64,000 bases of DNA from Pseudogymnoascus verrucosus (Eukaryota), in NCBI GenBank assembly GCA_001662655.1, contig KV460265.1. The stretch is one strand, 5' to 3'. Within the stretch, counting starts at the first letter, position 1. The number at the start of each line of letters is the position of its first letter. This document shows positions 1 to 64,000 of the stretch, piece by piece. The notes beneath the pieces were generated by a model that saw only the letters and a program-made list of their open reading frames with translations, was not told the origin of the DNA and did not search any database. Made by a program: the position numbers and the translations under genes.

Positions 1-345
1 AGCGTCCTCAACCAATCAAATAATTAGATTTTATCGGCCGTCGGACCCGTCACCGCTTATCCCCCAACCAATTACAGCCAATCATAGTCTGCCGATATCC
101 ATAATTACTGTACTTGTGCATACAAAGACTGAGGGACCAGCATTTTTTTACGCGAGACCAAGTTCCGATCTCGTCGTCCCGCCTCCATCTTCCTCTTCCA
201 ATCCTCAATCCAACACAGTCCTCCCCACCAAAACAACAACCTTCACCGCTGTCAATTCAAAAGCTCAATTATATTTACATAAGGGATATTTGAATGATAT
301 CCCCAATTTATTAGCTGCTAAGCTGTGTTTCTTCACGTTGCGTCT

Positions 346-689
346 ATGAGTGCGCGCCCGTCAGTCTTCACTTCGCAGGTATGTGTCACTCTTTTTCTTC
401 ACCGAGCGGCGTTGTCGTGGCGGATGGCGGCGCCAGTCACCGCTTCCCTGCCACGTCAATGAGGGTCGGGGATGTGGGATCTCCTTCATCTATACCGTAC
501 TCTTTAGCTGGCTCTCTCTTCTTTCTGCTCTCGTCGGAAAAGGCTTCGTGGGAACCCTGGCTAATGACTCGGTCATAGGATTACATTTCAGGTGCGCACA
601 CGAGCAAACCCCCTCCAACCGCCACATCCCGCAGCAACATCATGCTAACCCACTGGATAGATCACATCTGGAAAGCTTCAGTAAATTGA
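346..689 (+). CDS. Arginine attenuator peptide uORF (24 aa, MSARPSVFTSQDYISDHIWKASVN), exons 346-378, 579-591, 661-689
   Basis: Joining three exons at GT..AG sites (with CTAAT/CTAAC branch points) gives a peptide closely matching the Neurospora arg-2 AAP (MNGRPSVFTSQDYLSDHLWRALNA). It ends 59 nt before the CPS small-subunit ATG. Confidence 0.93.
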
Positions 690-748
690 CGAATCGTCGA
701 TCAACCATATAACACCACTTTTACAAACAACAAAACTTCCACTACGAC

Positions 749-2200
749 ATGCTTGCTCGCTTTTCCAAGCAGGCCCTGAGGGGCGCGGGAATCGCGCTCA
801 ATGGCCGCTTGGTTTCGCAGCAGGCTAGGTTCCTGGCCACTGTCGAGCCGACCGTTGGCAGGACCATGCCTGTGACCAGGCCAAGGGCCACTCCGATTGC
901 CCATGATCGGGCTACGTTCACTATCAGGGTATGTTGAAAGTGGCGGTGTGGGGAGAAGACAACAAAAAGGAATATTTTCTAACGAAGACAACAGGACGGC
1001 CCAGTCTTTCACGGCAAATCCTTCGGAGCCAAGTCCAACATCTCCGGCGAGGCCGTCTTCACGACCTCCCTCGTCGGCTACCCGGAGTCCATGACGGACC
1101 CCTCCTACCGCGGCCAGATCCTCGTCTTCACCCAACCCCTCATCGGGAACTACGGCGTCCCCTCCAACCAACGTGACGAGTACGGACTCCTCAAGTACTT
1201 CGAGTCCCCCAACATCCAGTGCGTCGGCGTCGTCGTCGCCGACTACGCCCTCCAATACAGCCACTGGACAGCCGTTGAATCCCTCTCCGCCTGGTGCGCC
1301 CGCGAAGGCGTCCCCGCCATCTCCGGCGTTGACACCCGCGCCATCGTCACCTACCTCCGCGAGCGCGGCTCCTCCCTCGCCCGCATCACCATCGGCGAGG
1401 AATACGACGCCGACCAAGACGAGGCCTTCGTGGATCCCGAGCAAATCAACCTCGTCAAGCGCGTCTCCACCAAGGCCCCCTTCCACGTCCCCTCCCCTAA
1501 GGGCGACATGCACGTCGCAGTCATCGATTGCGGAGTCAAGGAGAACATCCTCCGCTCCCTCGTCTCCCGCGGCGCATCCGTCACGGTGTTCCCCTTCGAT
1601 TTCCCAATCCACAAGGTCGCGCACCACTTCGACGGTGTTTTCATCTCGAACGGCCCCGGTGACCCAACTCACTGCGCTGATACCGTATACCACCTCCAGC
1701 GCCTTATGGAGACCTCCCAAGTCCCCGTCTTCGGCATCTGTCTCGGCCACCAGCTCCTCGCTCTCGCAGCCGGCGGACGCACAATCAAGCTCAAATACGG
1801 GAACCGCGCCCACAACATCCCCGCTTTGGACCGCACCACCGGGCAATGCCACATCACATCCCAGAACCACGGGTACGCCGTCGACACCTCTACTCTCCCG
1901 GACTACTTCAAGGAGTACTTCGTCAACCTGAACGACGGCTCCAATGAGGGGATGATCCACACCAGCCGCCCGATTTTCAGCACACAGTTCCACCCGGAAG
2001 CCAAGGGAGGACCGATGGATAGCAGCTACTTGTTTGATATGTACCTTGATAACGTCCGTCGCTACAAGGACGGGAAGAAGGTCGTTGGTGCGGTGGTGGA
2101 GGAGAGGATTAGCCCCCTCCTTGTGGATATCTTGGCGAAGGAGCGCGTGGGTGTTGAGCCGGCGCAGGAGGCTGCTGCTGCTGCGGCGGCGGCGGCTTAG
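749..2200 (+). CDS. arg-2: Carbamoyl-phosphate synthase, arginine-specific, small (glutaminase) subunit; exons 749-928 and 995-2200
   Basis: Mitochondrial-type presequence; [24 protein letters not shown] (catalytic Cys), SQNHG and QFHPE motifs; intron 929-994 GTATGT..CAG restores the frame. Confidence 0.96.
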
Positions 2201-2775
2201 AGAGTGGGATGGGATTGAGATGGTTAGGGTGGGGGGATAGGAGTATTACGTTGCTTTTTGCTGTGCTTGATTGATTGAGTGCTTTTGGGACGCGTTTGGG
2301 GGGATTGAAGATCAATTACCGCAATTTACGCTTTTTTTTTGAACTTGACTTGACTTTGCCTATTTTTGATCCTGTGAAGTGAAGTGAAATGCTCCCTCGC
2401 CCCGTCTGGAATTGTAGAATCTTTCCCCGCAACTCGATTTTTGCTGGCTGTGTGTGTTGTTGTGTTCCTTGCCCAGGTTGCACAGGTCTAATACAGACAT
2501 ACAGACACATCACACCACAACACAACACTCAAGCCCCCCAAAGTACGTAAGTAAACATAAAAAACCCATCCATTCTATCCCTACACTACTATAATAATAT
2601 ACCTCTCCCCCGTTTCCCAATCTCGTGATTACACCGACCCTCCCATCGGTCCCCCTTCTATCCATCTTATCCACACACACGGAAAACCGAATCCACCAGA
2701 CAGTCTAGATCTTATATCTTATATATACACCCCCCACACGCCACACCCCACACAGACCCCGATACGGCAGTAGAC

Positions 2776-5700
2776 TTAAAAAGTCGACACCGCAATCGCA
2801 ACAGCCTGACTAGCCGAATGCGAGATCGACACACTCACCTCCCTAACACCCGCCTGCTTAGCTGCCGCAGCTGCATCACCATGTAACTATTTCGCCATTA
2901 GCACCCCATCAACCATCTTAAAGCACGGAATTACTCACATGAACAACCAAAACCCCCCCTTCCCCCGCCAAAACCTCAATACTCTTCAACTCCGCCCCCC
3001 CTCCGCGGCTGGGGACCCCCAAACTCTTAAACACCGCCTCCTTCGCTGACCACCTCCCCGCGAAACTAGCCTGCGGATCAGCGGCAGCACGACAGTAGCG
3101 CGCCTCTTCAGCGGTGAAATTGCGTTCCACGAAGGTCGCGTTATCGATGTTGATAGCTGATACATCCTCGACGTCGACACCGACTTTAGTGCCAGCGGCA
3201 GCTGTGCTCTTAGCGAGTTTCTCGACAACGGCCTTAGTTGCTTCTTTGCTCGACCCGGTGGAGGTGGGCTTGGCGGCGGCCCTTGCGGCGCGGGAGGCTG
3301 CTACGGCTTCCGCGGCGAAGTTGGGGGAGTAAGTCAAACCAGCTGTCTTCTTATCCACCGACACGCGAGCGTTGGGGTTGAGGAAGACATCAGGCATCTG
3401 CTCATCCGTGTACGGTGCGTGCGTCTTAGCGACGAAGATGGAGTTGTTGATAAGTCCGTTGTGGAAGTACCTATACGCCTTCTTCTGTCTCGCCTCGAGC
3501 TTGCCGCGGTACGCAGCGAAGGTCTCCTCGTCGAGGGTGGCGAAGAGGTATTTAGGATGGATACCAATAGCCTGCGCGCCCTTCTGTCCGAACCCGAAGG
3601 ATGTCACGGAGAAAGCCTTGATGCCGTCGGTTTGGATGCTCTTGGATGGGTAGACGATGAAGTCGAATTGCTCCATGACCTGATCGATGTTATCCGCATT
3701 GCGGTTACCGGGGACAAGACCGGTGTTCAGGACTTGAAGAGCACCGTTCATCATCCAGCCACCAGCAGCGCCCTTGGGGTGACCAGTAAGGAACTTCTGG
3801 AAGATACCGAGGAGGGCATTACCCTTCTTGCGGCCGAGATGCTCGAGCTGCTGGCAGATAGTCTTGGACTCGTTCTTGTCGTTCGCGACAGTCGAGGTTC
3901 CGTGGAAGGAGGCGACGTCGAGATCATCGATGGTGAGACCCCAAGTGGCGAGGGCACCGCGGATAGGTGCGATAGTAGGGTCCTTCTTCCAGAAGCTGTT
4001 ACCGAGCTGGTCGAGGACGTCGCGGACTTGGCGGGCAGCTTCGCGCTCGATGTGCTCAGTGCGCTCGCTTGTGTAGACGACCTCGTCGAATTCGCCGGTG
4101 GCCTGCGCCTTCATGGCCGCGACCTCCTCGTGGAGGTACTCGAGCTCGGACTCCTGCCATTGCACGATCTGCTTCTTGCGGAGCTCGATCTGGCGTCTAC
4201 GGTACTTGATATCGAGGAGCGGGGATGGGAAGGCGCCGGCGGTCTCGCGGGCGGTGGTGAGGACACCTTGGCCTGGAGCGGGAATGGAGCGACCGATCTT
4301 GTCGGTGGCGGTGGCGGTCATGCCGAGGATACCGTAGATGGGGACGCCCATCTCGAGGGCCAGCTTGGCGGTCATGATGAGCTGCATACCGGCACCCTGG
4401 GACTCCATGAAGCCGTTTCGGGTGGTGGTTGCGGGGCGGGACATCTCGGCGGGGGTGCGGCCGTGGGCGAGCTCGTCGACGCCGTTGCTGGTCGCCTTCA
4501 TGTTGGCGAACTCGTAGGAGCCTTCCTCGGTGAAGTCGTCGAAGCCACCGACGAAGCAGACGCGGGCCTTGCCTTCGATGATGGTCTCGTAACCGATGTC
4601 GAGAGACTCGACGGCGGTGGCGCAGGCTCCGGATGGGGTCTTGATTGGTCCGGTGGACGAGAGGATCAACATGTTAACCCAGGCGCTCATGGTGTTGATG
4701 AAAGACTCCTGGAGAATATCCTTCTGGATCGGCAGGTCCAAGTAGCGATCCTTATACATGCCTCTGAGAGCAGTCGCACCACCAATACCGGAACCGATAC
4801 AGTTACCGACCTCGGAGATATGGACGTACTTGTAGAACTCGTATGGGTCGGTGATACCGGACGCGAGGAGAGACTCGACCGTGCAAACAAGAACCCAAAG
4901 AGTAACTGGGTTAACCTGTGCGACGATATCATCTGGGATACCGTACTTGGTAGCGTCCCAGCCAAGTGGGATCTGACCAGCAACGATGCGGTCGAAGCGG
5001 AGAGCCTTAGGAACCAACAGGCTGGCGCCCTTCTTTAGGCGGACAGTGTACTCGCCAGACTCCTTGATCTCGAAGATCTCAACCTTGTCCTCATGCTTGA
5101 GCTTGAACTCATTCGCATTCTCCTTGGAAGTCTCAAATGGCTCAAGATCCTCCTCAATGACAACCTCCTGGAGGAGCTCCTTCTTGTTGGGGTCGTACCC
5201 GTCGAACATCTCTGGCTCGATGAGACGGATACCAGCGTGCTCAAGGATGTGCGCCTCGTACTTTGGCTTGACATCCTTATCATCAACTGGCTCGCCAGTC
5301 TTGGCATCAACCCATCCGGCGTACTGCTTGCCCTTGATCATGCCGTTGTGGTTCTTGATCAGACCCATAATCCAGGCCATCTCAATGCAACCCTCGAGGG
5401 AGAACTGGCCGTAAGCCTCCATCTCCCAGCGAGTCCTCGAGTTACCCCAAGGACCAACCTCAGCGAAACCAGTGACAACGACAACCTTCTCGAGGTCGAC
5501 CATGCCCTTAAGGTTCTCGTTGAGAGGCTTGATATCCTTCTCCCAGTCTGGGAGGTTGGGGAAATCGAACTTGATGTTGGCGCGGGGCTCAATGGTGACC
5601 TTCTGGTAGAGGGCCTCGCTCTGCTCACCGTTGACGATCTTGTTCTCAAGAGCAGTCTCCTTGGTGACAGCACGGCGAACCTCGCTGGTATCCATGATAT

Positions 5701-8490
5701 CCTTGCGGAGGTTGGTCATGACGTCCTTGAGACGTGGGATGAACTGGAGTCCACCGTTAAGATCGGCGAAGACAGGCTCAGACTGGCAAAGGTCGACCAT
5801 AGGAGGAGTCAAGAGACCCAACAGGTTGAAGGCCATCTCAGTCTGGGAGAAAGTGCGGACACCGTAAGCCTCAACGCCCTCAGCAGTGATGTTGTTAGCA
5901 CCCATAAGGCCAGTGCCACGGGTCCATCCGATGACTGCACCGCAGATGGTGAGGAAGTTACCCCAGTTCTCGGAGTGCCAGCGGTTGAACAGGGTCTCGA
6001 GACCAAGCTTGGACTCAGAGTACAGACCATCGTTACCGAAGGTACCGTGGTTGGGCGACAAAGGCAGGATAACCTGTGCCGGGCGAGTCTCGTATCCGCG
6101 GTCGGCCTTCTCCTTCTTGACGGCACCAAGGAGACGGAGCACGTTGGTAAGCATGATACGGTGAGCAAGCTCGGACTTAGAGTCGATGCTGTCGATCTCA
6201 CGTCCGTTCTCTGGGATAGCGGCGAAGGGAATGACGAAGTCAAGATCCCATCCAAGACCATCCTTGGGGTTGTAGATGTAGTCAACCAGAGCGTCAACAT
6301 CCTGCTTGCTTCCCTGGTTGAAGGGAACAACGATGAGCTGGGAGCCCCTGGATCCGTAGCGAGCGTACATGGCCTGGTAGTACTCGGTAACCTCACGGGA
6401 GAAGCGGCTGGTCGTCACAACGACCTTACCACCACCGCTGATGAAGCCCTGGAGGACCTCAGCACCAATGGAGCCAGCACCCGCACCAGTCATAAGCGCA
6501 TTCTTTCCTTGGAATGAGAGACCGTTCTTTGCGGCATCCTCGAGGCCATTGATGTAAAGACCGGTAAGCTTCTTGCTGTACTCCCATCCATGCTCATCCT
6601 TTCTCTTCAAGTGCAAGAATGGGATGGTCTCGACCTTTCCTTGCTTAACGGCAGGCTTCTTGATGCCGCTGGCAGTGCCCTTGGTCTCCTTAGGCATGAT
6701 TTGACCCTCGCTCATGGCCAGCGAACGGATGACATCGCTGTACAAAGTCTTGATCTGAAGTTGAGACTCCTTAGACATCTTGTTCTGCTGCTTGATGAGC
6801 CTGTAGATCTTACCAAGATCGTGCTGGACCTTGGTTCGGTTTCCGTACTCGGAGATCTTTCCTCCATCAGCCATGTCCTTGACGTAGTGCTCCAGCTTGC
6901 GCACGCTCGTTCTTGGGATCTCGCTGTATTCGAGATTGCCACGGGCGTCCACGGTAGTGTGGGGACCGGTGGGGACGGAGACGTCCTTGTACATAGGCGG
7001 CGTGTTGAGAACATCCTTGCAGTTCTCAATAAGCTGCTGGCCGAGCTCCTTTGCGAGCTGGTAGGTCTCTCCACGTTCTGCTGGGCAGTGATCAATGTGA
7101 TACTGCATGAAGTCGATGAGAGTTGGGTTCGCACGGTTCATGATTCTGATACACTGGCTAACAATCTCACGATCGACAGCCTTCAGGCGGCCGAAAATGA
7201 TATCGTAGAACATGAGAAGCGCATCTTGACGAGCCCAATTCCACGATGAATCGTAGACTCTAGCCTTCAGCGATGTGAAGACGGGCTCAATACCAGCCGC
7301 GTATGCCTCTCCGTGCTCCACATTCCACAAGTCGAGCTGCGACTGCAGAGCAGCCTCCGACTTCTGAGCGCTAACAAACGACTTGTCGCCCGCCCGTAAA
7401 TCGATCTTCAGGTACCTCGCGTACAGCTCAAGTTGTTGCTTGAACAGCGCGCGCTGGTCCTTGGTGAGTGCGTCAATCGCAGCTGGGTCCATCATCATTC
7501 CGCCGCCACCACCACCGCCCGCAGCAGCGACAGGTGCGGAAAGGCTGATCCCAGCATTTGTCGCATATTTATTTGATACCTCGTCGAGGAACGCTTTCGC
7601 GTCGGCCTCGGCCCCGAGACGTGCCGGGGGCTCCATAGTAAGCGCCAGCAGGAGGACACCGTCCTGGCGCCCAGGACCGAGACCCCACCTCGTCTCGAGG
7701 TATTTCCTCGCGGATGTGATATTGAAGCCACCAGGCATCTTCGAGGAGATTAACCTGGCGATAAGAGATAATGATTGTTTTCCAAGTTGGCCGTTGAATG
7801 TAGCCTGCATGGATGCTCCAAGTTCGTCCAAGGGGATATCTTCCGGCTTCTCGGGAGTCGAGCCAAACTCCTTGCCCAAGTCACCTAATATTTCGTTTTG
7901 GAGAGTCGATTTGCCTATTGATAAATTGTTAGCCGCTGTAACATTGCCTCAGAAATAAATGAACTGTGCATACCTCCAACAAGATCCTTGATAGCCTTGC
8001 TCAACGGAACCTCAGTAAACGGCTTCTTCAGCTTCTGTGCGATAAGAGACCTGACAATCTCCAGGGCGCCAACTGGGGCATCTGGTACTTGTGCCGCTGG
8101 TCCTGCGCTTGCAGCAGGTGCAGCAAACGCGGCAGGGGCGGCGCCAGCAGCAGGGGCCGCAGCAGCCGGAGCATCGCTCGATGCAGCTGCCTCTGGCTCC
8201 TCCTCCACAGGGTCAACATCGTAGTAGATCTCCTTCGCGTCCTTGTTATAGCAGAGAATCTGTCTCTGCACAGACTTCGCAGCATCGTGAGCCTGGTACT
8301 TGGATGCGAGCGTCCTCTTCGCCATCACACCTAGGGTATCTGCGGGACCGATCTCGACAATCCTCTCGGTCAACTTGTCGGCGAGAATGACATCTTGCGT
8401 CTCGATCCAGCGCACGGGCGACGCGAATTGGTAGGCCAGCAGTTCAACGAGGAGCGTGTGGGCGAGCTCCTGCTCGATTTCGGGACGCAT
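2776..8490 (-). CDS. FAS2: Fatty acid synthase subunit alpha (ACP-KR-KS-PPT); exons 8490-7974, 7914-2939, 2886-2776
   Basis: N-terminus [40 protein letters not shown] across intron 1; KS GACATA; PPT motifs VGVDVE and [11 protein letters not shown]; last exon ends [20 protein letters not shown]. Confidence 0.97.
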
Positions 8491-10541
8491 GGCGGGTGGG
8501 TATTTAACGTCCGAAGACTATTATGGTGAAGTAGGGTGGTGGTAATCGGGGTCGAGGTTTGATTGTTGGATAGGTCGTGAATGTAAGATCCACGGCGTAG
8601 GTTTGTATTTGTAGTGGTGGTTCGAGTTTCGTAAATTGCAGGAACTGTACGAATAGCTTGTTTGTGTGAAGAATGGGTATGATTACAACCAACGTAAGGG
8701 GGGGAATTTGAAGCTTCGACGGGGGACAAGAAGGGTACCGCAAGAAATAGAGAAGTGATTGATGATGATTATAGATTGATAGTTTGTGAATTGGGGAACC
8801 CGACGAAGGAGAATAAGGAGCTTCGGGGGAGCGGAAGAGAGGATAGAAAGGTTGATTTCCAATGGAAGTTGAGGGGGGGGGAGAGAGGAGGTCGTCGTTG
8901 GGAATCGTCGATGCACAACACGGAACATTGCAGGCAAGCTTCTCACAAAAAAGTTGGGTCTGCGGTCTCAACACAGATTCTGCGCTAATCCTGATTTGGG
9001 AAGTGTGTGGATGTGTGGATGGTGGATGATGGAGGGATTAGTGCGGAATAGTGTGGAAGTGGTCCGTGCATTGTGCATTCGAGTGGTAGAGAAGTGTAGC
9101 CTGGGAAGATTTGGGGAAATTTTGGAGGTGGCAGGGATGGGAGAGGTCATGCACAAGTCACTGTTAGAGTGGTGGCTTACCGGGTTGTGGTGCATAACTC
9201 TGTTAACAGTACATGAGTAGTACCCGCTTCTCCTATAACTTATGTCGGTAAAGTCATGCCGATGTCACTTTAGAGACGGCTGCTACTGCATGCGGGTGCA
9301 TCTCTAAGCTAAAAATACAAATATGGTACCGATCACTCCTTTCTTCTTCCCCCCTAACCCTCCCTAACGTACTTTTTAGTGGCCGCCATGTTATCGGTTG
9401 GCTTGTCTGCTATTGGATGATTTACTGGGCCTCCACTCCTATCCGTACGCCGTATACTGTTGTGTTTTTGTCGTATCACTTTATGAACGGTATGGATCAA
9501 AATACGGAGCACACAGGGACAAAAGGGTTGAGCACGAGAATGTATCGGATTAGTGAACTGGATGATGTTGATGCTGGTTATATTCGTGCAGGCATAGTTG
9601 ATCAGTTGCTGATGATTAGTAAATGCCTGCGACGCGTATACTAGATAGTATATTAGTATTTAGCATAATATAGTACTGTATTCTCAACTGGATGCCTAAT
9701 GCCCAACATAAAATTGTCTAGACACTGTGGTGGGTGGACATAAGTCAAGCCAACTCCGATTACTTATCACCACGTGACTACACCCGTCGATAACGTCAAA
9801 ATTGTTGTGACGCTAACGTCGATCCAGCTAGATCCAGCTAGCCTCCTCAAATTCGAGTCCCCTCATTGGCCCGTATCGACGGCTTCACCCCCCTGCTCCT
9901 CAGTACGTACCATCCTCGCCGCGGCAACCAGGCCTGCACCTGCATTTGCGTTGGATCCCCATCGGAACGCTAGTCTACCGCCGTAGTACGCCGTAGTCAA
10001 CTTTTGGCGAGGCCTTGTTGAGCTCCTCCCTCCCCTACCACCCAAAACAATTTGTATGTACCTCCTCACATTTCTGCCGATACCAGACAAGGGCCAATTC
10101 TTAGGAATCAATTATTCCCCCCCCCCATCCATTGTCTCTACTTCCTCACTTCTTCTACACACAACTCTACTATCCCGCATCTCAGAGCTCATATACCTTC
10201 TTCTACTCCGCGCATTCTACGTCTTGCTGCTGTTTGAAGCCAGTTTACCATTTACCCTATTCTCTTTTAATACAGATTCCCGCAATCCACCCTTAATTAT
10301 CGACTCCGAGCTCAACCACAACTACTCTTCCGCGATAAGAAGACATTCCTGCTCTTAACTGAGTATCTGGAATCTCGAGAACCAGGTGCGTTTGATCACT
10401 TCTTTGTAGGAGGTGGAGAGACGTGAATTGTGTTTGATGAGGCTATCTTTACTTCAGCCTCTCTATGCTCACAGGATCAATTGAATTTATCTAACCTGCC
10501 TCCCACTACAGACTTCCTACCGCAACCTCCTCTATACCAAC
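8491..10541. promoter_or_regulatory. Divergent promoter region shared by FAS alpha and FAS beta; probable 5'-UTR intron of FAS beta at 10386-10511
   Basis: Head-to-head gene arrangement; GTGCGT..CTAAC..TACAG just upstream of the 10542 ATG; ATCACCACGTGAC at 9766-9778. Confidence 0.6.
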
Positions 10542-13500
10542 ATGCTGGGAACGTCCACAGGACCCCAGACTGGCGTTTCGACGCCACGATCGTCATCCTC
10601 TCTCCGACCCCTCACCCTCACACATGGATCCCTCGAGCACTCCTTCCTAATCCCTACAAACCTCCACTTCCACGCCTCCCAGATCAAGGACCAGTTCCTT
10701 GCCTCTCTCCCGGAGCCAACAGACGAACTCGCACAGGATGACGAGCCTTCCTCGGCAGCAGAGCTCGTGGCGCGATACCTGAGCTTCATCGCGGCAGAGG
10801 TCGAGTCCGGAGAGGACGATGCGCAGGGATCATACGAAGAGGTCCTCAAGCTCGTTCTCAACGAGTTCGAGCGCGCCTTCCTGCGCGGCAACGATGTCCA
10901 CGCCTTGAGCGGCGGCATTCCCGGCATTGACCAGAAGAAGCTGGAGACCGTGCGGGGATACTATGCCGCGCGCGCCGCGAGCAACAGGCCCATCAGATCC
11001 CACCAGTCTGCGCTCCTGAGAGCCGCAGGCGAGGGCACTGCCAAGATCTACTCTGTCTTCGGTGGACAGGGAAACATTGAGGAGTACTTCGACGAGCTCA
11101 GGGAACTTTACAACACCTACCAGTCTTTCATTGGCGAGCTCATCACTTCGTCGGCTGAGCTGCTCCTGACTCTCTCGCGCGACCCCAAGGCTGAGAAGCT
11201 GTACATCAAGGGACTGGATATCATGACCTGGCTGCGCCACCCAGAGTCGACCCCAGATGTCGACTACCTCGTTTCTGCGCCAGTCAGCTTCCCACTGATT
11301 GGTCTCGTCCAGCTTGCACACTACAGTGTTGCTTGCAAGACCCTTGGTCTCACCCCAGGCGCATTCCGCGAGAGGCTCAGCGGAACCACCGGACACTCTC
11401 AGGGTGTTGTCCTTGCTGCTGCTACTTCGGCAGCCGACAGCTGGGAGTCGTTTGATAAGATTGCCACCCAGTCTCTTACCATCCTTTTCTGGATCGGCTC
11501 TCGCAGCCAGCAGACCTACCCGACAACTTCCCTTGCACCTAATGTGCTGCAAGATTCCGAGGAGAATGGCGAGGGCATGCCCACACCCATGTTGAGCATC
11601 CGTGATCTTTCAAGAGACCAGATCCAGGAGCACATCGATGCTACCAACCAGTACCTTCCCGAGGACCGCCACATCTCGATCTCGCTGGTCAACAGCGCTC
11701 GCAACCTTGTCGTAACGGGACCTCCTCTCTCGCTCTACGGTCTTAATCTTCAACTCCGTAAGGTCAAGGCACCAACTGGGTTAGATCAGACCAGAATCCC
11801 CTTCACTGAGCGCAAGGTCAGATTCGTGAACCGCTTCTTGCCAATTACCGCCCCATTCCACAGCAAGTACCTCTCTAGCGCGACAAGCAACATCGACGAG
11901 GACTTGAAGGACGTTGTCATCTCCAGCAAGGATCTTGGTATCCCCGTTTTCGACACCAACACTGGTAAGGACCTGAGGGAGCAGGTCGAAGGCAACATCG
12001 TGCCAACGCTTGTGCGCCTGATTACCCAGGAGCCAGTCAACTGGGAGAAGGCTACTGTCTTCCCCCAAGCCACCCACGTCCTTGACTTTGGTCCAGGTGG
12101 TATCTCCGGTCTTGGTGTCTTGACCAGCCGTAACAAGGATGGAACTGGTGTCCGCGTCATTCTCGCTGGCACTATTGCCGGTACCGTGCCGGAAGTTGGT
12201 TACAAGCCAGAGCTCTTCGATCGTGATGAGGAGCACGCCGTGAAGTACGCCGTCGACTGGCTCAAAGAGCACGGTCCTCGTCTTATCAAGACAACCAGCG
12301 GCCAGACCTACGTCGACACAAAGATGAGCAGACTTCTAGGAGTCCCTCCCGTTATGGTGGCTGGTATGACCCCCTGCACAGTTCCTTGGGACTTTGTTGC
12401 CGCAACTATGAATGCCGGTTACCAGGTTGAGCTTGCTGGTGGTGGATACTACAACGCCGCGACCATGACCGAAGCCCTGACCAAGATCGAGAATGCTATC
12501 CCCGCAGGCCGTGGAATCACAGTCAACCTCATCTACGTCAACCCCCGCGCTATGCAGTGGCAGATCCCTCTCCTTGGTCAACTCCGCGCACAGGGAGTTC
12601 CTATCGAGGGTCTCACCATCGGTGCCGGTGTGCCATCCATCGAGGTCGCACAGGAGTACATCGAGACTCTTGGTCTGAAGCACATCTCGTTCAAGCCAGG
12701 ATCCATCGATGGTATCCAGTCCGTCATAAACATCGCCAAGGCCAACCCCACTTTCCCTGTCATGATGCAGTGGACTGGCGGACGCGGTGGCGGTCATCAC
12801 TCCTTCGAGGATTTCCATCAGCCAATCCTGCAAATGTACGGCAGAATCCGCAGATGCGAGAACCTCATTCTCGTTGCTGGCAGCGGCTTCGGTGGTGCTG
12901 AGGATACCTACCCTTACATCACCGGTACCTGGTCTTCCAACTTTGGTTACCCACCCATGCCCTTCGACGGATGCCTTTTCGGCAGCCGTGTGATGACCTC
13001 CAAGGAGGCTCACACCAGTCTTAACGCCAAGAAGGCCATCACTGAGGCAGAGGGCGTAGAGGACAGCCACTGGGAGAAGACCTACAAGGGTCCCGCTGGA
13101 GGTGTCATCACCGTCCGCTCGGAGATGGGCGAGCCGATCCACAAGCTCGCTACCCGCGGTGTCAAGTTCTGGGCCGAGATGGACCAGAAGATCTTCAGCC
13201 TGCCCAAGGAGAAGCGCGTGCCAGAGCTGAAGAAGAACCGTGCCTACATCATCAAGAAGCTCAACGACGACTTCCAGAAGGTCTGGTTCGGTCGCAACAA
13301 GGCTGGCGAGACTGTCGATCTCGAGGATATGACTTATGGTGAGGTTGTTCGTCGTTTGGTCGATCTGCTTTACGTTAAGCACGAGGCGCGCTGGATTGAT
13401 AAATCTTACACTAAGCTTACGGGAGATTTCATCTACCGTGTTGAGGAGCGCTTTACCAAGGGCAAGGGTAACCCCTCGCTGCTCCAGAGCTACGCTGAGC

Positions 13501-16500
13501 TCAACGAGCCTTACGCGACTGTGGAGAGGATTCTCGAGTCTTACCCTGAGGCTGAGACTCAGCTTATCAACGCACAGGATGTTCAGTTCTTCCTCCTCCT
13601 TTGCCAACGCCGTGGCCAGAAGCCAACTACCTTCGTCCCTGTTCTCGACGAAAACTTCGAGTTCTTCTTCAAGAAGGATTCGCTGTGGCAGTCTGAGGAT
13701 CTTGAGGCCGTCATTGGCCAGGATGTTGGCAGGACTTGTATCTTGCAGGGCCCAACTGCCGTGAAGTACTCCAAGATTGTCGATGAGCCCATCAAGGATA
13801 TTCTTGATGGCGTCCACAACGCTCACATCGAGGGCTTGACTAAGGACATCTACAACGGTGATGAGTCTGCCATTCCGGTCACCGAGTACTTTGGCGGCAA
13901 GCTCGTCGAGTCTGATGCCGAGGCTGAGTTCGAGGGTTTGATTGTCAACCAGGATGCTGAGAAGACCACTTACCGCCTGTCTTCGTCCCCATCGGCTACC
14001 CTGCCGTCATTGGATGCTTGGCTCACCCTCCTCGCTGGCTCCAAGCGTTCGTGGAGACATGCTCTTTTCACCTCTGAGATCTTTGTCCAGGGGCAAAAGT
14101 TCCAGACCAACCCTATGAAGCGTATTCTCACGCCAGTCCGTGGATTGTTCGTCGAGGTCCAATACCCGAACGACCCATCCAAGACCGTCATCACCGTCAA
14201 GGAGCAGCCAAGACCCAACCACTACGTCCAGGTCATCGAGGTCAAGCTCGAGGGAAGCAACAAGATTGCCGTCAACATCACCAAGGACACCACCGCTCTC
14301 GGAGAGCCAGTTGACCTTGAGTTGAAGTTCAGGTACCACCCTGAGGCCGGCTATGCTCCAATCCACGAGGTTATGGAGGACCGCAACGACCGCATCAAGG
14401 AGTTCTACTGGAAGGCGTGGTTCGGTACCGAGAAGCTCGACTTGGACGCATCTGTTACCGGCGAGTTCGATGGTGGAAGCGCCACTGTTACCGGTGAGGC
14501 TATCAATGACTTCGTCCACGCCGTTGGCAACAAGGGTGAGGCTTTCGTGTCGAGACCCGGCAAGGAGGTGTATGCCCCCATGGACTTCGCCATCGTCGTC
14601 GGCTGGAAGGCTATTACCAAGCCCATCTTCCCACGCACGATCGATGGTGACCTGCTCAAGCTCGTCCATCTCTCCAACGGTTTCCGCATGCTTCCTGGTG
14701 CGGACCCATTGAAGGAGGGTGATGAGGTTGCCACCACTGCACAGATCAATGCTGTTATCAACCAGGATTCCGGCAAGATGGTTGAGGTTATGGGCACGAT
14801 TACCCGTGAGGGCAAGCCTGTTATGGAGGTTACTTCGCAGTTCCTGTACCGCGGTGCCTACACCGATTTCGAGAACACCTTCCAGCGCAAGACTGAGGTG
14901 CCTATGCAGTTGCACTTGGAGTCTAGCAAGGATGTTGCCGTGCTGCGCTCCAAGGAGTGGTTCAACGTTGAGGAGACCGATATTGATCTCCTCGGCCAGA
15001 CTCTGATTTTCCGTCTCCAGAGTTACTACCGCTTCAAGAACAAGACTGTCTTCAGCAGCGTCGAGACCAGGGGACAAGTTCTCCTCGAGCTCCCAACTAA
15101 GGAGATCATCCAGATCGCCACTGTTGACTACGAGGCTGGTGTCTCCCACGGTAACCCAGTCATCGACTACCTCCAGCGCCACGGCTCCTCCATCGAGCAG
15201 CCCATCAACTTCGAGAATGCCATCCCGCTCAACGGTAAGGCGCCTCTGCAGCTCAGGGCCCCTGCATCGAACGAGACCTACGCTCGTGTCTCCGGTGACT
15301 TCAACCCCATCCACGTTTCTCGCGTGTTTGCCAGCTACGCCAACCTGCCCGGTACCATCACCCACGGCATGTACTCCAGTGCTGCCGTGCGCAGTCTCGT
15401 TGAGACCTGGGCCGCTGAGAACCACATCGGTCGCGTGCGGAGCTTCCACGCTTCGCTGGTCGGCATGGTTCTGCCTAACGATGATATTGAGGTCAGACTG
15501 CAGCATGTTGGCATGGTTGCTGGTCGCAAGATTATCAAGGTTGAGGCGAGCAACAAGGCTACTGAGGAGAAGGTTCTCCTTGGTGAGGCGGAGGTGGAGC
15601 AGCCTGTCTCGTCGTATGTCTTTACTGGACAGGGATCGCAGGAGCAGGGTATGGGTATGGAGCTTTATGCTAGCAGCCCTGTTGCGAAGGAGGTTTGGGA
15701 TCGGGCTGATAAGCATTTCATGGATACTTATGGTGAGTTTTCTTTTCCTTCGATTTGGTGGGTTTATGCAGTTTAACTAACACTTCCCAGGCTTCGCTAT
15801 CACCAACATCGTCAAGAACAACCCCAAGGAGCTAACCATCCACTTCGGTGGCCCCCGCGGAAAAGCCATCCGCCAAAACTACATGGCCATGACCTTCGAG
15901 ACCGTCGCCTCAGACGGCACCACCAAGTCGGAGAAGATCTTCAAAGAAGTCGACGAGAACACCACCTCGTACACCTACCGCTCCCCCACCGGCCTCCTCT
16001 CCGCCACCCAATTCACCCAGCCCGCCCTGACCCTGATGGAAAAAGCCAGCTTCGAAGACATGCTCTCCAAGGGCCTCGTCCAGCGCGACAGCAGCTTCGC
16101 GGGTCACTCCCTCGGCGAGTACTCCGCCCTCGCTGCCCTCGCAGACGTCATGCCCATCGAGTCTTTGGTTTCTGTCGTCTTCTACAGAGGTCTCACCATG
16201 CAAGTCGCCGTCGAGCGCGACGCCACGGGCCGCTCGAATTATTCCATGTGCGCCGTGAACCCCTCGCGCATCAGCAAGACCTTCAACGAGCAGGCGCTGC
16301 AATACGTCGTTGAGAATATCGCCGAGGAGACAAAGTGGTTGTTGGAGATTGTGAACTACAATATCGCCAATATGCAGTACGTCTGCGCTGGCGACCTGCG
16401 CGCGCTCGATACTCTCACGGGTGTGACGAATTACCTCAAGGCGCAGAAGATCGATATCCAAGCCCTGATGGAAACTCTCAGCATCGAGGACGTGAAAGCG

Positions 16501-16923
16501 CACCTGGTTGAAATCATCCGCGAATGCGCGCGCCAGACCGAGACAAAGCCCAAGCCGCTCGACCTCCAACGTGGATTCGCAACCATCCCGCTCAAGGGCA
16601 TCGACGTACCCTTCCACTCCACCTTCCTCCGCTCAGGTGTCAAGCCGTTCCGTTCCTTCCTGCTGAAGAAAATCAATAAGACGACGATTGATCCGAGTAA
16701 GCTGATTGGGAAGTATATCCCCAATGTCACGGCGAGGCCGTTTGAGATCACGAAGGAGTACTTTGAGGATGTGTATCGTCTGACCAATAGTCCGAAGATT
16801 AAGGATGTGCTTGCGAATTGGGAGAGTTATCAGGATGGGTCAAGCGGGAGGGAGGGGAGTGAGAGTAGCTTTGAGCATGTGCAGGTTGAGCAGGCGGAGG
16901 GGACGGAGACGGATGCTTCGTAG
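10542..16923 (+). CDS. FAS1: Fatty acid synthase subunit beta (AT-ER-DH-MPT); exons 10542-15732 and 15791-16923
   Basis: FGGQG, GHSQG (AT), GGRGGGHHS (ER), SGDFNPIH and ITHGM (DH), FTGQGSQ and AGHSLGE (MPT); intron 15733-15790 GTGAGT..CAG. Confidence 0.97.
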
Positions 16924-17192
16924 GTGTGTGGGTGGGGGGATTAGATAGATGAGTTTTTGGGAGAGAGGAGGAGGGGGAACTTTTTTTATATATCTGTAGA
17001 GAAGCGCGCTGTTGTCTTTTTTAATGTAGAAAGGGATGAATTAAAATAAATGGTTTAAGAATAATTTCCGGTTTTTTATTTATTTATGATACAACATATT
17101 TGAATTTCGACACATGAATTTTAACACGACTATATGACACTCACAACACTAGACCTTAGACCCCCAAGCAATCCCTTAGATAGAAGACACGT

Positions 17193-19786
17193 CAGTGTTC
17201 GGCAGATCGTGATCCGGATCTGATCCGTAGCCCTCACGGGTCAGATCATGATCCGTCTAATATCTAACGGATAGATCCGGATCAGATCCGGATCTCTTAA
17301 AAAATGAGGCTTAAAAAGTGAGGCTTAAAATAGAATAGTATAATAATAGATCTAATTACTCCTCCCTTTCGTCATCAGCATCTTCGGCTTCGCTCTCGTC
17401 GGTATCTACTATATGACCCCAGTCTCGTAAGCAGAGTAAATATCGTAGTGTTTCAGGAGAGAGCCTATTCCTCTTCTTCGTTAGAATATCAGCTCCATTA
17501 CTAAAGACCTGCTCTGACGGCGCTAATGTTGCGGGAATTGCCAAGTGATCTCGAGCAATTGCAGTAATAATTAGATACTGATACTGTTTTGCCGCCTAAT
17601 ATTTAAGAATATCTGTTGCTAGACCTAGCTAGGGCTTAACAAGCTAGCGCTTCCATTCTAGTTCTTGGTAGATACTATAAGAAATATATAAATCGTCGTT
17701 AGAGTTAGGTTCTATAGGTAATTGCGGTAAATTGGCTTCAGCATCCCTCTACTCTTCTTCGAGGAAGTATTAGCAGTCTCTATACTGAATAAAAACGTCA
17801 TGGAACTGCTGCTTTACTCTATTCCGTTTAACTTCTTTAGTATTACTTAGCTAAAGACTGTTGAATACGTTGAGATTCATGCGCGGATTACAAATTGTAG
17901 CTACCCCTAAATGACTCTATTGATGATTTGTAGCAAGCGTATAATACTCATTAAGCTTCTTAGAAGCAGCGATACAAGCTAGACTAATTGTTGATGATAT
18001 ACTAACCTCATTCTATAGAGCCTCGAGCTTCTTTATTATCTTTAGATACTGAGGAATTGCAAAGTTAAGCGTTAGGTATACACTTGCTTGAAGCTTCTGC
18101 GACGGCTTGACGAATATATAGAAGAAATTCTAAAGAGCGTAAAGTGTTATCTAATCCTCTAGTGTAAGAGCAATATTTCTTATACTTAGATCCATTTGCT
18201 AAGTAGCACAGATTGCTGTAATCGGGGTCTGTAGCTTAATGACAGCTGAAACCATTTCGTACGTTAAGTTCTACCGGACTAGCATATTAAGTGATAATTG
18301 TAGCTTCTTTAGACCAGCAGCAATAGTCTGCTTTTAAAGAGCATCTTTCCATTGCCTTCGATTCCTAAATACGTAGATATGCCTTCGTAGCTTACTAAGG
18401 GTATTCTTAACTTCGATATTGCTTTCGGACGAGCTTGTTAGAATCCGCGCAGCTCCTTGCTCACACCGATAACTTTCAGCTTGCTTAGCAGGAGCAGCTT
18501 TCAAAGTCTTAAGAGCATCTTAAACAGCGATATTAATAATATGGGCTATACATCGTACGTCTCCTTCCTTAACTCTAAACGTCTATAGCTGTTGTGTCGT
18601 CACTTCCTAGTCTTTAGCTATTTTCTCATATTCCGCAAGCATAACAGTATTAGCTAAAGCGTTGTCTCTTGTATAGGTAAAGACAGCTCCTATAATACCT
18701 ATATCATCTGTTACGAGTACTAATTGTTAAGCTAGATATTCGCTGCTGTAGATAGGCTCTTAAAGATGTATAACGTCGAGTACTTTAGACTTCTGTTGCC
18801 ATTTATCGTTGATCTAGTGTACTGTAATAGCAGCGTAGTCTATATAATTCCGTGCAGACCATGCATCCGTTGTTATTGATATCCAGCCTCCTCTCCTAAT
18901 ATGAGAATTAAGCTCGAGTTGTAGCTAGCCTCAGTGGTATGAGAACTGACGCTAAAGTTCTCGGTGTAGCGTACGAGCTAATATTGATATAGTTGTTAGG
19001 CTTAAGAATTGAACTAATTCACGGAATGAATGGCTCTTAACAAGGCGTATCGATAGATTATTTAACATAATGAACTGTAGTAATAACTCCTTATATTTCG
19101 AAGGATTACTAGACTGCTTTGATATAGCTAATAGGCGTAGGCTAAAGAACAATGATGTACTGCTTAACGTACTAGACGACTGTCTATTCTCATTTTTAAG
19201 GGCGTATAATACTGCTGGATGCTTCAAAGAGTAATGCCTCTATAAATTACCTGTCGACGACTGCTTTAGCCCTTGTGGCGCTATTGAAAATCCGCAGTCT
19301 AGCTATAGGCATACCATCTTTATGGTTGGCGGCCGAGTATTAAGCAGTTCCCGACGATATAAGCCCTTTGTGAATAGCTTCGAAGTCGTTGGTAGTAATA
19401 TAACCCTTGGACCTTGAAGTATATTACTCAGTGATCTATTGACTACTTCGACTGATGGCAGAATAGGGGTAGATTGAGGTATAAGATGTGGTAACGACAG
19501 CTCTTCTATTTAAGAATAGCTCTCATGATCTAACGGCAAATCTAATAACTTAGAGTCGCTCATTATTACAGGCGGTAATCGTTACAATATAGTAATTAGA
19601 CTGCTATTATAGATTCAATTATACTACGTCTACTGTGGCCTTGGCATCCTTGGCATCCTTGGCAATATCCGTATGATCCGGATCATGATCCGGATCTCAC
19701 GGATATGCCAAAATTATGACGGATAGGATAGATCCGGATCATGATCCGGATCGGGTCGGGTCATCTACGATCTGTGCCGAACACTG
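17193..19786 (-). mobile_element. hAT-superfamily DNA transposon, full length (2594 bp), inactivated
   Basis: Terminal inverted repeats CAGTGTTCGGCA / TGCCGAACACTG; 8-bp target-site duplication AGACACGT (17185-17192 and 19787-19794); many subterminal GATCCG/CGGATC repeats at both ends. Confidence 0.95.
17356..19563 (-). pseudogene. hAT transposase, broken by many TAG/TAA stops
   Basis: Motifs read through the stops: WISITTDAWS, TRDNA, DVRCIAHIIN (CxxH) and the C-terminal dimerization motif ARDHLAIPATLAPSEQVFS...KRNRLSPET. The start position is approximate. Confidence 0.88.
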
Positions 19787-19795
19787 AGACACGTA

Positions 19796-20657
19796 CTAAC
19801 TCTCAAACTTCGTGTATCCCACGCCTTTAACGAACGTCTGCAGCCACTCCCCCTGGGTCTTTCCCCCCGCCAGCTTCAAATAGAGTTCTGCGTGCGCGTC
19901 GCCATTAACTCTGTATATGGGCGTCCCATCTGCTTTTCGTTCATCGGCGTAGTAAAACCTATCCAACCAACATTAGCCTTTCATCTTCCCACTACACTGA
20001 CTAAAATTAAAAATTAAAGAGTAGGGGGAAATAAATAGAAATAGAATAGAAATAGAAACAGAAACAAACTCACTTGAAACCACGCTCTTTATATGCGGCT
20101 GAAGCAGCCCAGATCATATGTGCACCAGCCGACTTCCCCATCCCCTGGGAGAGAAAGCCGGGGAGGATGGAGACGTTCAGGATATTCCCCGTATAGATGA
20201 ACGTCCGCGCCGCAGAAGCTGGGAGCTGGGAGAAACAGGCTGCTGCTTGTTGGGCGGCGATGAAGGCGCTGGTTACATTGATTGTGAGGTCTTTGGTGAG
20301 ATCTGCTAGGGGGAGGGCGAAGGGGTCTTGAGCGGGGGTGAATGTTGAGGCGCTGACTGGGAGTTGTTAGTAGGGATCCATTCAGACGCATTCTTAACCA
20401 TTAGGGGGCTTACCGTTATAAACCACCACGCTGGGAATACCAAACACCTTCTTAACCTTTGTAAATGCATCGATGACATCGGAGGTGGAGGAGAAGTCGC
20501 AGGGGATATGTAGGTGATTATCCGTGCTGTCTACTTCTTTTTGGGAACGAGATGCGAGAGCGACTTTGTAGCCTTTTGATGCGAAGATGCGGGCGACGGA
20601 TTGCCCGATGTTAGGGCCGGCGCCGAGGATTAGGAGGATGGGGGATGTGGTGGGCAT
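19796..20657 (-). CDS. Short-chain dehydrogenase/reductase-like protein, 3 exons
   Basis: LILGAGPNIG Rossmann motif, VVVYN, TFIYTGN, GMGKSAGAH, FYYADERKADG. Two canonical introns give one open frame ending KFES-stop. Confidence 0.85.
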
Positions 20658-21234
20658 GATGATGGGTGTATGGGGGACTTAGGGGTATACTGGGTGGAGG
20701 GGGGAAAATAAGGCGTATGTGATGTTGAGGGAGGAGTAGTTGCTTGATATATAGTATATTTATTGAACTGGCTAAGCTAAAAAGTTTGGTTGTTGATGAG
20801 GGCTTGTTAAGAAATTTGGCGGCGGCGGTGATAAGTGGCGATTTTATAATCATGATAAACCTCCGCCGGGACGGAGTTATCAACGGCCTCATTGACAGAA
20901 CAATTTTTATTTCTTGACCTGCTGTAAATTGATGATTTGTAATGGTATATGTTCGCAATTGTATGTTAAAATAATAATTGGATAGTAAAATGTCACTTCG
21001 ACCGCCAATGGCCGGATGAATAATCGTACGTATAAGGCCGTTTGGTCGGCCGGTTGATCGTTGATATAGAGTTTATCAGGTAATATGCTGCTCGTCGCTC
21101 CTATATAAGAAGGCGGTGTCCCTACTCTGGAAATATAATCATTATCTCTTACATCAGACTAAATTACAACCTATCTACATTACTTCAACTCAATAACAAC
21201 CTATTTACTTCATCTCCAACAAACCATACCCAAC

Positions 21235-21969
21235 ATGTCCCGCCTCACCGGAAAAACCGCCGTCATCACCGGCGGCGCCACAGGCATCGGCCTCGCCTCA
21301 GCAAAGCGCTTCATCTCCGAAGGCGCCTTCGTCTTCATCTTCGGCCGGCGCCAGGACCAACTCGACGCGGCTCTGGCCACCCTCGGCCCCAACGCCCGCG
21401 CCATCCAAGGCTCCATCTCCTCCCTCTCCGACCTCGACCGCCTCTACGCCGCCGTAAAATCCGAGCGCGGAACCCTCGACATCGTCTTCGCCAACGCCGG
21501 CGTCGGGAGCCAACTCAAGCTCGGCTCCATCACCGTTGAGCACATTGACGAAATCCTCGATGTCAACGTGAAGGGCACAATCTTCACCGTCCAGAAAGCC
21601 CTCCCCCTCATGGGTCCAGGCGGCTCAATCATCCTCACCGGCTCCAGCGCCGGCACCACTGGTGCCCCGGCATTCAGTCTCTACGGGGCCAGCAAGGCGG
21701 CCGTGCGCAACCTGGCGCTGACGTGGGGGGAGGATCTGAAGGGGACGGGGATTAGGGTTAATGTGCTGTCGCCTGCTTGTACGGCGACTGAGTTGGCGAA
21801 GGCGGCGTTGGGGGAGGAGGGGATGAAGGTGTTTGCGGAGTTGAATTTGTTGAAGCGGATGGCGGATCCGGAGGAGGTGGGGGCGGTGGCGGCGTTTTTG
21901 GCGTCGGGGGATAGTAGTTTTATGACTGCTAGTGAGGTTGCTGTTGATGGGGGGCTGGCGCAGATCTGA
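21235..21969 (+). CDS. Classical SDR (3-oxoacyl-ACP reductase/glucose dehydrogenase-like), intronless, bacterial-like
   Basis: TGGATGIG, FANAG, YGASK (YxxxK), IRVNVLSP and VDGG motifs; TATATAAG at about 21102. Confidence 0.93.
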   Translation: MSRLTGKTAVITGGATGIGLASAKRFISEGAFVFIFGRRQDQLDAALATLGPNARAIQGSISSLSDLDRLYAAVKSERGTLDIVFANAGVGSQLKLGSITVEHIDEILDVNVKGTIFTVQKALPLMGPGGSIILTGSSAGTTGAPAFSLYGASKAAVRNLALTWGEDLKGTGIRVNVLSPACTATELAKAALGEEGMKVFAELNLLKRMADPEEVGAVAAFLASGDSSFMTASEVAVDGGLAQI

Positions 21970-22543
21970 TGCGCTGTGCGCGGCTGGTCAGAAGGCTTGG
22001 TTGGGGGGCCATGATGCTGGGGAACCTTGTCTGGTCGTTGCCTTTCTACCAATTCGCGTGAGAAATGGTACCTTCCTTTAGTTTTTTTGATTTATTAAAT
22101 AAACTTCACCCATGTCGATCTCCGAAAGAAAGACCAGATTGTTAGGTTCCTAGCATATCATCTGTGTGCTCTGCCACATGGCTTCGATGTGATTCCGTGG
22201 CTAGCCACACCTCGCTACCCCGCTACCCCGCCGTTCACCCCGTCGTTCATTGCCAGCTTCCAAGATATACCCCAACATCAAGTATGCCGCTGATGAATTC
22301 GGTTGTGGCAATAGGTACAGTCCAGTCGGGGAGCGTACCGAGACCCGCGGAAGTATCGGTTGTGTTGGAGGCAGTTCGGCAGTGCCGTGAAAGCGGGAAT
22401 GGGTGCCGCCATAGCTAAATTTGGTTTGATTTCGGCAAAGGTCATTATAAGTAAAGCTATGGCACGTAACTTTCCCATAAACTATACCCATCGCCCACAT
22501 TTACAATAATCACTTACAAAGTTATAACTTTTGAACCTAAATT

Positions 22544-23015
22544 ATGTCTACCGAATCTTCAGCACCATCTGATGCGATGAAGTTGGGGATTGAGATGAGG
22601 AGGAAAGTCCTAGGGGAGGCTTTACTCTCAAAGCTGAAGCCAGCCGGCGAGGTAAGTGCCATGCAATTAACACGCAACTTTTTACCACGGCATTTCTAAC
22701 CAAAAACAGCCAGACATTTTCACCAAGACAAGCTCAGAATTCATAACAGAAGTCTGCTTTGCGTCATATGCCCGCCCCGGTCTCGAGCTCAAGCAAAGGT
22801 CGCTATTGAACATTGGTATCTTAACGGCACTTGGTCGAGGCCCGGAGTTGACGATTCACGTCCAGGCTGCGCTCAATGTTGACCTGACTGAAGAGGAGAT
22901 CTGCGAGGCAATTAGGCACACGATGATTTATACTGGTGTGCCTGCAGGCCGGGACGCGTTTTTGATTGCCAGCGCTGTTATTGCGGAATTGAAGGCAAGC
23001 GGAGAGCGTAAATAA
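22544..23015 (+). CDS. Carboxymuconolactone decarboxylase (CMD/AhpD-like, PcaC-like) family protein; intron 22652-22709
   Basis: Spliced product has GIEMRRKVLG...ARPGLELKQRSLLNIGILTALGRGPELTIHVQAALN..LTEEEI.EAI.H..IYTGVPAG, the PcaC-family pattern. Confidence 0.85.
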
Positions 23016-23492
23016 TTACATTTATAGACAAGGTCCATGGCTAAGACTCTGCGATTAAAGACCCTTCTCACATAGGACGTACAACGAGATAATGCATTAT
23101 TTTTATAAAGTTTTCTTGCAAGTGGATTTAAAATTGGAGAGACCGTTTTAACTTCAACGCTTTGTGAGCCTAATTGATTGTAAAGTTAATTAAAACCATA
23201 GGCTTCCTAGCACTTGCAGAACTCGTCAACACTAGATAACTTGGCGTTGGTCACTTTACATGGAACCGTTTACTTGTATCGAAAAGGAGTATCCATGCTT
23301 GCAGATCGACAAGATACAATGCGCATTACCAAAGTTGTGATTAAGAACTTTATTCCCGTCCGACTAGCCACCTCTTTCCTCAGTGTAATAAATCATAATA
23401 TCTATTCACTCACTATAGATACAGCAAACGGCCTTAGTAAAGAATAACTCTGAATATATCTGCTAACTAACTACACGCACTACATAATATTT

Positions 23493-25123
23493 TTAAACGG
23501 CATATCTAAAACCGACGAGACCCTGGATAACCTTCTGTCCCGCGTCGGCCCGCTTGTTTGCCCTGTGCAGCGTCAACATCAGAATTAAACTGATGGCAAC
23601 AATCAGGAAGTTTGCGATAAGGCAGGCGTAGATGCCAGGTCGATACAATGGGGCATCTTCTGTTCGAAAAACTGTTCCTCCAATAATCCCGCCTAATCCA
23701 CCAAAAGCCACAACAGCAGCAGAGCCAAAAGCCCTTTTCCACTGACCCCTGACGTTGTTTGACTGCCAAGTGACTATACCAGGAGTGTTGGAGTTTCCGG
23801 TACTTGCAATAAGGAAGACGCTAAAGTATCGTACGGCGGTGCCCTTAGCAAAGCCTAAGATGCAGAGACCTGGTAATATTATTAACCATGAGAGTGGCAC
23901 TGTAGATGGAGCTTTAACGTACCAATAATGCTCACGGTGGCATTTAAAAGAACAATAGGACCTCTAATGCGATATTTGTCGGAGATCCAGCCCAGCGTTA
24001 TCATTGTAATACCAGCAGCGACAAACGGAGGCGCAGTAAGACATTGTGCTTGGGCGATCGAGAAGCCCATGCTGTTTCGGAGGATGATGGGCAAGAAATA
24101 TGCCACAGCATAGTTGGTAGTTGTTGTAAGACCGAACAGAGAAGCGAATGCCCACAGCTTCAGATCTGCGGCGTTTTTCAAATACGCGCGCAGGTTAAAC
24201 TCTTCAGCAACAACATCCAGTCTGTCCTCCTCAATTCTTGCAACGAAGAATGCGACCTCCTTCTCGTTGAGAAATGTCATCCCGAAGGACTTCTTCGAAG
24301 CGTTTTCTGGGAAGTCGACAATGAAGAACAGAGAAATAAGGCCACAGACGACGGTGATTACGCCAAGCATGATAAAGATCCACCTCCAACCCGCAATGCC
24401 ACTCATACTCATAATGCCTGCCGGGGCATTTGGGTTGGCCTCAGTTGGACCAAAATGAGTGCCTAAACCAGCTCCAGATCCCAAGCCTTCCATTTGCGAC
24501 AGACCATATGCTAGGATACCCGTAAATGCACTTGCAATAGTTCCAATGAGGTAAAACAATGCGGTGCGCTTCTGCAGGTCGTACCGGGGATACCAGCATG
24601 AGAGAAGGTATACCGAACCAGGAAAAACACCAGCTTCTAGCGCTCCTAGCACGAGTCGGAGTGGTATCAATTCCCACCATTTTGTGGAAAATCCGAAGCC
24701 AATTACCACAGCACCCCATGAGACTGTGATAGCAGACAGAAAGTATCGAGGTCCAATAATCCGCATCAACACAGTCGCAACAGGCTGAAAAGCCACGTAA
24801 GTGATGAACATGACCAGGATGACTATTGAGTATTTTGTGCCATCCATGCCGAGATCTGCGTTCATTCCAGCAATTGCTGCAAATCCGAGATTATTGCGGT
24901 CCATTTGGCTGATGCAGTATATCAATCCTAGAACACAGGTTACCCGTAAGTCAACCCGGCGGATGACTTTGCGTTTTTCTGTCGGAGATAAGGCCACGAG
25001 AGCGGCATTTCTGGCACTTTCTACATCTGCTGTTGTTGGAGATTTAACGGCGTCTTCATCACCCGTGTGCATTGCCTTTTCACAGTCGCCATCGTCAGTA
25101 CTGCCATGTTGCTGGGTTTTCAT
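23493..25123 (-). CDS. MFS permease, DAL5/allantoate (anion:cation symporter) family; one intron at about 23870-23922
   Basis: RRVDLR..., DRNNLGFA, RLVLGALEAG, SCWYPRYDLQKR, GWRWIFI and a C-terminal GFRY motif; about 12 hydrophobic segments. Confidence 0.92.
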
Positions 25124-26206
25124 ATTTGAAGTCGCACGAAAGCAAGTGTTGATTGTTGATTGTTGATTGTTGAGGAGTCTTGAAGCCCGAAGAAAATGCT
25201 GTAGAGGTTGAGATATAATTATTTATATTTCATTGTTAGCCTTCTATATATGCATAATTATACTTTACCGAAGGATGTGAATGCTATGGGTATGTTGCCG
25301 AGATTATACATGTTTTGTACGAGACTATTCTGGTAAACCACCTGAAGATCTCGGGCCCATACCGAGTTGTAGGGAATGCTGGGATCAGTAATTATTGGAT
25401 CACGGCTGTCACTTGGTTCTTTATTGGCTACCAGGCCATTGCTTCCCCACACAAACCCCAGACTATTGCCTTTGCATGTACCCCGCATATCCCCGCAACC
25501 CCGGGTCTGCCGATAGTATACTGAAGTTTGTGAACCTATCGGCTCTAAATGTGGCAATCGTGATTTTCCCTCTGGGGTTAATTGCTCTATATTGTCAAAC
25601 CCCGGTATAATGCGCGGCATATGCAAGATCCAAAGAGGGTGTGCTCAGTTCTGAACTGAAGAGCTTCCGCTCCGCCGATATGCCAGCTTCGCACCAAACG
25701 GAGTTTACGCAGCAATAGCTGCCCTGGCTGAAGGCTTCACCTCTCCTGCAGAAATACGCGAATTAATTAGATAGCATAGATACATAATTACTCGTCTATT
25801 CTAGTTTGCCTGTATACTGTACTACCTGGTGACCCTTGCGCCGTTCCTGATATCACTAAAAATGTCATTTTCGCTGCCACTAGTATCGCCAGCCAGCCTA
25901 TGAATAAATTACTAGCCAGTGCAATCGCTAAACTTACATTTCAGGAGAGGGGTGTGTATAAAAGAACCTCATCTAAAATAGCACTTTAGTAAAAGCCTAA
26001 GTCAAATGCCGCAGGACGTAATTGCGGGTTTAGTGTCACTGAGGAAAATGCCAGCGATTCACCAGTCATTGGTTTGGGCAAAATAAATGAAAGAAGTCTA
26101 GGTATTTCATAATATTTATCATTCTATAGTAAAGCTATCGTGAGAAACACGGATTCTCAAAAACAGAAACAGATTATGCATTGCTTTACATAAACATCTG
26201 ACACAC

Positions 26207-27611
26207 TCATGAGAAGACGATACCTTGGTAACATTTAGTTAGCAGCTTCCCACAACAAATTATTGAAGCTCAAAACTTACCTCCGTCAACAATCATGCTC
26301 TGCCCTGTGATCATCCTCGCTTTATCGCTGGCAAGGAAGCTCACCATATTCGCGATATCCTCCGGAGTCTGTAGTTCTGTTAACAAACCGAGTCGTTTGT
26401 GTAATTATCTGCTGTTAACAGGATTGCAACATACCTGGGCCTTCTTCATTGCAGATCGGGACTGAATAGACCTCTCAAAGGCCTCGCCTTTAGCAAGTCC
26501 GGTTCTTGCTGCCACGCTTGCATCAATAGCGTCCCACATCTGTAATAAGATTTAGTATACATACTGAACGGAGGCAGAACGGGACTTACATCAGTGCTGA
26601 CAGGTCCAGGGCAATAAGCTTAATAGTTTCTTAGTTGGCTTTCATTTAGACAGCGAGCGGGGTTGACTTGCCGTTGACCTGCAATGTTGTTAGATTCTTG
26701 TTTTTTTAAACCAAATTCTGGAGACGTACATTAATTCCATGCTCTGCAAGTTCCAAAGCAACCGCCTGCGTGAGTCCTCGAACTGCCCATTTACTCACAG
26801 AGTAAGGTAACGCATTTCCCGACGTCAGAAAAAGTTAGCATATGTCGACCAGAATGCAAGGTGGCACTCACAGGTCTAAAGGCAGCAATCGATGCAGCAC
26901 CAATAATTTTACCGCCCTTGCCTTGAGCAATCATCTGTCTCCCTAGAAATTATTAGATACCCATATTTATCGGAAACGCTCACACATACCTGCTTCACGG
27001 TAACATAAGAACATGCCTCTAACGTTTACCTTGGAGTAGGGTTAGTCATGTAATCTTACAAGGGGCTGGCGAGTGGTGAGTACCTGTTGTACTTTGTCCC
27101 ATTCAGCCACGGAGACCTCAAATAGGCGCTTTGTTACGATAATTCCAGCATTTGAAACCATGACCTAACATAAGTTAGTGTTGTTGGTGTAGCTATATAG
27201 AGATATCATACGTTCAACTCCCCAAGTTGTTCCACTGTTGTGTCAACCAATCTCTTCACATCCTCCTCAACGCTTACATCCGCAACAACAACAATCGCTC
27301 GTCTGCCTATCATAGACTGTTAGCTTCCACTGGGATGTTATAATCCATCATATTCAGTCAATAGAAAATAAATGGTAGCTTTGACATCACACCTTTCTTC
27401 TCGACTTCAGCCTTGACACTTTCCATATATGCCGATTGTTGCTCGATGTCATTGATCTATTTTATTTTTTGAGATTAACACAAACCTAACTCAACTGGCA
27501 GAGTCGTAGCATGGCAAAACTAACTGCAATATCCATTCCATCATCAGCCAACTGCAAAGCAATTGCCCTTCCAATACCCCTTGAAGAACCGGTAACAATA
27601 GCGACAGGCAT
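26207..27611 (-). CDS. SDR of the acetoin/diacetyl reductase (secondary alcohol dehydrogenase) type; 12 exons, absent from the ORF track
   Basis: Manual splicing gives [25 protein letters not shown]...VSNAGI...[14 protein letters not shown]...[13 protein letters not shown]...[18 protein letters not shown]...[15 protein letters not shown]. One splice acceptor is non-canonical. Confidence 0.85.
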
Positions 27612-28201
27612 GTTGGCGGGTTGTTATGTTGTATGTAATATTCGGGTTTGATTATGGTGAGTGAGAGCAGATGACGGTTTTGAGTTATAAGTTAGAATTG
27701 TGTTATGGATTTAACTTCGCTGATAAAGTTCTTATCAATTCTAGCGCGGGGTATAACAGGATGCCAGTGCGGGGTATAATGAGTAACAGGATGACAGTTC
27801 GTTTAATCGGTTGTCGAAGCCGAAGTCACAAGAACCGAAACCGATGACGAGTTTCGGTACGAGACAACGGTAATGGCAACGACAGCGGTCCCGGTAATGG
27901 CACGTGCTTTGGAATAACGACCTGTGCAGTGGCATATGGCATATGGCATATGGAATATGTGACATTTAGCCAGTATTGATTTCATAACTTAGATATCCCG
28001 TAGCCGAGTGCGGCATCCGGCACTGTAGTTCATTCCTTTATCGTGTTAGGCGCGGCTTACTTGTACTTGAACGTTTATCACAGGTCAAGAGTGTTATATT
28101 AAAACATCCTTTCGTCCCTGTGTAATTGTTGGTCAGTATAAGCCTCAGAAAAAGGCCAAGAGAATACCCCGCAGTCTCCAACTCGAACCTCAATATCTAA
28201 A

Positions 28202-30193
28202 ATGGGCTCTTTTGAGAGTAAACTTCCCGCAGTGGTTAACGCGAGCACCGCGACCACAAATGGCGACGATACATCGTATAAAGTTCTGGAGCAACCATAT
28301 GGGACAGCTCGACAGATAAGAATCGTGACCATCGGTGCCGGCGCCAGCGGCCTCAACTTGATCAAGACCCTACGCACGCACATGACCAACTACGATCACG
28401 TCGTCTACGAAAAGAACCCAGAGGTCGGAGGAACTTGGTATGAAAATCGTTACCCTGGATGCCAATGCGACCACCCATCCCACAATTACCAATTTTCATG
28501 GAGGCCAAATCCTAATTGGACCAAATTCTCTGCCGATTCTACTGAGATCCAAGAATACCTCTGTCGACTGTGCGACGAGGAGGGCATGCGACCAGAGATA
28601 AAATTGTCCCACGAAATTATTCGGGCTGAGTGGAACGAAGATCTTGGAGAGTGGCTTTTGAAGATTAAAAACACAATAACCGGAGAGGTGTTCAATGACC
28701 ACTGTAACTTCCTTCTTAATGCTTCGGGCATTTTAAAGTGAGTTTCAATAGTATTTTTGCTATCCTACCACTGGCTAATTATGGGACAGTAACTGGAAGT
28801 GGCCTGCGATTACAGGGCTTCATGACTTCAAGGGCGAATTGGTCCATAGTGCCTCTTGGCCCGAGAACTTCGATTACAATAACAAGAAGGTTGTAGTTAT
28901 TGGGAACGGCTCATCAGGAGTCCAAATCGTACCCAAGATTCAACCCCGTATGTATCCACATCATCATATCACAGTATAAATTCTAACATTGAAATAGATG
29001 TTAAAGAGCTTGTTCATGTTATTCGCTCGTCCACATGGATTGCACCACCACAAACCGAACGAATGCTGAAAGGAAATTCCGCCGAAATTATTCAATCCAT
29101 AAAGATGGATGGCGATAAATTCACTACAGAGCAGAAAGATAGATTCAAGGCCGATAATGATTATTACAGAGGTTTTATTAAGGCAGTTGAGGAACAGGTC
29201 AATGCCAGGTTCAAGGCTGTGAGTATACCCCATATGGACCGATTTTTTATTAGGTAATGTACTCTTACTAAATTTTTGCGACCATTAGCAAGTGGATGTC
29301 AAAACATTAGGGGAAGCCAGTAGAAAGATTATGGTAGCCCACATGACAAAGGCTTTAGGCGGAAACCAAGAACTTATGGATGCCATGATTCCTAAATTTC
29401 CAGTCGGTTGCCGCAGGTTGACACCTGGAGTGGGCTACCTAGAGTCGCTTGGAAAGGAGAATATTCGGGTTGTCACACAAGGAATCGCCAAAATTACAGA
29501 GAAAGGTCTTGAGTTAACGTCCGGCGAGGTGGTCGAGGTTGATGCTATTATATGCGCAACTGGCTTCGACGTCTCTTTCTGCCCGAGATTCCCTATTATT
29601 GGCAGGAAAGGCAACCTGCAAGACACATGGAGGAACGGAATACCATCAGCATACATGTCGTGTGCGGTCCCTAATGTGCCCAACTACTTTGGTAAGTCGT
29701 CCCGCCGGTATCTTCAGTGTTCTTCTATACTGCGCCCTAAAAGAGCTTTTATTAATCTTATTACTTTGCAGTATTCCTGGGACCGAGCGCCCCAATTGGC
29801 CATGGCAGTGTCCTCACTATTTCCGAACATGTGGCCAAATATATTGTCAGCATGCTGAAAAAATGCCAGACAGAGGGCATCAAAGCCGTTCAGCCAAAGG
29901 AAGATGCTGTTCGCGACTTCACCGAGCACATCCAAGCCTTCATGCCACGGACTTCCTGGTCCGGCAACTGTCGGTCGTGGTACAAGAATGGCACAGCCGA
30001 TGGGCCCATCATTGCGCTGCATCCTGGGAGCCGCATTCACTGGTTCCACATGCTTGAGAACTTCCGAGGCGAGGACTACGAGTACACGTTGGACTCGAAC
30101 AACAGATTCCGTTTCTTAGGAAACGGGTTCTCTGTCAAAGAGGCGGAGGAGAATCCTACTTGGTACTTAGATACGCCGAATAAGTTGTTTTAG
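28202..30193 (+). CDS. Type I Baeyer-Villiger (FAD/NADPH) monooxygenase, 5 exons
   Basis: IGAGASG; GGTWYENRYPGCQCD; fingerprint FKGELVHSASWP (FxGxxxHxxxWP) in exon 2; second Rossmann IGNGSSG; GCRRLTPG; CATGFD; CRSWYK. Confidence 0.93.
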
Positions 30194-30564
30194 ATAGGAT
30201 GCATGAAAGGGCGTTTGATTAGACATGTATTTTTTTTTTATCTCAAAGGAGATTGTTCCGCGAGGACATACTCGACCAAATGTACATATGTTTTAGAATT
30301 GGCCGAGTATGACTATAAGTTGCCAGAATATAAAATCAACTATGAATACTATTTCGCAATTTATGAAATTAAATTATAGCACAATAAACAGTATGGCTAA
30401 TATATATTGGCTAGTATACAGATGTAACGTAAAATCGTAGGTTTTAACGCCGTCAACCCATCGGCCGCCTGATCAAGACCGTTTAATCACTATTCCCCTC
30501 ACCCCCGCTAACAGAAACACTATACAATAACACAATATCATCCTTTTAGCGATATTCTTTCACG

Positions 30565-32647
30565 TTATTCCATACCAATTATAGGCATATCAGTCATATC
30601 AAAGGGCATCTGAAAAGAATCCCACTGCATATCACTGAAGTCCAAATTAAACATCCAATCCGAAATCTCAACTAGGTGTTCGGCCGGCAATGCTTGGTCC
30701 TGATTGTTCCCATCTTGTATGGTAGAAAGTAAATCCATACTTGCGCATAGCGTGTTCGGAAACGGGAATAATGCTTCCACGCTATCTAACAAAAAGCCTT
30801 CAAAGTCTGGGCTTTCTTGAACATCTCCGTGGTCCATATTTGTGGGCGTATGCAACGACGGCGCTGTTGCATTGTTTTCAGCCTCATGATTCTTGGCCCT
30901 TTCTACCCGATTGACACTGCTGAGTATTAATTCGGAACTTGGCGTCCTCAGAGTCATTTGTTCCAGCACCGACTTGATGATAGCAAGATTCTCCGTGAAT
31001 AAGCTCTGCTTCTCTGGCAATAACTTGATGGAGATAATCAGGGGTATGCTTGCTACCATGCAGAACCAGTTATTTATTGGCGCCAAGTAGATAACTTCGT
31101 CTCTGTAGTAGATTTCTTCAAACAGTGAGGCTATGCATGAGGCTGCCACAATTGGTGTCTTCAGAGATGCCCACGATCGGTTTGGTTTTTCGCAGAAACG
31201 GTTGATAAGAATGACACAAACGAAGTAGATAATATGTAACTCCAGCGCGGAACGTCGGTAAGGTCGACGAACCGATCCGTTGTAGAGACGTAAGTCTTCG
31301 GGCAGACCATTTATCCATTCTTTCAAAGACCCAACAATGCTCATTGCCTCTTCCAGGGTTGGCGGACATTCTAATCGGTATTGATACTGAGCAGCCGTTA
31401 TTTTTCCAAGAATGACCATAAGTTTAGTCTTATAGATAAACACTTCGTTGTCTGGATGATTAGTAGGAAAATCCTCCATAGTAGGCATCCGCGTATCAAA
31501 TTGATGGAAGCTGATAGCTGGGGGCCTGCCGTAACCCGCTGACTGAAGCTTGTCGCTATTCTAGAATAATCAGTCTGATAATATACACGAAGAAAGTACA
31601 GAGGGAGACTCACAAACAAGTGCCACCATAATCGGCGACAAATCCCAGCCCTCTTATTGTTAGTGTAGGTAGATTCCCGATGTAGACCCATGTTCAGAGC
31701 ATAACGTATTGAAACCCCGATCCAGTGCCATGTTCCATCAAGGCTTATCTGTGTTGGAACCTGTGAACTCCGGGTGGCAAGAAGACACATTGATTTCAAG
31801 ATTATGGTACTGTCTTTTTCGTGGTTAATACACAGTAACAGCTTTACATTATTGTAAAAATTGTCTGGGTGAGGTATACGGCGACTGGAGCTGTTCGAGT
31901 GACGTAAGGCGCTGCCAGCGAGACACAAACTCTGAACTAGGAGAGGTGAAAGTGGTTGAACGTCAAGGTCGGAACGGTCGAGAACTGGTATGTGTGGATA
32001 AATGTGTTTAAAGTAGGTATCGGCGAGAGCGATAATCAAGGAAGAAGATGGAATAATCGCGGCGCCAGAGACTTGGAGAATTCCTTCGCTAATATCGGTA
32101 GGAAACGTTGGTGGAGGTATGGAACTGGACCATTGTGGTAGCCCAGAAGGAGAGAACATGCACTGTTCGCCAAGATATCCCATGAGGTTGTTTGACTTTG
32201 CTGCAGGGGCGGCGGCAGCAACAGTGGGTGGTCGGTTTGTGTCTTCAAGTCCCTCCCTTTGCGGGATTGGGGACATTGTATCGCTATCATTTTCGGTCTC
32301 ATCTTCATTTAAATTGGCAGTGGAGTTGGGGCTTGCGATGAATGGCGGCGTATTCACATGCGCCGTGCGTTTGCGCCTATTGTTCCGGACCCTTTGGTGT
32401 TGATGTTAGTACATTCGCTCCCAATAGAGCACAGGCGGGGTAAACTGACTGGCATGTCTTATTCTTCCTTTTGCAGTTGTTGCATGGCCCATGGGGAAGT
32501 TGTTGAAGGTCACACTTTACCTAGATTCGAAGGTTAGAATTTTAATGAAGAGCCTCGTGGTTAACTGTGCATGCTAACCTTGCGCGAATGACATTGGATG
32601 CAAACCACGCCGGCCCGGCGCCGTTGCGGTGCTGTGAAAGGTAACAT
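30565..32647 (-). CDS. Zn(II)2Cys6 transcription factor with fungal-specific middle homology domain
   Basis: Spliced N-terminus CIQCHSRK|VKCDLQQLPHGPCNNCKRKNKTC; YFKHIYPHIPVL; A..MGLHRE; RRLWWHLF. Confidence 0.9.
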
Positions 32648-33645
32648 ATTCCCTAGGGCCAGGATATCTCGATAGGGTGCAGATTGCGGAATTGCATATT
32701 ATGGAGATGAGGATATGCAGGACAGAAGTAGGTCCATAACGGCCTCGAGGTTGGGGTCGTTTAGGGTCGACGTTGAGGTATACGATGACGATCCTATGTG
32801 TGCGGGGGTACGGAGGATTGCGGAGGTCGCGAAGATGCGGGGATGCGGGGGATGGGATGCGGGGATTCAGCAGAAGAGCATTGGCAGAAATTAATTAAAC
32901 GTAAAAGCAAAGCCAACCTCGGAAAGTGGCAAAGTAGGGCCAAAGAAGAAGTGGTCGGCCGCAGTAGTGGCCAGGCATGCCATGGTAGAGGACAGACAAA
33001 AGTTTCTCATGGATTTCTCATGCACCCTGTTGTATTGTGGCAGGAGACCCTTGTGTCGTGTGGTAGATGCTCAGCTGTCGTAGGTTGAACCACAGAAAAC
33101 CACAAATACTCCTCGCACGCCCACTCCCATTCCTATCACAAGATAGACTCATCACAACGAGAATCCGAAGCCCAACCATACAGCTGCCGTAGCCTTTCAC
33201 GCCACTTCCCCGCAATGCCAGCCACAGTGGATATTTTTGTTTGGTTTTCTATCACGGCATTTGGGAACGGCTATAACCATGGTTGTTGGTCCAAGCGTAC
33301 CGAAGTTTGCAATCCGCAATAACCGAAAACACCATGCGCATTCTTTCCCATGCCGACCAAATAACCGCCGAGAGCGGAGAGGACGAAAGCACCTAGGCTT
33401 CACCACATCGTCGTAAGGCTAAACTTCGGCGATTTTACAATGTCGTCGAGTTGCGGAGTACGGAGTAGTTACCTAACTGTGTAACTTAGGTAAGTTACAC
33501 AAAGTAAGGGGGGTCGGTAATCTAGAGGGGCAGAGTGAGGGGTCGAAGTTTGCCGTGTTTGCCATACTCCCCATATAACGCATGCCCCTGCCATTGTTGT
33601 AGACATAGACGTAAACTACAATCTAATCTAAAGAGAAATACTACC

Positions 33646-34876
33646 ATGGCTCCATTATTCAAAATTCCTCCTGGCGAGAGCAATGCGAGAGTTCGAATTA
33701 TCGACAGCACGGCGCGCATTGGTGGCATACCCACCACATTCTTCTTTACGCCTGACAGTGCCGTCGAAGGCTTTACCCACATGCCCACGATACCATGCTG
33801 GGTTTTCTTAATTGAGCATTCCTCAGGGAAGAAGGTACTGTTCGATCTGGGAGTTCGTAAGGACTGGAGAAACCTCTCGGTGGGGCTAAGGATTGGTGGA
33901 TATGGCTGGGATATCCAAGTCGACAGGGATGTCTTAGAGATTCTTGCCGACGAGGGTATCGCTGCCAAGGATATTAATAGTATTATTTGGAGGTATGTGA
34001 ATAATATATTTTATTCCATCCTCTTGCTACGGCTCCTGTGCGTGTAACGAAAGCCGAGAGCTAACCAGACTATTCTAGTCATATGCATTGGGATCACGTT
34101 GGGGATCCATCTTTATTCCCATCATCGACGGAACTGGTCGTTGGACCAGGCTTCAAGAAAGCCTTTGTTCCTGGCGCCCCTGCCAACCCGGCCTCTCCAA
34201 TTCTTGAGACCGATTACAAGTGAGTAGAGATTGCTCTATTAAAAATTTCCTAGGGGATTTACTCATTCCCATGCCACCTTTCAGAGACCGTGAACTTCGG
34301 GAAATCGATTTCGATCAGGATATAGGCTTGAAGGCCGGCCAACTAAAGGCTTTTGACTTTTTCGGAGACGGCTCCTTCTACCTTCTGGACACACCAGGCC
34401 ATACTATCGGCCACTTGGCAGGCCTCCTCCGCACCACCACAAACCCAGACACTTTCATAATGATGGGTGGTGATTTGTGTCACCATGGCGGGGAGCTTCG
34501 CCCATCTCCACACCGCCCTCTACCCGCTGAAATCAACCCTCATCCATGGGCAAATATGCGGCCCAGATTATGTCCAGGTGGGGTTTTGGAGGATCTACAA
34601 GAGAAGCGAGGCCGAAACAAGGACCAGGCCTTCTTTGATGTCGCCATGGGGATGGATATCCCCGAGGCTCAACGAACTATCCATAAGACACAGGAAGCTG
34701 ACGCCAGTGATGATATCTTCTTTATCTTTGCTCACGAGGATAATGTGATGGGTGTTATTGATATCTTTCCTAAGGAGGCTAATGATTGGAAGGAAAAGGG
34801 CTGGGGGGATCAGACGCGATGGGGGTTTCTTAAAGATTTTGACCCTGCTGTAGGAAACGACTCACGTCTTAAGTGA
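33646..34876 (+). CDS. Metallo-beta-lactamase-fold hydrolase (AHL-lactonase/lactamase-like), 3 exons
   Basis: LFDLG, SHMHWDHVGD (HxHxDH) in exon 2, DFFGDGSFYLLDTPGHTIGH, GGDLCHH, FAHE. Confidence 0.92.
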
Positions 34877-35399
34877 GAATACTACAAGATTCTTTATGTA
34901 TGGCAATCAAGATGAGCCTGAGAATTTATATTTACTGATATTATTCATGTATTGTAACCTTTGATTTTACTCGTTTACTGATATACTCCATGATATGTTT
35001 GAGGAGACGCAAGAGTGGTCAAGCTGGGGGTCGGAGTAGCAGTGTTCGTTCCGACTGGGACGTATATATATTCCGGCCGAATCCTATGTTGGTTGGTTGT
35101 CTCGGCTGGAACATATATGTCTTTTATGTTGCCAAATATTGACATTGTTAGCGTCACAGTGGGATTAAGTAAGGTATAAAGTTTATAGGTGGGATACTAT
35201 CGTATTGCAACTAGATGAATCCAGCCCATCTATGTAGCTACCTAATTTGCTAGTAATATATATCCCTTTTCATCTTCCTCATCCCTATTTCCGCATCATC
35301 TCCGCGCATCCACGGTTTATGAGCGTGGTAGGAAAATCCGAAAGGTACAGTCTGCCTGCGCAGCTCGGCCCCCCCCAACAACAGTTTGGTTCGTCTTGT

Positions 35400-36875
35400 T
35401 CACAGAGTATATCGAAATCCCTCTAGTCCCTCAAGAATTATTCCGTACTTATCGGCCTTTCGGTTTTGATTGCGGTAATAGAGCGCCATCGATGCAGCGC
35501 CAATCGCGCACATGGAGAACGAGGTGAGTGAGGCATACAGCCCAGGCATATAGTATGGAGCATCCTGATTTCTGAACCACAGCGAAGGAGCAACCCCACC
35601 AAGGCCACCAAACATGAGTTGAAGTGGGATTCCAGCTTGGCGCTTCGCGGATCCAACGATGTTGTTGACCATAAACGCCAGCACAGCTGGAGTAGCACAA
35701 GTCGTACCCGTAATAGCGAAAAACACTCCTGTAAGCTTCATACCGGTATTGTGGCCCCAACCAATTAGTACAATGCCAAGTATTGCTAGCATCATAAACC
35801 CAACGAGAAATGGACTACGCTTGCGATATCTGTCGGCTAAGATCGAGCTTCCAATGGCACAGAGAGCTGCACAGACATACGGCGGGGTGACAAGTATTTG
35901 ACTCAATGCTACGTCGTAACCAAAACCCCTGAGGATTGATGGAGTAAAGAACGACATGGCATACGCTCCAGAAGTGATGAAGAAATGTAGTAGCGATAAA
36001 ACCCATAGTTTCCAATCAGAATAGACTTCGATGAGGACCTTGCGCGTGATTTTGTCTTCCATCTTCTCCCCTCTATCCTCCTCGAGCCGAGACTGAATTC
36101 GCGCCAGCTCATTGGGTCTAAGCCATGTTGCCTTCTCGGGAAAGTCGGAGACGAACAGGTAAATCGGAACGGCCATGCAGATAGTGAGAATTCCTGGGAT
36201 GATAAAAATCCAGCGCCATCCACGCAGACCACCGACACCCTCCATGCTGCTTAAACCGTAGGATATAATGCCACTGAAACCGGATATGAAGGATCCGGAA
36301 ATGTACCAGATAGCTATGCGTTGCTGTACCTCGTATCGCTTGTACCAAGACGATATTAGATAGACGCAAGCAGGCTAGAGACCGTCAGATATTTGATCTC
36401 ATGTCGGTTCTAATATGAGACTTACATTGAACCCGCCTTCAAAGATGCCAAGTAAAACTCTTAGAGCAATTAATTGGCTGAATGTATTCACAAATCCAAA
36501 GCACATGGCCACAGTACCCCAGCAGATAATCATGCCCGTTAACATTCTTTTGGGTCCGAATTTGCGAATGAGCGTGTTGGCAGGAAGTTCGATTAGAATA
36601 TAGGTCGGGAAGAAAGATAGGAGTGCAACTGAATAGTGGTTGCCAACAAGCTTTAGGTCGTCCACTAAGCCTGTTATCTTTGCGGTAGAAATGCTGTTTC
36701 TGTCAAATAGAGATAGAGCATAAAGAAGACACAGCCATGGTAGGACATGTAGGTCGAGGCGACGCAGGAGCTTCTTGTCCGCTTTTGGATCGAGATCCGT
36801 AGGAGTGATGGCATCTTCTATGTTCTGAATATCATCCGAGGAACCTCCGTCGTCCTTGATACCTTTGACAGCCAT
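35400..36875 (-). CDS. MFS permease, DAL5/allantoate family (second copy); one intron at about 36375-36427
   Basis: LLRRLDLHVLP, DRNSISTA, SSWYKRYEVQQR, GWRWIFI and a C-terminal GFRYTL. Confidence 0.92.
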
Positions 36876-37709
36876 ATTTATGTTAGGGCAAAGGTGCGAT
36901 GAAGATTCCAGGTGATTATCCGCAGTTGTGACGCTAATATGAGAATGTCGTAGAAATGGCCCATCGTCTTATATACACATATATTTAGTTACCCCTGAGT
37001 GGAGATCATCGGTATTCGGCAACGTGGTTGGAGGGAGTCTGTATCTGTATAAAAGACGCCGGCTTGGCGGGGGGATATACGTATAACCACCGTGGCGGCT
37101 AGCTGTCAAATTCCTGACTACCGAAAGTGCGTAGTTTGATAGTTTGATTTGCTAATTCCTTGAACTAATATTACCAGTGCCTGTCTGCAAGTTGTCGGGA
37201 GGAAAGGTAAAAGCTCCAGATGTCCGTGAGATAGCGGGGAAACCCTGTTACCCCGCACGGGGAAATAGTGGGTTGCACTTAATCCCAACTGCAATATTAT
37301 TCTACCGAACAATGTACTCAGACTAATGGGTGCAGGCAGTCCTGTTTGTATAGCACGAATACTTGGTATAGACCAGTAACCGGGAAGAATCAAACAACCA
37401 GCCCGTGGGGAGAAAAACTAGCGGCTCCCACTTATGCATATCGCCAAAAGCAGTCTTGCCGTGCGAGTTGTAGCATTGGTAGTGGTAATCCACTAGGCAC
37501 CTTCCGAGGCGAAGTTTTGTGGGGAGAAATATAAGTCGCCATATACATTATCCTAAGACGGCAGTGGAACATTAACATAACCGACGCGGAGTAAAGGAAA
37601 GGCAGTACTAGAATGATTTAACACGCAGCTATATTTCCCATGTGGATTCTAATTATAAACTCGGCCTAGAATTTAGTGCATTTTTTTAGTATCATTTGCT
37701 TGCAATTTT

Positions 37710-38819
37710 CTATAACTTCACCAGAAGCTTGCCAGTAGTGTTCCTTCCTTCCAGCTCCTCATGAGCCCTTGGTACATTGGATAATGAATATACATCATGT
37801 ATTTTCACTTTTATCTTGCCATTCTTGATGTGATCAAGTGCACTAGTGGCGTAAAATTCAAACTCTGGTCTTGTTGCAATCATATTCTTCAGTGATGATC
37901 GCATTACAGAAACGTTTTTTTCTCCGAGCCTCTGCATCAAAGTGTCTGGAATAGGTCCACCTGAAAGATTAGCTTGACACATAGAAGCATAGGAGCATTA
38001 AACATACTTGCGACGCCAGTGAACACTACTTTACCGTTGCGCTTCGCGACGTCCATGCTACCTTCCCATGTGTCCTTTCCAACACTGTCATAGACCTAAA
38101 GGCATCAGGTTAGCAAAGAATAAACAGGAAATACACTGCAAAGAAGCTAGCATTACCACGTCAACTCCTTCCCCATTTGTGATCTCTTTCACCTGCTCAA
38201 CCCAGCCCGCGCCCGACGAGGCTCTGTAGTCAATTACATGCGTTGCTCCGTGTTCTTTGGCAAGTGCGCACTTCTCTGGACTTCCAGCAGTCCCAATAAC
38301 GATAGCTCCTATGTCCTTGAGAATTTGACACATCAATAACCCAACACCTCCTGCTGCAGCGTGGACCAACACAGTCTGGCCCTTTTGAACAGCATAAGCC
38401 TTTTTTACCAAGGATAAAGCAGTCATACCCATCAGAAGAACCGAAGCAGCGTCTCTGTCTGAAACTTCAGATGGGATTTTCACGCATGCGCCATGGTTCA
38501 CCGCGGTGTACTCGGCGTATCCACCTCGTCCCATCCAGGCGACTCTGTCACCAATTTTAAACCCCAGCAGATTTGGTTCCCGTATTGCCACAATCGTCCC
38601 AGCCGCTTCATTTCCAATAATATCTGGGAGAGATTTGGAAGGGTACACGCCGGTGCGGTAGTAGATGTCGACAAAGTTAATTCCGGCAAACGTGTTTTTA
38701 ACCAGAACCTCCCCCTCATTCAATTCCGGGAGCGGCTGAGTCTCTGAGTATTTGAGCATCTCATGCCCCCCCAGCCCAGAGAGTACTACCGATTTCATCG
38801 TAGACGGTAGTGGGGACAT
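37710..38819 (-). CDS. NADPH:quinone oxidoreductase (zeta-crystallin/MDR family), spliced
   Basis: AGINFVDIYYRTGVY, GGYAEY, VHAAAGGVG, YDSVGKDT and C-terminal GRNTTGKLL; no Zn ligands. Confidence 0.9.
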
Positions 38820-39277
38820 ACTAAATGAGGTAAAAAATGTTAAGAGCGTCAAATACTTCGAGTAATATGAACAAAGACTTAGATTGAATATGATGTGGTC
38901 CTCTTGATATATCCTCTATATTCCCCATGTTTAGTGTAGACTATTGCGCTGATAAATCAAAGCATTCTGAGAGAGAACTCGGCATCGGCACTCGGACAAG
39001 ATAACGATAATCTCGAGTACATGACTCCACATAATCTCGGCAGATATCTCCACAAAGGCCGACCACTGTAGGGCCATTGCTCCGTTTCGGAGTTATGAGG
39101 TGTATAAAGCCTGTGCACTTGTCCATAGAAGTCTGGGGTAATTGTCGTTCAATCGCGGAAAAATATCTTGCCACATAACCCATACCCATAACCATAACCT
39201 CTCGTCGCTGTCATTGTCGCTCGGCATTATTCGGCTGATCGCTTCCAATTATATATTCCAACATCCAGCAAGACATT

Positions 39278-39691
39278 ATGGACACCACCAAAGCCACTAC
39301 TATGAAAGTGGTGCACAATTCACGCGCCGGAGTGCCGTCGGTTCCCGGCAAAACAATGGGTGTATTCACTGGCGATGTCTGGCTGGATCAGGTGATCAGA
39401 CAGGACAACATGTCTGTAGTAAATGTCAACTTTACGCCATGTTCGAGGACTAATTGGCACCGCCACGAGGGGGGCCAACTGCTGCGGGTTACGGCCGGAT
39501 CAGGATGGATTTGCGAGAAGGGAGATCAACCTCAACGGATCGCTGTAGGGGATGTTATCTGGTGTCCTCCTGGGTCTCATCACTGGCATGGTGCTGACGA
39601 CGGAAGCTATATGGTTCATGAGGCTGTTACACTAGGGAAGATCGATTGGTATGAACAAGTGACTGATGAAGAGTATGCCGCAAAGAAATAG
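39278..39691 (+). CDS. Small cupin (cupin_2, hydroxynitrile-lyase-like subfamily), intronless
   Basis: FTGDVW, FTPCSRTNWHRHEGGQLL.VT.G.GW, GDVIWCPPGSHHWHGA and DWYEQVTDEEY. Confidence 0.88.
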   Translation: MDTTKATTMKVVHNSRAGVPSVPGKTMGVFTGDVWLDQVIRQDNMSVVNVNFTPCSRTNWHRHEGGQLLRVTAGSGWICEKGDQPQRIAVGDVIWCPPGSHHWHGADDGSYMVHEAVTLGKIDWYEQVTDEEYAAKK

Positions 39692-40372
39692 GGATATTGA
39701 TACGTGGACACGGGAAATAATGTACATAGGGATTGATTAAATAGAATATGATAACACATCAAAAACCTATTAAGTAAACCTGATGCCGTCTGTTAACATA
39801 TTTTTCAGCACCGAGGGCATCTCTGGGCGAAGTTGCTACAGTTTGTCCAAGGGCTCCAAGGCGCGAACTGAAATAGCCGCCTATCGGTAATGCCACTGCC
39901 GACATGCAAAGTACGAAGTTGATTTCGCCGACGTACGCTAGTCTGCGGGGTAGGGTATGTGGGGTGGGGGGTCTGTCAGGAAATGCGGAGCCCGGACGGG
40001 TAACACGGCTCAATCAAGATAAGAATACTCGAATATACCAAACAGCATGAGTTCTAATATCGAAAGATAAAAAGTTAACAGGTGAGCCTATAGTAGTCGC
40101 ACAAATCGTCTACTGTTTTAATTAATTCAAATTTTAGGAGACCCCAACCCATTGGGATTTACAAATGATCGCAATTGATTGCGCTCATGGAGTCTAGGAA
40201 TATTCAGATAAAATTGGAAGGTATTATAGCGCTCAATCTCAGCATATAAATATAGCAGAAATAGAAACCTTGCAACTTGACCTCCTGTTATGGCGGTAGT
40301 TTTTGTTAAGGATATTATACATAACTTAGCTTCGAGATGTAGTCCAACCCGTCACACCTTCAGTGTGGCTAT

Positions 40373-41167
40373 CTAATAATTAATAAACTCATCAAAACTA
40401 TGCTCCAGACTCTTCTCTGGTGTAGTACCTGCACCCTGACAACCATCAAGCTCATGATTGCTACCAGCAATAATGTTGCATTCTATAAATGAGCTCCAGT
40501 AATCGAACCCCCCGCCCTCCCTAATCCTCTTTTTGTTCCATGATAACCAGTGGTGGTCGACTATTTCTCCTCTGAAGGGAACCATCCCTTCTTTGTCCGT
40601 GGTTGGCATGTTATTTGGTGTCATGGGGTTCATAATTTCCGGCGGGCTTTCTGCTTTGTATTCTAGATGTTCGTATCCCTCCGCGATTGTTTCTTCGTCG
40701 TCTGTTGACATTATGAGTGGTGAGTCGAGAGTTTCCGCAGCCGTTGGCGTAGGTGGTGCAGAGCCTCTAAACGAATATATATGCCGCGTTGGAGATGTGT
40801 ATGAAGAGGTGGTTGCTGCGCTAAACGGGCTATAGTACCCTTCATACTCACAACGAGGCCATGCTGAGGCTAGCGGCTTTGGGAAATCATCCGTATCTGA
40901 TGGTTCGAAATCCTCATCACTGTCGCCATCTTTCCAGTCTTGACAAAAGACAGCAGTGAACCCTGAGACCTTCTCATCGCTTTCCAGAAACCTTCGCCGC
41001 CGCTTTTGATCGTTCTTACGATTAAAGGGCCGGTTCCACTCATCAGTAAAGACGGCCACCACATGAGTTCTCTTGTTTTTATTGGTGGGCCTCTCAGCCC
41101 AACAGGATCGTTGAGGTGTACACGTCAAGCAAGGTCGACCCACTCGAATCATATTTGAGTGAGGCAT
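40373..41167 (-). CDS. Hypothetical protein or gene relic
   Basis: 264-codon ATG ORF with no recognisable motif; low-complexity acidic/Ser-rich stretches. Confidence 0.3.
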   Translation of the reverse strand: MPHSNMIRVGRPCLTCTPQRSCWAERPTNKNKRTHVVAVFTDEWNRPFNRKNDQKRRRRFLESDEKVSGFTAVFCQDWKDGDSDEDFEPSDTDDFPKPLASAWPRCEYEGYYSPFSAATTSSYTSPTRHIYSFRGSAPPTPTAAETLDSPLIMSTDDEETIAEGYEHLEYKAESPPEIMNPMTPNNMPTTDKEGMVPFRGEIVDHHWLSWNKKRIREGGGFDYWSSFIECNIIAGSNHELDGCQGAGTTPEKSLEHSFDEFINY

Positions 41168-41716
41168 CTTGGACAGGCTTTTCTGGCGTTAAATTGGTAG
41201 CGCTGGCGGCGGTATTCCACAGCTAACTTTATATCAAATGGTGCAGTCATATACTGTGCGGTATGCCTCACACATACCCCAACCGCTTTATCCCCAATTT
41301 TGTAGCAATTTGAAGCTATTCTTTTGCTTGTTGAGTGCCGGCTGTGTATAGTTGGCTCTCTTCCGACTCGTGTTGGGGCATTGCCGCATCGGCTATGGGC
41401 GGTGTGGAAGTTGGGAAGCATATCGGCAATATGTAGCCGTACTTGCCGCCCGGGCACGGCAGATCCAGATTATGGCCAGGCAATATTTGAGTTATCTTCG
41501 GATATCCAAAGTAACAATGGGAGTGCAGAAGAGGTGTTGTGGATCAAGATTATGAAGATGGTTATGTAACCAAGAGCCCAAGGTTCACCAGATTCCCTGG
41601 TATTATAGTTGGTATAAATGTTATGCTTCTATTGAATTCTGTTCGAGTTAATTGATCATTATTCTTTATTTTTCGTATTTTTTGCCAATCTGGTTGATCA
41701 CAGTCAAATATCTGTC

Positions 41717-42889
41717 ATGAGTTCTACGATACCTGATAAAATGAGGGCGGTGGTCTTCAACGGTCCATTCGACGTCAAAGTTGTGACCAAACCAACGCCC
41801 CAGATTCGCGAGCCCACCGACGCCATTCTCAAGGTCTCTTCCACTGCTTTGTGCGGCAGCGACTTGGTACGTAGTTCTTTAAATTATATCTATGCAATGC
41901 GGATATTAGATTTATCGTCCTCTCTGAATTCTCTATCATTTGCTTACTTGCGCACGCAGCATTACTATCGAGGTCACCAGAAAGCAACGCCTGGATTTGT
42001 CTGTGGGCATGAAACGGTCGGACATATAGTGGCTTTAGGCGACTCGGTCAAGAACCATCAGCTCGGTGACCATGTCGTTGTTCCCTTCTCCACTTCTTGC
42101 GGCGACTGCTTCTATTGTAATCAAGGCGAATCCAGTCGCTGTTCAAAGGCTGCACTCCTTGGGTGTATCACACCGACATTTTCTTTGGACGGAGGGCAAG
42201 CGGAATATCTCCTAGTACCGAATGCGACATCGTCGTTGGTGAAAGCCCCGTCAAGGATTGCAGACGACTTGCTCGTTTTGATGGCAGATGTGTTCCCAAC
42301 TGGATATTTCGCCGCCAGCCGATTTCTCAAAGACCTATCCGAAAAGCAACAGGGAGATACTGTAGCTGTGGTTCTTGGGTGTGGTCCTGTAGGGATTTGC
42401 GCAATCGCTTCAGCTCTCCATCTCACCAATAACAAAGCCAAGGTCTTTGCAGTGGACTCGATCCCAGAACGGCTGGAAGCAGCCAAGAAATTAGGTGCAA
42501 TTCCGATCAATTTGTTAGACAACCCAGTTGAGAAGATCAAGGAAGCTTCATCTGGCCGCGGTGCAGACGTTGTAATGGAAGTTGTCGGCCACGCCGACGC
42601 TCTCGAGCTGGCCTTTGATATGATCCGCCCCTTCGGCAAAATTTCTAGTGTGGGAGTGCACAATGAACATATCAGCTTCCCAGGCTTTGCTCTATACTCG
42701 AAAAATGTGACATTGGCCTTTGGCCGGTGTCCTGTACGGAGTCTGTTTGACGAGACTGCTGCGGTATTGGAGGAATTACAGGACAAGCTTCTCTTCTTGT
42801 GCCAGAACAAAATGTCTCTTGAGGAGGCTCCGGAGGCTTTCAAGTTATTCGAGAAGATGAAAGTACATAAGATTTTATTTAGCGTATAA
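41717..42889 (+). CDS. Zn-dependent alcohol dehydrogenase (MDR, formaldehyde-dehydrogenase-like); intron 41867-41959
   Basis: CGSDL|H, GHETVG, structural-zinc CGDCFYC..C, ADVFPTGY, GCGPVG; a 93-nt GTACGT..CAG intron lies inside the called ORF. Confidence 0.93.
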   Translation: MSSTIPDKMRAVVFNGPFDVKVVTKPTPQIREPTDAILKVSSTALCGSDLVRSSLNYIYAMRILDLSSSLNSLSFAYLRTQHYYRGHQKATPGFVCGHETVGHIVALGDSVKNHQLGDHVVVPFSTSCGDCFYCNQGESSRCSKAALLGCITPTFSLDGGQAEYLLVPNATSSLVKAPSRIADDLLVLMADVFPTGYFAASRFLKDLSEKQQGDTVAVVLGCGPVGICAIASALHLTNNKAKVFAVDSIPERLEAAKKLGAIPINLLDNPVEKIKEASSGRGADVVMEVVGHADALELAFDMIRPFGKISSVGVHNEHISFPGFALYSKNVTLAFGRCPVRSLFDETAAVLEELQDKLLFLCQNKMSLEEAPEAFKLFEKMKVHKILFSV

Positions 42890-43656
42890 AAATCTAATCG
42901 ACTTGGAAATACGAATCTTTCCCTGCTCGGTCAGACCACCAACACATGGTGACATCCTCCAAAATTTAATTGAATTCAATCCTGATATTACTTCGAGGGA
43001 GCCCAAACTCGTGCTATGATTTGGTTAAATGGTGCTATTTATATTTGTAGCATATATCAAAATCAAATATGTTTGTACAGTTACTAGAACTTTGCAACTC
43101 GTACATATTTAAAGCCTCAACTTTGTTCATTTTTTCTATTATTTTTTCCGCCTCACGTGCCGCATCTCAGCTAATATCAAGGCTTTAATTTTATGAGATT
43201 GTATCCAGAGTAAATGGTGGGGGCGGGCAGCTGTGAAACCGATGCGGAAATGTCATGGTGAATTCGGCGACCACTATGGAGGCAAAAAAGCGGCATTCGC
43301 TATTGTCCAAACCCCATCACCTCCGGCAATCACGGGTGACATTCATAGTCCCAGGAGCGCTGAACTATTCGATAGCAGCACTATTAACCGATAAAATTGG
43401 AGCGGCTTGTTATCGTACCATACTATACGGGCATGTAGCGCGTGGAACGGCTCTGCCCATAGAGCCGAGGGTTTAGCCCGAGTTCTCACATCCTACCCTC
43501 CGTTCTGGGTATAAGGTTAAAGATGTAAACCCCTACAATTAGCTTCTCAAAAACATATCTACAAACTGCAACAAGATTATAGACAACCTATTTGAAGACG
43601 TGCCCATATCAAACTTTACCCTCATCCGTGCCAGAACAATTCCCGCACAATTCACC

Positions 43657-45147
43657 ATGGGCGACGCTCACGCACCTTTTGTGCACCCAGAGAGCATCAA
43701 GGCGGCTCTTAAGGACAAGTCCATCCTGCATGAGAAATCATTTATTGGCGGCGAGTGGGTGAGCGGGAGCACCACTTTTCCCGTCTATGATCCTGCCACC
43801 AACAAGATTATCGCCAACATCCCCAGCCTGTCAACGGAGCATTTCACCACTGCAATTGAACATGCACACAGAGAGTTCAAAACATTCAGAAACACAAAGG
43901 AGACCGTTCGAGCAAAGATGCTTCATAGTTGGGCGGCGCTCATACGTCAACATGCCGAGGATCTTGGCGTGCTCCTGACAATGGAGAATGGGAAGACACT
44001 GGCGGAGGCGCGCGGTGAAGTGGAATACGGTGCCACATTTATCAGTTGGTTTGCGGAAGAAGCGGTGCGGTCATACGGGGATATCATTCCGTCTCAGCAC
44101 AAAGGCAGCACGAATCTGGTTATACGCCAACCTATTGGTGTCTGTGGTATCATTGCGCCCTGGAACTTCCCCATCGCGATGATTACGCGGAAGATAGCAC
44201 CCGCAATTGCGGCAGGATGCACAGTCGTTGTAAAGCCGCCGAGCGAGACGCCACTGTGTACTTTGGCGTTAACTGCACTAGCCGTGCAGGCTGGCATTCC
44301 GCCGAACGTCATCCAAGTCGTTACGACAAAAGACCGGAATGCCATCACAGAGCTTTATACGCACCCGCTAGTGAAGAAAGTTAGTTTCACGGGCTCCACC
44401 GGAGTCGGCAAACTCATCACCAAAATGGCGGCGGGGACAATGAAGAAGGTCAGCATGGAACTCGGCGGAAACGCGCCGTACATCGTGTTCGACGATGCTG
44501 ACATTGACATTGCTGTCGCTGGCATGCTGGCATGCAAGTTTCGCTGCAGTGGGCAGACATGTGTCTGTGCAAACCGGATATATGTGCAAAGCGGAATTCA
44601 CGATGAGTTTGTGGCGAAGTTGACAAGGCGCATGTCTTCCTTCAAGATTGGCAGTGGGCTCGACCCAACTGTGACACACGGCCCCCTGGTCAATATGGCA
44701 GGGGTGAAGAAGATGAGAGAGCATATTTATGACGCAGTATCCAAAGGGGCCAAACTTGTCGTTGGAGGCACAAGTCCAGACTCAGAGGCCTACCTGATCG
44801 AGCCAGCCCTACTTACGGGTGTCACATCTAAGATGCTAGTCGCACGAGAGGAGACATTCGGGCCACTCGCCCCCGTGATCAAGTTCGACACAGAGGAGGA
44901 CGTTATCGAGCAAGCAAACGATACAGAATTCGGCTTAGCCAGCTACATTTTTTCAAACGACCTGAGAAAGATCTGGAGGGTGGCGAACGCGCTTGAGGCT
45001 GGCATGGTTGGTGTTAACACGGGGGTAATCAGCGCTTGTGAGGCGCCTTTTGGTGGGATTAAGGAGAGTGGGCTAGGAAAGGAAGGTAGCAAGTATGGGC
45101 TTGCTGAGTTTCAGGTTATCAAAAACATTACACTAAGCTTGGAATGA
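43657..45147 (+). CDS. gabD: NAD(P)-dependent succinate-semialdehyde dehydrogenase-like aldehyde dehydrogenase, intronless
   Basis: PWNFP, SFTGSTGVG, ELGGNAP, SGQTCVC (catalytic Cys), EETFGP and PFGGIKESGLGKEGSKYG; first ATG at 43657. Confidence 0.92.
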   Translation: MGDAHAPFVHPESIKAALKDKSILHEKSFIGGEWVSGSTTFPVYDPATNKIIANIPSLSTEHFTTAIEHAHREFKTFRNTKETVRAKMLHSWAALIRQHAEDLGVLLTMENGKTLAEARGEVEYGATFISWFAEEAVRSYGDIIPSQHKGSTNLVIRQPIGVCGIIAPWNFPIAMITRKIAPAIAAGCTVVVKPPSETPLCTLALTALAVQAGIPPNVIQVVTTKDRNAITELYTHPLVKKVSFTGSTGVGKLITKMAAGTMKKVSMELGGNAPYIVFDDADIDIAVAGMLACKFRCSGQTCVCANRIYVQSGIHDEFVAKLTRRMSSFKIGSGLDPTVTHGPLVNMAGVKKMREHIYDAVSKGAKLVVGGTSPDSEAYLIEPALLTGVTSKMLVAREETFGPLAPVIKFDTEEDVIEQANDTEFGLASYIFSNDLRKIWRVANALEAGMVGVNTGVISACEAPFGGIKESGLGKEGSKYGLAEFQVIKNITLSLE

Positions 45148-45878
45148 TATATAATAATCATCCTAACGAATAATAAAGACTTACAGCACCCAAAATACTC
45201 TGCCCTCGCGATCATTAATCTTTGTATCGGCACCGTGGTTTGATTGACAAAAGTTAGACAAAATAAAAAAATATTGTGCTTTAGAAACTACTTTATATAT
45301 TTGTTATCATGATTTGTATTGTAATTTGGGGGTAATTATTATTTTATCCTGCAACTCGTACTTTATTTATGGTACTTGCTTGGGTGTCGCAATTTATAGT
45401 TTAATACTGCTAAGTACGTATGTACAGTACAATATTTTGTGAAGTCATAACAACAGTATTAAACTGCATAAATCGGCCATCTCAATCTCAGCCTTGGTAT
45501 AGTGATGTCCAGAGACCAGTGCGCATGGTGCGGTCCGGCCAGCCAGAGGCCAAGGATCAACCACGAGCTTGTTAACAGACTGACGGCTACTAGCACCAGA
45601 CATGGACCCCACCTGCCAGGTTCTTGGCCGTCCAGTTAGGCCTGTCTCCCGTCACTAACATTTAACCCATCCAGTAGTACTCTCTCGCCCAGCTTTCTCA
45701 TACTTGCCAAGCTCATCCTATACAGCAATGAGTCCTTCATGCCAAGCCAACCAACTATGCTGCCTGATCCAGAACGTCTATTTTTGATTTCCCATTTTTG
45801 GATAAGATGTGGCGCATGCCTACTTCTGTTGATCGGTGATGGTCGTGATCGGGATTCTGTTGCGCTGAGAGAACATTG

Positions 45879-47695
45879 ATGATGCGCTCCTGGTTTGCGA
45901 CGGCGACGAGTCTGCGCTTTCTTCTCCTTGCGCTCGCTGTTTCGGGTAAGGCATAATCTAGCCTGTCTCTTTATGTGACTTTTATCTATTGCTCTCGCTC
46001 TTGCTCTTGCTGATCAATTGATTCCACAGATACTTTGGCTATTGAATGCAGCATTTATGAAGAATCCATAATTGCTAGGCTGGGGGGAAAGAAGGAAGTC
46101 TCGAATCAACAAGAGCTGGACATAAAGTATGCCGGATGCACCGAGATAGACGGCCCCGTGATTATCGCAGCCGATTATACGGGTGATTTCTACTTTCCCA
46201 ACGTCACGAAGATTTACAATGGGCTTATCACAGTTAATCACTACTCTCAGCGACAACACCAGCAGGAGCAGGTTCCCGTACCATTGCTCACCTCGATTGA
46301 GGTCCCCGACCTGAATAATACCAGATTTATCGAAATCCATGGTGTTCCCGCACTTAGGACTATCTCGTTCCCGAGCCTGACTATATTAGATGACTCTCTT
46401 AGTCTAGATGAAGTTGAGGACTGCTTTGTAGACTTCCCGTCTCTGACCAGAACCGTTGATCTGCAGATCATTGGAAATGTCACTAGGTGTGTTATCTTCT
46501 ATACGCAGCAACCGAAATGTACGGTTTCTAATCCAGTACTTTTTAGGTTGAGCTTCCCTCTTCTAGCCGACGGGGGCACCATGAGAGTATCTAGCAACCC
46601 CAAAAGCGACAAGGAATACTCAAATTACTTGATCGTCGATCCTGTCGACCAAGCCCCGTTGGATATCAAGTTTCCTGCGCTGCAGAATGCCACATCGATT
46701 TACCTCCAAGGAAGCATCACAAGGTAAGAATGCCAGGAACCTCTCAACTACATCGCTGATTGGTGTGATAGCTTGTCCATGCCACAGCTATCCAAAATAG
46801 GAAATGACAGGCAGTTTGATGCTGGAAATTTACGAATATTGACACACGGAAATCGGCTCAATATCAGCCTGCCGAGCCTGTCAAACCTTAGACATCTCTC
46901 AGCCGCTGGAACAATTGGATCGTACGTAGCATCCTAACCCACCATCATTCCATCCAACTAATCTTTATCAGCCTTAACTTCGCCTCCCTCCAGAGCATCG
47001 AAAGATTCGAAGTCAACACCTCTACCCCATTAAATGTCACCATGGAGCCGATGGGAGCCATAACCGAAATCCTCCATCTCTTGGGCGACGTTACTGCGTA
47101 AGCACCCCCCCTCCACTCTCCCTCTGTACGCACCGCTCACCCAGCCAGCGTCTCCATTTCCTCACTCTACCTACTTTTCAATCTCGTAATCGAAAGTGAC
47201 TCCAGCGACTTCTACTGCAGCTCCATCGCCTCTGACTTCGAGCGCCTCCAAGGCCGCAAACTCAAATCCTACGATTGCATTGGCCACCCCCCTAAAAGTA
47301 AGCTGCCTTTGCAGCTGGGACTCGGTCTTGGGCTTGGAATCCCCGTCTTTCTGGTTGTGGCGTTCTTGTTGCGCCTTTTTTTTAAAGGCCCTTGGGTTAA
47401 GAAGGTGTGGGGCACCGAGATGTGGACACCACAGCCTGTAGTCAAACCTCCCGCGTATGAGCTGGGTGTCCCGCCGACGTACGCTACTGATGGCCCTCCT
47501 ACGTACGATGCTTCCGAGGGAGAGCAGGGAAGTGAGCAAGGCGCTGCTAATGTGGCGGGTACTCACATGGGAGATGGAAGTAGTGTGCGTGGAGAGGGCG
47601 CGAGTGAGCATAGTGCGGGGGATGCCGCGAGCGCCCGCCTTGGGGATGGAAGCAGTGCACTCCATGAGGGCGCTTCTGGAAGGCGAGTTACATAA
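45879..47695 (+). CDS. Single-pass membrane protein with signal peptide and ECM33/receptor L-domain-like LRR ectodomain, multi-exon
   Basis: Signal MMRSWFATATSLRFLLLALAVS; repeated (L/I)xFPxL units; TM segment LGLGLGLGIPVFLVVAFLLRLFF; cytosolic PPAYE/PPTY motifs; several canonical introns. Confidence 0.7.
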
Positions 47696-48479
47696 TATGC
47701 ATTGTGTGTTGTTGAGTACTGATACCACTGTAATATATAATCGACCGTGTTTAATACAGAATAAGAATCATAGAAACAGGCATTCATTTGTCAAACGTAG
47801 CCCCTTTGTGTGTAGTGTAGACGCTACTTATGGGCCACGAGAAGGAGAAGCACATACAACCATAGACTCTAGAAAATTAGACATCTTGTACCAATCACAT
47901 CAGACACACATTAGATGCCAAGATAGTTAGAACCGCGCTTGCTCCCCTCTTGACGCTGCGCTTAGGTACCGCCGCACCCCGCACCTCCCCGCATTCACAT
48001 TCAACCGGAACAATTAACCGGATCTACTCTAATCTTCCTCAGATGAACTTTCGGATATCAACATGGACGATCTAGAAGTCTCATTGATGGAAATTGTTTC
48101 AATTTCCACTGACATCTCTTGGCATTGTGCTGGGCAATGATAAAAATCCACGGCCGAGTAACCGAGACCACCGAGATCTAAGACTCGGACAAGATTACCC
48201 CAGCTTTTGCCACGCTTCTCAGCATCAGATCAGCGGGATTCGGAGAAGCTCTCTTGCGAATGGCATTTTTGATAGGCGTCTCTTACAAACGACACTTCTG
48301 TAGTCTCACTTTTATGGAATAACTATGCCATCTTGGCCGGCGATTATAGAAAATTCTTCCGCAAGAAGCCTTTCCTAAACGGACGTGAAAATCTCCTATA
48401 AAACACGATGATAGTCTGTAAAATGTAGATAGTAGAAAGTTTACATTGACACCCAACACATCTCCTTCCAATTGTCAAC

Positions 48480-49562
48480 ATGCTCATCTCCAAACTCAGT
48501 GCTGCGGCACTTCTCCTTTCCCCGGTCGCCCTCGCTGCCCCAACAGCAGAGGTCTCATGTGCACGCTGCGACGAAGTAGCCCACGGTTTTGCCTCTCTCA
48601 ATGGCGGCACCACGGGAGGCAAAGGCGGCCGCATCGTCACGGTCACTACTCATGCCGATCTGGTGAAGTATGCGGCCATGGAGGAGCCGTTGATTATTCG
48701 CGTCGACGGTGTGTTGACTTCCGAACCCAAGGGTTTTGAAGTCCCGATTAAGAGCCACAAGACTATTATTGGCGTGGGTAAGACTGGGGCTGTTGTGGGC
48801 GGTGGGTTTGGGATTAATAACCAGAAGAATATCATTTTGAGGAATTTGGAGATTAGAGATACTTATATCCCCGAGGATTATAATGGGAAGTCGAAGGATT
48901 GGGATGGGATCCAGGTTGATACTGGTGTGAATATTTGGATTGATCACTGCAAGGTAACCACACTCAATCTTAAAAGATATCAAGTTGATATACTGACACC
49001 CTGATAGTTTGCAAGAATGGCAGACGGATTAATCGACTTGCGAAAGGATACAGACTACGTCACAGTATCAAATAACCTCCTTTCCGAGCACAACAAGGCG
49101 TTTGGAATTGGCTGGACCGAGAATGTGATCTCCAAAATGACTGTAAGCTCCCTCATTTCAAGATATAAAATCACAAGCTAATACCTTCAGATCAACGACA
49201 ACTTCTTCAACTCAACCAACCAACGCGGCCCCAGCGCCGACAACCTCAAGTACTGCCACATGTTCAACAACTACCACCTGAACATCACCTCCTACGGCAA
49301 CTACGCCCGCGGCCACACCCAACTCCTCGTCGAGAACTCGTACTACGAGAACGTCAACGACCCCGTTGTCGCTGGCCCAAATGCCTCGATCAAGAGCAAC
49401 TGGCTCAAGTTCAAGGATTGCACTGGAGAGAAACATTTGGATGTCAACAGCAAGAAGGTGTTTGATGCGAGGAAGTTCTACGAATACGCATTGAAGGATC
49501 CTTATGATCTCCCAACTACGATTCCTCCATTCGTTGGCCCGGCCCCGGATATTGGCATTTAG
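48480..49562 (+). CDS. Pectate lyase, polysaccharide lyase family 1, secreted; 3 exons
   Basis: Signal peptide; GFASLNGGTTGG; NIILRNL; DGIQ; NIWIDH; DGLID; NQRGP; HMFNNY; VENSYY. Confidence 0.93.
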
Positions 49563-49820
49563 AGGGGGTGTTGGCATGGATGGAGACTTTCATAAGTGAT
49601 TAGACTAAGTGAAGTTGCGAAGTTACACATAGCTAGCTATTAAATAATATCACGGGATTTTCGGACTTTGTTTGGTGGGTACTGGGATGTAGAGTTGAGT
49701 TTGTTGGCACCTAGAACTACATATTGTGGCTCAATAGGACGAGATAAACGGTTATTGTGTGAGCATTATTATCATTTATATATCCGAAAGCCTATCAATA
49801 CACCCATGCAGATAGCTCGA

Positions 49821-51965
49821 TTACCTACCCGGAAGTGTTTGCAACGTTTTATTCTCATAAAACGTCTGCCCTCTCAAGATCCCATCGTTGTGTTTAATAT
49901 CATCCGCCATATCTGCTCCTTGTTTGAACATGCTATACCCATCTAACTTATCCGACGGCCTCTTGCGGAACCCGTAAACCAAACCCAGCACCACCGAAAG
50001 CCCCGACCACAAACAGAACAGCGCCAAAACAGCATACCCCGTCCCGTGCCCTGGAATCAGCGATGCCACAGTCAAGATCTTCCCCTTGCGAGAAGACGTT
50101 AGATCAGTGCTCTCCCATGCCGCTTCCAAGCCGGGTGTGAGGCCGTACATGCGTTGGATAGCATCTATGCCATATGCAGCCAGCACGGACCGCAGCAGTG
50201 CCTGGGAAGGGATGTAGCCTTGGTATCTCCCTAGGTTGCCGTCGGCCGATTGAATCCCGGGCAAGTGACTCGTCAGGTAGAAGTCAGCAAACCCCGTCGC
50301 GGAAAGTATTTGCTGGGCCTTATGGCCGAAAACGCCCCCTGTCTGGCCCTGGGTGTTATTGTAGGGATCGACTCGAGAGAAGTTGCTGAAGGTGGAGGTT
50401 ACGCCGTCCAGAGTGGCCGTTCCGGCGCCTGAAGATACAACACAGCGAACACCAATGGGGGCCGCTACTTCCATGATAGGTTCTAGGACAGGCTTTGGAT
50501 ACGTGTGTAATACGTAGTCGGTTAATGATGTTGGGTTAAAATAATCGCGAAGATCGGTGATAGAGGCATTCAGCTTGACCGGGAGGAGGGGTGCACCGGG
50601 TTCCGAGATTGTGAAATTTTGGCCTTGTCGGATCTTGAAAAAAGTGTTGTTACTGACAAGCGTTTTATTCTCGGATAGGAAGAAAGGACTCCCCATTCCT
50701 TCAATGACGGGACCAAGAGTAGAATTAAAGGGGAGGGTCTCGTTGGGTTTGTCGTAGTATGCCTGAAACTGGAGCTGCCACAGGGCGTATTCTAATACCA
50801 TCGACTCGGATATGTCGACTGGAATGTCATAGGCATTGCCGACTAACGTGCCATGGATTAACGTCTTGTTCCTGTACGTAGCCCCCGTAAGCGTTGAAAC
50901 ACTTATCCCCATTTCGGAATACGACCACATGTTCAGGTCGTTAGGATTGCTACTGCTGTTGAAGATCTTGATTGAAGATCCTGAAGGAGTTCGAAGAGTG
51001 ATGACGGGCCGTGTACCGGTGGAGAGACTATCCACGTTTGAAAAGATGGACACTGGCTTCTCGCTCAGAATTGTCAATTGAGAGACTTTGCTGACGATCG
51101 AGCAGTCATACTTGAGCCTAAGTCCCCATGCCTTTCCAGACACTGGTACATCAGCCTGCGGCGCAAGGAACATATCGGGAATGGACTCTGTCAGGGGTAG
51201 AGTGCTCGGCAGCTTCTCAAGGCAAGAATGCGCAGACCTGTCAATGCCTGGAGCAGTGTATATTACTCCGAAACCCGGAATAGTTGGGGTCAATCCCATT
51301 CCCCAATCAGCTGGGATCTCTTTACCTTCTATGGACGCGTTGTTGTAAGTAGTCGTATTCCGTCCTACCACAAAAGGGTTCTCCGACGCGCTGATATGCC
51401 CATCTCCCAGCTCAAAGACAAGACCAGACAGGGGAAATGCGATAAACGGGAGGATGCTCAGGAGGGCGAGCAAACACCATAGCATGTGAAACTGGCGATG
51501 GTAGACAGCTTTACACCACCCCGAAGGGCTGCTCCATGTGGTGTTGGAGTGCATCAATGTCGCGACAAGATTAGGCGCCTTCCAGAACGGCGTCTGAAGC
51601 ATGGCAACCTCCACGCCAAGAAGACCATACTGCGCCCATGACAAGCCAAAAACACCAATGATGAACCAGGAGTAGTAAATCAGAGACCCAGAGAAGGTGC
51701 GGTATTTGGCAGCATCGTCGTTCTCAATGCCCAATACGAGCCGCACCCAGATGATGCCGTACCAAATTGTGATGATGGGCGGGATCAAGATCAAGGCAAG
51801 GGTTCGCATCCAATACCTCTGGAGTTGCTGTGGTTTGGCTGTCTCGGTACGGCCATTTTCTTGGATTTCGTGGCCATCGATTGCGAACTGAGGCTTTGTC
51901 TCAGAACCCTCACTATCTTGTAGAAGGTGGTCAGTCACGGGGTTCGGAGTGACAGCGGGCGCCAT
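49821..51965 (-). CDS. Hypothetical integral membrane protein (714 aa)
   Basis: Long intronless ORF with about three N-terminal TM segments, a large domain rich in N-glycosylation sequons, and one C-terminal TM segment. Confidence 0.75.
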   Translation of the reverse strand: MAPAVTPNPVTDHLLQDSEGSETKPQFAIDGHEIQENGRTETAKPQQLQRYWMRTLALILIPPIITIWYGIIWVRLVLGIENDDAAKYRTFSGSLIYYSWFIIGVFGLSWAQYGLLGVEVAMLQTPFWKAPNLVATLMHSNTTWSSPSGWCKAVYHRQFHMLWCLLALLSILPFIAFPLSGLVFELGDGHISASENPFVVGRNTTTYNNASIEGKEIPADWGMGLTPTIPGFGVIYTAPGIDRSAHSCLEKLPSTLPLTESIPDMFLAPQADVPVSGKAWGLRLKYDCSIVSKVSQLTILSEKPVSIFSNVDSLSTGTRPVITLRTPSGSSIKIFNSSSNPNDLNMWSYSEMGISVSTLTGATYRNKTLIHGTLVGNAYDIPVDISESMVLEYALWQLQFQAYYDKPNETLPFNSTLGPVIEGMGSPFFLSENKTLVSNNTFFKIRQGQNFTISEPGAPLLPVKLNASITDLRDYFNPTSLTDYVLHTYPKPVLEPIMEVAAPIGVRCVVSSGAGTATLDGVTSTFSNFSRVDPYNNTQGQTGGVFGHKAQQILSATGFADFYLTSHLPGIQSADGNLGRYQGYIPSQALLRSVLAAYGIDAIQRMYGLTPGLEAAWESTDLTSSRKGKILTVASLIPGHGTGYAVLALFCLWSGLSVVLGLVYGFRKRPSDKLDGYSMFKQGADMADDIKHNDGILRGQTFYENKTLQTLPGR

Positions 51966-53038
51966 CGCTGGAGATGAGAGGAGACACTTGGTGTGTGCGC
52001 TCGTGGACGAGGCATGGCCGATTTCTTATAATTCCGACAATCTGAAGTGGCAGGAATACGCGCTGCAAAGCAGCATGGGCTGAAGGGCTGAAATAACCGT
52101 CTGGGGTTTTGGCCAATAATACGAGTATCGGCCATGCGAAAGGATGCACACTGGCACAAAGACGGAATGTTTTTCTCCAGTGTATGGACCCCACGACAAG
52201 GGTGAGACCGGGTGAAATGCAGGGTAAGCTAGGCATTAATGCATGATGCTAGAAATAGACCCTGAGTTTAGTGCAAGGTACTCCCGTACAAATTTGTAAA
52301 ATCCACGCATTTTGTAGATCTTCATTATAGGATTGACTCTATTCAGTCTTTATCAGAATACCTATTCACAGTAGTAACAACTTCCACGTACTATTTCCAT
52401 GGCATCTTAACACTCTTGCGCATTTAATATCGCCCTGTAACACGTCATAACTCCAGACCCACCTCCTGCCTTCAAGTCGCTGCCCACCATATTTCAGGGG
52501 AGCCAAGAGTTCGCAATTAGACCCACACCATGGTCTTGGTACGCGGAGTTGCCGACGAGGTTCTTCGCAACCCAAGTACGAGGAAACATTAAATTACCGT
52601 ATTATAAACTTTATTTAATAGACTACGAAGTATCATATATATATAAATCTCATGATAATTTACTAGTACTTGGCGCGGAATGATTAGTTTGCTGCGAGAG
52701 CAATAACAGGACGAGAGCCGTCAGACAGGCGGACCGACCCGTGAGTTAGTCGTGTGTCGGTTCCCCAATTGGAGACGGCCGTAAAGAAACATCATCGTGA
52801 AGGCCTCGGTACTCCAATGGCGGCGACGTTCACCTCCAAGCTTAATTAAACTTTTCTATGGAGCTCGTGGGTGGTTAAGTGTGTATATTTCGCGTAATAA
52901 AGTTCAATTTCAATATATATAACAAGTGTACAAAAATATAGCAATTCCCCCTCCTTCTCATCGCCACTTCATTTTCCCCTCAGTCAAGTCTACCAAAGAA
53001 ATCTATCACACATACCCAGCTGAATCCCAATAACCATC

Positions 53039-53785
53039 TTAAACCTCGATCTCCTCCACCTCGTCGGCGTAGATGCCGCGGTCTGGAATTTCCTCGAACT
53101 CATCCTCCTCGACATCACGCTCTGCAATCTCCTCTACCTCTTCTTCGTCGATATCGCGGGCTGTGATCTCTTGCACCTCCTCAGCCTCAACATCACGCTC
53201 TGCAATCTCCTCGACCTCATCGGCATATATACCACGGTCTGGAATCTCCTCGAACTCACTTTCCTCGACATCGCGCTCTTCAATCTCCTCCACCTCCTCT
53301 TCGTCGATATCACGAGCTGTAATCTCTTGTGCCTCCTCAGCTTCGATATCACGCTCAGCAATATCGTCCACCTCGTCGGGGTAGATGCCACGATCTGGGA
53401 TTTCCTCAACCTCATCTTCGTCGATATCGCGGGCTGATATCTCCTGCACCTCCTCCGCTTCGATGTCGCGCTCTGCAATCTCCTCGACCTCGTCGGCATA
53501 GATACCACGGTCCGCGATCTCCTCGTCCTCATCCTCCTCGACATCAACATCACGAGCTGTAATCTCCTGTACTTCCTCAGCTTCGATGTCGCGCTCTGAA
53601 ATCTCCTCGGCCTCGTCTTCCTCGACATCACGCTTCGCAATCTCTTCGACCTCGTCCTCCTCGATATCGCGTTCTGAAATCTCCTCGACCTCATCGGCGT
53701 AGATACCACGATCTGCGATCTCCTCGACTTCCTCAACCTCGATATCACGAGCTGCAATCTCCTGCACCTCCTCAGCCTCAACACC
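53039..53785 (-). repeat. Coding tandem repeat: 19 units of about 39 nt (13 aa, e.g. DIEAEEVQEITAR, GIYADEVEEIAER)
   Basis: Directly visible in the DNA and translation; units form higher-order blocks of three to four. Confidence 0.92.
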
Positions 53786-54445
53786 GCGCTCCACACTCTT
53801 CTGCACCTCCACCTCCTCATCCTCAACATCAGGTTCAGCAGTCCACTCCACATCCTCATCCGCCTCAATATCCCTCTCCTCAACCCCCGCACCAACATCC
53901 ACCAAGCGTCTCACCACCCGCTCCCCCTCCTCAACCCCCAACTCCGGCGCCCTAACCACCTCCGTATCCGAGATCTTCTCATACCACTCCCCATCATCAC
54001 CCCTAATATACACCTTCTGGTTCTCCTCTGCACCCGCTTCCTCTCCCTCCTCCCTCCTCAACAACTTCGTACACTGTACATACGCGCTCTTCATCGTCCT
54101 CCCCTTCGCACTAAGCTTGCTAAGCGTCCAATGCGACTTGCTCCTCCCCACCACCGAGCCACCACAATTATCATTCGTGTTGAAGAAAATGGTGCAACCC
54201 GCGTTGACGCCGAGGTAGCCGCCACCGACCGTAAAGATGAAGGAGCGCACGTTGTTGGGAAAGTTGACGCAGTGCGGGCCCCACCCGGACTTGGTCACAT
54301 CGTAGGCTTTGTTGATGCAGTTCTCGGATTTGTAGGTGGAGAGGCGCCATTTTTGCTTGAAGACGCCGACGTCTTGGAATTTGCAGGTTGCGTCGGCGAG
54401 GCCGGCCGTGACGGCTAGGACGGGGAGAAGGACGGTGAGCTTCAT
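53039..54445 (-). CDS. Secreted protein: small basic 6-Cys domain, LLRR site, long acidic repeat tail
   Basis: Signal MKLTVLLPVLAVTAGLADA; intronless 468-aa ORF; TATAAG upstream on the minus strand. Confidence 0.85.
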   Translation of the reverse strand: MKLTVLLPVLAVTAGLADATCKFQDVGVFKQKWRLSTYKSENCINKAYDVTKSGWGPHCVNFPNNVRSFIFTVGGGYLGVNAGCTIFFNTNDNCGGSVVGRSKSHWTLSKLSAKGRTMKSAYVQCTKLLRREEGEEAGAEENQKVYIRGDDGEWYEKISDTEVVRAPELGVEEGERVVRRLVDVGAGVEERDIEADEDVEWTAEPDVEDEEVEVQKSVERGVEAEEVQEIAARDIEVEEVEEIADRGIYADEVEEISERDIEEDEVEEIAKRDVEEDEAEEISERDIEAEEVQEITARDVDVEEDEDEEIADRGIYADEVEEIAERDIEAEEVQEISARDIDEDEVEEIPDRGIYPDEVDDIAERDIEAEEAQEITARDIDEEEVEEIEERDVEESEFEEIPDRGIYADEVEEIAERDVEAEEVQEITARDIDEEEVEEIAERDVEEDEFEEIPDRGIYADEVEEIEV

Positions 54446-55699
54446 TTTTGTGTTGGTAGGTGGGTGTGTTTGGTTTTGAGTGAAGGGAGATGTGTGAGAT
54501 GTAGAAACTTATTCTCTGAAAAAGGAAACGGTAAAAGATGAGAGAAAAGTCTCATACTTATACCCCAGCCAAGCCCTCAAAACTGTCCGTCAAGAAGACA
54601 TCTTACACCCAAATTTCCCACTTACCTTCCTCATCAAGCTTCAACTCCACGAGTTAGCCCAGCTGAATCCAAACCATGAACAACTCCCACCCTCCCACTC
54701 ACTCATTTCCTAACAATCCCCTCACAATGTTTCCCCAAGTCGGGTAAACAATTCCAGCCCTCAGTGGCTGCGCAGGCACACTTCCCCGCGCTAACCACCG
54801 GTCTGCCTCGCGGAAGCGGGAGCTTATATGTTTTAAGAAACGAAACCGTGGAGCTAATCTCGACGCCATGCACTGCTTACCCGCACCTCATGTCTGCGGC
54901 AGGGCGCACCGCTATATAGTTCTGGGGTTCTCATCGTGCGGTCGCGTGGTAATGAATCGTACTTGCCAAACCCACACCGCCCCACAGCGATCACCACCAT
55001 CCCTGCACTGGTGAGGCGATCCGAATGTATGCGCACAAGAGAGAATGCTGGTGTTGCTTTAACCATAATCTCTCGCTTTCTAGACCTGTAAAAGACGGTA
55101 AGACGGAGTAGCAAACTCCCCATCCCCATTCGCCGTTACGGAGTTAGGGTTAAGTTAACATACTGATGGGAGGGGCGATGCGACGCGATGTGATACCAGG
55201 CACTTACTGAACCGTGCGCGAGGCTGAAGGCAGGCACAGCCGTCCCGCGTGCAGTTATTTATAGAATTGGCGGAGGTGTGGCATGTAACGATGGCAGGGG
55301 GTGGGAAATTCCGTGGGGCAGACAGTTGCAAACAACCAGGATGATAATCTCGGAATGTTCGTCCGTCTTACGCGGCTGAGCAATGAGAGCCAAGTAGGCA
55401 AGGCTGATAAACAATATGAACCATAACACAAGGTAGGTAGCATGTTTATTTTATGAGATGGACAAATTTCTACGTGATCAAGGAGGATACGCAGTGTGTT
55501 GAAAAGGATACCAAGAACATCGATGTGGATAGAGTAGTATCCCCGCTACGGACCCATTCCTCCACCCCCGTTCCTCCTCACAGCGACTCAAGACCAAAGC
55601 CATAAAACCAACAGGATCCTCCGAGGGGCCAGCACGGCAACAAATGCTAGCTATAACGAAGTGTTGGTATGGCGGGAGTAGTATCACCGGCCCGAAGCT

Positions 55700-56571
55700 C
55701 CCTATGACACATCTCACTGCCGCCCAGGAACAAATCTCCGTGGATGATACGCCGTCCAAATGACGGGAGTATAGTATGGCGGCAGTGAGAAAGCAACGAC
55801 AGCACCCTACGACGGTGACAGGAGAGCGACAACAAGACATCACCAGCCACCGGTGACAGCCACGTCGATAACCCACGCTCGCCTCCCACATCTCATCCAA
55901 CGGCACCTTTCCTGGCTTTAGTATTCCCCCCTCGATTTCGCACCCGACCACAGCCACATCCTTCGATGGCTCCAGCCCCTTTCGCATCTCGGAGGTTTGC
56001 TGCGATACTTATCCCTGTGTGAACCCTCCAAACCCCAAGAGCCCAGATTTCGAAAGTTCGATGAGCATCGTGGAGAGCGGGATATTGTAGAGATGAGGAA
56101 TACCACATGTCCGGGGTATCTGCTCCGATTATCATCTTGAGTGTCTCTGGTTTAGATGCATGAGGCGCAAGAAGTACGTATCATGGTATCTACAGTAGAG
56201 TAAAAAGACTCAGTGAGCAGAGAATATCGAGATTCCCCTCCCTGCCTGCTTCAGACTAGTCTCCCCGACGCATCTCCGAGCTATATCTACCTCCATCCTC
56301 TCTATCCCTCAAGGAGACAACATACAGTCAACCAAACCCTTCAATGCGCGGGTTGATGCCAGGATGGAAAACTAATAACCCATAACCCTCTATGACGCAT
56401 CCCAGCGTCTTCTAGCCATGGATTCTGTCGGAAAATACGCTGGGAGTGACAGCAATAGAACCTGACGGCGAGAAAACAGCGACAGCGAGAGGATAGTGAC
56501 AACCAAATGTCACTGGCAACCGGTGACAGCCACGTCGAAAACCCACACCCCCAGCCACATATCATCCAACA
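55700..56571. repeat. Diverged direct repeat pair (about 55700-55901 and 56390-56571)
   Basis: Shared core ACCGGTGACAGCCACGTCGA(T/A)AACCCAC...CCACAT(C/A)TCATCCAAC plus weaker upstream similarity. Confidence 0.6.
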
Positions 56572-56864
56572 GTTTCGTATGAAGAGCGCCTCATATTTGC
56601 AGCCTTTGACCGCATCCCAGTGATCAAAGTAAGTTGCAACTTCGCAAGATCTGACGCTAATCCTTACTGCTGGCCGCTTCTGAACAGGAAGAGTTCTCGA
56701 AAGTACAGTACACTGTACTTGCAGACGTCTCTTTACTTATTTTTTGGCGGAAGCGAGGAAGGTAGGATCAAAGTGAAGGGTTTGAGTGATTAGATTAGAC
56801 CCATGAGGAAAGAAGTTTTTATTATTGTGGTAGTTGATACTAGTATGTGTACGAGTTTATATAT

Positions 56865-57536
56865 CTACCCCGAAATCTCCTCTAAACTCCCCTTCTCAAT
56901 ATCATAAAGATATCCCTTAATATTCTCCTTCAACTCCTCCCTCACCAATTTACTCTCCTTGAGGAATTTGATGTCTCTCACAACACTATTGGGGAGATCA
57001 CTAACGGCGCCAAAATCAACACTCTCCACCTCCATTTCTGCCGCAGCCCGAGGGTCCCGTTGTGTGAGAACACCGCGCACCTGTTCGTTGGTGAAGTGTG
57101 TACTTCCACAGTCTGTATGGTGGATTACCATGACTTGTTTGAAGGTGATCAGGTTGTCGAGGGCGAGTATGTCGTTGAGGAGGGGTTTTACTTGACCCCC
57201 TACGTTACGGAGGATTCCAGCTTCTGTTAATTGTTAGCTGCCAGGTTAAGTAAAAGAAATTGAAGAGGGGGATGAGAGGGAAATAAAATACGCACCACCG
57301 AAGTTGAGACCTAAGATGTAGGAAGGGTCGCTGCGAGGGTCGGCACAGGCGACGACGAGGGTTTTGGCAACGGCGATTTGGTTCTCGGCTAGGAATTGGA
57401 ATGTCGGTTCTGGTTTGTGAGATGCCATGACGGTCCTGTTGTGTTTGATTAGTGCTTGAAGTTGGGGGGGGGAGTAGGTGGAGAGGACGGACTTGTTGCG
57501 AGCTAGAAGCTCTTCGATGGTGATTTTTTCGGCCAT
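56865..57536 (-). CDS. Beta-class carbonic anhydrase, clade D-like; 3 exons
   Basis: CADPR (CxDxR), RNVGG, HHTDCG (HxxC) and GYLYDI..G motifs. Confidence 0.9.
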
Positions 57537-58095
57537 TTTGAATTGGGTCGGTGTTGAGTTTTGTTTGGTTAAGCTGATAGTTAGATGGATCTTTGAATTG
57601 ATGGTCAGAGAATTTGTTGTGGAATGGATACTCTCAAATGTGGGAATGTCTGATGTTTATATACTCAAGCATGGCTGTCGTCGAGTCCGTACCAGGCTGA
57701 ATCCTGAGGAGATGCAGAGTAAGCATTTCCAAAATGAAACGAGATTAGACATGATTAGAAATATTCCTTTTAATTATTTGGAACAGTAAGTGGTTCAGAA
57801 TCAATCAGATTCTACATCGAGGAATCAAATTGCTGCATAAGTTCACAGCTTACGGGAAAATCAACGCTATGCCTAAAGGAGGCAGTAGTACCCTGGTCAT
57901 TTCCCCAGCTTCACGAATCATGACGATTCCAACCTCTTAACAACATGTTGACAAAGCGCATGGGCACGCCGCCTCTGACCTGATCCTCGGCTTGATTACG
58001 ATGTACATGATATATGAACGCCTCGCATCACTTGCGTAAGCTTTTTCCATCTCTTATTTGCCAGGGTACTACTTTCTCAATCGCGACTAGCCGGC

Positions 58096-59709
58096 ATGGA
58101 TGATGCGTTTGTCTTCGTCACCTCAACTGGCCGGCCAGATCTAGCAGAGTCAAAAGTGGATAGACGCAAGATTCGCCGCCATGCTATGCACGGTATTGCA
58201 ATCGCTCGGCGAGCGAAGGGTGACTATGGACAGCATAATCGGCGACAACTTCCTCTCTTCCTCGAGCCTACTGCAGACAAGGAAAAGGAAAAGGAAAACA
58301 CATCTCCCCAGCAAGAACTGTTCAATTCGGCACTAGAGGCCGTTTATATGATACCCCCGCCTCTCTCAGCACAAGGCTACGAGCTCGCAAAACTCACGTA
58401 CGGTTTCGACATCCTCTCACTATCTGCCTTAGCTTCCGTGCACCTCAGTAGAGCCTTTGTCCGAATCCTAGCATTCAGTCCCGCGAATCTGCAGAAACTA
58501 GCCCAACTGCGCCAGCCTTCGTGGCTGGACTTCGTCCCTGCGCGGTATTCGGAAAGCAGATTGCTCCAGGCTGCTGTCGACTGTACTTTAGCTCGAGCGC
58601 ACCGCTCGCTGCATCCGGATTGGGGGATCTCGGAAACCGCGGTGATCAAGCTCTACCTGAAAGCCCTGTCTGAGCTGCAGGAAGCGTTGGGGGATGAGCT
58701 GGAGGGACGATGGGCGCGTCCGGATGTGCTATGTGCGACTAAAATACTCGCGTTTTATGAGGTAAGGGGGCGCGCCGCATTGGAAAGTTGAAAAGTGGTC
58801 ATTTTTGCTTACAGTAGTTACTTAGTTTCTGCAATTCTCCCAGTTAGGACGGTGGCTCCACCATATTGATGGTACGCGGAAGTTGATGAGACTTCGCGGC
58901 CCGGAAAATTATTCGTCGGATTTCGAGCAGCAGATGTTAATGTCTCAAACGGGCACGATCGTGAGTAAACTGTTATTTAACATATTATATGTGAAATGGT
59001 TTTTGTTAATTGGTACTAGTTTCACGAATCCATGTCTATCGGTGAAGACTGTTTCCTCGAGGAGCCAAAGTGGAAAGCACTCCTGTCATCAATCGCCGTT
59101 GTTGAGAGACCAACGAATATAATAAAGAGTCCTCCTGATTGCCACCCCATACTCTCCTCTCTCTGGATACACGCCAGCCCAACCGCCCGTCTCTTCAGAC
59201 AGACAAGTGTTTGCATCATTGGTACCGGAGCTGATGACCCAGGAACGATCCTACAATTAATCCTCGAAGCGTACCAGACCCGCCAAAATCTCCTCACCTG
59301 GCGTGAAAATTTCACTAAATTCGCCGCTGGGCGGCAGGCCGACCGGTACAGATCCAGATTCCGCGAACTTCTCGGAGTATCCCTTGCTGTGCAAATCGTG
59401 CTCAATCGTCTGATCGTAGCACTAGAGCCTCGTGCAGCAGAAGCGAGGACGTTTGAAAATGAGACACAAGAATTTGCAGATCGAGTTATTGTGCTCTGCG
59501 ACGAGGCGGCGAAGGAAGCCTTGCCTACAGCTAATATGCTCTTGGCTGAGAAGAGGGGTATTGCAAAGGCAGCGAAGGAGAGTGGAGATGATTGGATGGG
59601 GGCTGTCTTGGGTGGAACGTATAGGACTTGTCGAGGGAGAAAATGTGTGCCTGCAGCTGTCTTCGAAAAGTGGTCTATTTCTCTAAGCAGGCGGGATGTG
59701 GAATGGTAG
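58096..59709 (+). CDS. Fungal transcription-factor-like protein lacking an obvious Zn cluster; 3 exons
   Basis: FVFVT...RRKIRRHAM N-terminus; LY.KAL.ELQ.AL; CAT.IL..YE; WLHHIDG...LMRLRGP; canonical introns. Confidence 0.72.
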
Positions 59710-59809
59710 ATAGCTAGATGGCCACATAATTAAGCATCATCCTAAGCCTGGTCAAGAACATCCTTCCCGCGCCTAATGATGACAGTAATACATAGCTAGG
59801 CTGACTCCT

Positions 59810-59982
59810 TCGTAATTATTATAGTAATTAATATAGTAACTTAGCTTACTATTATCTATACAAAGCTTATCTAAGCTACATACCTTTATATAGCTAGCTT
59901 TAGATTCTTAGATAATAATGTTTAAGAAGGGGTTAAGATAAAAAGGAAAAGTAAAAGTAGATAAGTTATGAAACTTTAATTA
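59810..59982. other. Short AT-rich, TpA-rich tract, probable RIP-degraded repeat relic
   Basis: Abrupt switch to TA/TAG/CTA-dense sequence with few CA/TG dinucleotides. Confidence 0.4.
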
Positions 59983-60867
59983 ATGGGCGGGGTGGGGAAA
60001 GGGTCTAGGGGGGGTCTGTTCTAAGAAGTGACAAGTGACCACGCGTTTTGCGTTGTGTTTTGATGCTGTGGGTGGTAAGGCAAGGGGTAATAATTTGTTC
60101 CATACAGCACTATCGACAAGACACACAGGAAATAAAAATGGTATGAGGGTGACAACAGTGGTAATCCTTCCTTCCCCCCCCCCTTTCCCCACACCCCGCC
60201 TTACAGCGGCAGGGTAGAAAGCAAAGGGGCGAGTAACTGGGTATATAACTACCCCCATAAAACACTCCTTCTCTCATCCTCCCATCCTGTCATCCATATC
60301 CATCCTACAAACCCCTCCCAGAAAGTATCCAGCCGCAAAAAAACGCCCAAGCCATCCTTCCCAATCCATCCCATGGACGAGTAAGCTCTAGGCCTCGCAC
60401 CGAAACCAAAACCAAATCCTATCTGGAAAAACGCCACAAGCCATCCTTCTCGCCCCCCTAGCCGTGAGGCACGGGGCGAGTAAGCTCGAGGGTATATCTG
60501 TATCTATAACGTCGTCGTCGTTCGTCGTTCGTCGTACAATGCAAGTAAGTGCGCGGTGAAGAAAGCCATCCTTCTCGATCCGTGTCTGTGGACGAGTAGG
60601 CTTTGGTGAAACGTCGAAGGGGGAAAATCGTTGAAAAAAGTCGAATGAAAATGGGCAAAAAAGGTGTGAAGTAAAGGTGTGTGGTGTAGGTAAAGGACAG
60701 TCGAGAAGTGAAGTGAGGGTGAATGAATGAGTGTGTGTGAGAAGGGCGAGAAAAGGAATGTTTCAGCCGAAGAAGAGGAAGATGATCGCAAGCAGCAGCT
60801 TCACCAGCGTCGGAACCATCATCATCCCCGCCTCAGCGCAGCACCCCACTCTCATCATTTAGGAGCT

Positions 60868-61473
60868 CTAAATCGCCTCCCAAGCCCCCCCCACCTCCCC
60901 CTCCACAACCTCTCCCTCTCCCTCCCCCTCCACACTCTCAGCCTTCCCCCTCCTCCTCTTCACCTTCTCCCCCTCCCCATCAAGCACCTCATACTCCGCC
61001 CGCACAATCCTCTCCGTCTCCCTCTCCCTAAAATGCATCTCCGCCTTCTCCACAAGCCCATCCAACCCCACCGAACTAGCCGGACTAGCCTCACTATCAT
61101 ACGTATAAAACACCGCCTCATCACCCACCGGTACGCCTGGGGGTAGTCCGACGCTATCATACATCGCCTCGAGATCGCCGGAGGTGCTGGAGCAGGAGGT
61201 ATCAGCACACTCCATCCATGCGTGTGCTAGTGCTGTGCCGCGCGAGGGGATCGGGCCGCGGGTTATGCGGGGTTGTTTTTGGGGACGCGGGATGGGGGTT
61301 GAGATGGCGCTGGCGGGGGAGCTGGATGTGGATGTCCAGTGCACGGGGATGGTTTGGACGGTGTGTCGCCACTTCTCGGCTTGGGCGTGGGCGCGGCGCG
61401 GGGCGACGGAGGGGGCGCGGAGGTCGGAGTGGAGGGTTGCGGAGGTCATGGAGTTGGTGATTTGGTCGGTCAT
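60868..61473 (-). CDS. Hypothetical fungal protein (201 aa)
   Basis: ATG preceded by an A-rich leader and upstream TATA-like run; C-to-G codon gradient like other genes here; C-terminal FYTYD...LVEKAE..F.ERETERIVRAEYEVLD segment looks protein-like. Confidence 0.6.
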   Translation of the reverse strand: MTDQITNSMTSATLHSDLRAPSVAPRRAHAQAEKWRHTVQTIPVHWTSTSSSPASAISTPIPRPQKQPRITRGPIPSRGTALAHAWMECADTSCSSTSGDLEAMYDSVGLPPGVPVGDEAVFYTYDSEASPASSVGLDGLVEKAEMHFRERETERIVRAEYEVLDGEGEKVKRRRGKAESVEGEGEGEVVEGEVGGAWEAI

Positions 61474-63890
61474 TTTGTGTGCGTGTTTTTTTTTTGGGGG
61501 TGGTTGGTTGTATGTGTGTGGGGGGTTGTTGGTGGTGTATTATATATGTTGTTGAAGTGATATTAAAGCAGTCAAACTTGAATACGAAAGCAGCAAGGCG
61601 ATGAAAAAAGAAGTTCGTGGTTATTAGTAGTGTACCGTTCGAGAAATCAGTCGAATGTTCGAGATGGAAGGTGTCTTATAAAGCCTTTCCACTGGTAGGT
61701 AGTGATGGTGGTGGTTGGTGGTTGACAGTGAGTGAATGAGTGATTGTCTGTGGTGGTAGAGTTGAGTCACACGGCGTCAGATGTGCGAGTATGCCTCGTC
61801 CTTCGGTTCTGGCTGACAAGGAACCCGTTAGATTGGTGTAAGACAGACCGATGTAACGGAGAGGGGGAGATGAACTCACTGCAGTAATTTACGGCGTGAG
61901 TCAGGTCAAAGGAAGGGGAATGTCTTTGTTTGGTTTGCGAGTGTCGCCGTTGTGATAAAGAGATGCGCTCGGATGTGGCGTGTGGCTGAGTGTGTGGTGG
62001 GGATTAGGGAAATGAGGTATGAGTATGAGTAACAAACGGAAATAACAACGATAGACGCTTCACGAGGGGTAATAACGATGAAGAATATATATATATATAG
62101 TAGGTTTGAGGAAGTATAATCAGGTTGATGAAGTTGAATAGGTTCGTGAGTTTGGGTAGGTGGTGGATATAAGGCTACAGATAAGATAGCAAGTTCGCCC
62201 TTCTTCCCTCTCCTGCTCTCCCCGAGGTATAAGTAGGCACACCCACAGCTTAGCTACCCGGGTATTCCACGCCGATACGGATCACGTCTCAGCCTATCGT
62301 GGGGAACGTGGTTCTGTTGCCGCATGACCATGGTTTCGTATGTATGTATGTACAGTACCTCCTCCCATAATATATAGATACAGTAGAAGGCCATGGCAAA
62401 GACCAAGGCTATGGCTGTTCTATACGTACAATACCTGTCTCAGCCTGCCCAGCCTGCCTCTCTGACTGTACCTCACCCATTCCCCTCCAAGTATCTACTA
62501 TACGTACATAAACTGCGCGTTTATATCCCTCCATACAAACACCAGAAACACCGCACATGAACCCCATCCCATCCCATCCATCCATCCACCTGAATCAAAC
62601 ACCTCACCTGCCTCTATGACGCTCCACGCCCCTTTGTTGACAGTAGCCGAGGGCGGTGCAAGGAGGGTACCCACCAAGGTAACCACGATGATGTCTTATC
62701 GCGCTGCGTGGTGAGATAAGGCGTGTTTGTGTGTGGGGGGGCACGGGGATTGTTGGGGATGGATGTACTGCCCCGTATGTTTTTGTAGGGAGGGGTACAT
62801 GGGGGGCGGGGAGAGGTGAGATTGCCGTATCGCGTATCTCCGTGCCTGGTGTTGGTGCTGGGCTTTCCGCTTTTTGTATCTGGTGTATCGGCGGGCTTTG
62901 TTGGAGGAGAAGATTGAGGGGAGAGGGGATTACCTAGATGTTGTGGGATGTGATACTGTACACACTGTACTGTATGCCTTCGATATACATGTTTACCCCA
63001 CGATCCTCCCCCTTCATCCCCATCCATCCCTCCCCAACCACACCCGCACATACATACATCCATATCCATCCACCCCCCATCTCCATCTCCATCACCACTC
63101 CCCATCCCCCCCTCCCTCCCGTGCCCCGATCTCCCCGATGACTCGTCCAAACGCACCCGCCGCCCTGACCCTGATTGACATCACAGCGCATCTCCTTCCC
63201 ACCCTTCCCTGTCCCCTCCGTTTCCCCAGATTAGATACAGTAGTACCACAGGAATAGACACGCCTGGCCTACTTGGCTAGGCTAGGGGATCATGTGAAGT
63301 TGTGTTTGGCTGGAGGCGTGGAGGATGGTGGTATGAGAGAGGGAGGGATGGTGGTACGGGGTCCCAGCCTTGCTTTGGGGTTGTTGGTGTCATCTGGGTG
63401 CTTGCTTGGTGTGGCGATGAGCGCTGGGGGCTGTTCTGTCAGCCTGGCTTGATGATGTTGGCTCGGTGACTCCAACAACATCTCTAGAATCACTATCATC
63501 AAAGCAGCAAAGCATCAGGGAAGGTATCAAATAGTAAACAGTTCTTCTCCAGCGTAAACAGTACTCCAAAACCCGTCTCCAAGCGTCGATGTTGAGAGGC
63601 AGATGCACGTGATCATAACGTCTGCTTACATAATCACCCATCCGACGACATCCGTCTTTGTCTCCAGTGTCTCCCCACCCCTTCTTTCATCCACCAAGAA
63701 GCAATGGGGATGAAAACCACATCATTTTCCCAATCAATAAGTAGGAATTCCAATTCAATTCAATTTAATTCAAGTACCATATCCTCGCAGTTCACATTCA
63801 CATTTCCAAAACCGGTGAAAAATGAAGTCTCACAATCAGATTCTCGTATACGGTACAGAAAGTTCTACCCTACTTGCCCACCCTGCCCCG

Positions 63891-64000
63891 TCAATATCCT
63901 CGATATCCCGGCTCGTTGGAGACTTCCTCAGACAGCTTGTTTGCGAGTTCCTCGGGCAGCTCAGTGGCACTTGTGTTCAACGTTGAACTGCGGCGTGCAG
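63891..64000 (-). CDS. Possible 3' end of a gene running off the window (...TELPEELANKLSEEVSNEPGYRGY-stop)
   Basis: Open frame with coding-like composition up to the window edge. Confidence 0.35.
   Translation of the reverse strand, partial: ARRSSTLNTSATELPEELANKLSEEVSNEPGYRGY

Follow-up and report, generated by a model that had tools for sequence, protein, structure and literature searches.

Gene content of the block

The window, i.e. the whole stretch of 64,000 nucleotides of Pseudogymnoascus analysed here, holds a block that the earlier note described as eleven tightly packed genes. The count stands: the coordinates hold for all 11 listed genes, nine of which have introns, and the spliced models are free of internal stops. 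The packing needs a correction: intergenic gaps span 372-1084 bp, except for 2026 bp between the cupin and alcohol dehydrogenase genes. This gap contains a twelfth ORF, absent from the earlier gene list (40373-41167, minus strand; 264 aa). It belongs to no known family (no Pfam match and no usable Atlas match), its predicted structure has a model pLDDT of 0.30, and run X3 skips 258 bases at its 3' end. A Pfam scan of the block returned PF02627, MFS_1 twice, Fungal_trans, ADH_N/ADH_zinc_N twice, Cupin_2 and Aldedh, and a domain scan added Lactamase_B and an FMO-like domain. Five models match database proteins with 100% identity (P0255, P0243, P0269, P0261 and P0276 for the monooxygenase, lactonase-type hydrolase, alcohol dehydrogenase, aldehyde dehydrogenase and cupin, respectively).

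The type I Baeyer-Villiger monooxygenase (BVMO; 28202..30193, plus strand; 579 aa, 5 exons) has the FMO-like domain. It carries two Rossmann motifs and both type I fingerprints, FxGxxxHxxxW[PD] flanked by two GxGxxG, and [AG]GxWxxxx[FY]P[GM]xxxD (residues 45, 76, 192 and 217). Its R347-R348 align to the K-R of steroid monooxygenase, and this pair presumably holds the catalytic arginine. Among solved structures it is nearest to the steroid, cyclohexanone and phenylacetone monooxygenases (E about 1e-47); cyclohexanone monooxygenase (CHMO) itself is remote, with E only about 3e-47. The metallo-beta-lactamase-fold hydrolase (MBL; 33646..34876, plus strand; 359 aa), with the Lactamase_B domain, is of lactonase type. 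Its metal-site residues H117-H122 (HMHWDH, i.e. HxHxDH), H202, D226 and H313 are conserved in the alignment. The best Foldseek matches of its predicted structure (pLDDT 73.7) are AhlX, AiiA and 4-pyridoxolactonase, and the closest PDB sequence matches are likewise AHL lactonases and 4-pyridoxolactonase. Against the AttM/BlcC model NF045700 it scores 59.4 bits, below the cut-off of 390 bits.

Among the dehydrogenases, the succinate-semialdehyde dehydrogenase (SSADH/ALDH; 43657..45147, plus strand; 496 aa, one exon) has PDB matches, passes TIGR01780 (649 bits for a cut-off of 646.35) and contains the catalytic Glu and Cys motifs ELGGN and GQTCVC. The zinc-dependent alcohol dehydrogenase (ADH; 41717..42889, plus strand; 359 aa) was assigned by its motifs and its best PDB match, 4cpd (E 4.5e-54). 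A zinc-free MDR of the NADPH:quinone/enone reductase type (QOR; 37710..38819, minus strand; 333 aa) has PRK10754 as its best NCBIfam match, obtained from the largest exon and below the cut-off. The short-chain dehydrogenase (SDR; 26207..27611, minus strand; 258 aa, 12 exons) has the TGxxxGxG, NAG and YxxxK motifs. Its model includes one GC-AG intron and an intron 6 (26871-26823, minus strand) without an AG acceptor, and may be mis-spliced; its alignment with bacterial SDRs discussed below (36-39% identity) is gapless over the odd junction. These motifs and folds fit the assignments as BVMO, lactonase and SSADH, the activities being predicted. The enzyme assignments of the earlier note are thereby upheld by the type I fingerprints, the lactonase folds and the SSADH score.

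Two small proteins lie at the ends of the part that we call the CMD-to-cupin block. The first is a PcaC-like carboxymuconolactone decarboxylase family protein (CMD; 22544..23015, plus strand; 137 aa, 2 exons; PF02627). It scores 72.3 bits against the PcaC model TIGR02425 (cut-off 155.7), with exon 2 only (101 of 137 aa), and the AhpD-type CxxC motif is absent from the protein. The second is a cupin of the hydroxynitrile-lyase-like type (39278..39691, plus strand; 137 aa), assigned from PDB matches and from NF049940, where its 124.6 bits are below the cut-off of 140.

The block also encodes a Zn2Cys6 transcription factor (TF; 30565..32647, minus strand; 637 aa; six-Cys motif, PF04082), tail-to-tail with the BVMO gene, and two MFS_1 permeases of the anion:cation symporter type. 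Permease 1 (23493..25123, minus strand; 525 aa), which we take to be of DAL5 type, has a D-galactonate transporter as best NCBIfam match, below the cut-off; permease 2 (35400..36875, minus strand; 474 aa) is 34% identical to it. The element CGG-N4-CGG occurs in five of eight block promoters and in 0 of 200 shuffles, a weak signal since 63 patterns were tried. Its density is similarly weak as a signal (6 sites in 6.5 kb of the block versus 4 in 12.3 kb of control). Shared promoter 7-mers and 8-mers showed no excess over shuffles.

To the left of the block lies a fatty acid synthase (FAS) alpha/beta pair (2.9-16.9 kb), 5.6 kb from the CMD gene. Between them, a low-GC stretch contains a hAT transposase remnant (17359..17595, minus strand; PF05699, E 9.7e-13) that serves as a boundary marker. 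Two SDR genes at 20.1-22.0 kb were left out of the block; the one at 21235 is a one-member cluster with GC3 0.80. The earlier note had reported no PKS, NRPS or terpene backbone gene. Indeed, a scan of 44 window ORFs or stand-in proteins detected none of these domains, but the FAS pair is close. Could the block then be a small biosynthetic cluster supplied by this FAS, in which the MBL forms a lactone like the MpaDE hydrolase? There is a precedent in MpaDE, a P450/hydrolase lactone synthase (available part of PMC10144355). Moreover, among the matches listed, a 47% identical MBL homolog is automatically named 'Cytochrome P450 monooxygenase andK' and BVMO homologs are named moxY/stcW. We nevertheless consider this reading very improbable: GC3 is 0.69-0.78 in the FAS genes, near CPA1 and unlike the block (0.45-0.59 versus 0.69-0.82 in FAS and CPA1), the transposon remnant lies in between, no FAS domain occurs among 80 ORFs scanned around other BVMO loci, and the SSADH, the CMD and two uptake-type permeases indicate catabolism.

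Gene linkage in fungi

Runs X2, X3 and X6 are colinear with the block; in three further runs from these studies hardly any of its words occurred, which was not counted as absence. Outside Pseudogymnoascus, the whole gene set was found in no genome, and the linkage evidence consists of pairs, which span three classes. The BVMO adjoins the TF in five of the eight named genomes with a TF homolog: P. concentricum (N7517_010244/245), F. monophora (AYO21_11331/332), Thozetella (KAH8879256/255), Diplogelasinospora (KAK3935553/552) and Hypoxylon (OTA70164/163). In Aspergillus keveii the BVMO and MBL are adjacent; in A. germanicus, A. insuetus and A. heterothallicus their accessions differ by two. These cases were selected for contigs matching in size. 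The BVMOs of these pairs form one clade with that of the window (support 99). In Colletotrichum (gene calls P0158/P0163) and at locus L001, the gene after a BVMO homolog encodes a distant AttM-like MBL. A CMD gene is divergently upstream of the BVMO at locus L007 and probably L006, and a permease gene is tail-to-tail with a BVMO homolog at locus L024. Conversely, BVMO and MBL tags are far apart in F. pedrosoi, F. monophora, E. bonariae, F. multimorphosa and F. torreyae, the five genomes common to two match lists (best 120 of 692 and best 120 of 628). Across 21 metagenome BVMO loci of at least 8 kb, the TF is present in two, and the window MBL, SDR, QOR, cupin, ADH and ALDH had no match at E<=1e-6. 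The co-occurrence that the earlier note proposed to check across fungi was thus seen for BVMO-TF and BVMO-MBL pairs and in single BVMO-CMD and BVMO-permease links, never for the full SDR-BVMO-MBL-ADH-ALDH chain. The CMD-to-cupin block is, in our judgement, probably one unit.

The ADH-SSADH pair is a different matter. It may be a later addition to the block, because both genes have close paralogs (83% for ADH, 87-88% for SSADH) that lie at a distance of 7-10 genes from each other, both at a second locus of Pseudogymnoascus and in Halenospora varia. No BVMO or MBL homolog is on the paralog contigs among the matches listed, and in A. heterothallicus and A. keveii the ADH homologs listed occupy contigs other than those of BVMO-MBL. 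This opens the alternative of an accessory island shared by at least two independent modules, with ADH-SSADH an unrelated duplicate beside a genuine BVMO-TF-MBL and CMD/cupin/SDR/permease unit. The unrelated 264-aa ORF and the 2-kb gap set the pair apart from the CMD-to-cupin block, CGG-N4-CGG is missing upstream of ADH and ALDH, and both the distinct GC3 of the cluster and the flanking hAT remnant would suit an island. We regard this alternative as somewhat unlikely. The linkage of ADH-SSADH to the block is kept in Pseudogymnoascus V501, VE04, VE00 and V499 as well as in runs X2, X3 and X6, ALDH and MDR genes recur in the bacterial module described below, and the two enzymes are the steps that a lactonase product would require. 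For the claim that ADH-SSADH belongs to the same pathway as the rest, we see an even balance.

A recent transfer of single genes from bacteria was rejected, because the best plasmid matches are low (ADH 37%, BVMO 32%, MBL 31% and partial, cupin 47%, CMD 49%) and nine of the 11 genes have introns. A quick BVMO tree (61 rows, comprising 60 fungal proteins picked by hand plus a bacterial outgroup; root unsure) places the BVMO of the block in a clade whose other members are Eurotiomycetes, except for the Leotiomycete homologs; the corresponding node of the MBL tree (35 rows) has a weak support of 81. Transfer between fungi and paralog loss may equally fit this distribution.

A bacterial gene module with cupin and CMD

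The cupin and CMD mark a widespread bacterial gene module, which is new here. We scanned for cupins with patterns drawn from an alignment with four operon cupins. In the best 80 prokaryotic loci listed, many of them from related genomes, genes within 5 kb of the cupin encode a beta-hydroxyacid dehydrogenase (75), CMD (60), MBL (50), SDR (43), MFS (40), ALDH (32), MDR (5) and BVMO (5, co-oriented). No CMD lies at 5-10 kb from the cupin in these 80 loci. Four Streptosporangiaceae loci have the order BVMO, MBL, SDR, beta-hydroxyacid dehydrogenase, cupin, CMD and beta-hydroxyacid dehydrogenase on a single strand; the fifth locus with a BVMO (L139) has no MBL match. An MBL is within 10 kb in five of the six top plasmid matches of the CMD that were examined, and two weaker-scoring matches of the cupin have none.

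The window holds a cupin and a CMD of the module subfamilies together with an MBL and an SDR. Compared with the bacterial operons (L064-L066, L085, L093, L104, L127), identities are 40-54% for the cupin, 31-45% for the CMD and up to 39% for the SDR, and the MBL, ALDH and MFS types are shared. The earlier note had guessed that CMD and cupin belong to the pathway, and the operons speak for it: both genes stand there alongside those for an SDR and an MBL lactonase, with a BVMO added in five loci. There are differences. The operons carry beta-hydroxyacid dehydrogenases and often GntR, and the window lacks both: the dehydrogenase has no tblastn match anywhere in it, yet is the most constant module member. 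Furthermore, the bacterial MBLs and BVMOs are of other subfamilies than those of the window (21-30% identity over long alignments and 28-31%, respectively), the bacterial BVMOs being closer to CHMO; given this low identity, both are analogs, not orthologs. A function for the module was not found in the largely open-access literature covered.

Proposed pathway and known systems

From the observed gene set, catalytic motifs and linkages we infer reactions, their order, a substrate class and co-regulation. We would give even chances to a cluster, inducible and serving catabolism or detoxification, by which a small, substituted, probably carboxylated alicyclic compound undergoes ring opening and ends up as succinate or glutarate. 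The two anion permeases would import the substrate, most likely an acid, and the QOR would reduce a conjugated double bond, if there is one. The SDR would oxidize a ring alcohol to a ketone, the BVMO would insert oxygen to give a lactone and the MBL would hydrolyse it, while the PcaC-like CMD and the cupin may handle the carboxyl or another substituent. The open omega-hydroxy acid would then be converted by the Zn-ADH and SSADH to a C4 or C5 diacid. The TF, an old partner of the BVMO, would switch the block on.

The substrate might not be a carbocycle at all. It could be an acyclic or aromatic ketone, whose BVMO ester is cleaved by the MBL, or an N-heterocycle or lactam, with the MBL as lactamase, and the end product could be succinic semialdehyde. 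The BVMO is equidistant from steroid, cyclohexanone and phenylacetone monooxygenases, and fungal MBLs, e.g. Fusarium MBL1, hydrolyse benzoxazolinone (available part of PMC5610705). Among related BVMO loci, L015 encodes an amino acid permease as well as a class III aminotransferase, and L001 a 2OG oxygenase as well as a deacetylase. One close CMD match has a pyridoxamine transaminase and a dihydroxypyridine dioxygenase as neighbours, another a nitrile hydratase, an amidase and an SSADH. This reading is unlikely, as family scans of the block found no amidase, aminotransferase, N-acetyltransferase or ring dioxygenase, and the permeases are of anion type. Vitamin B6 degradation, prompted by the 4-pyridoxolactonase match and locus L070, was rejected: the block has no GMC oxidase or aminotransferase, the module MBL of L065 has no 4-pyridoxolactonase match at E<=1e-5, and the L065 SDR most resembles 3-hydroxybutyrate dehydrogenases.

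Returning to the ring-opening cluster, we tentatively suggest, as a possibility below even odds, that fungi and soil bacteria share an undescribed pathway, of which this cluster is the fungal version and which degrades a common natural carboxylated ring compound or lactone. BVMO, MBL lactonase, SDR, PcaC-like protein and hydroxynitrile-lyase-like cupin would act together, with different BVMO and lactonase subfamilies in fungi and actinobacteria; Zn-ADH and SSADH, duplicated from a second cluster, would replace the bacterial beta-hydroxyacid dehydrogenases. Solving such a shared pathway would assign functions to two orphan subfamilies of proteins that are widespread. If our reading is true, the fungus opens rings by a Baeyer-Villiger pathway that has its own regulator, and the substrate question is therefore directly testable by TF overexpression. 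Roles would also follow for a common fungal BVMO family now automatically named after toxin-pathway enzymes, for stand-alone fungal MBLs and for the CMD and cupin subfamilies, both orphans so far, and lactone and diacid chemistry would gain candidate biocatalysts.

The largely open-access literature covered shows no fungal cluster with such a gene set, in agreement with the earlier note, which did not recognise a described fungal pathway. The block MBL, whose homologs are automatically named after AndK among the matches listed, is presumably akin to the MpaE domain; unlike in MpaDE/AndK, it is stand-alone and the block has no P450 or PKS. The main text on the bxd cluster mentions no CMD or cupin (available part of PMC11297187), and the 3-hydroxyanthranilate cluster of A. 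terreus, apart from its BVMO and SDR, is made up of different enzymes (available part of PMC7842363). The Fusarium FDB1 and FDB2 clusters for xenobiotic benzoxazolinones have an MBL hydrolase, a transporter and their own TF in common with the block (available parts of PMC10512309 and PMC5610705). FDB2 also lists a dienelactone hydrolase, a CoA-transferase and NAT1, none found in the block, and its table, in the available part of PMC10512309, has no BVMO, CMD, cupin or SSADH. Family scans of the block ORFs found no dienelactone hydrolase, amidase or NAT1.

Among bacterial systems, attKLM/blcABC likewise combines an MBL-fold lactonase, an alcohol dehydrogenase and an SSADH. However, the block MBL is far below the AttM model (59 bits versus 390), and the block ADH is a Zn-MDR while AttL is an iron ADH. 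To our knowledge, attKLM has no BVMO, SDR, CMD or cupin. The chn/cpn series runs through ADH, BVMO, lactonase, ADH and ALDH to a diacid (available part of PMC7542165). The earlier note proposed the same chemistry here, and all five enzyme types (SDR, BVMO, lactone hydrolase, ADH and ALDH) are present in the block. It is nevertheless not a chn/cpn member: instead of a CHMO/CPMO ortholog and an alpha/beta lactonase, it has a BVMO remote from CHMO and a hydrolase with an MBL fold. ChnC and CpnC are alpha/beta hydrolases. To the chemical series that it has in common with chn/cpn, the block adds the CMD, the cupin, the QOR, two permeases and a Zn2Cys6 regulator.

Organization and conservation of the block

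The block at 22544..45147 is a real accessory cluster, conserved across the genus. The window is fungal, and the block proteins match Pseudogymnoascus database proteins at 97-100%. Spliced models could be built for all eleven genes listed in the earlier note, none with internal stops, and five are identical to database proteins. The genes run CMD (+), MFS1 (-), SDR (-), BVMO (+), TF (-), MBL (+), MFS2 (-), QOR (-), cupin (+), ADH (+) and ALDH (+), with divergent promoters common to SDR/BVMO, TF/MBL and QOR/cupin. Their tight packing, also claimed in that note, holds for intergenic gaps of 372-1084 bp, but not for the 2026 bp ahead of ADH. Inside this gap lies a twelfth ORF of 264 aa (40373-41167, minus strand), which has no family and a low-confidence structure model. 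From its 3' end, 258 bases are missing in one other sequencing run (X3), and locus-tag spacing suggests that it is called in other strains too.

Three other runs (X2, X3 and X6) cover 25,600-45,500 colinearly in long pieces. Judging from locus tags, BVMO, MBL, cupin, ADH and ALDH lie inside eight consecutive genes in genome V501, while VE04 and VE00 each link BVMO with ADH and V499 links MBL, cupin and ALDH. In V499 and VE02 the BVMO sits on a different, short contig.

A degenerate hAT transposase (17359-19500, minus strand), within a stretch of 41-47% GC located between FAS1 and the block, and two further, divergent SDRs (20073-20657, minus strand; 21235-21969, plus strand) separate the block from a FAS alpha/beta pair and CPA1 on its left. 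The second of these SDRs is intronless, has a GC3 of 0.80, forms a cluster of one member and may be a separate recent gain. The proximity of the FAS genes raises the alternative of a biosynthetic block fed by FAS, which we consider very improbable. GC3 is 0.45-0.59 in the block against 0.69-0.82 in FAS/CPA1. To the right lie a pectate lyase (48450-49560, plus strand) and a beta-carbonic-anhydrase-like gene (56868-57600, minus strand); because other genes on this side range from 0.50 to 0.66, GC3 marks accessory genes and no sharp island.

The pattern CGG-N4-CGG has one site in each of five of the eight promoter regions (CMD, SDR/BVMO, TF/MBL, MFS2 and QOR/cupin), a count exceeding all 200 shuffles, with 63 patterns tried. 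When one further intergenic region is included, there are 6 sites in 6.5 kb versus 4 in 12.3 kb of control DNA. It might be a shared regulatory site, which we take as a lead only.

Enzymes and a putative ring-opening route

The following route, of which we infer every step, is our leading reading of the block, held at even odds: the opening of a small substituted ring acid, ending in succinate or glutarate. The acid would be imported, and QOR and SDR would reduce or oxidize it to give a saturated ring ketone. BVMO would insert oxygen, MBL would hydrolyse the lactone, CMD and cupin would take off a carboxyl or other substituent, and ADH and SSADH (the ALDH of the block) would oxidize the product to succinate or glutarate.

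Both type I fingerprints are present in the BVMO, as are two Rossmann motifs. Three solved types, the steroid, cyclohexanone and phenylacetone monooxygenases, lie at about the same large distance from it (E about 1e-47), so that its sequence does not point to a substrate. In the MBL, HMHWDH, H202, D226 and H313 are conserved, and its predicted structure (pLDDT 73.7) best matches AhlX, AiiA and 4-pyridoxolactonase; against the AttM model it scores below the cut-off. An acyclic, aromatic or nitrogen-containing substrate is unlikely in our judgement. The ALDH exceeds the cut-off of the SSADH model, so the route probably passes through a semialdehyde of C4 or C5. The CMD protein is PcaC-like without CxxC, and the cupin is of a hydroxynitrile-lyase-like type, with a score under that model's cut-off.

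In the SDR gene, intron 6 (26871-26823, minus strand) lacks an AG acceptor, although a GT donor and a branch-like sequence are present; intron 8 is GC-AG. The model across the intron 6 junction aligns to bacterial SDRs without gaps. Among the rows listed (806 substitution and 37 indel rows fall outside them), the intron 6 site shows no difference from the three other runs, and seven of the eight differences in the gene are intronic (628 nt) with one exonic (777 nt). The gapless alignment and the mostly intronic differences suggest that the gene is functional despite its unusual splice site; it otherwise looks to be under selection, given the seven of eight displayed differences in introns.

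ADH and SSADH may have been recruited as a lower pathway, or may neighbour the block by chance. In five Pseudogymnoascus genomes, close paralogs (ADH 83%, SSADH 87-88%) are spaced 7-10 genes from each other; Halenospora varia has homologs at 77% and 81%, eight accessions apart. These genes (proteins P0295, P0582, P0297 and P0392; OBT91648-OBT91655 in Pseudogymnoascus, KAH6683412-420 in Halenospora) bound a second, wider-spread cluster, with 76-77% ADH homologs in the Fusarium solani group. In A. heterothallicus and A. keveii, the ADH homologs listed and BVMO-MBL occupy different contigs.

Linkage in other fungi and in bacteria

The co-occurrence across fungi expected of such a cluster was retrieved for cross-class gene pairs, but the full chain was seen in one genus only. 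The TF survey named 10 of 150 matches, picked by score against the full TF model; one of them is from Pseudogymnoascus, and eight were taken as the non-Pseudogymnoascus set. In five of these eight genomes a BVMO homolog occupies the next accession or tag; in the remaining three there is no BVMO among the 120 matches listed. In four Aspergillus species, hand-picked for signs that both share a contig, BVMO and MBL differ by one or two accessions; their tags are far apart in five other genomes found in both match lists. In a quick tree of unsure root, the BVMO of the window shares with the Aspergillus and P. concentricum enzymes a clade of nine rows (support 99) that excludes the Leotiomycete homologs.

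A metagenome scan gave 63 BVMO loci. Among the 21 of at least 8 kb, none matches the MBL, SDR, QOR, cupin, ADH or ALDH of the window at E<=1e-6, two have the TF tail-to-tail with BVMO, and many BVMO loci have unrelated neighbours in common (PP2C, patatin and helicase among them). Hence, the BVMO family lies mostly outside such clusters. In short loci, a CMD gene is divergent from BVMO (L007, probably also L006) and a permease is tail-to-tail with it (L024). This BVMO family is paired with an MBL hydrolase a second time: an AttM-like MBL, different from that of the window, lies 3' of BVMO in L001 and in two gene calls from Colletotrichum. At L001 (4101-17056) the two genes are tail-to-tail, with a polysaccharide deacetylase, an AAT-family protein and a 2OG oxygenase nearby. 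Another locus (L015:7531-18797), which may be a cluster for amine catabolism, combines BVMO and a related TF with genes for an amino acid permease, a class III aminotransferase, DUF1349 and a haem N-demethylase-like protein. That separate modules share one accessory region in the window is less likely than the single route, but is the strongest of its rivals.

Searched against plasmids by unbiased tblastn, the cupin had its top matches in operons with CMD, beta-hydroxyacid dehydrogenases (bHAD) and a transporter. The four operons examined include an AHL-lactonase-family MBL (3/4), ALDH (3/4) and SDR (2/4); two weaker matches have another context, with MBL absent. For CMD, MBL lies within 10 kb in five of six plasmid matches examined (of 15 listed). 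In species genomes we kept the best 80 of at least 506 confirmed cupin loci, using patterns from an alignment that included four operon cupins. Within 5 kb these 80 have bHAD (75), CMD (60), MBL (50), SDR (43), GntR (42), MFS (40), ALDH (32), MDR (5) and BVMO (5), with bacterial and fungal queries both used and many genomes related; CMD occurs at 5-10 kb in none of the best 80. Four Streptosporangiaceae loci read BVMO-MBL-SDR-bHAD-cupin-CMD-bHAD on a single strand. The Streptosporangiaceae operon at L085:3738-11639, with counterparts at L093, L104, L127 and L139 (the last gave no MBL match), comprises HpcH aldolase, an unknown, CMD-like, CHMO-like BVMO, MBL, SDR, bHAD, cupin, CMD and bHAD; an IclR regulator lies divergent to it. 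In Arthrobacter and Kribbella loci the module also includes a Zn-ADH. A Rhizobium plasmid cluster (L070:6598-20263) has MBL, SDR, MmgE/PrpD and CMD, together with pyridoxamine-pyruvate transaminase, amidases and 2,5-dihydroxypyridine dioxygenase.

CMD and cupin are the two ends of the block between 22.5 and 39.7 kb, and among prokaryotes the nearest relatives of both share operons with lactonase and SDR. This stretch is probably one unit, and the bacterial partnership is the best evidence for it.

Comparison with known systems

The bacterial module is an unstudied counterpart of the fungal block. Its MBL and BVMO belong to subfamilies other than the fungal ones, however, and no bHAD occurs in the window. 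The accessible parts of the open literature searched hold no description of this module, nor of the block's gene set in fungi. The proposed chemistry of the block partly resembles that of Agrobacterium attKLM, whose orthology features it lacks. From the portions available, the gene content differs from that of the Fusarium FDB clusters (PMC10512309, PMC5610705), the bxd cluster (PMC11297187) and the A. terreus 3-hydroxyanthranilate cluster (PMC7842363). As for the resemblance to chn/cpn first proposed, the orthology features of those systems are absent from the block, but the proposed series of steps is like the chn/cpn reaction series given in PMC7542165.
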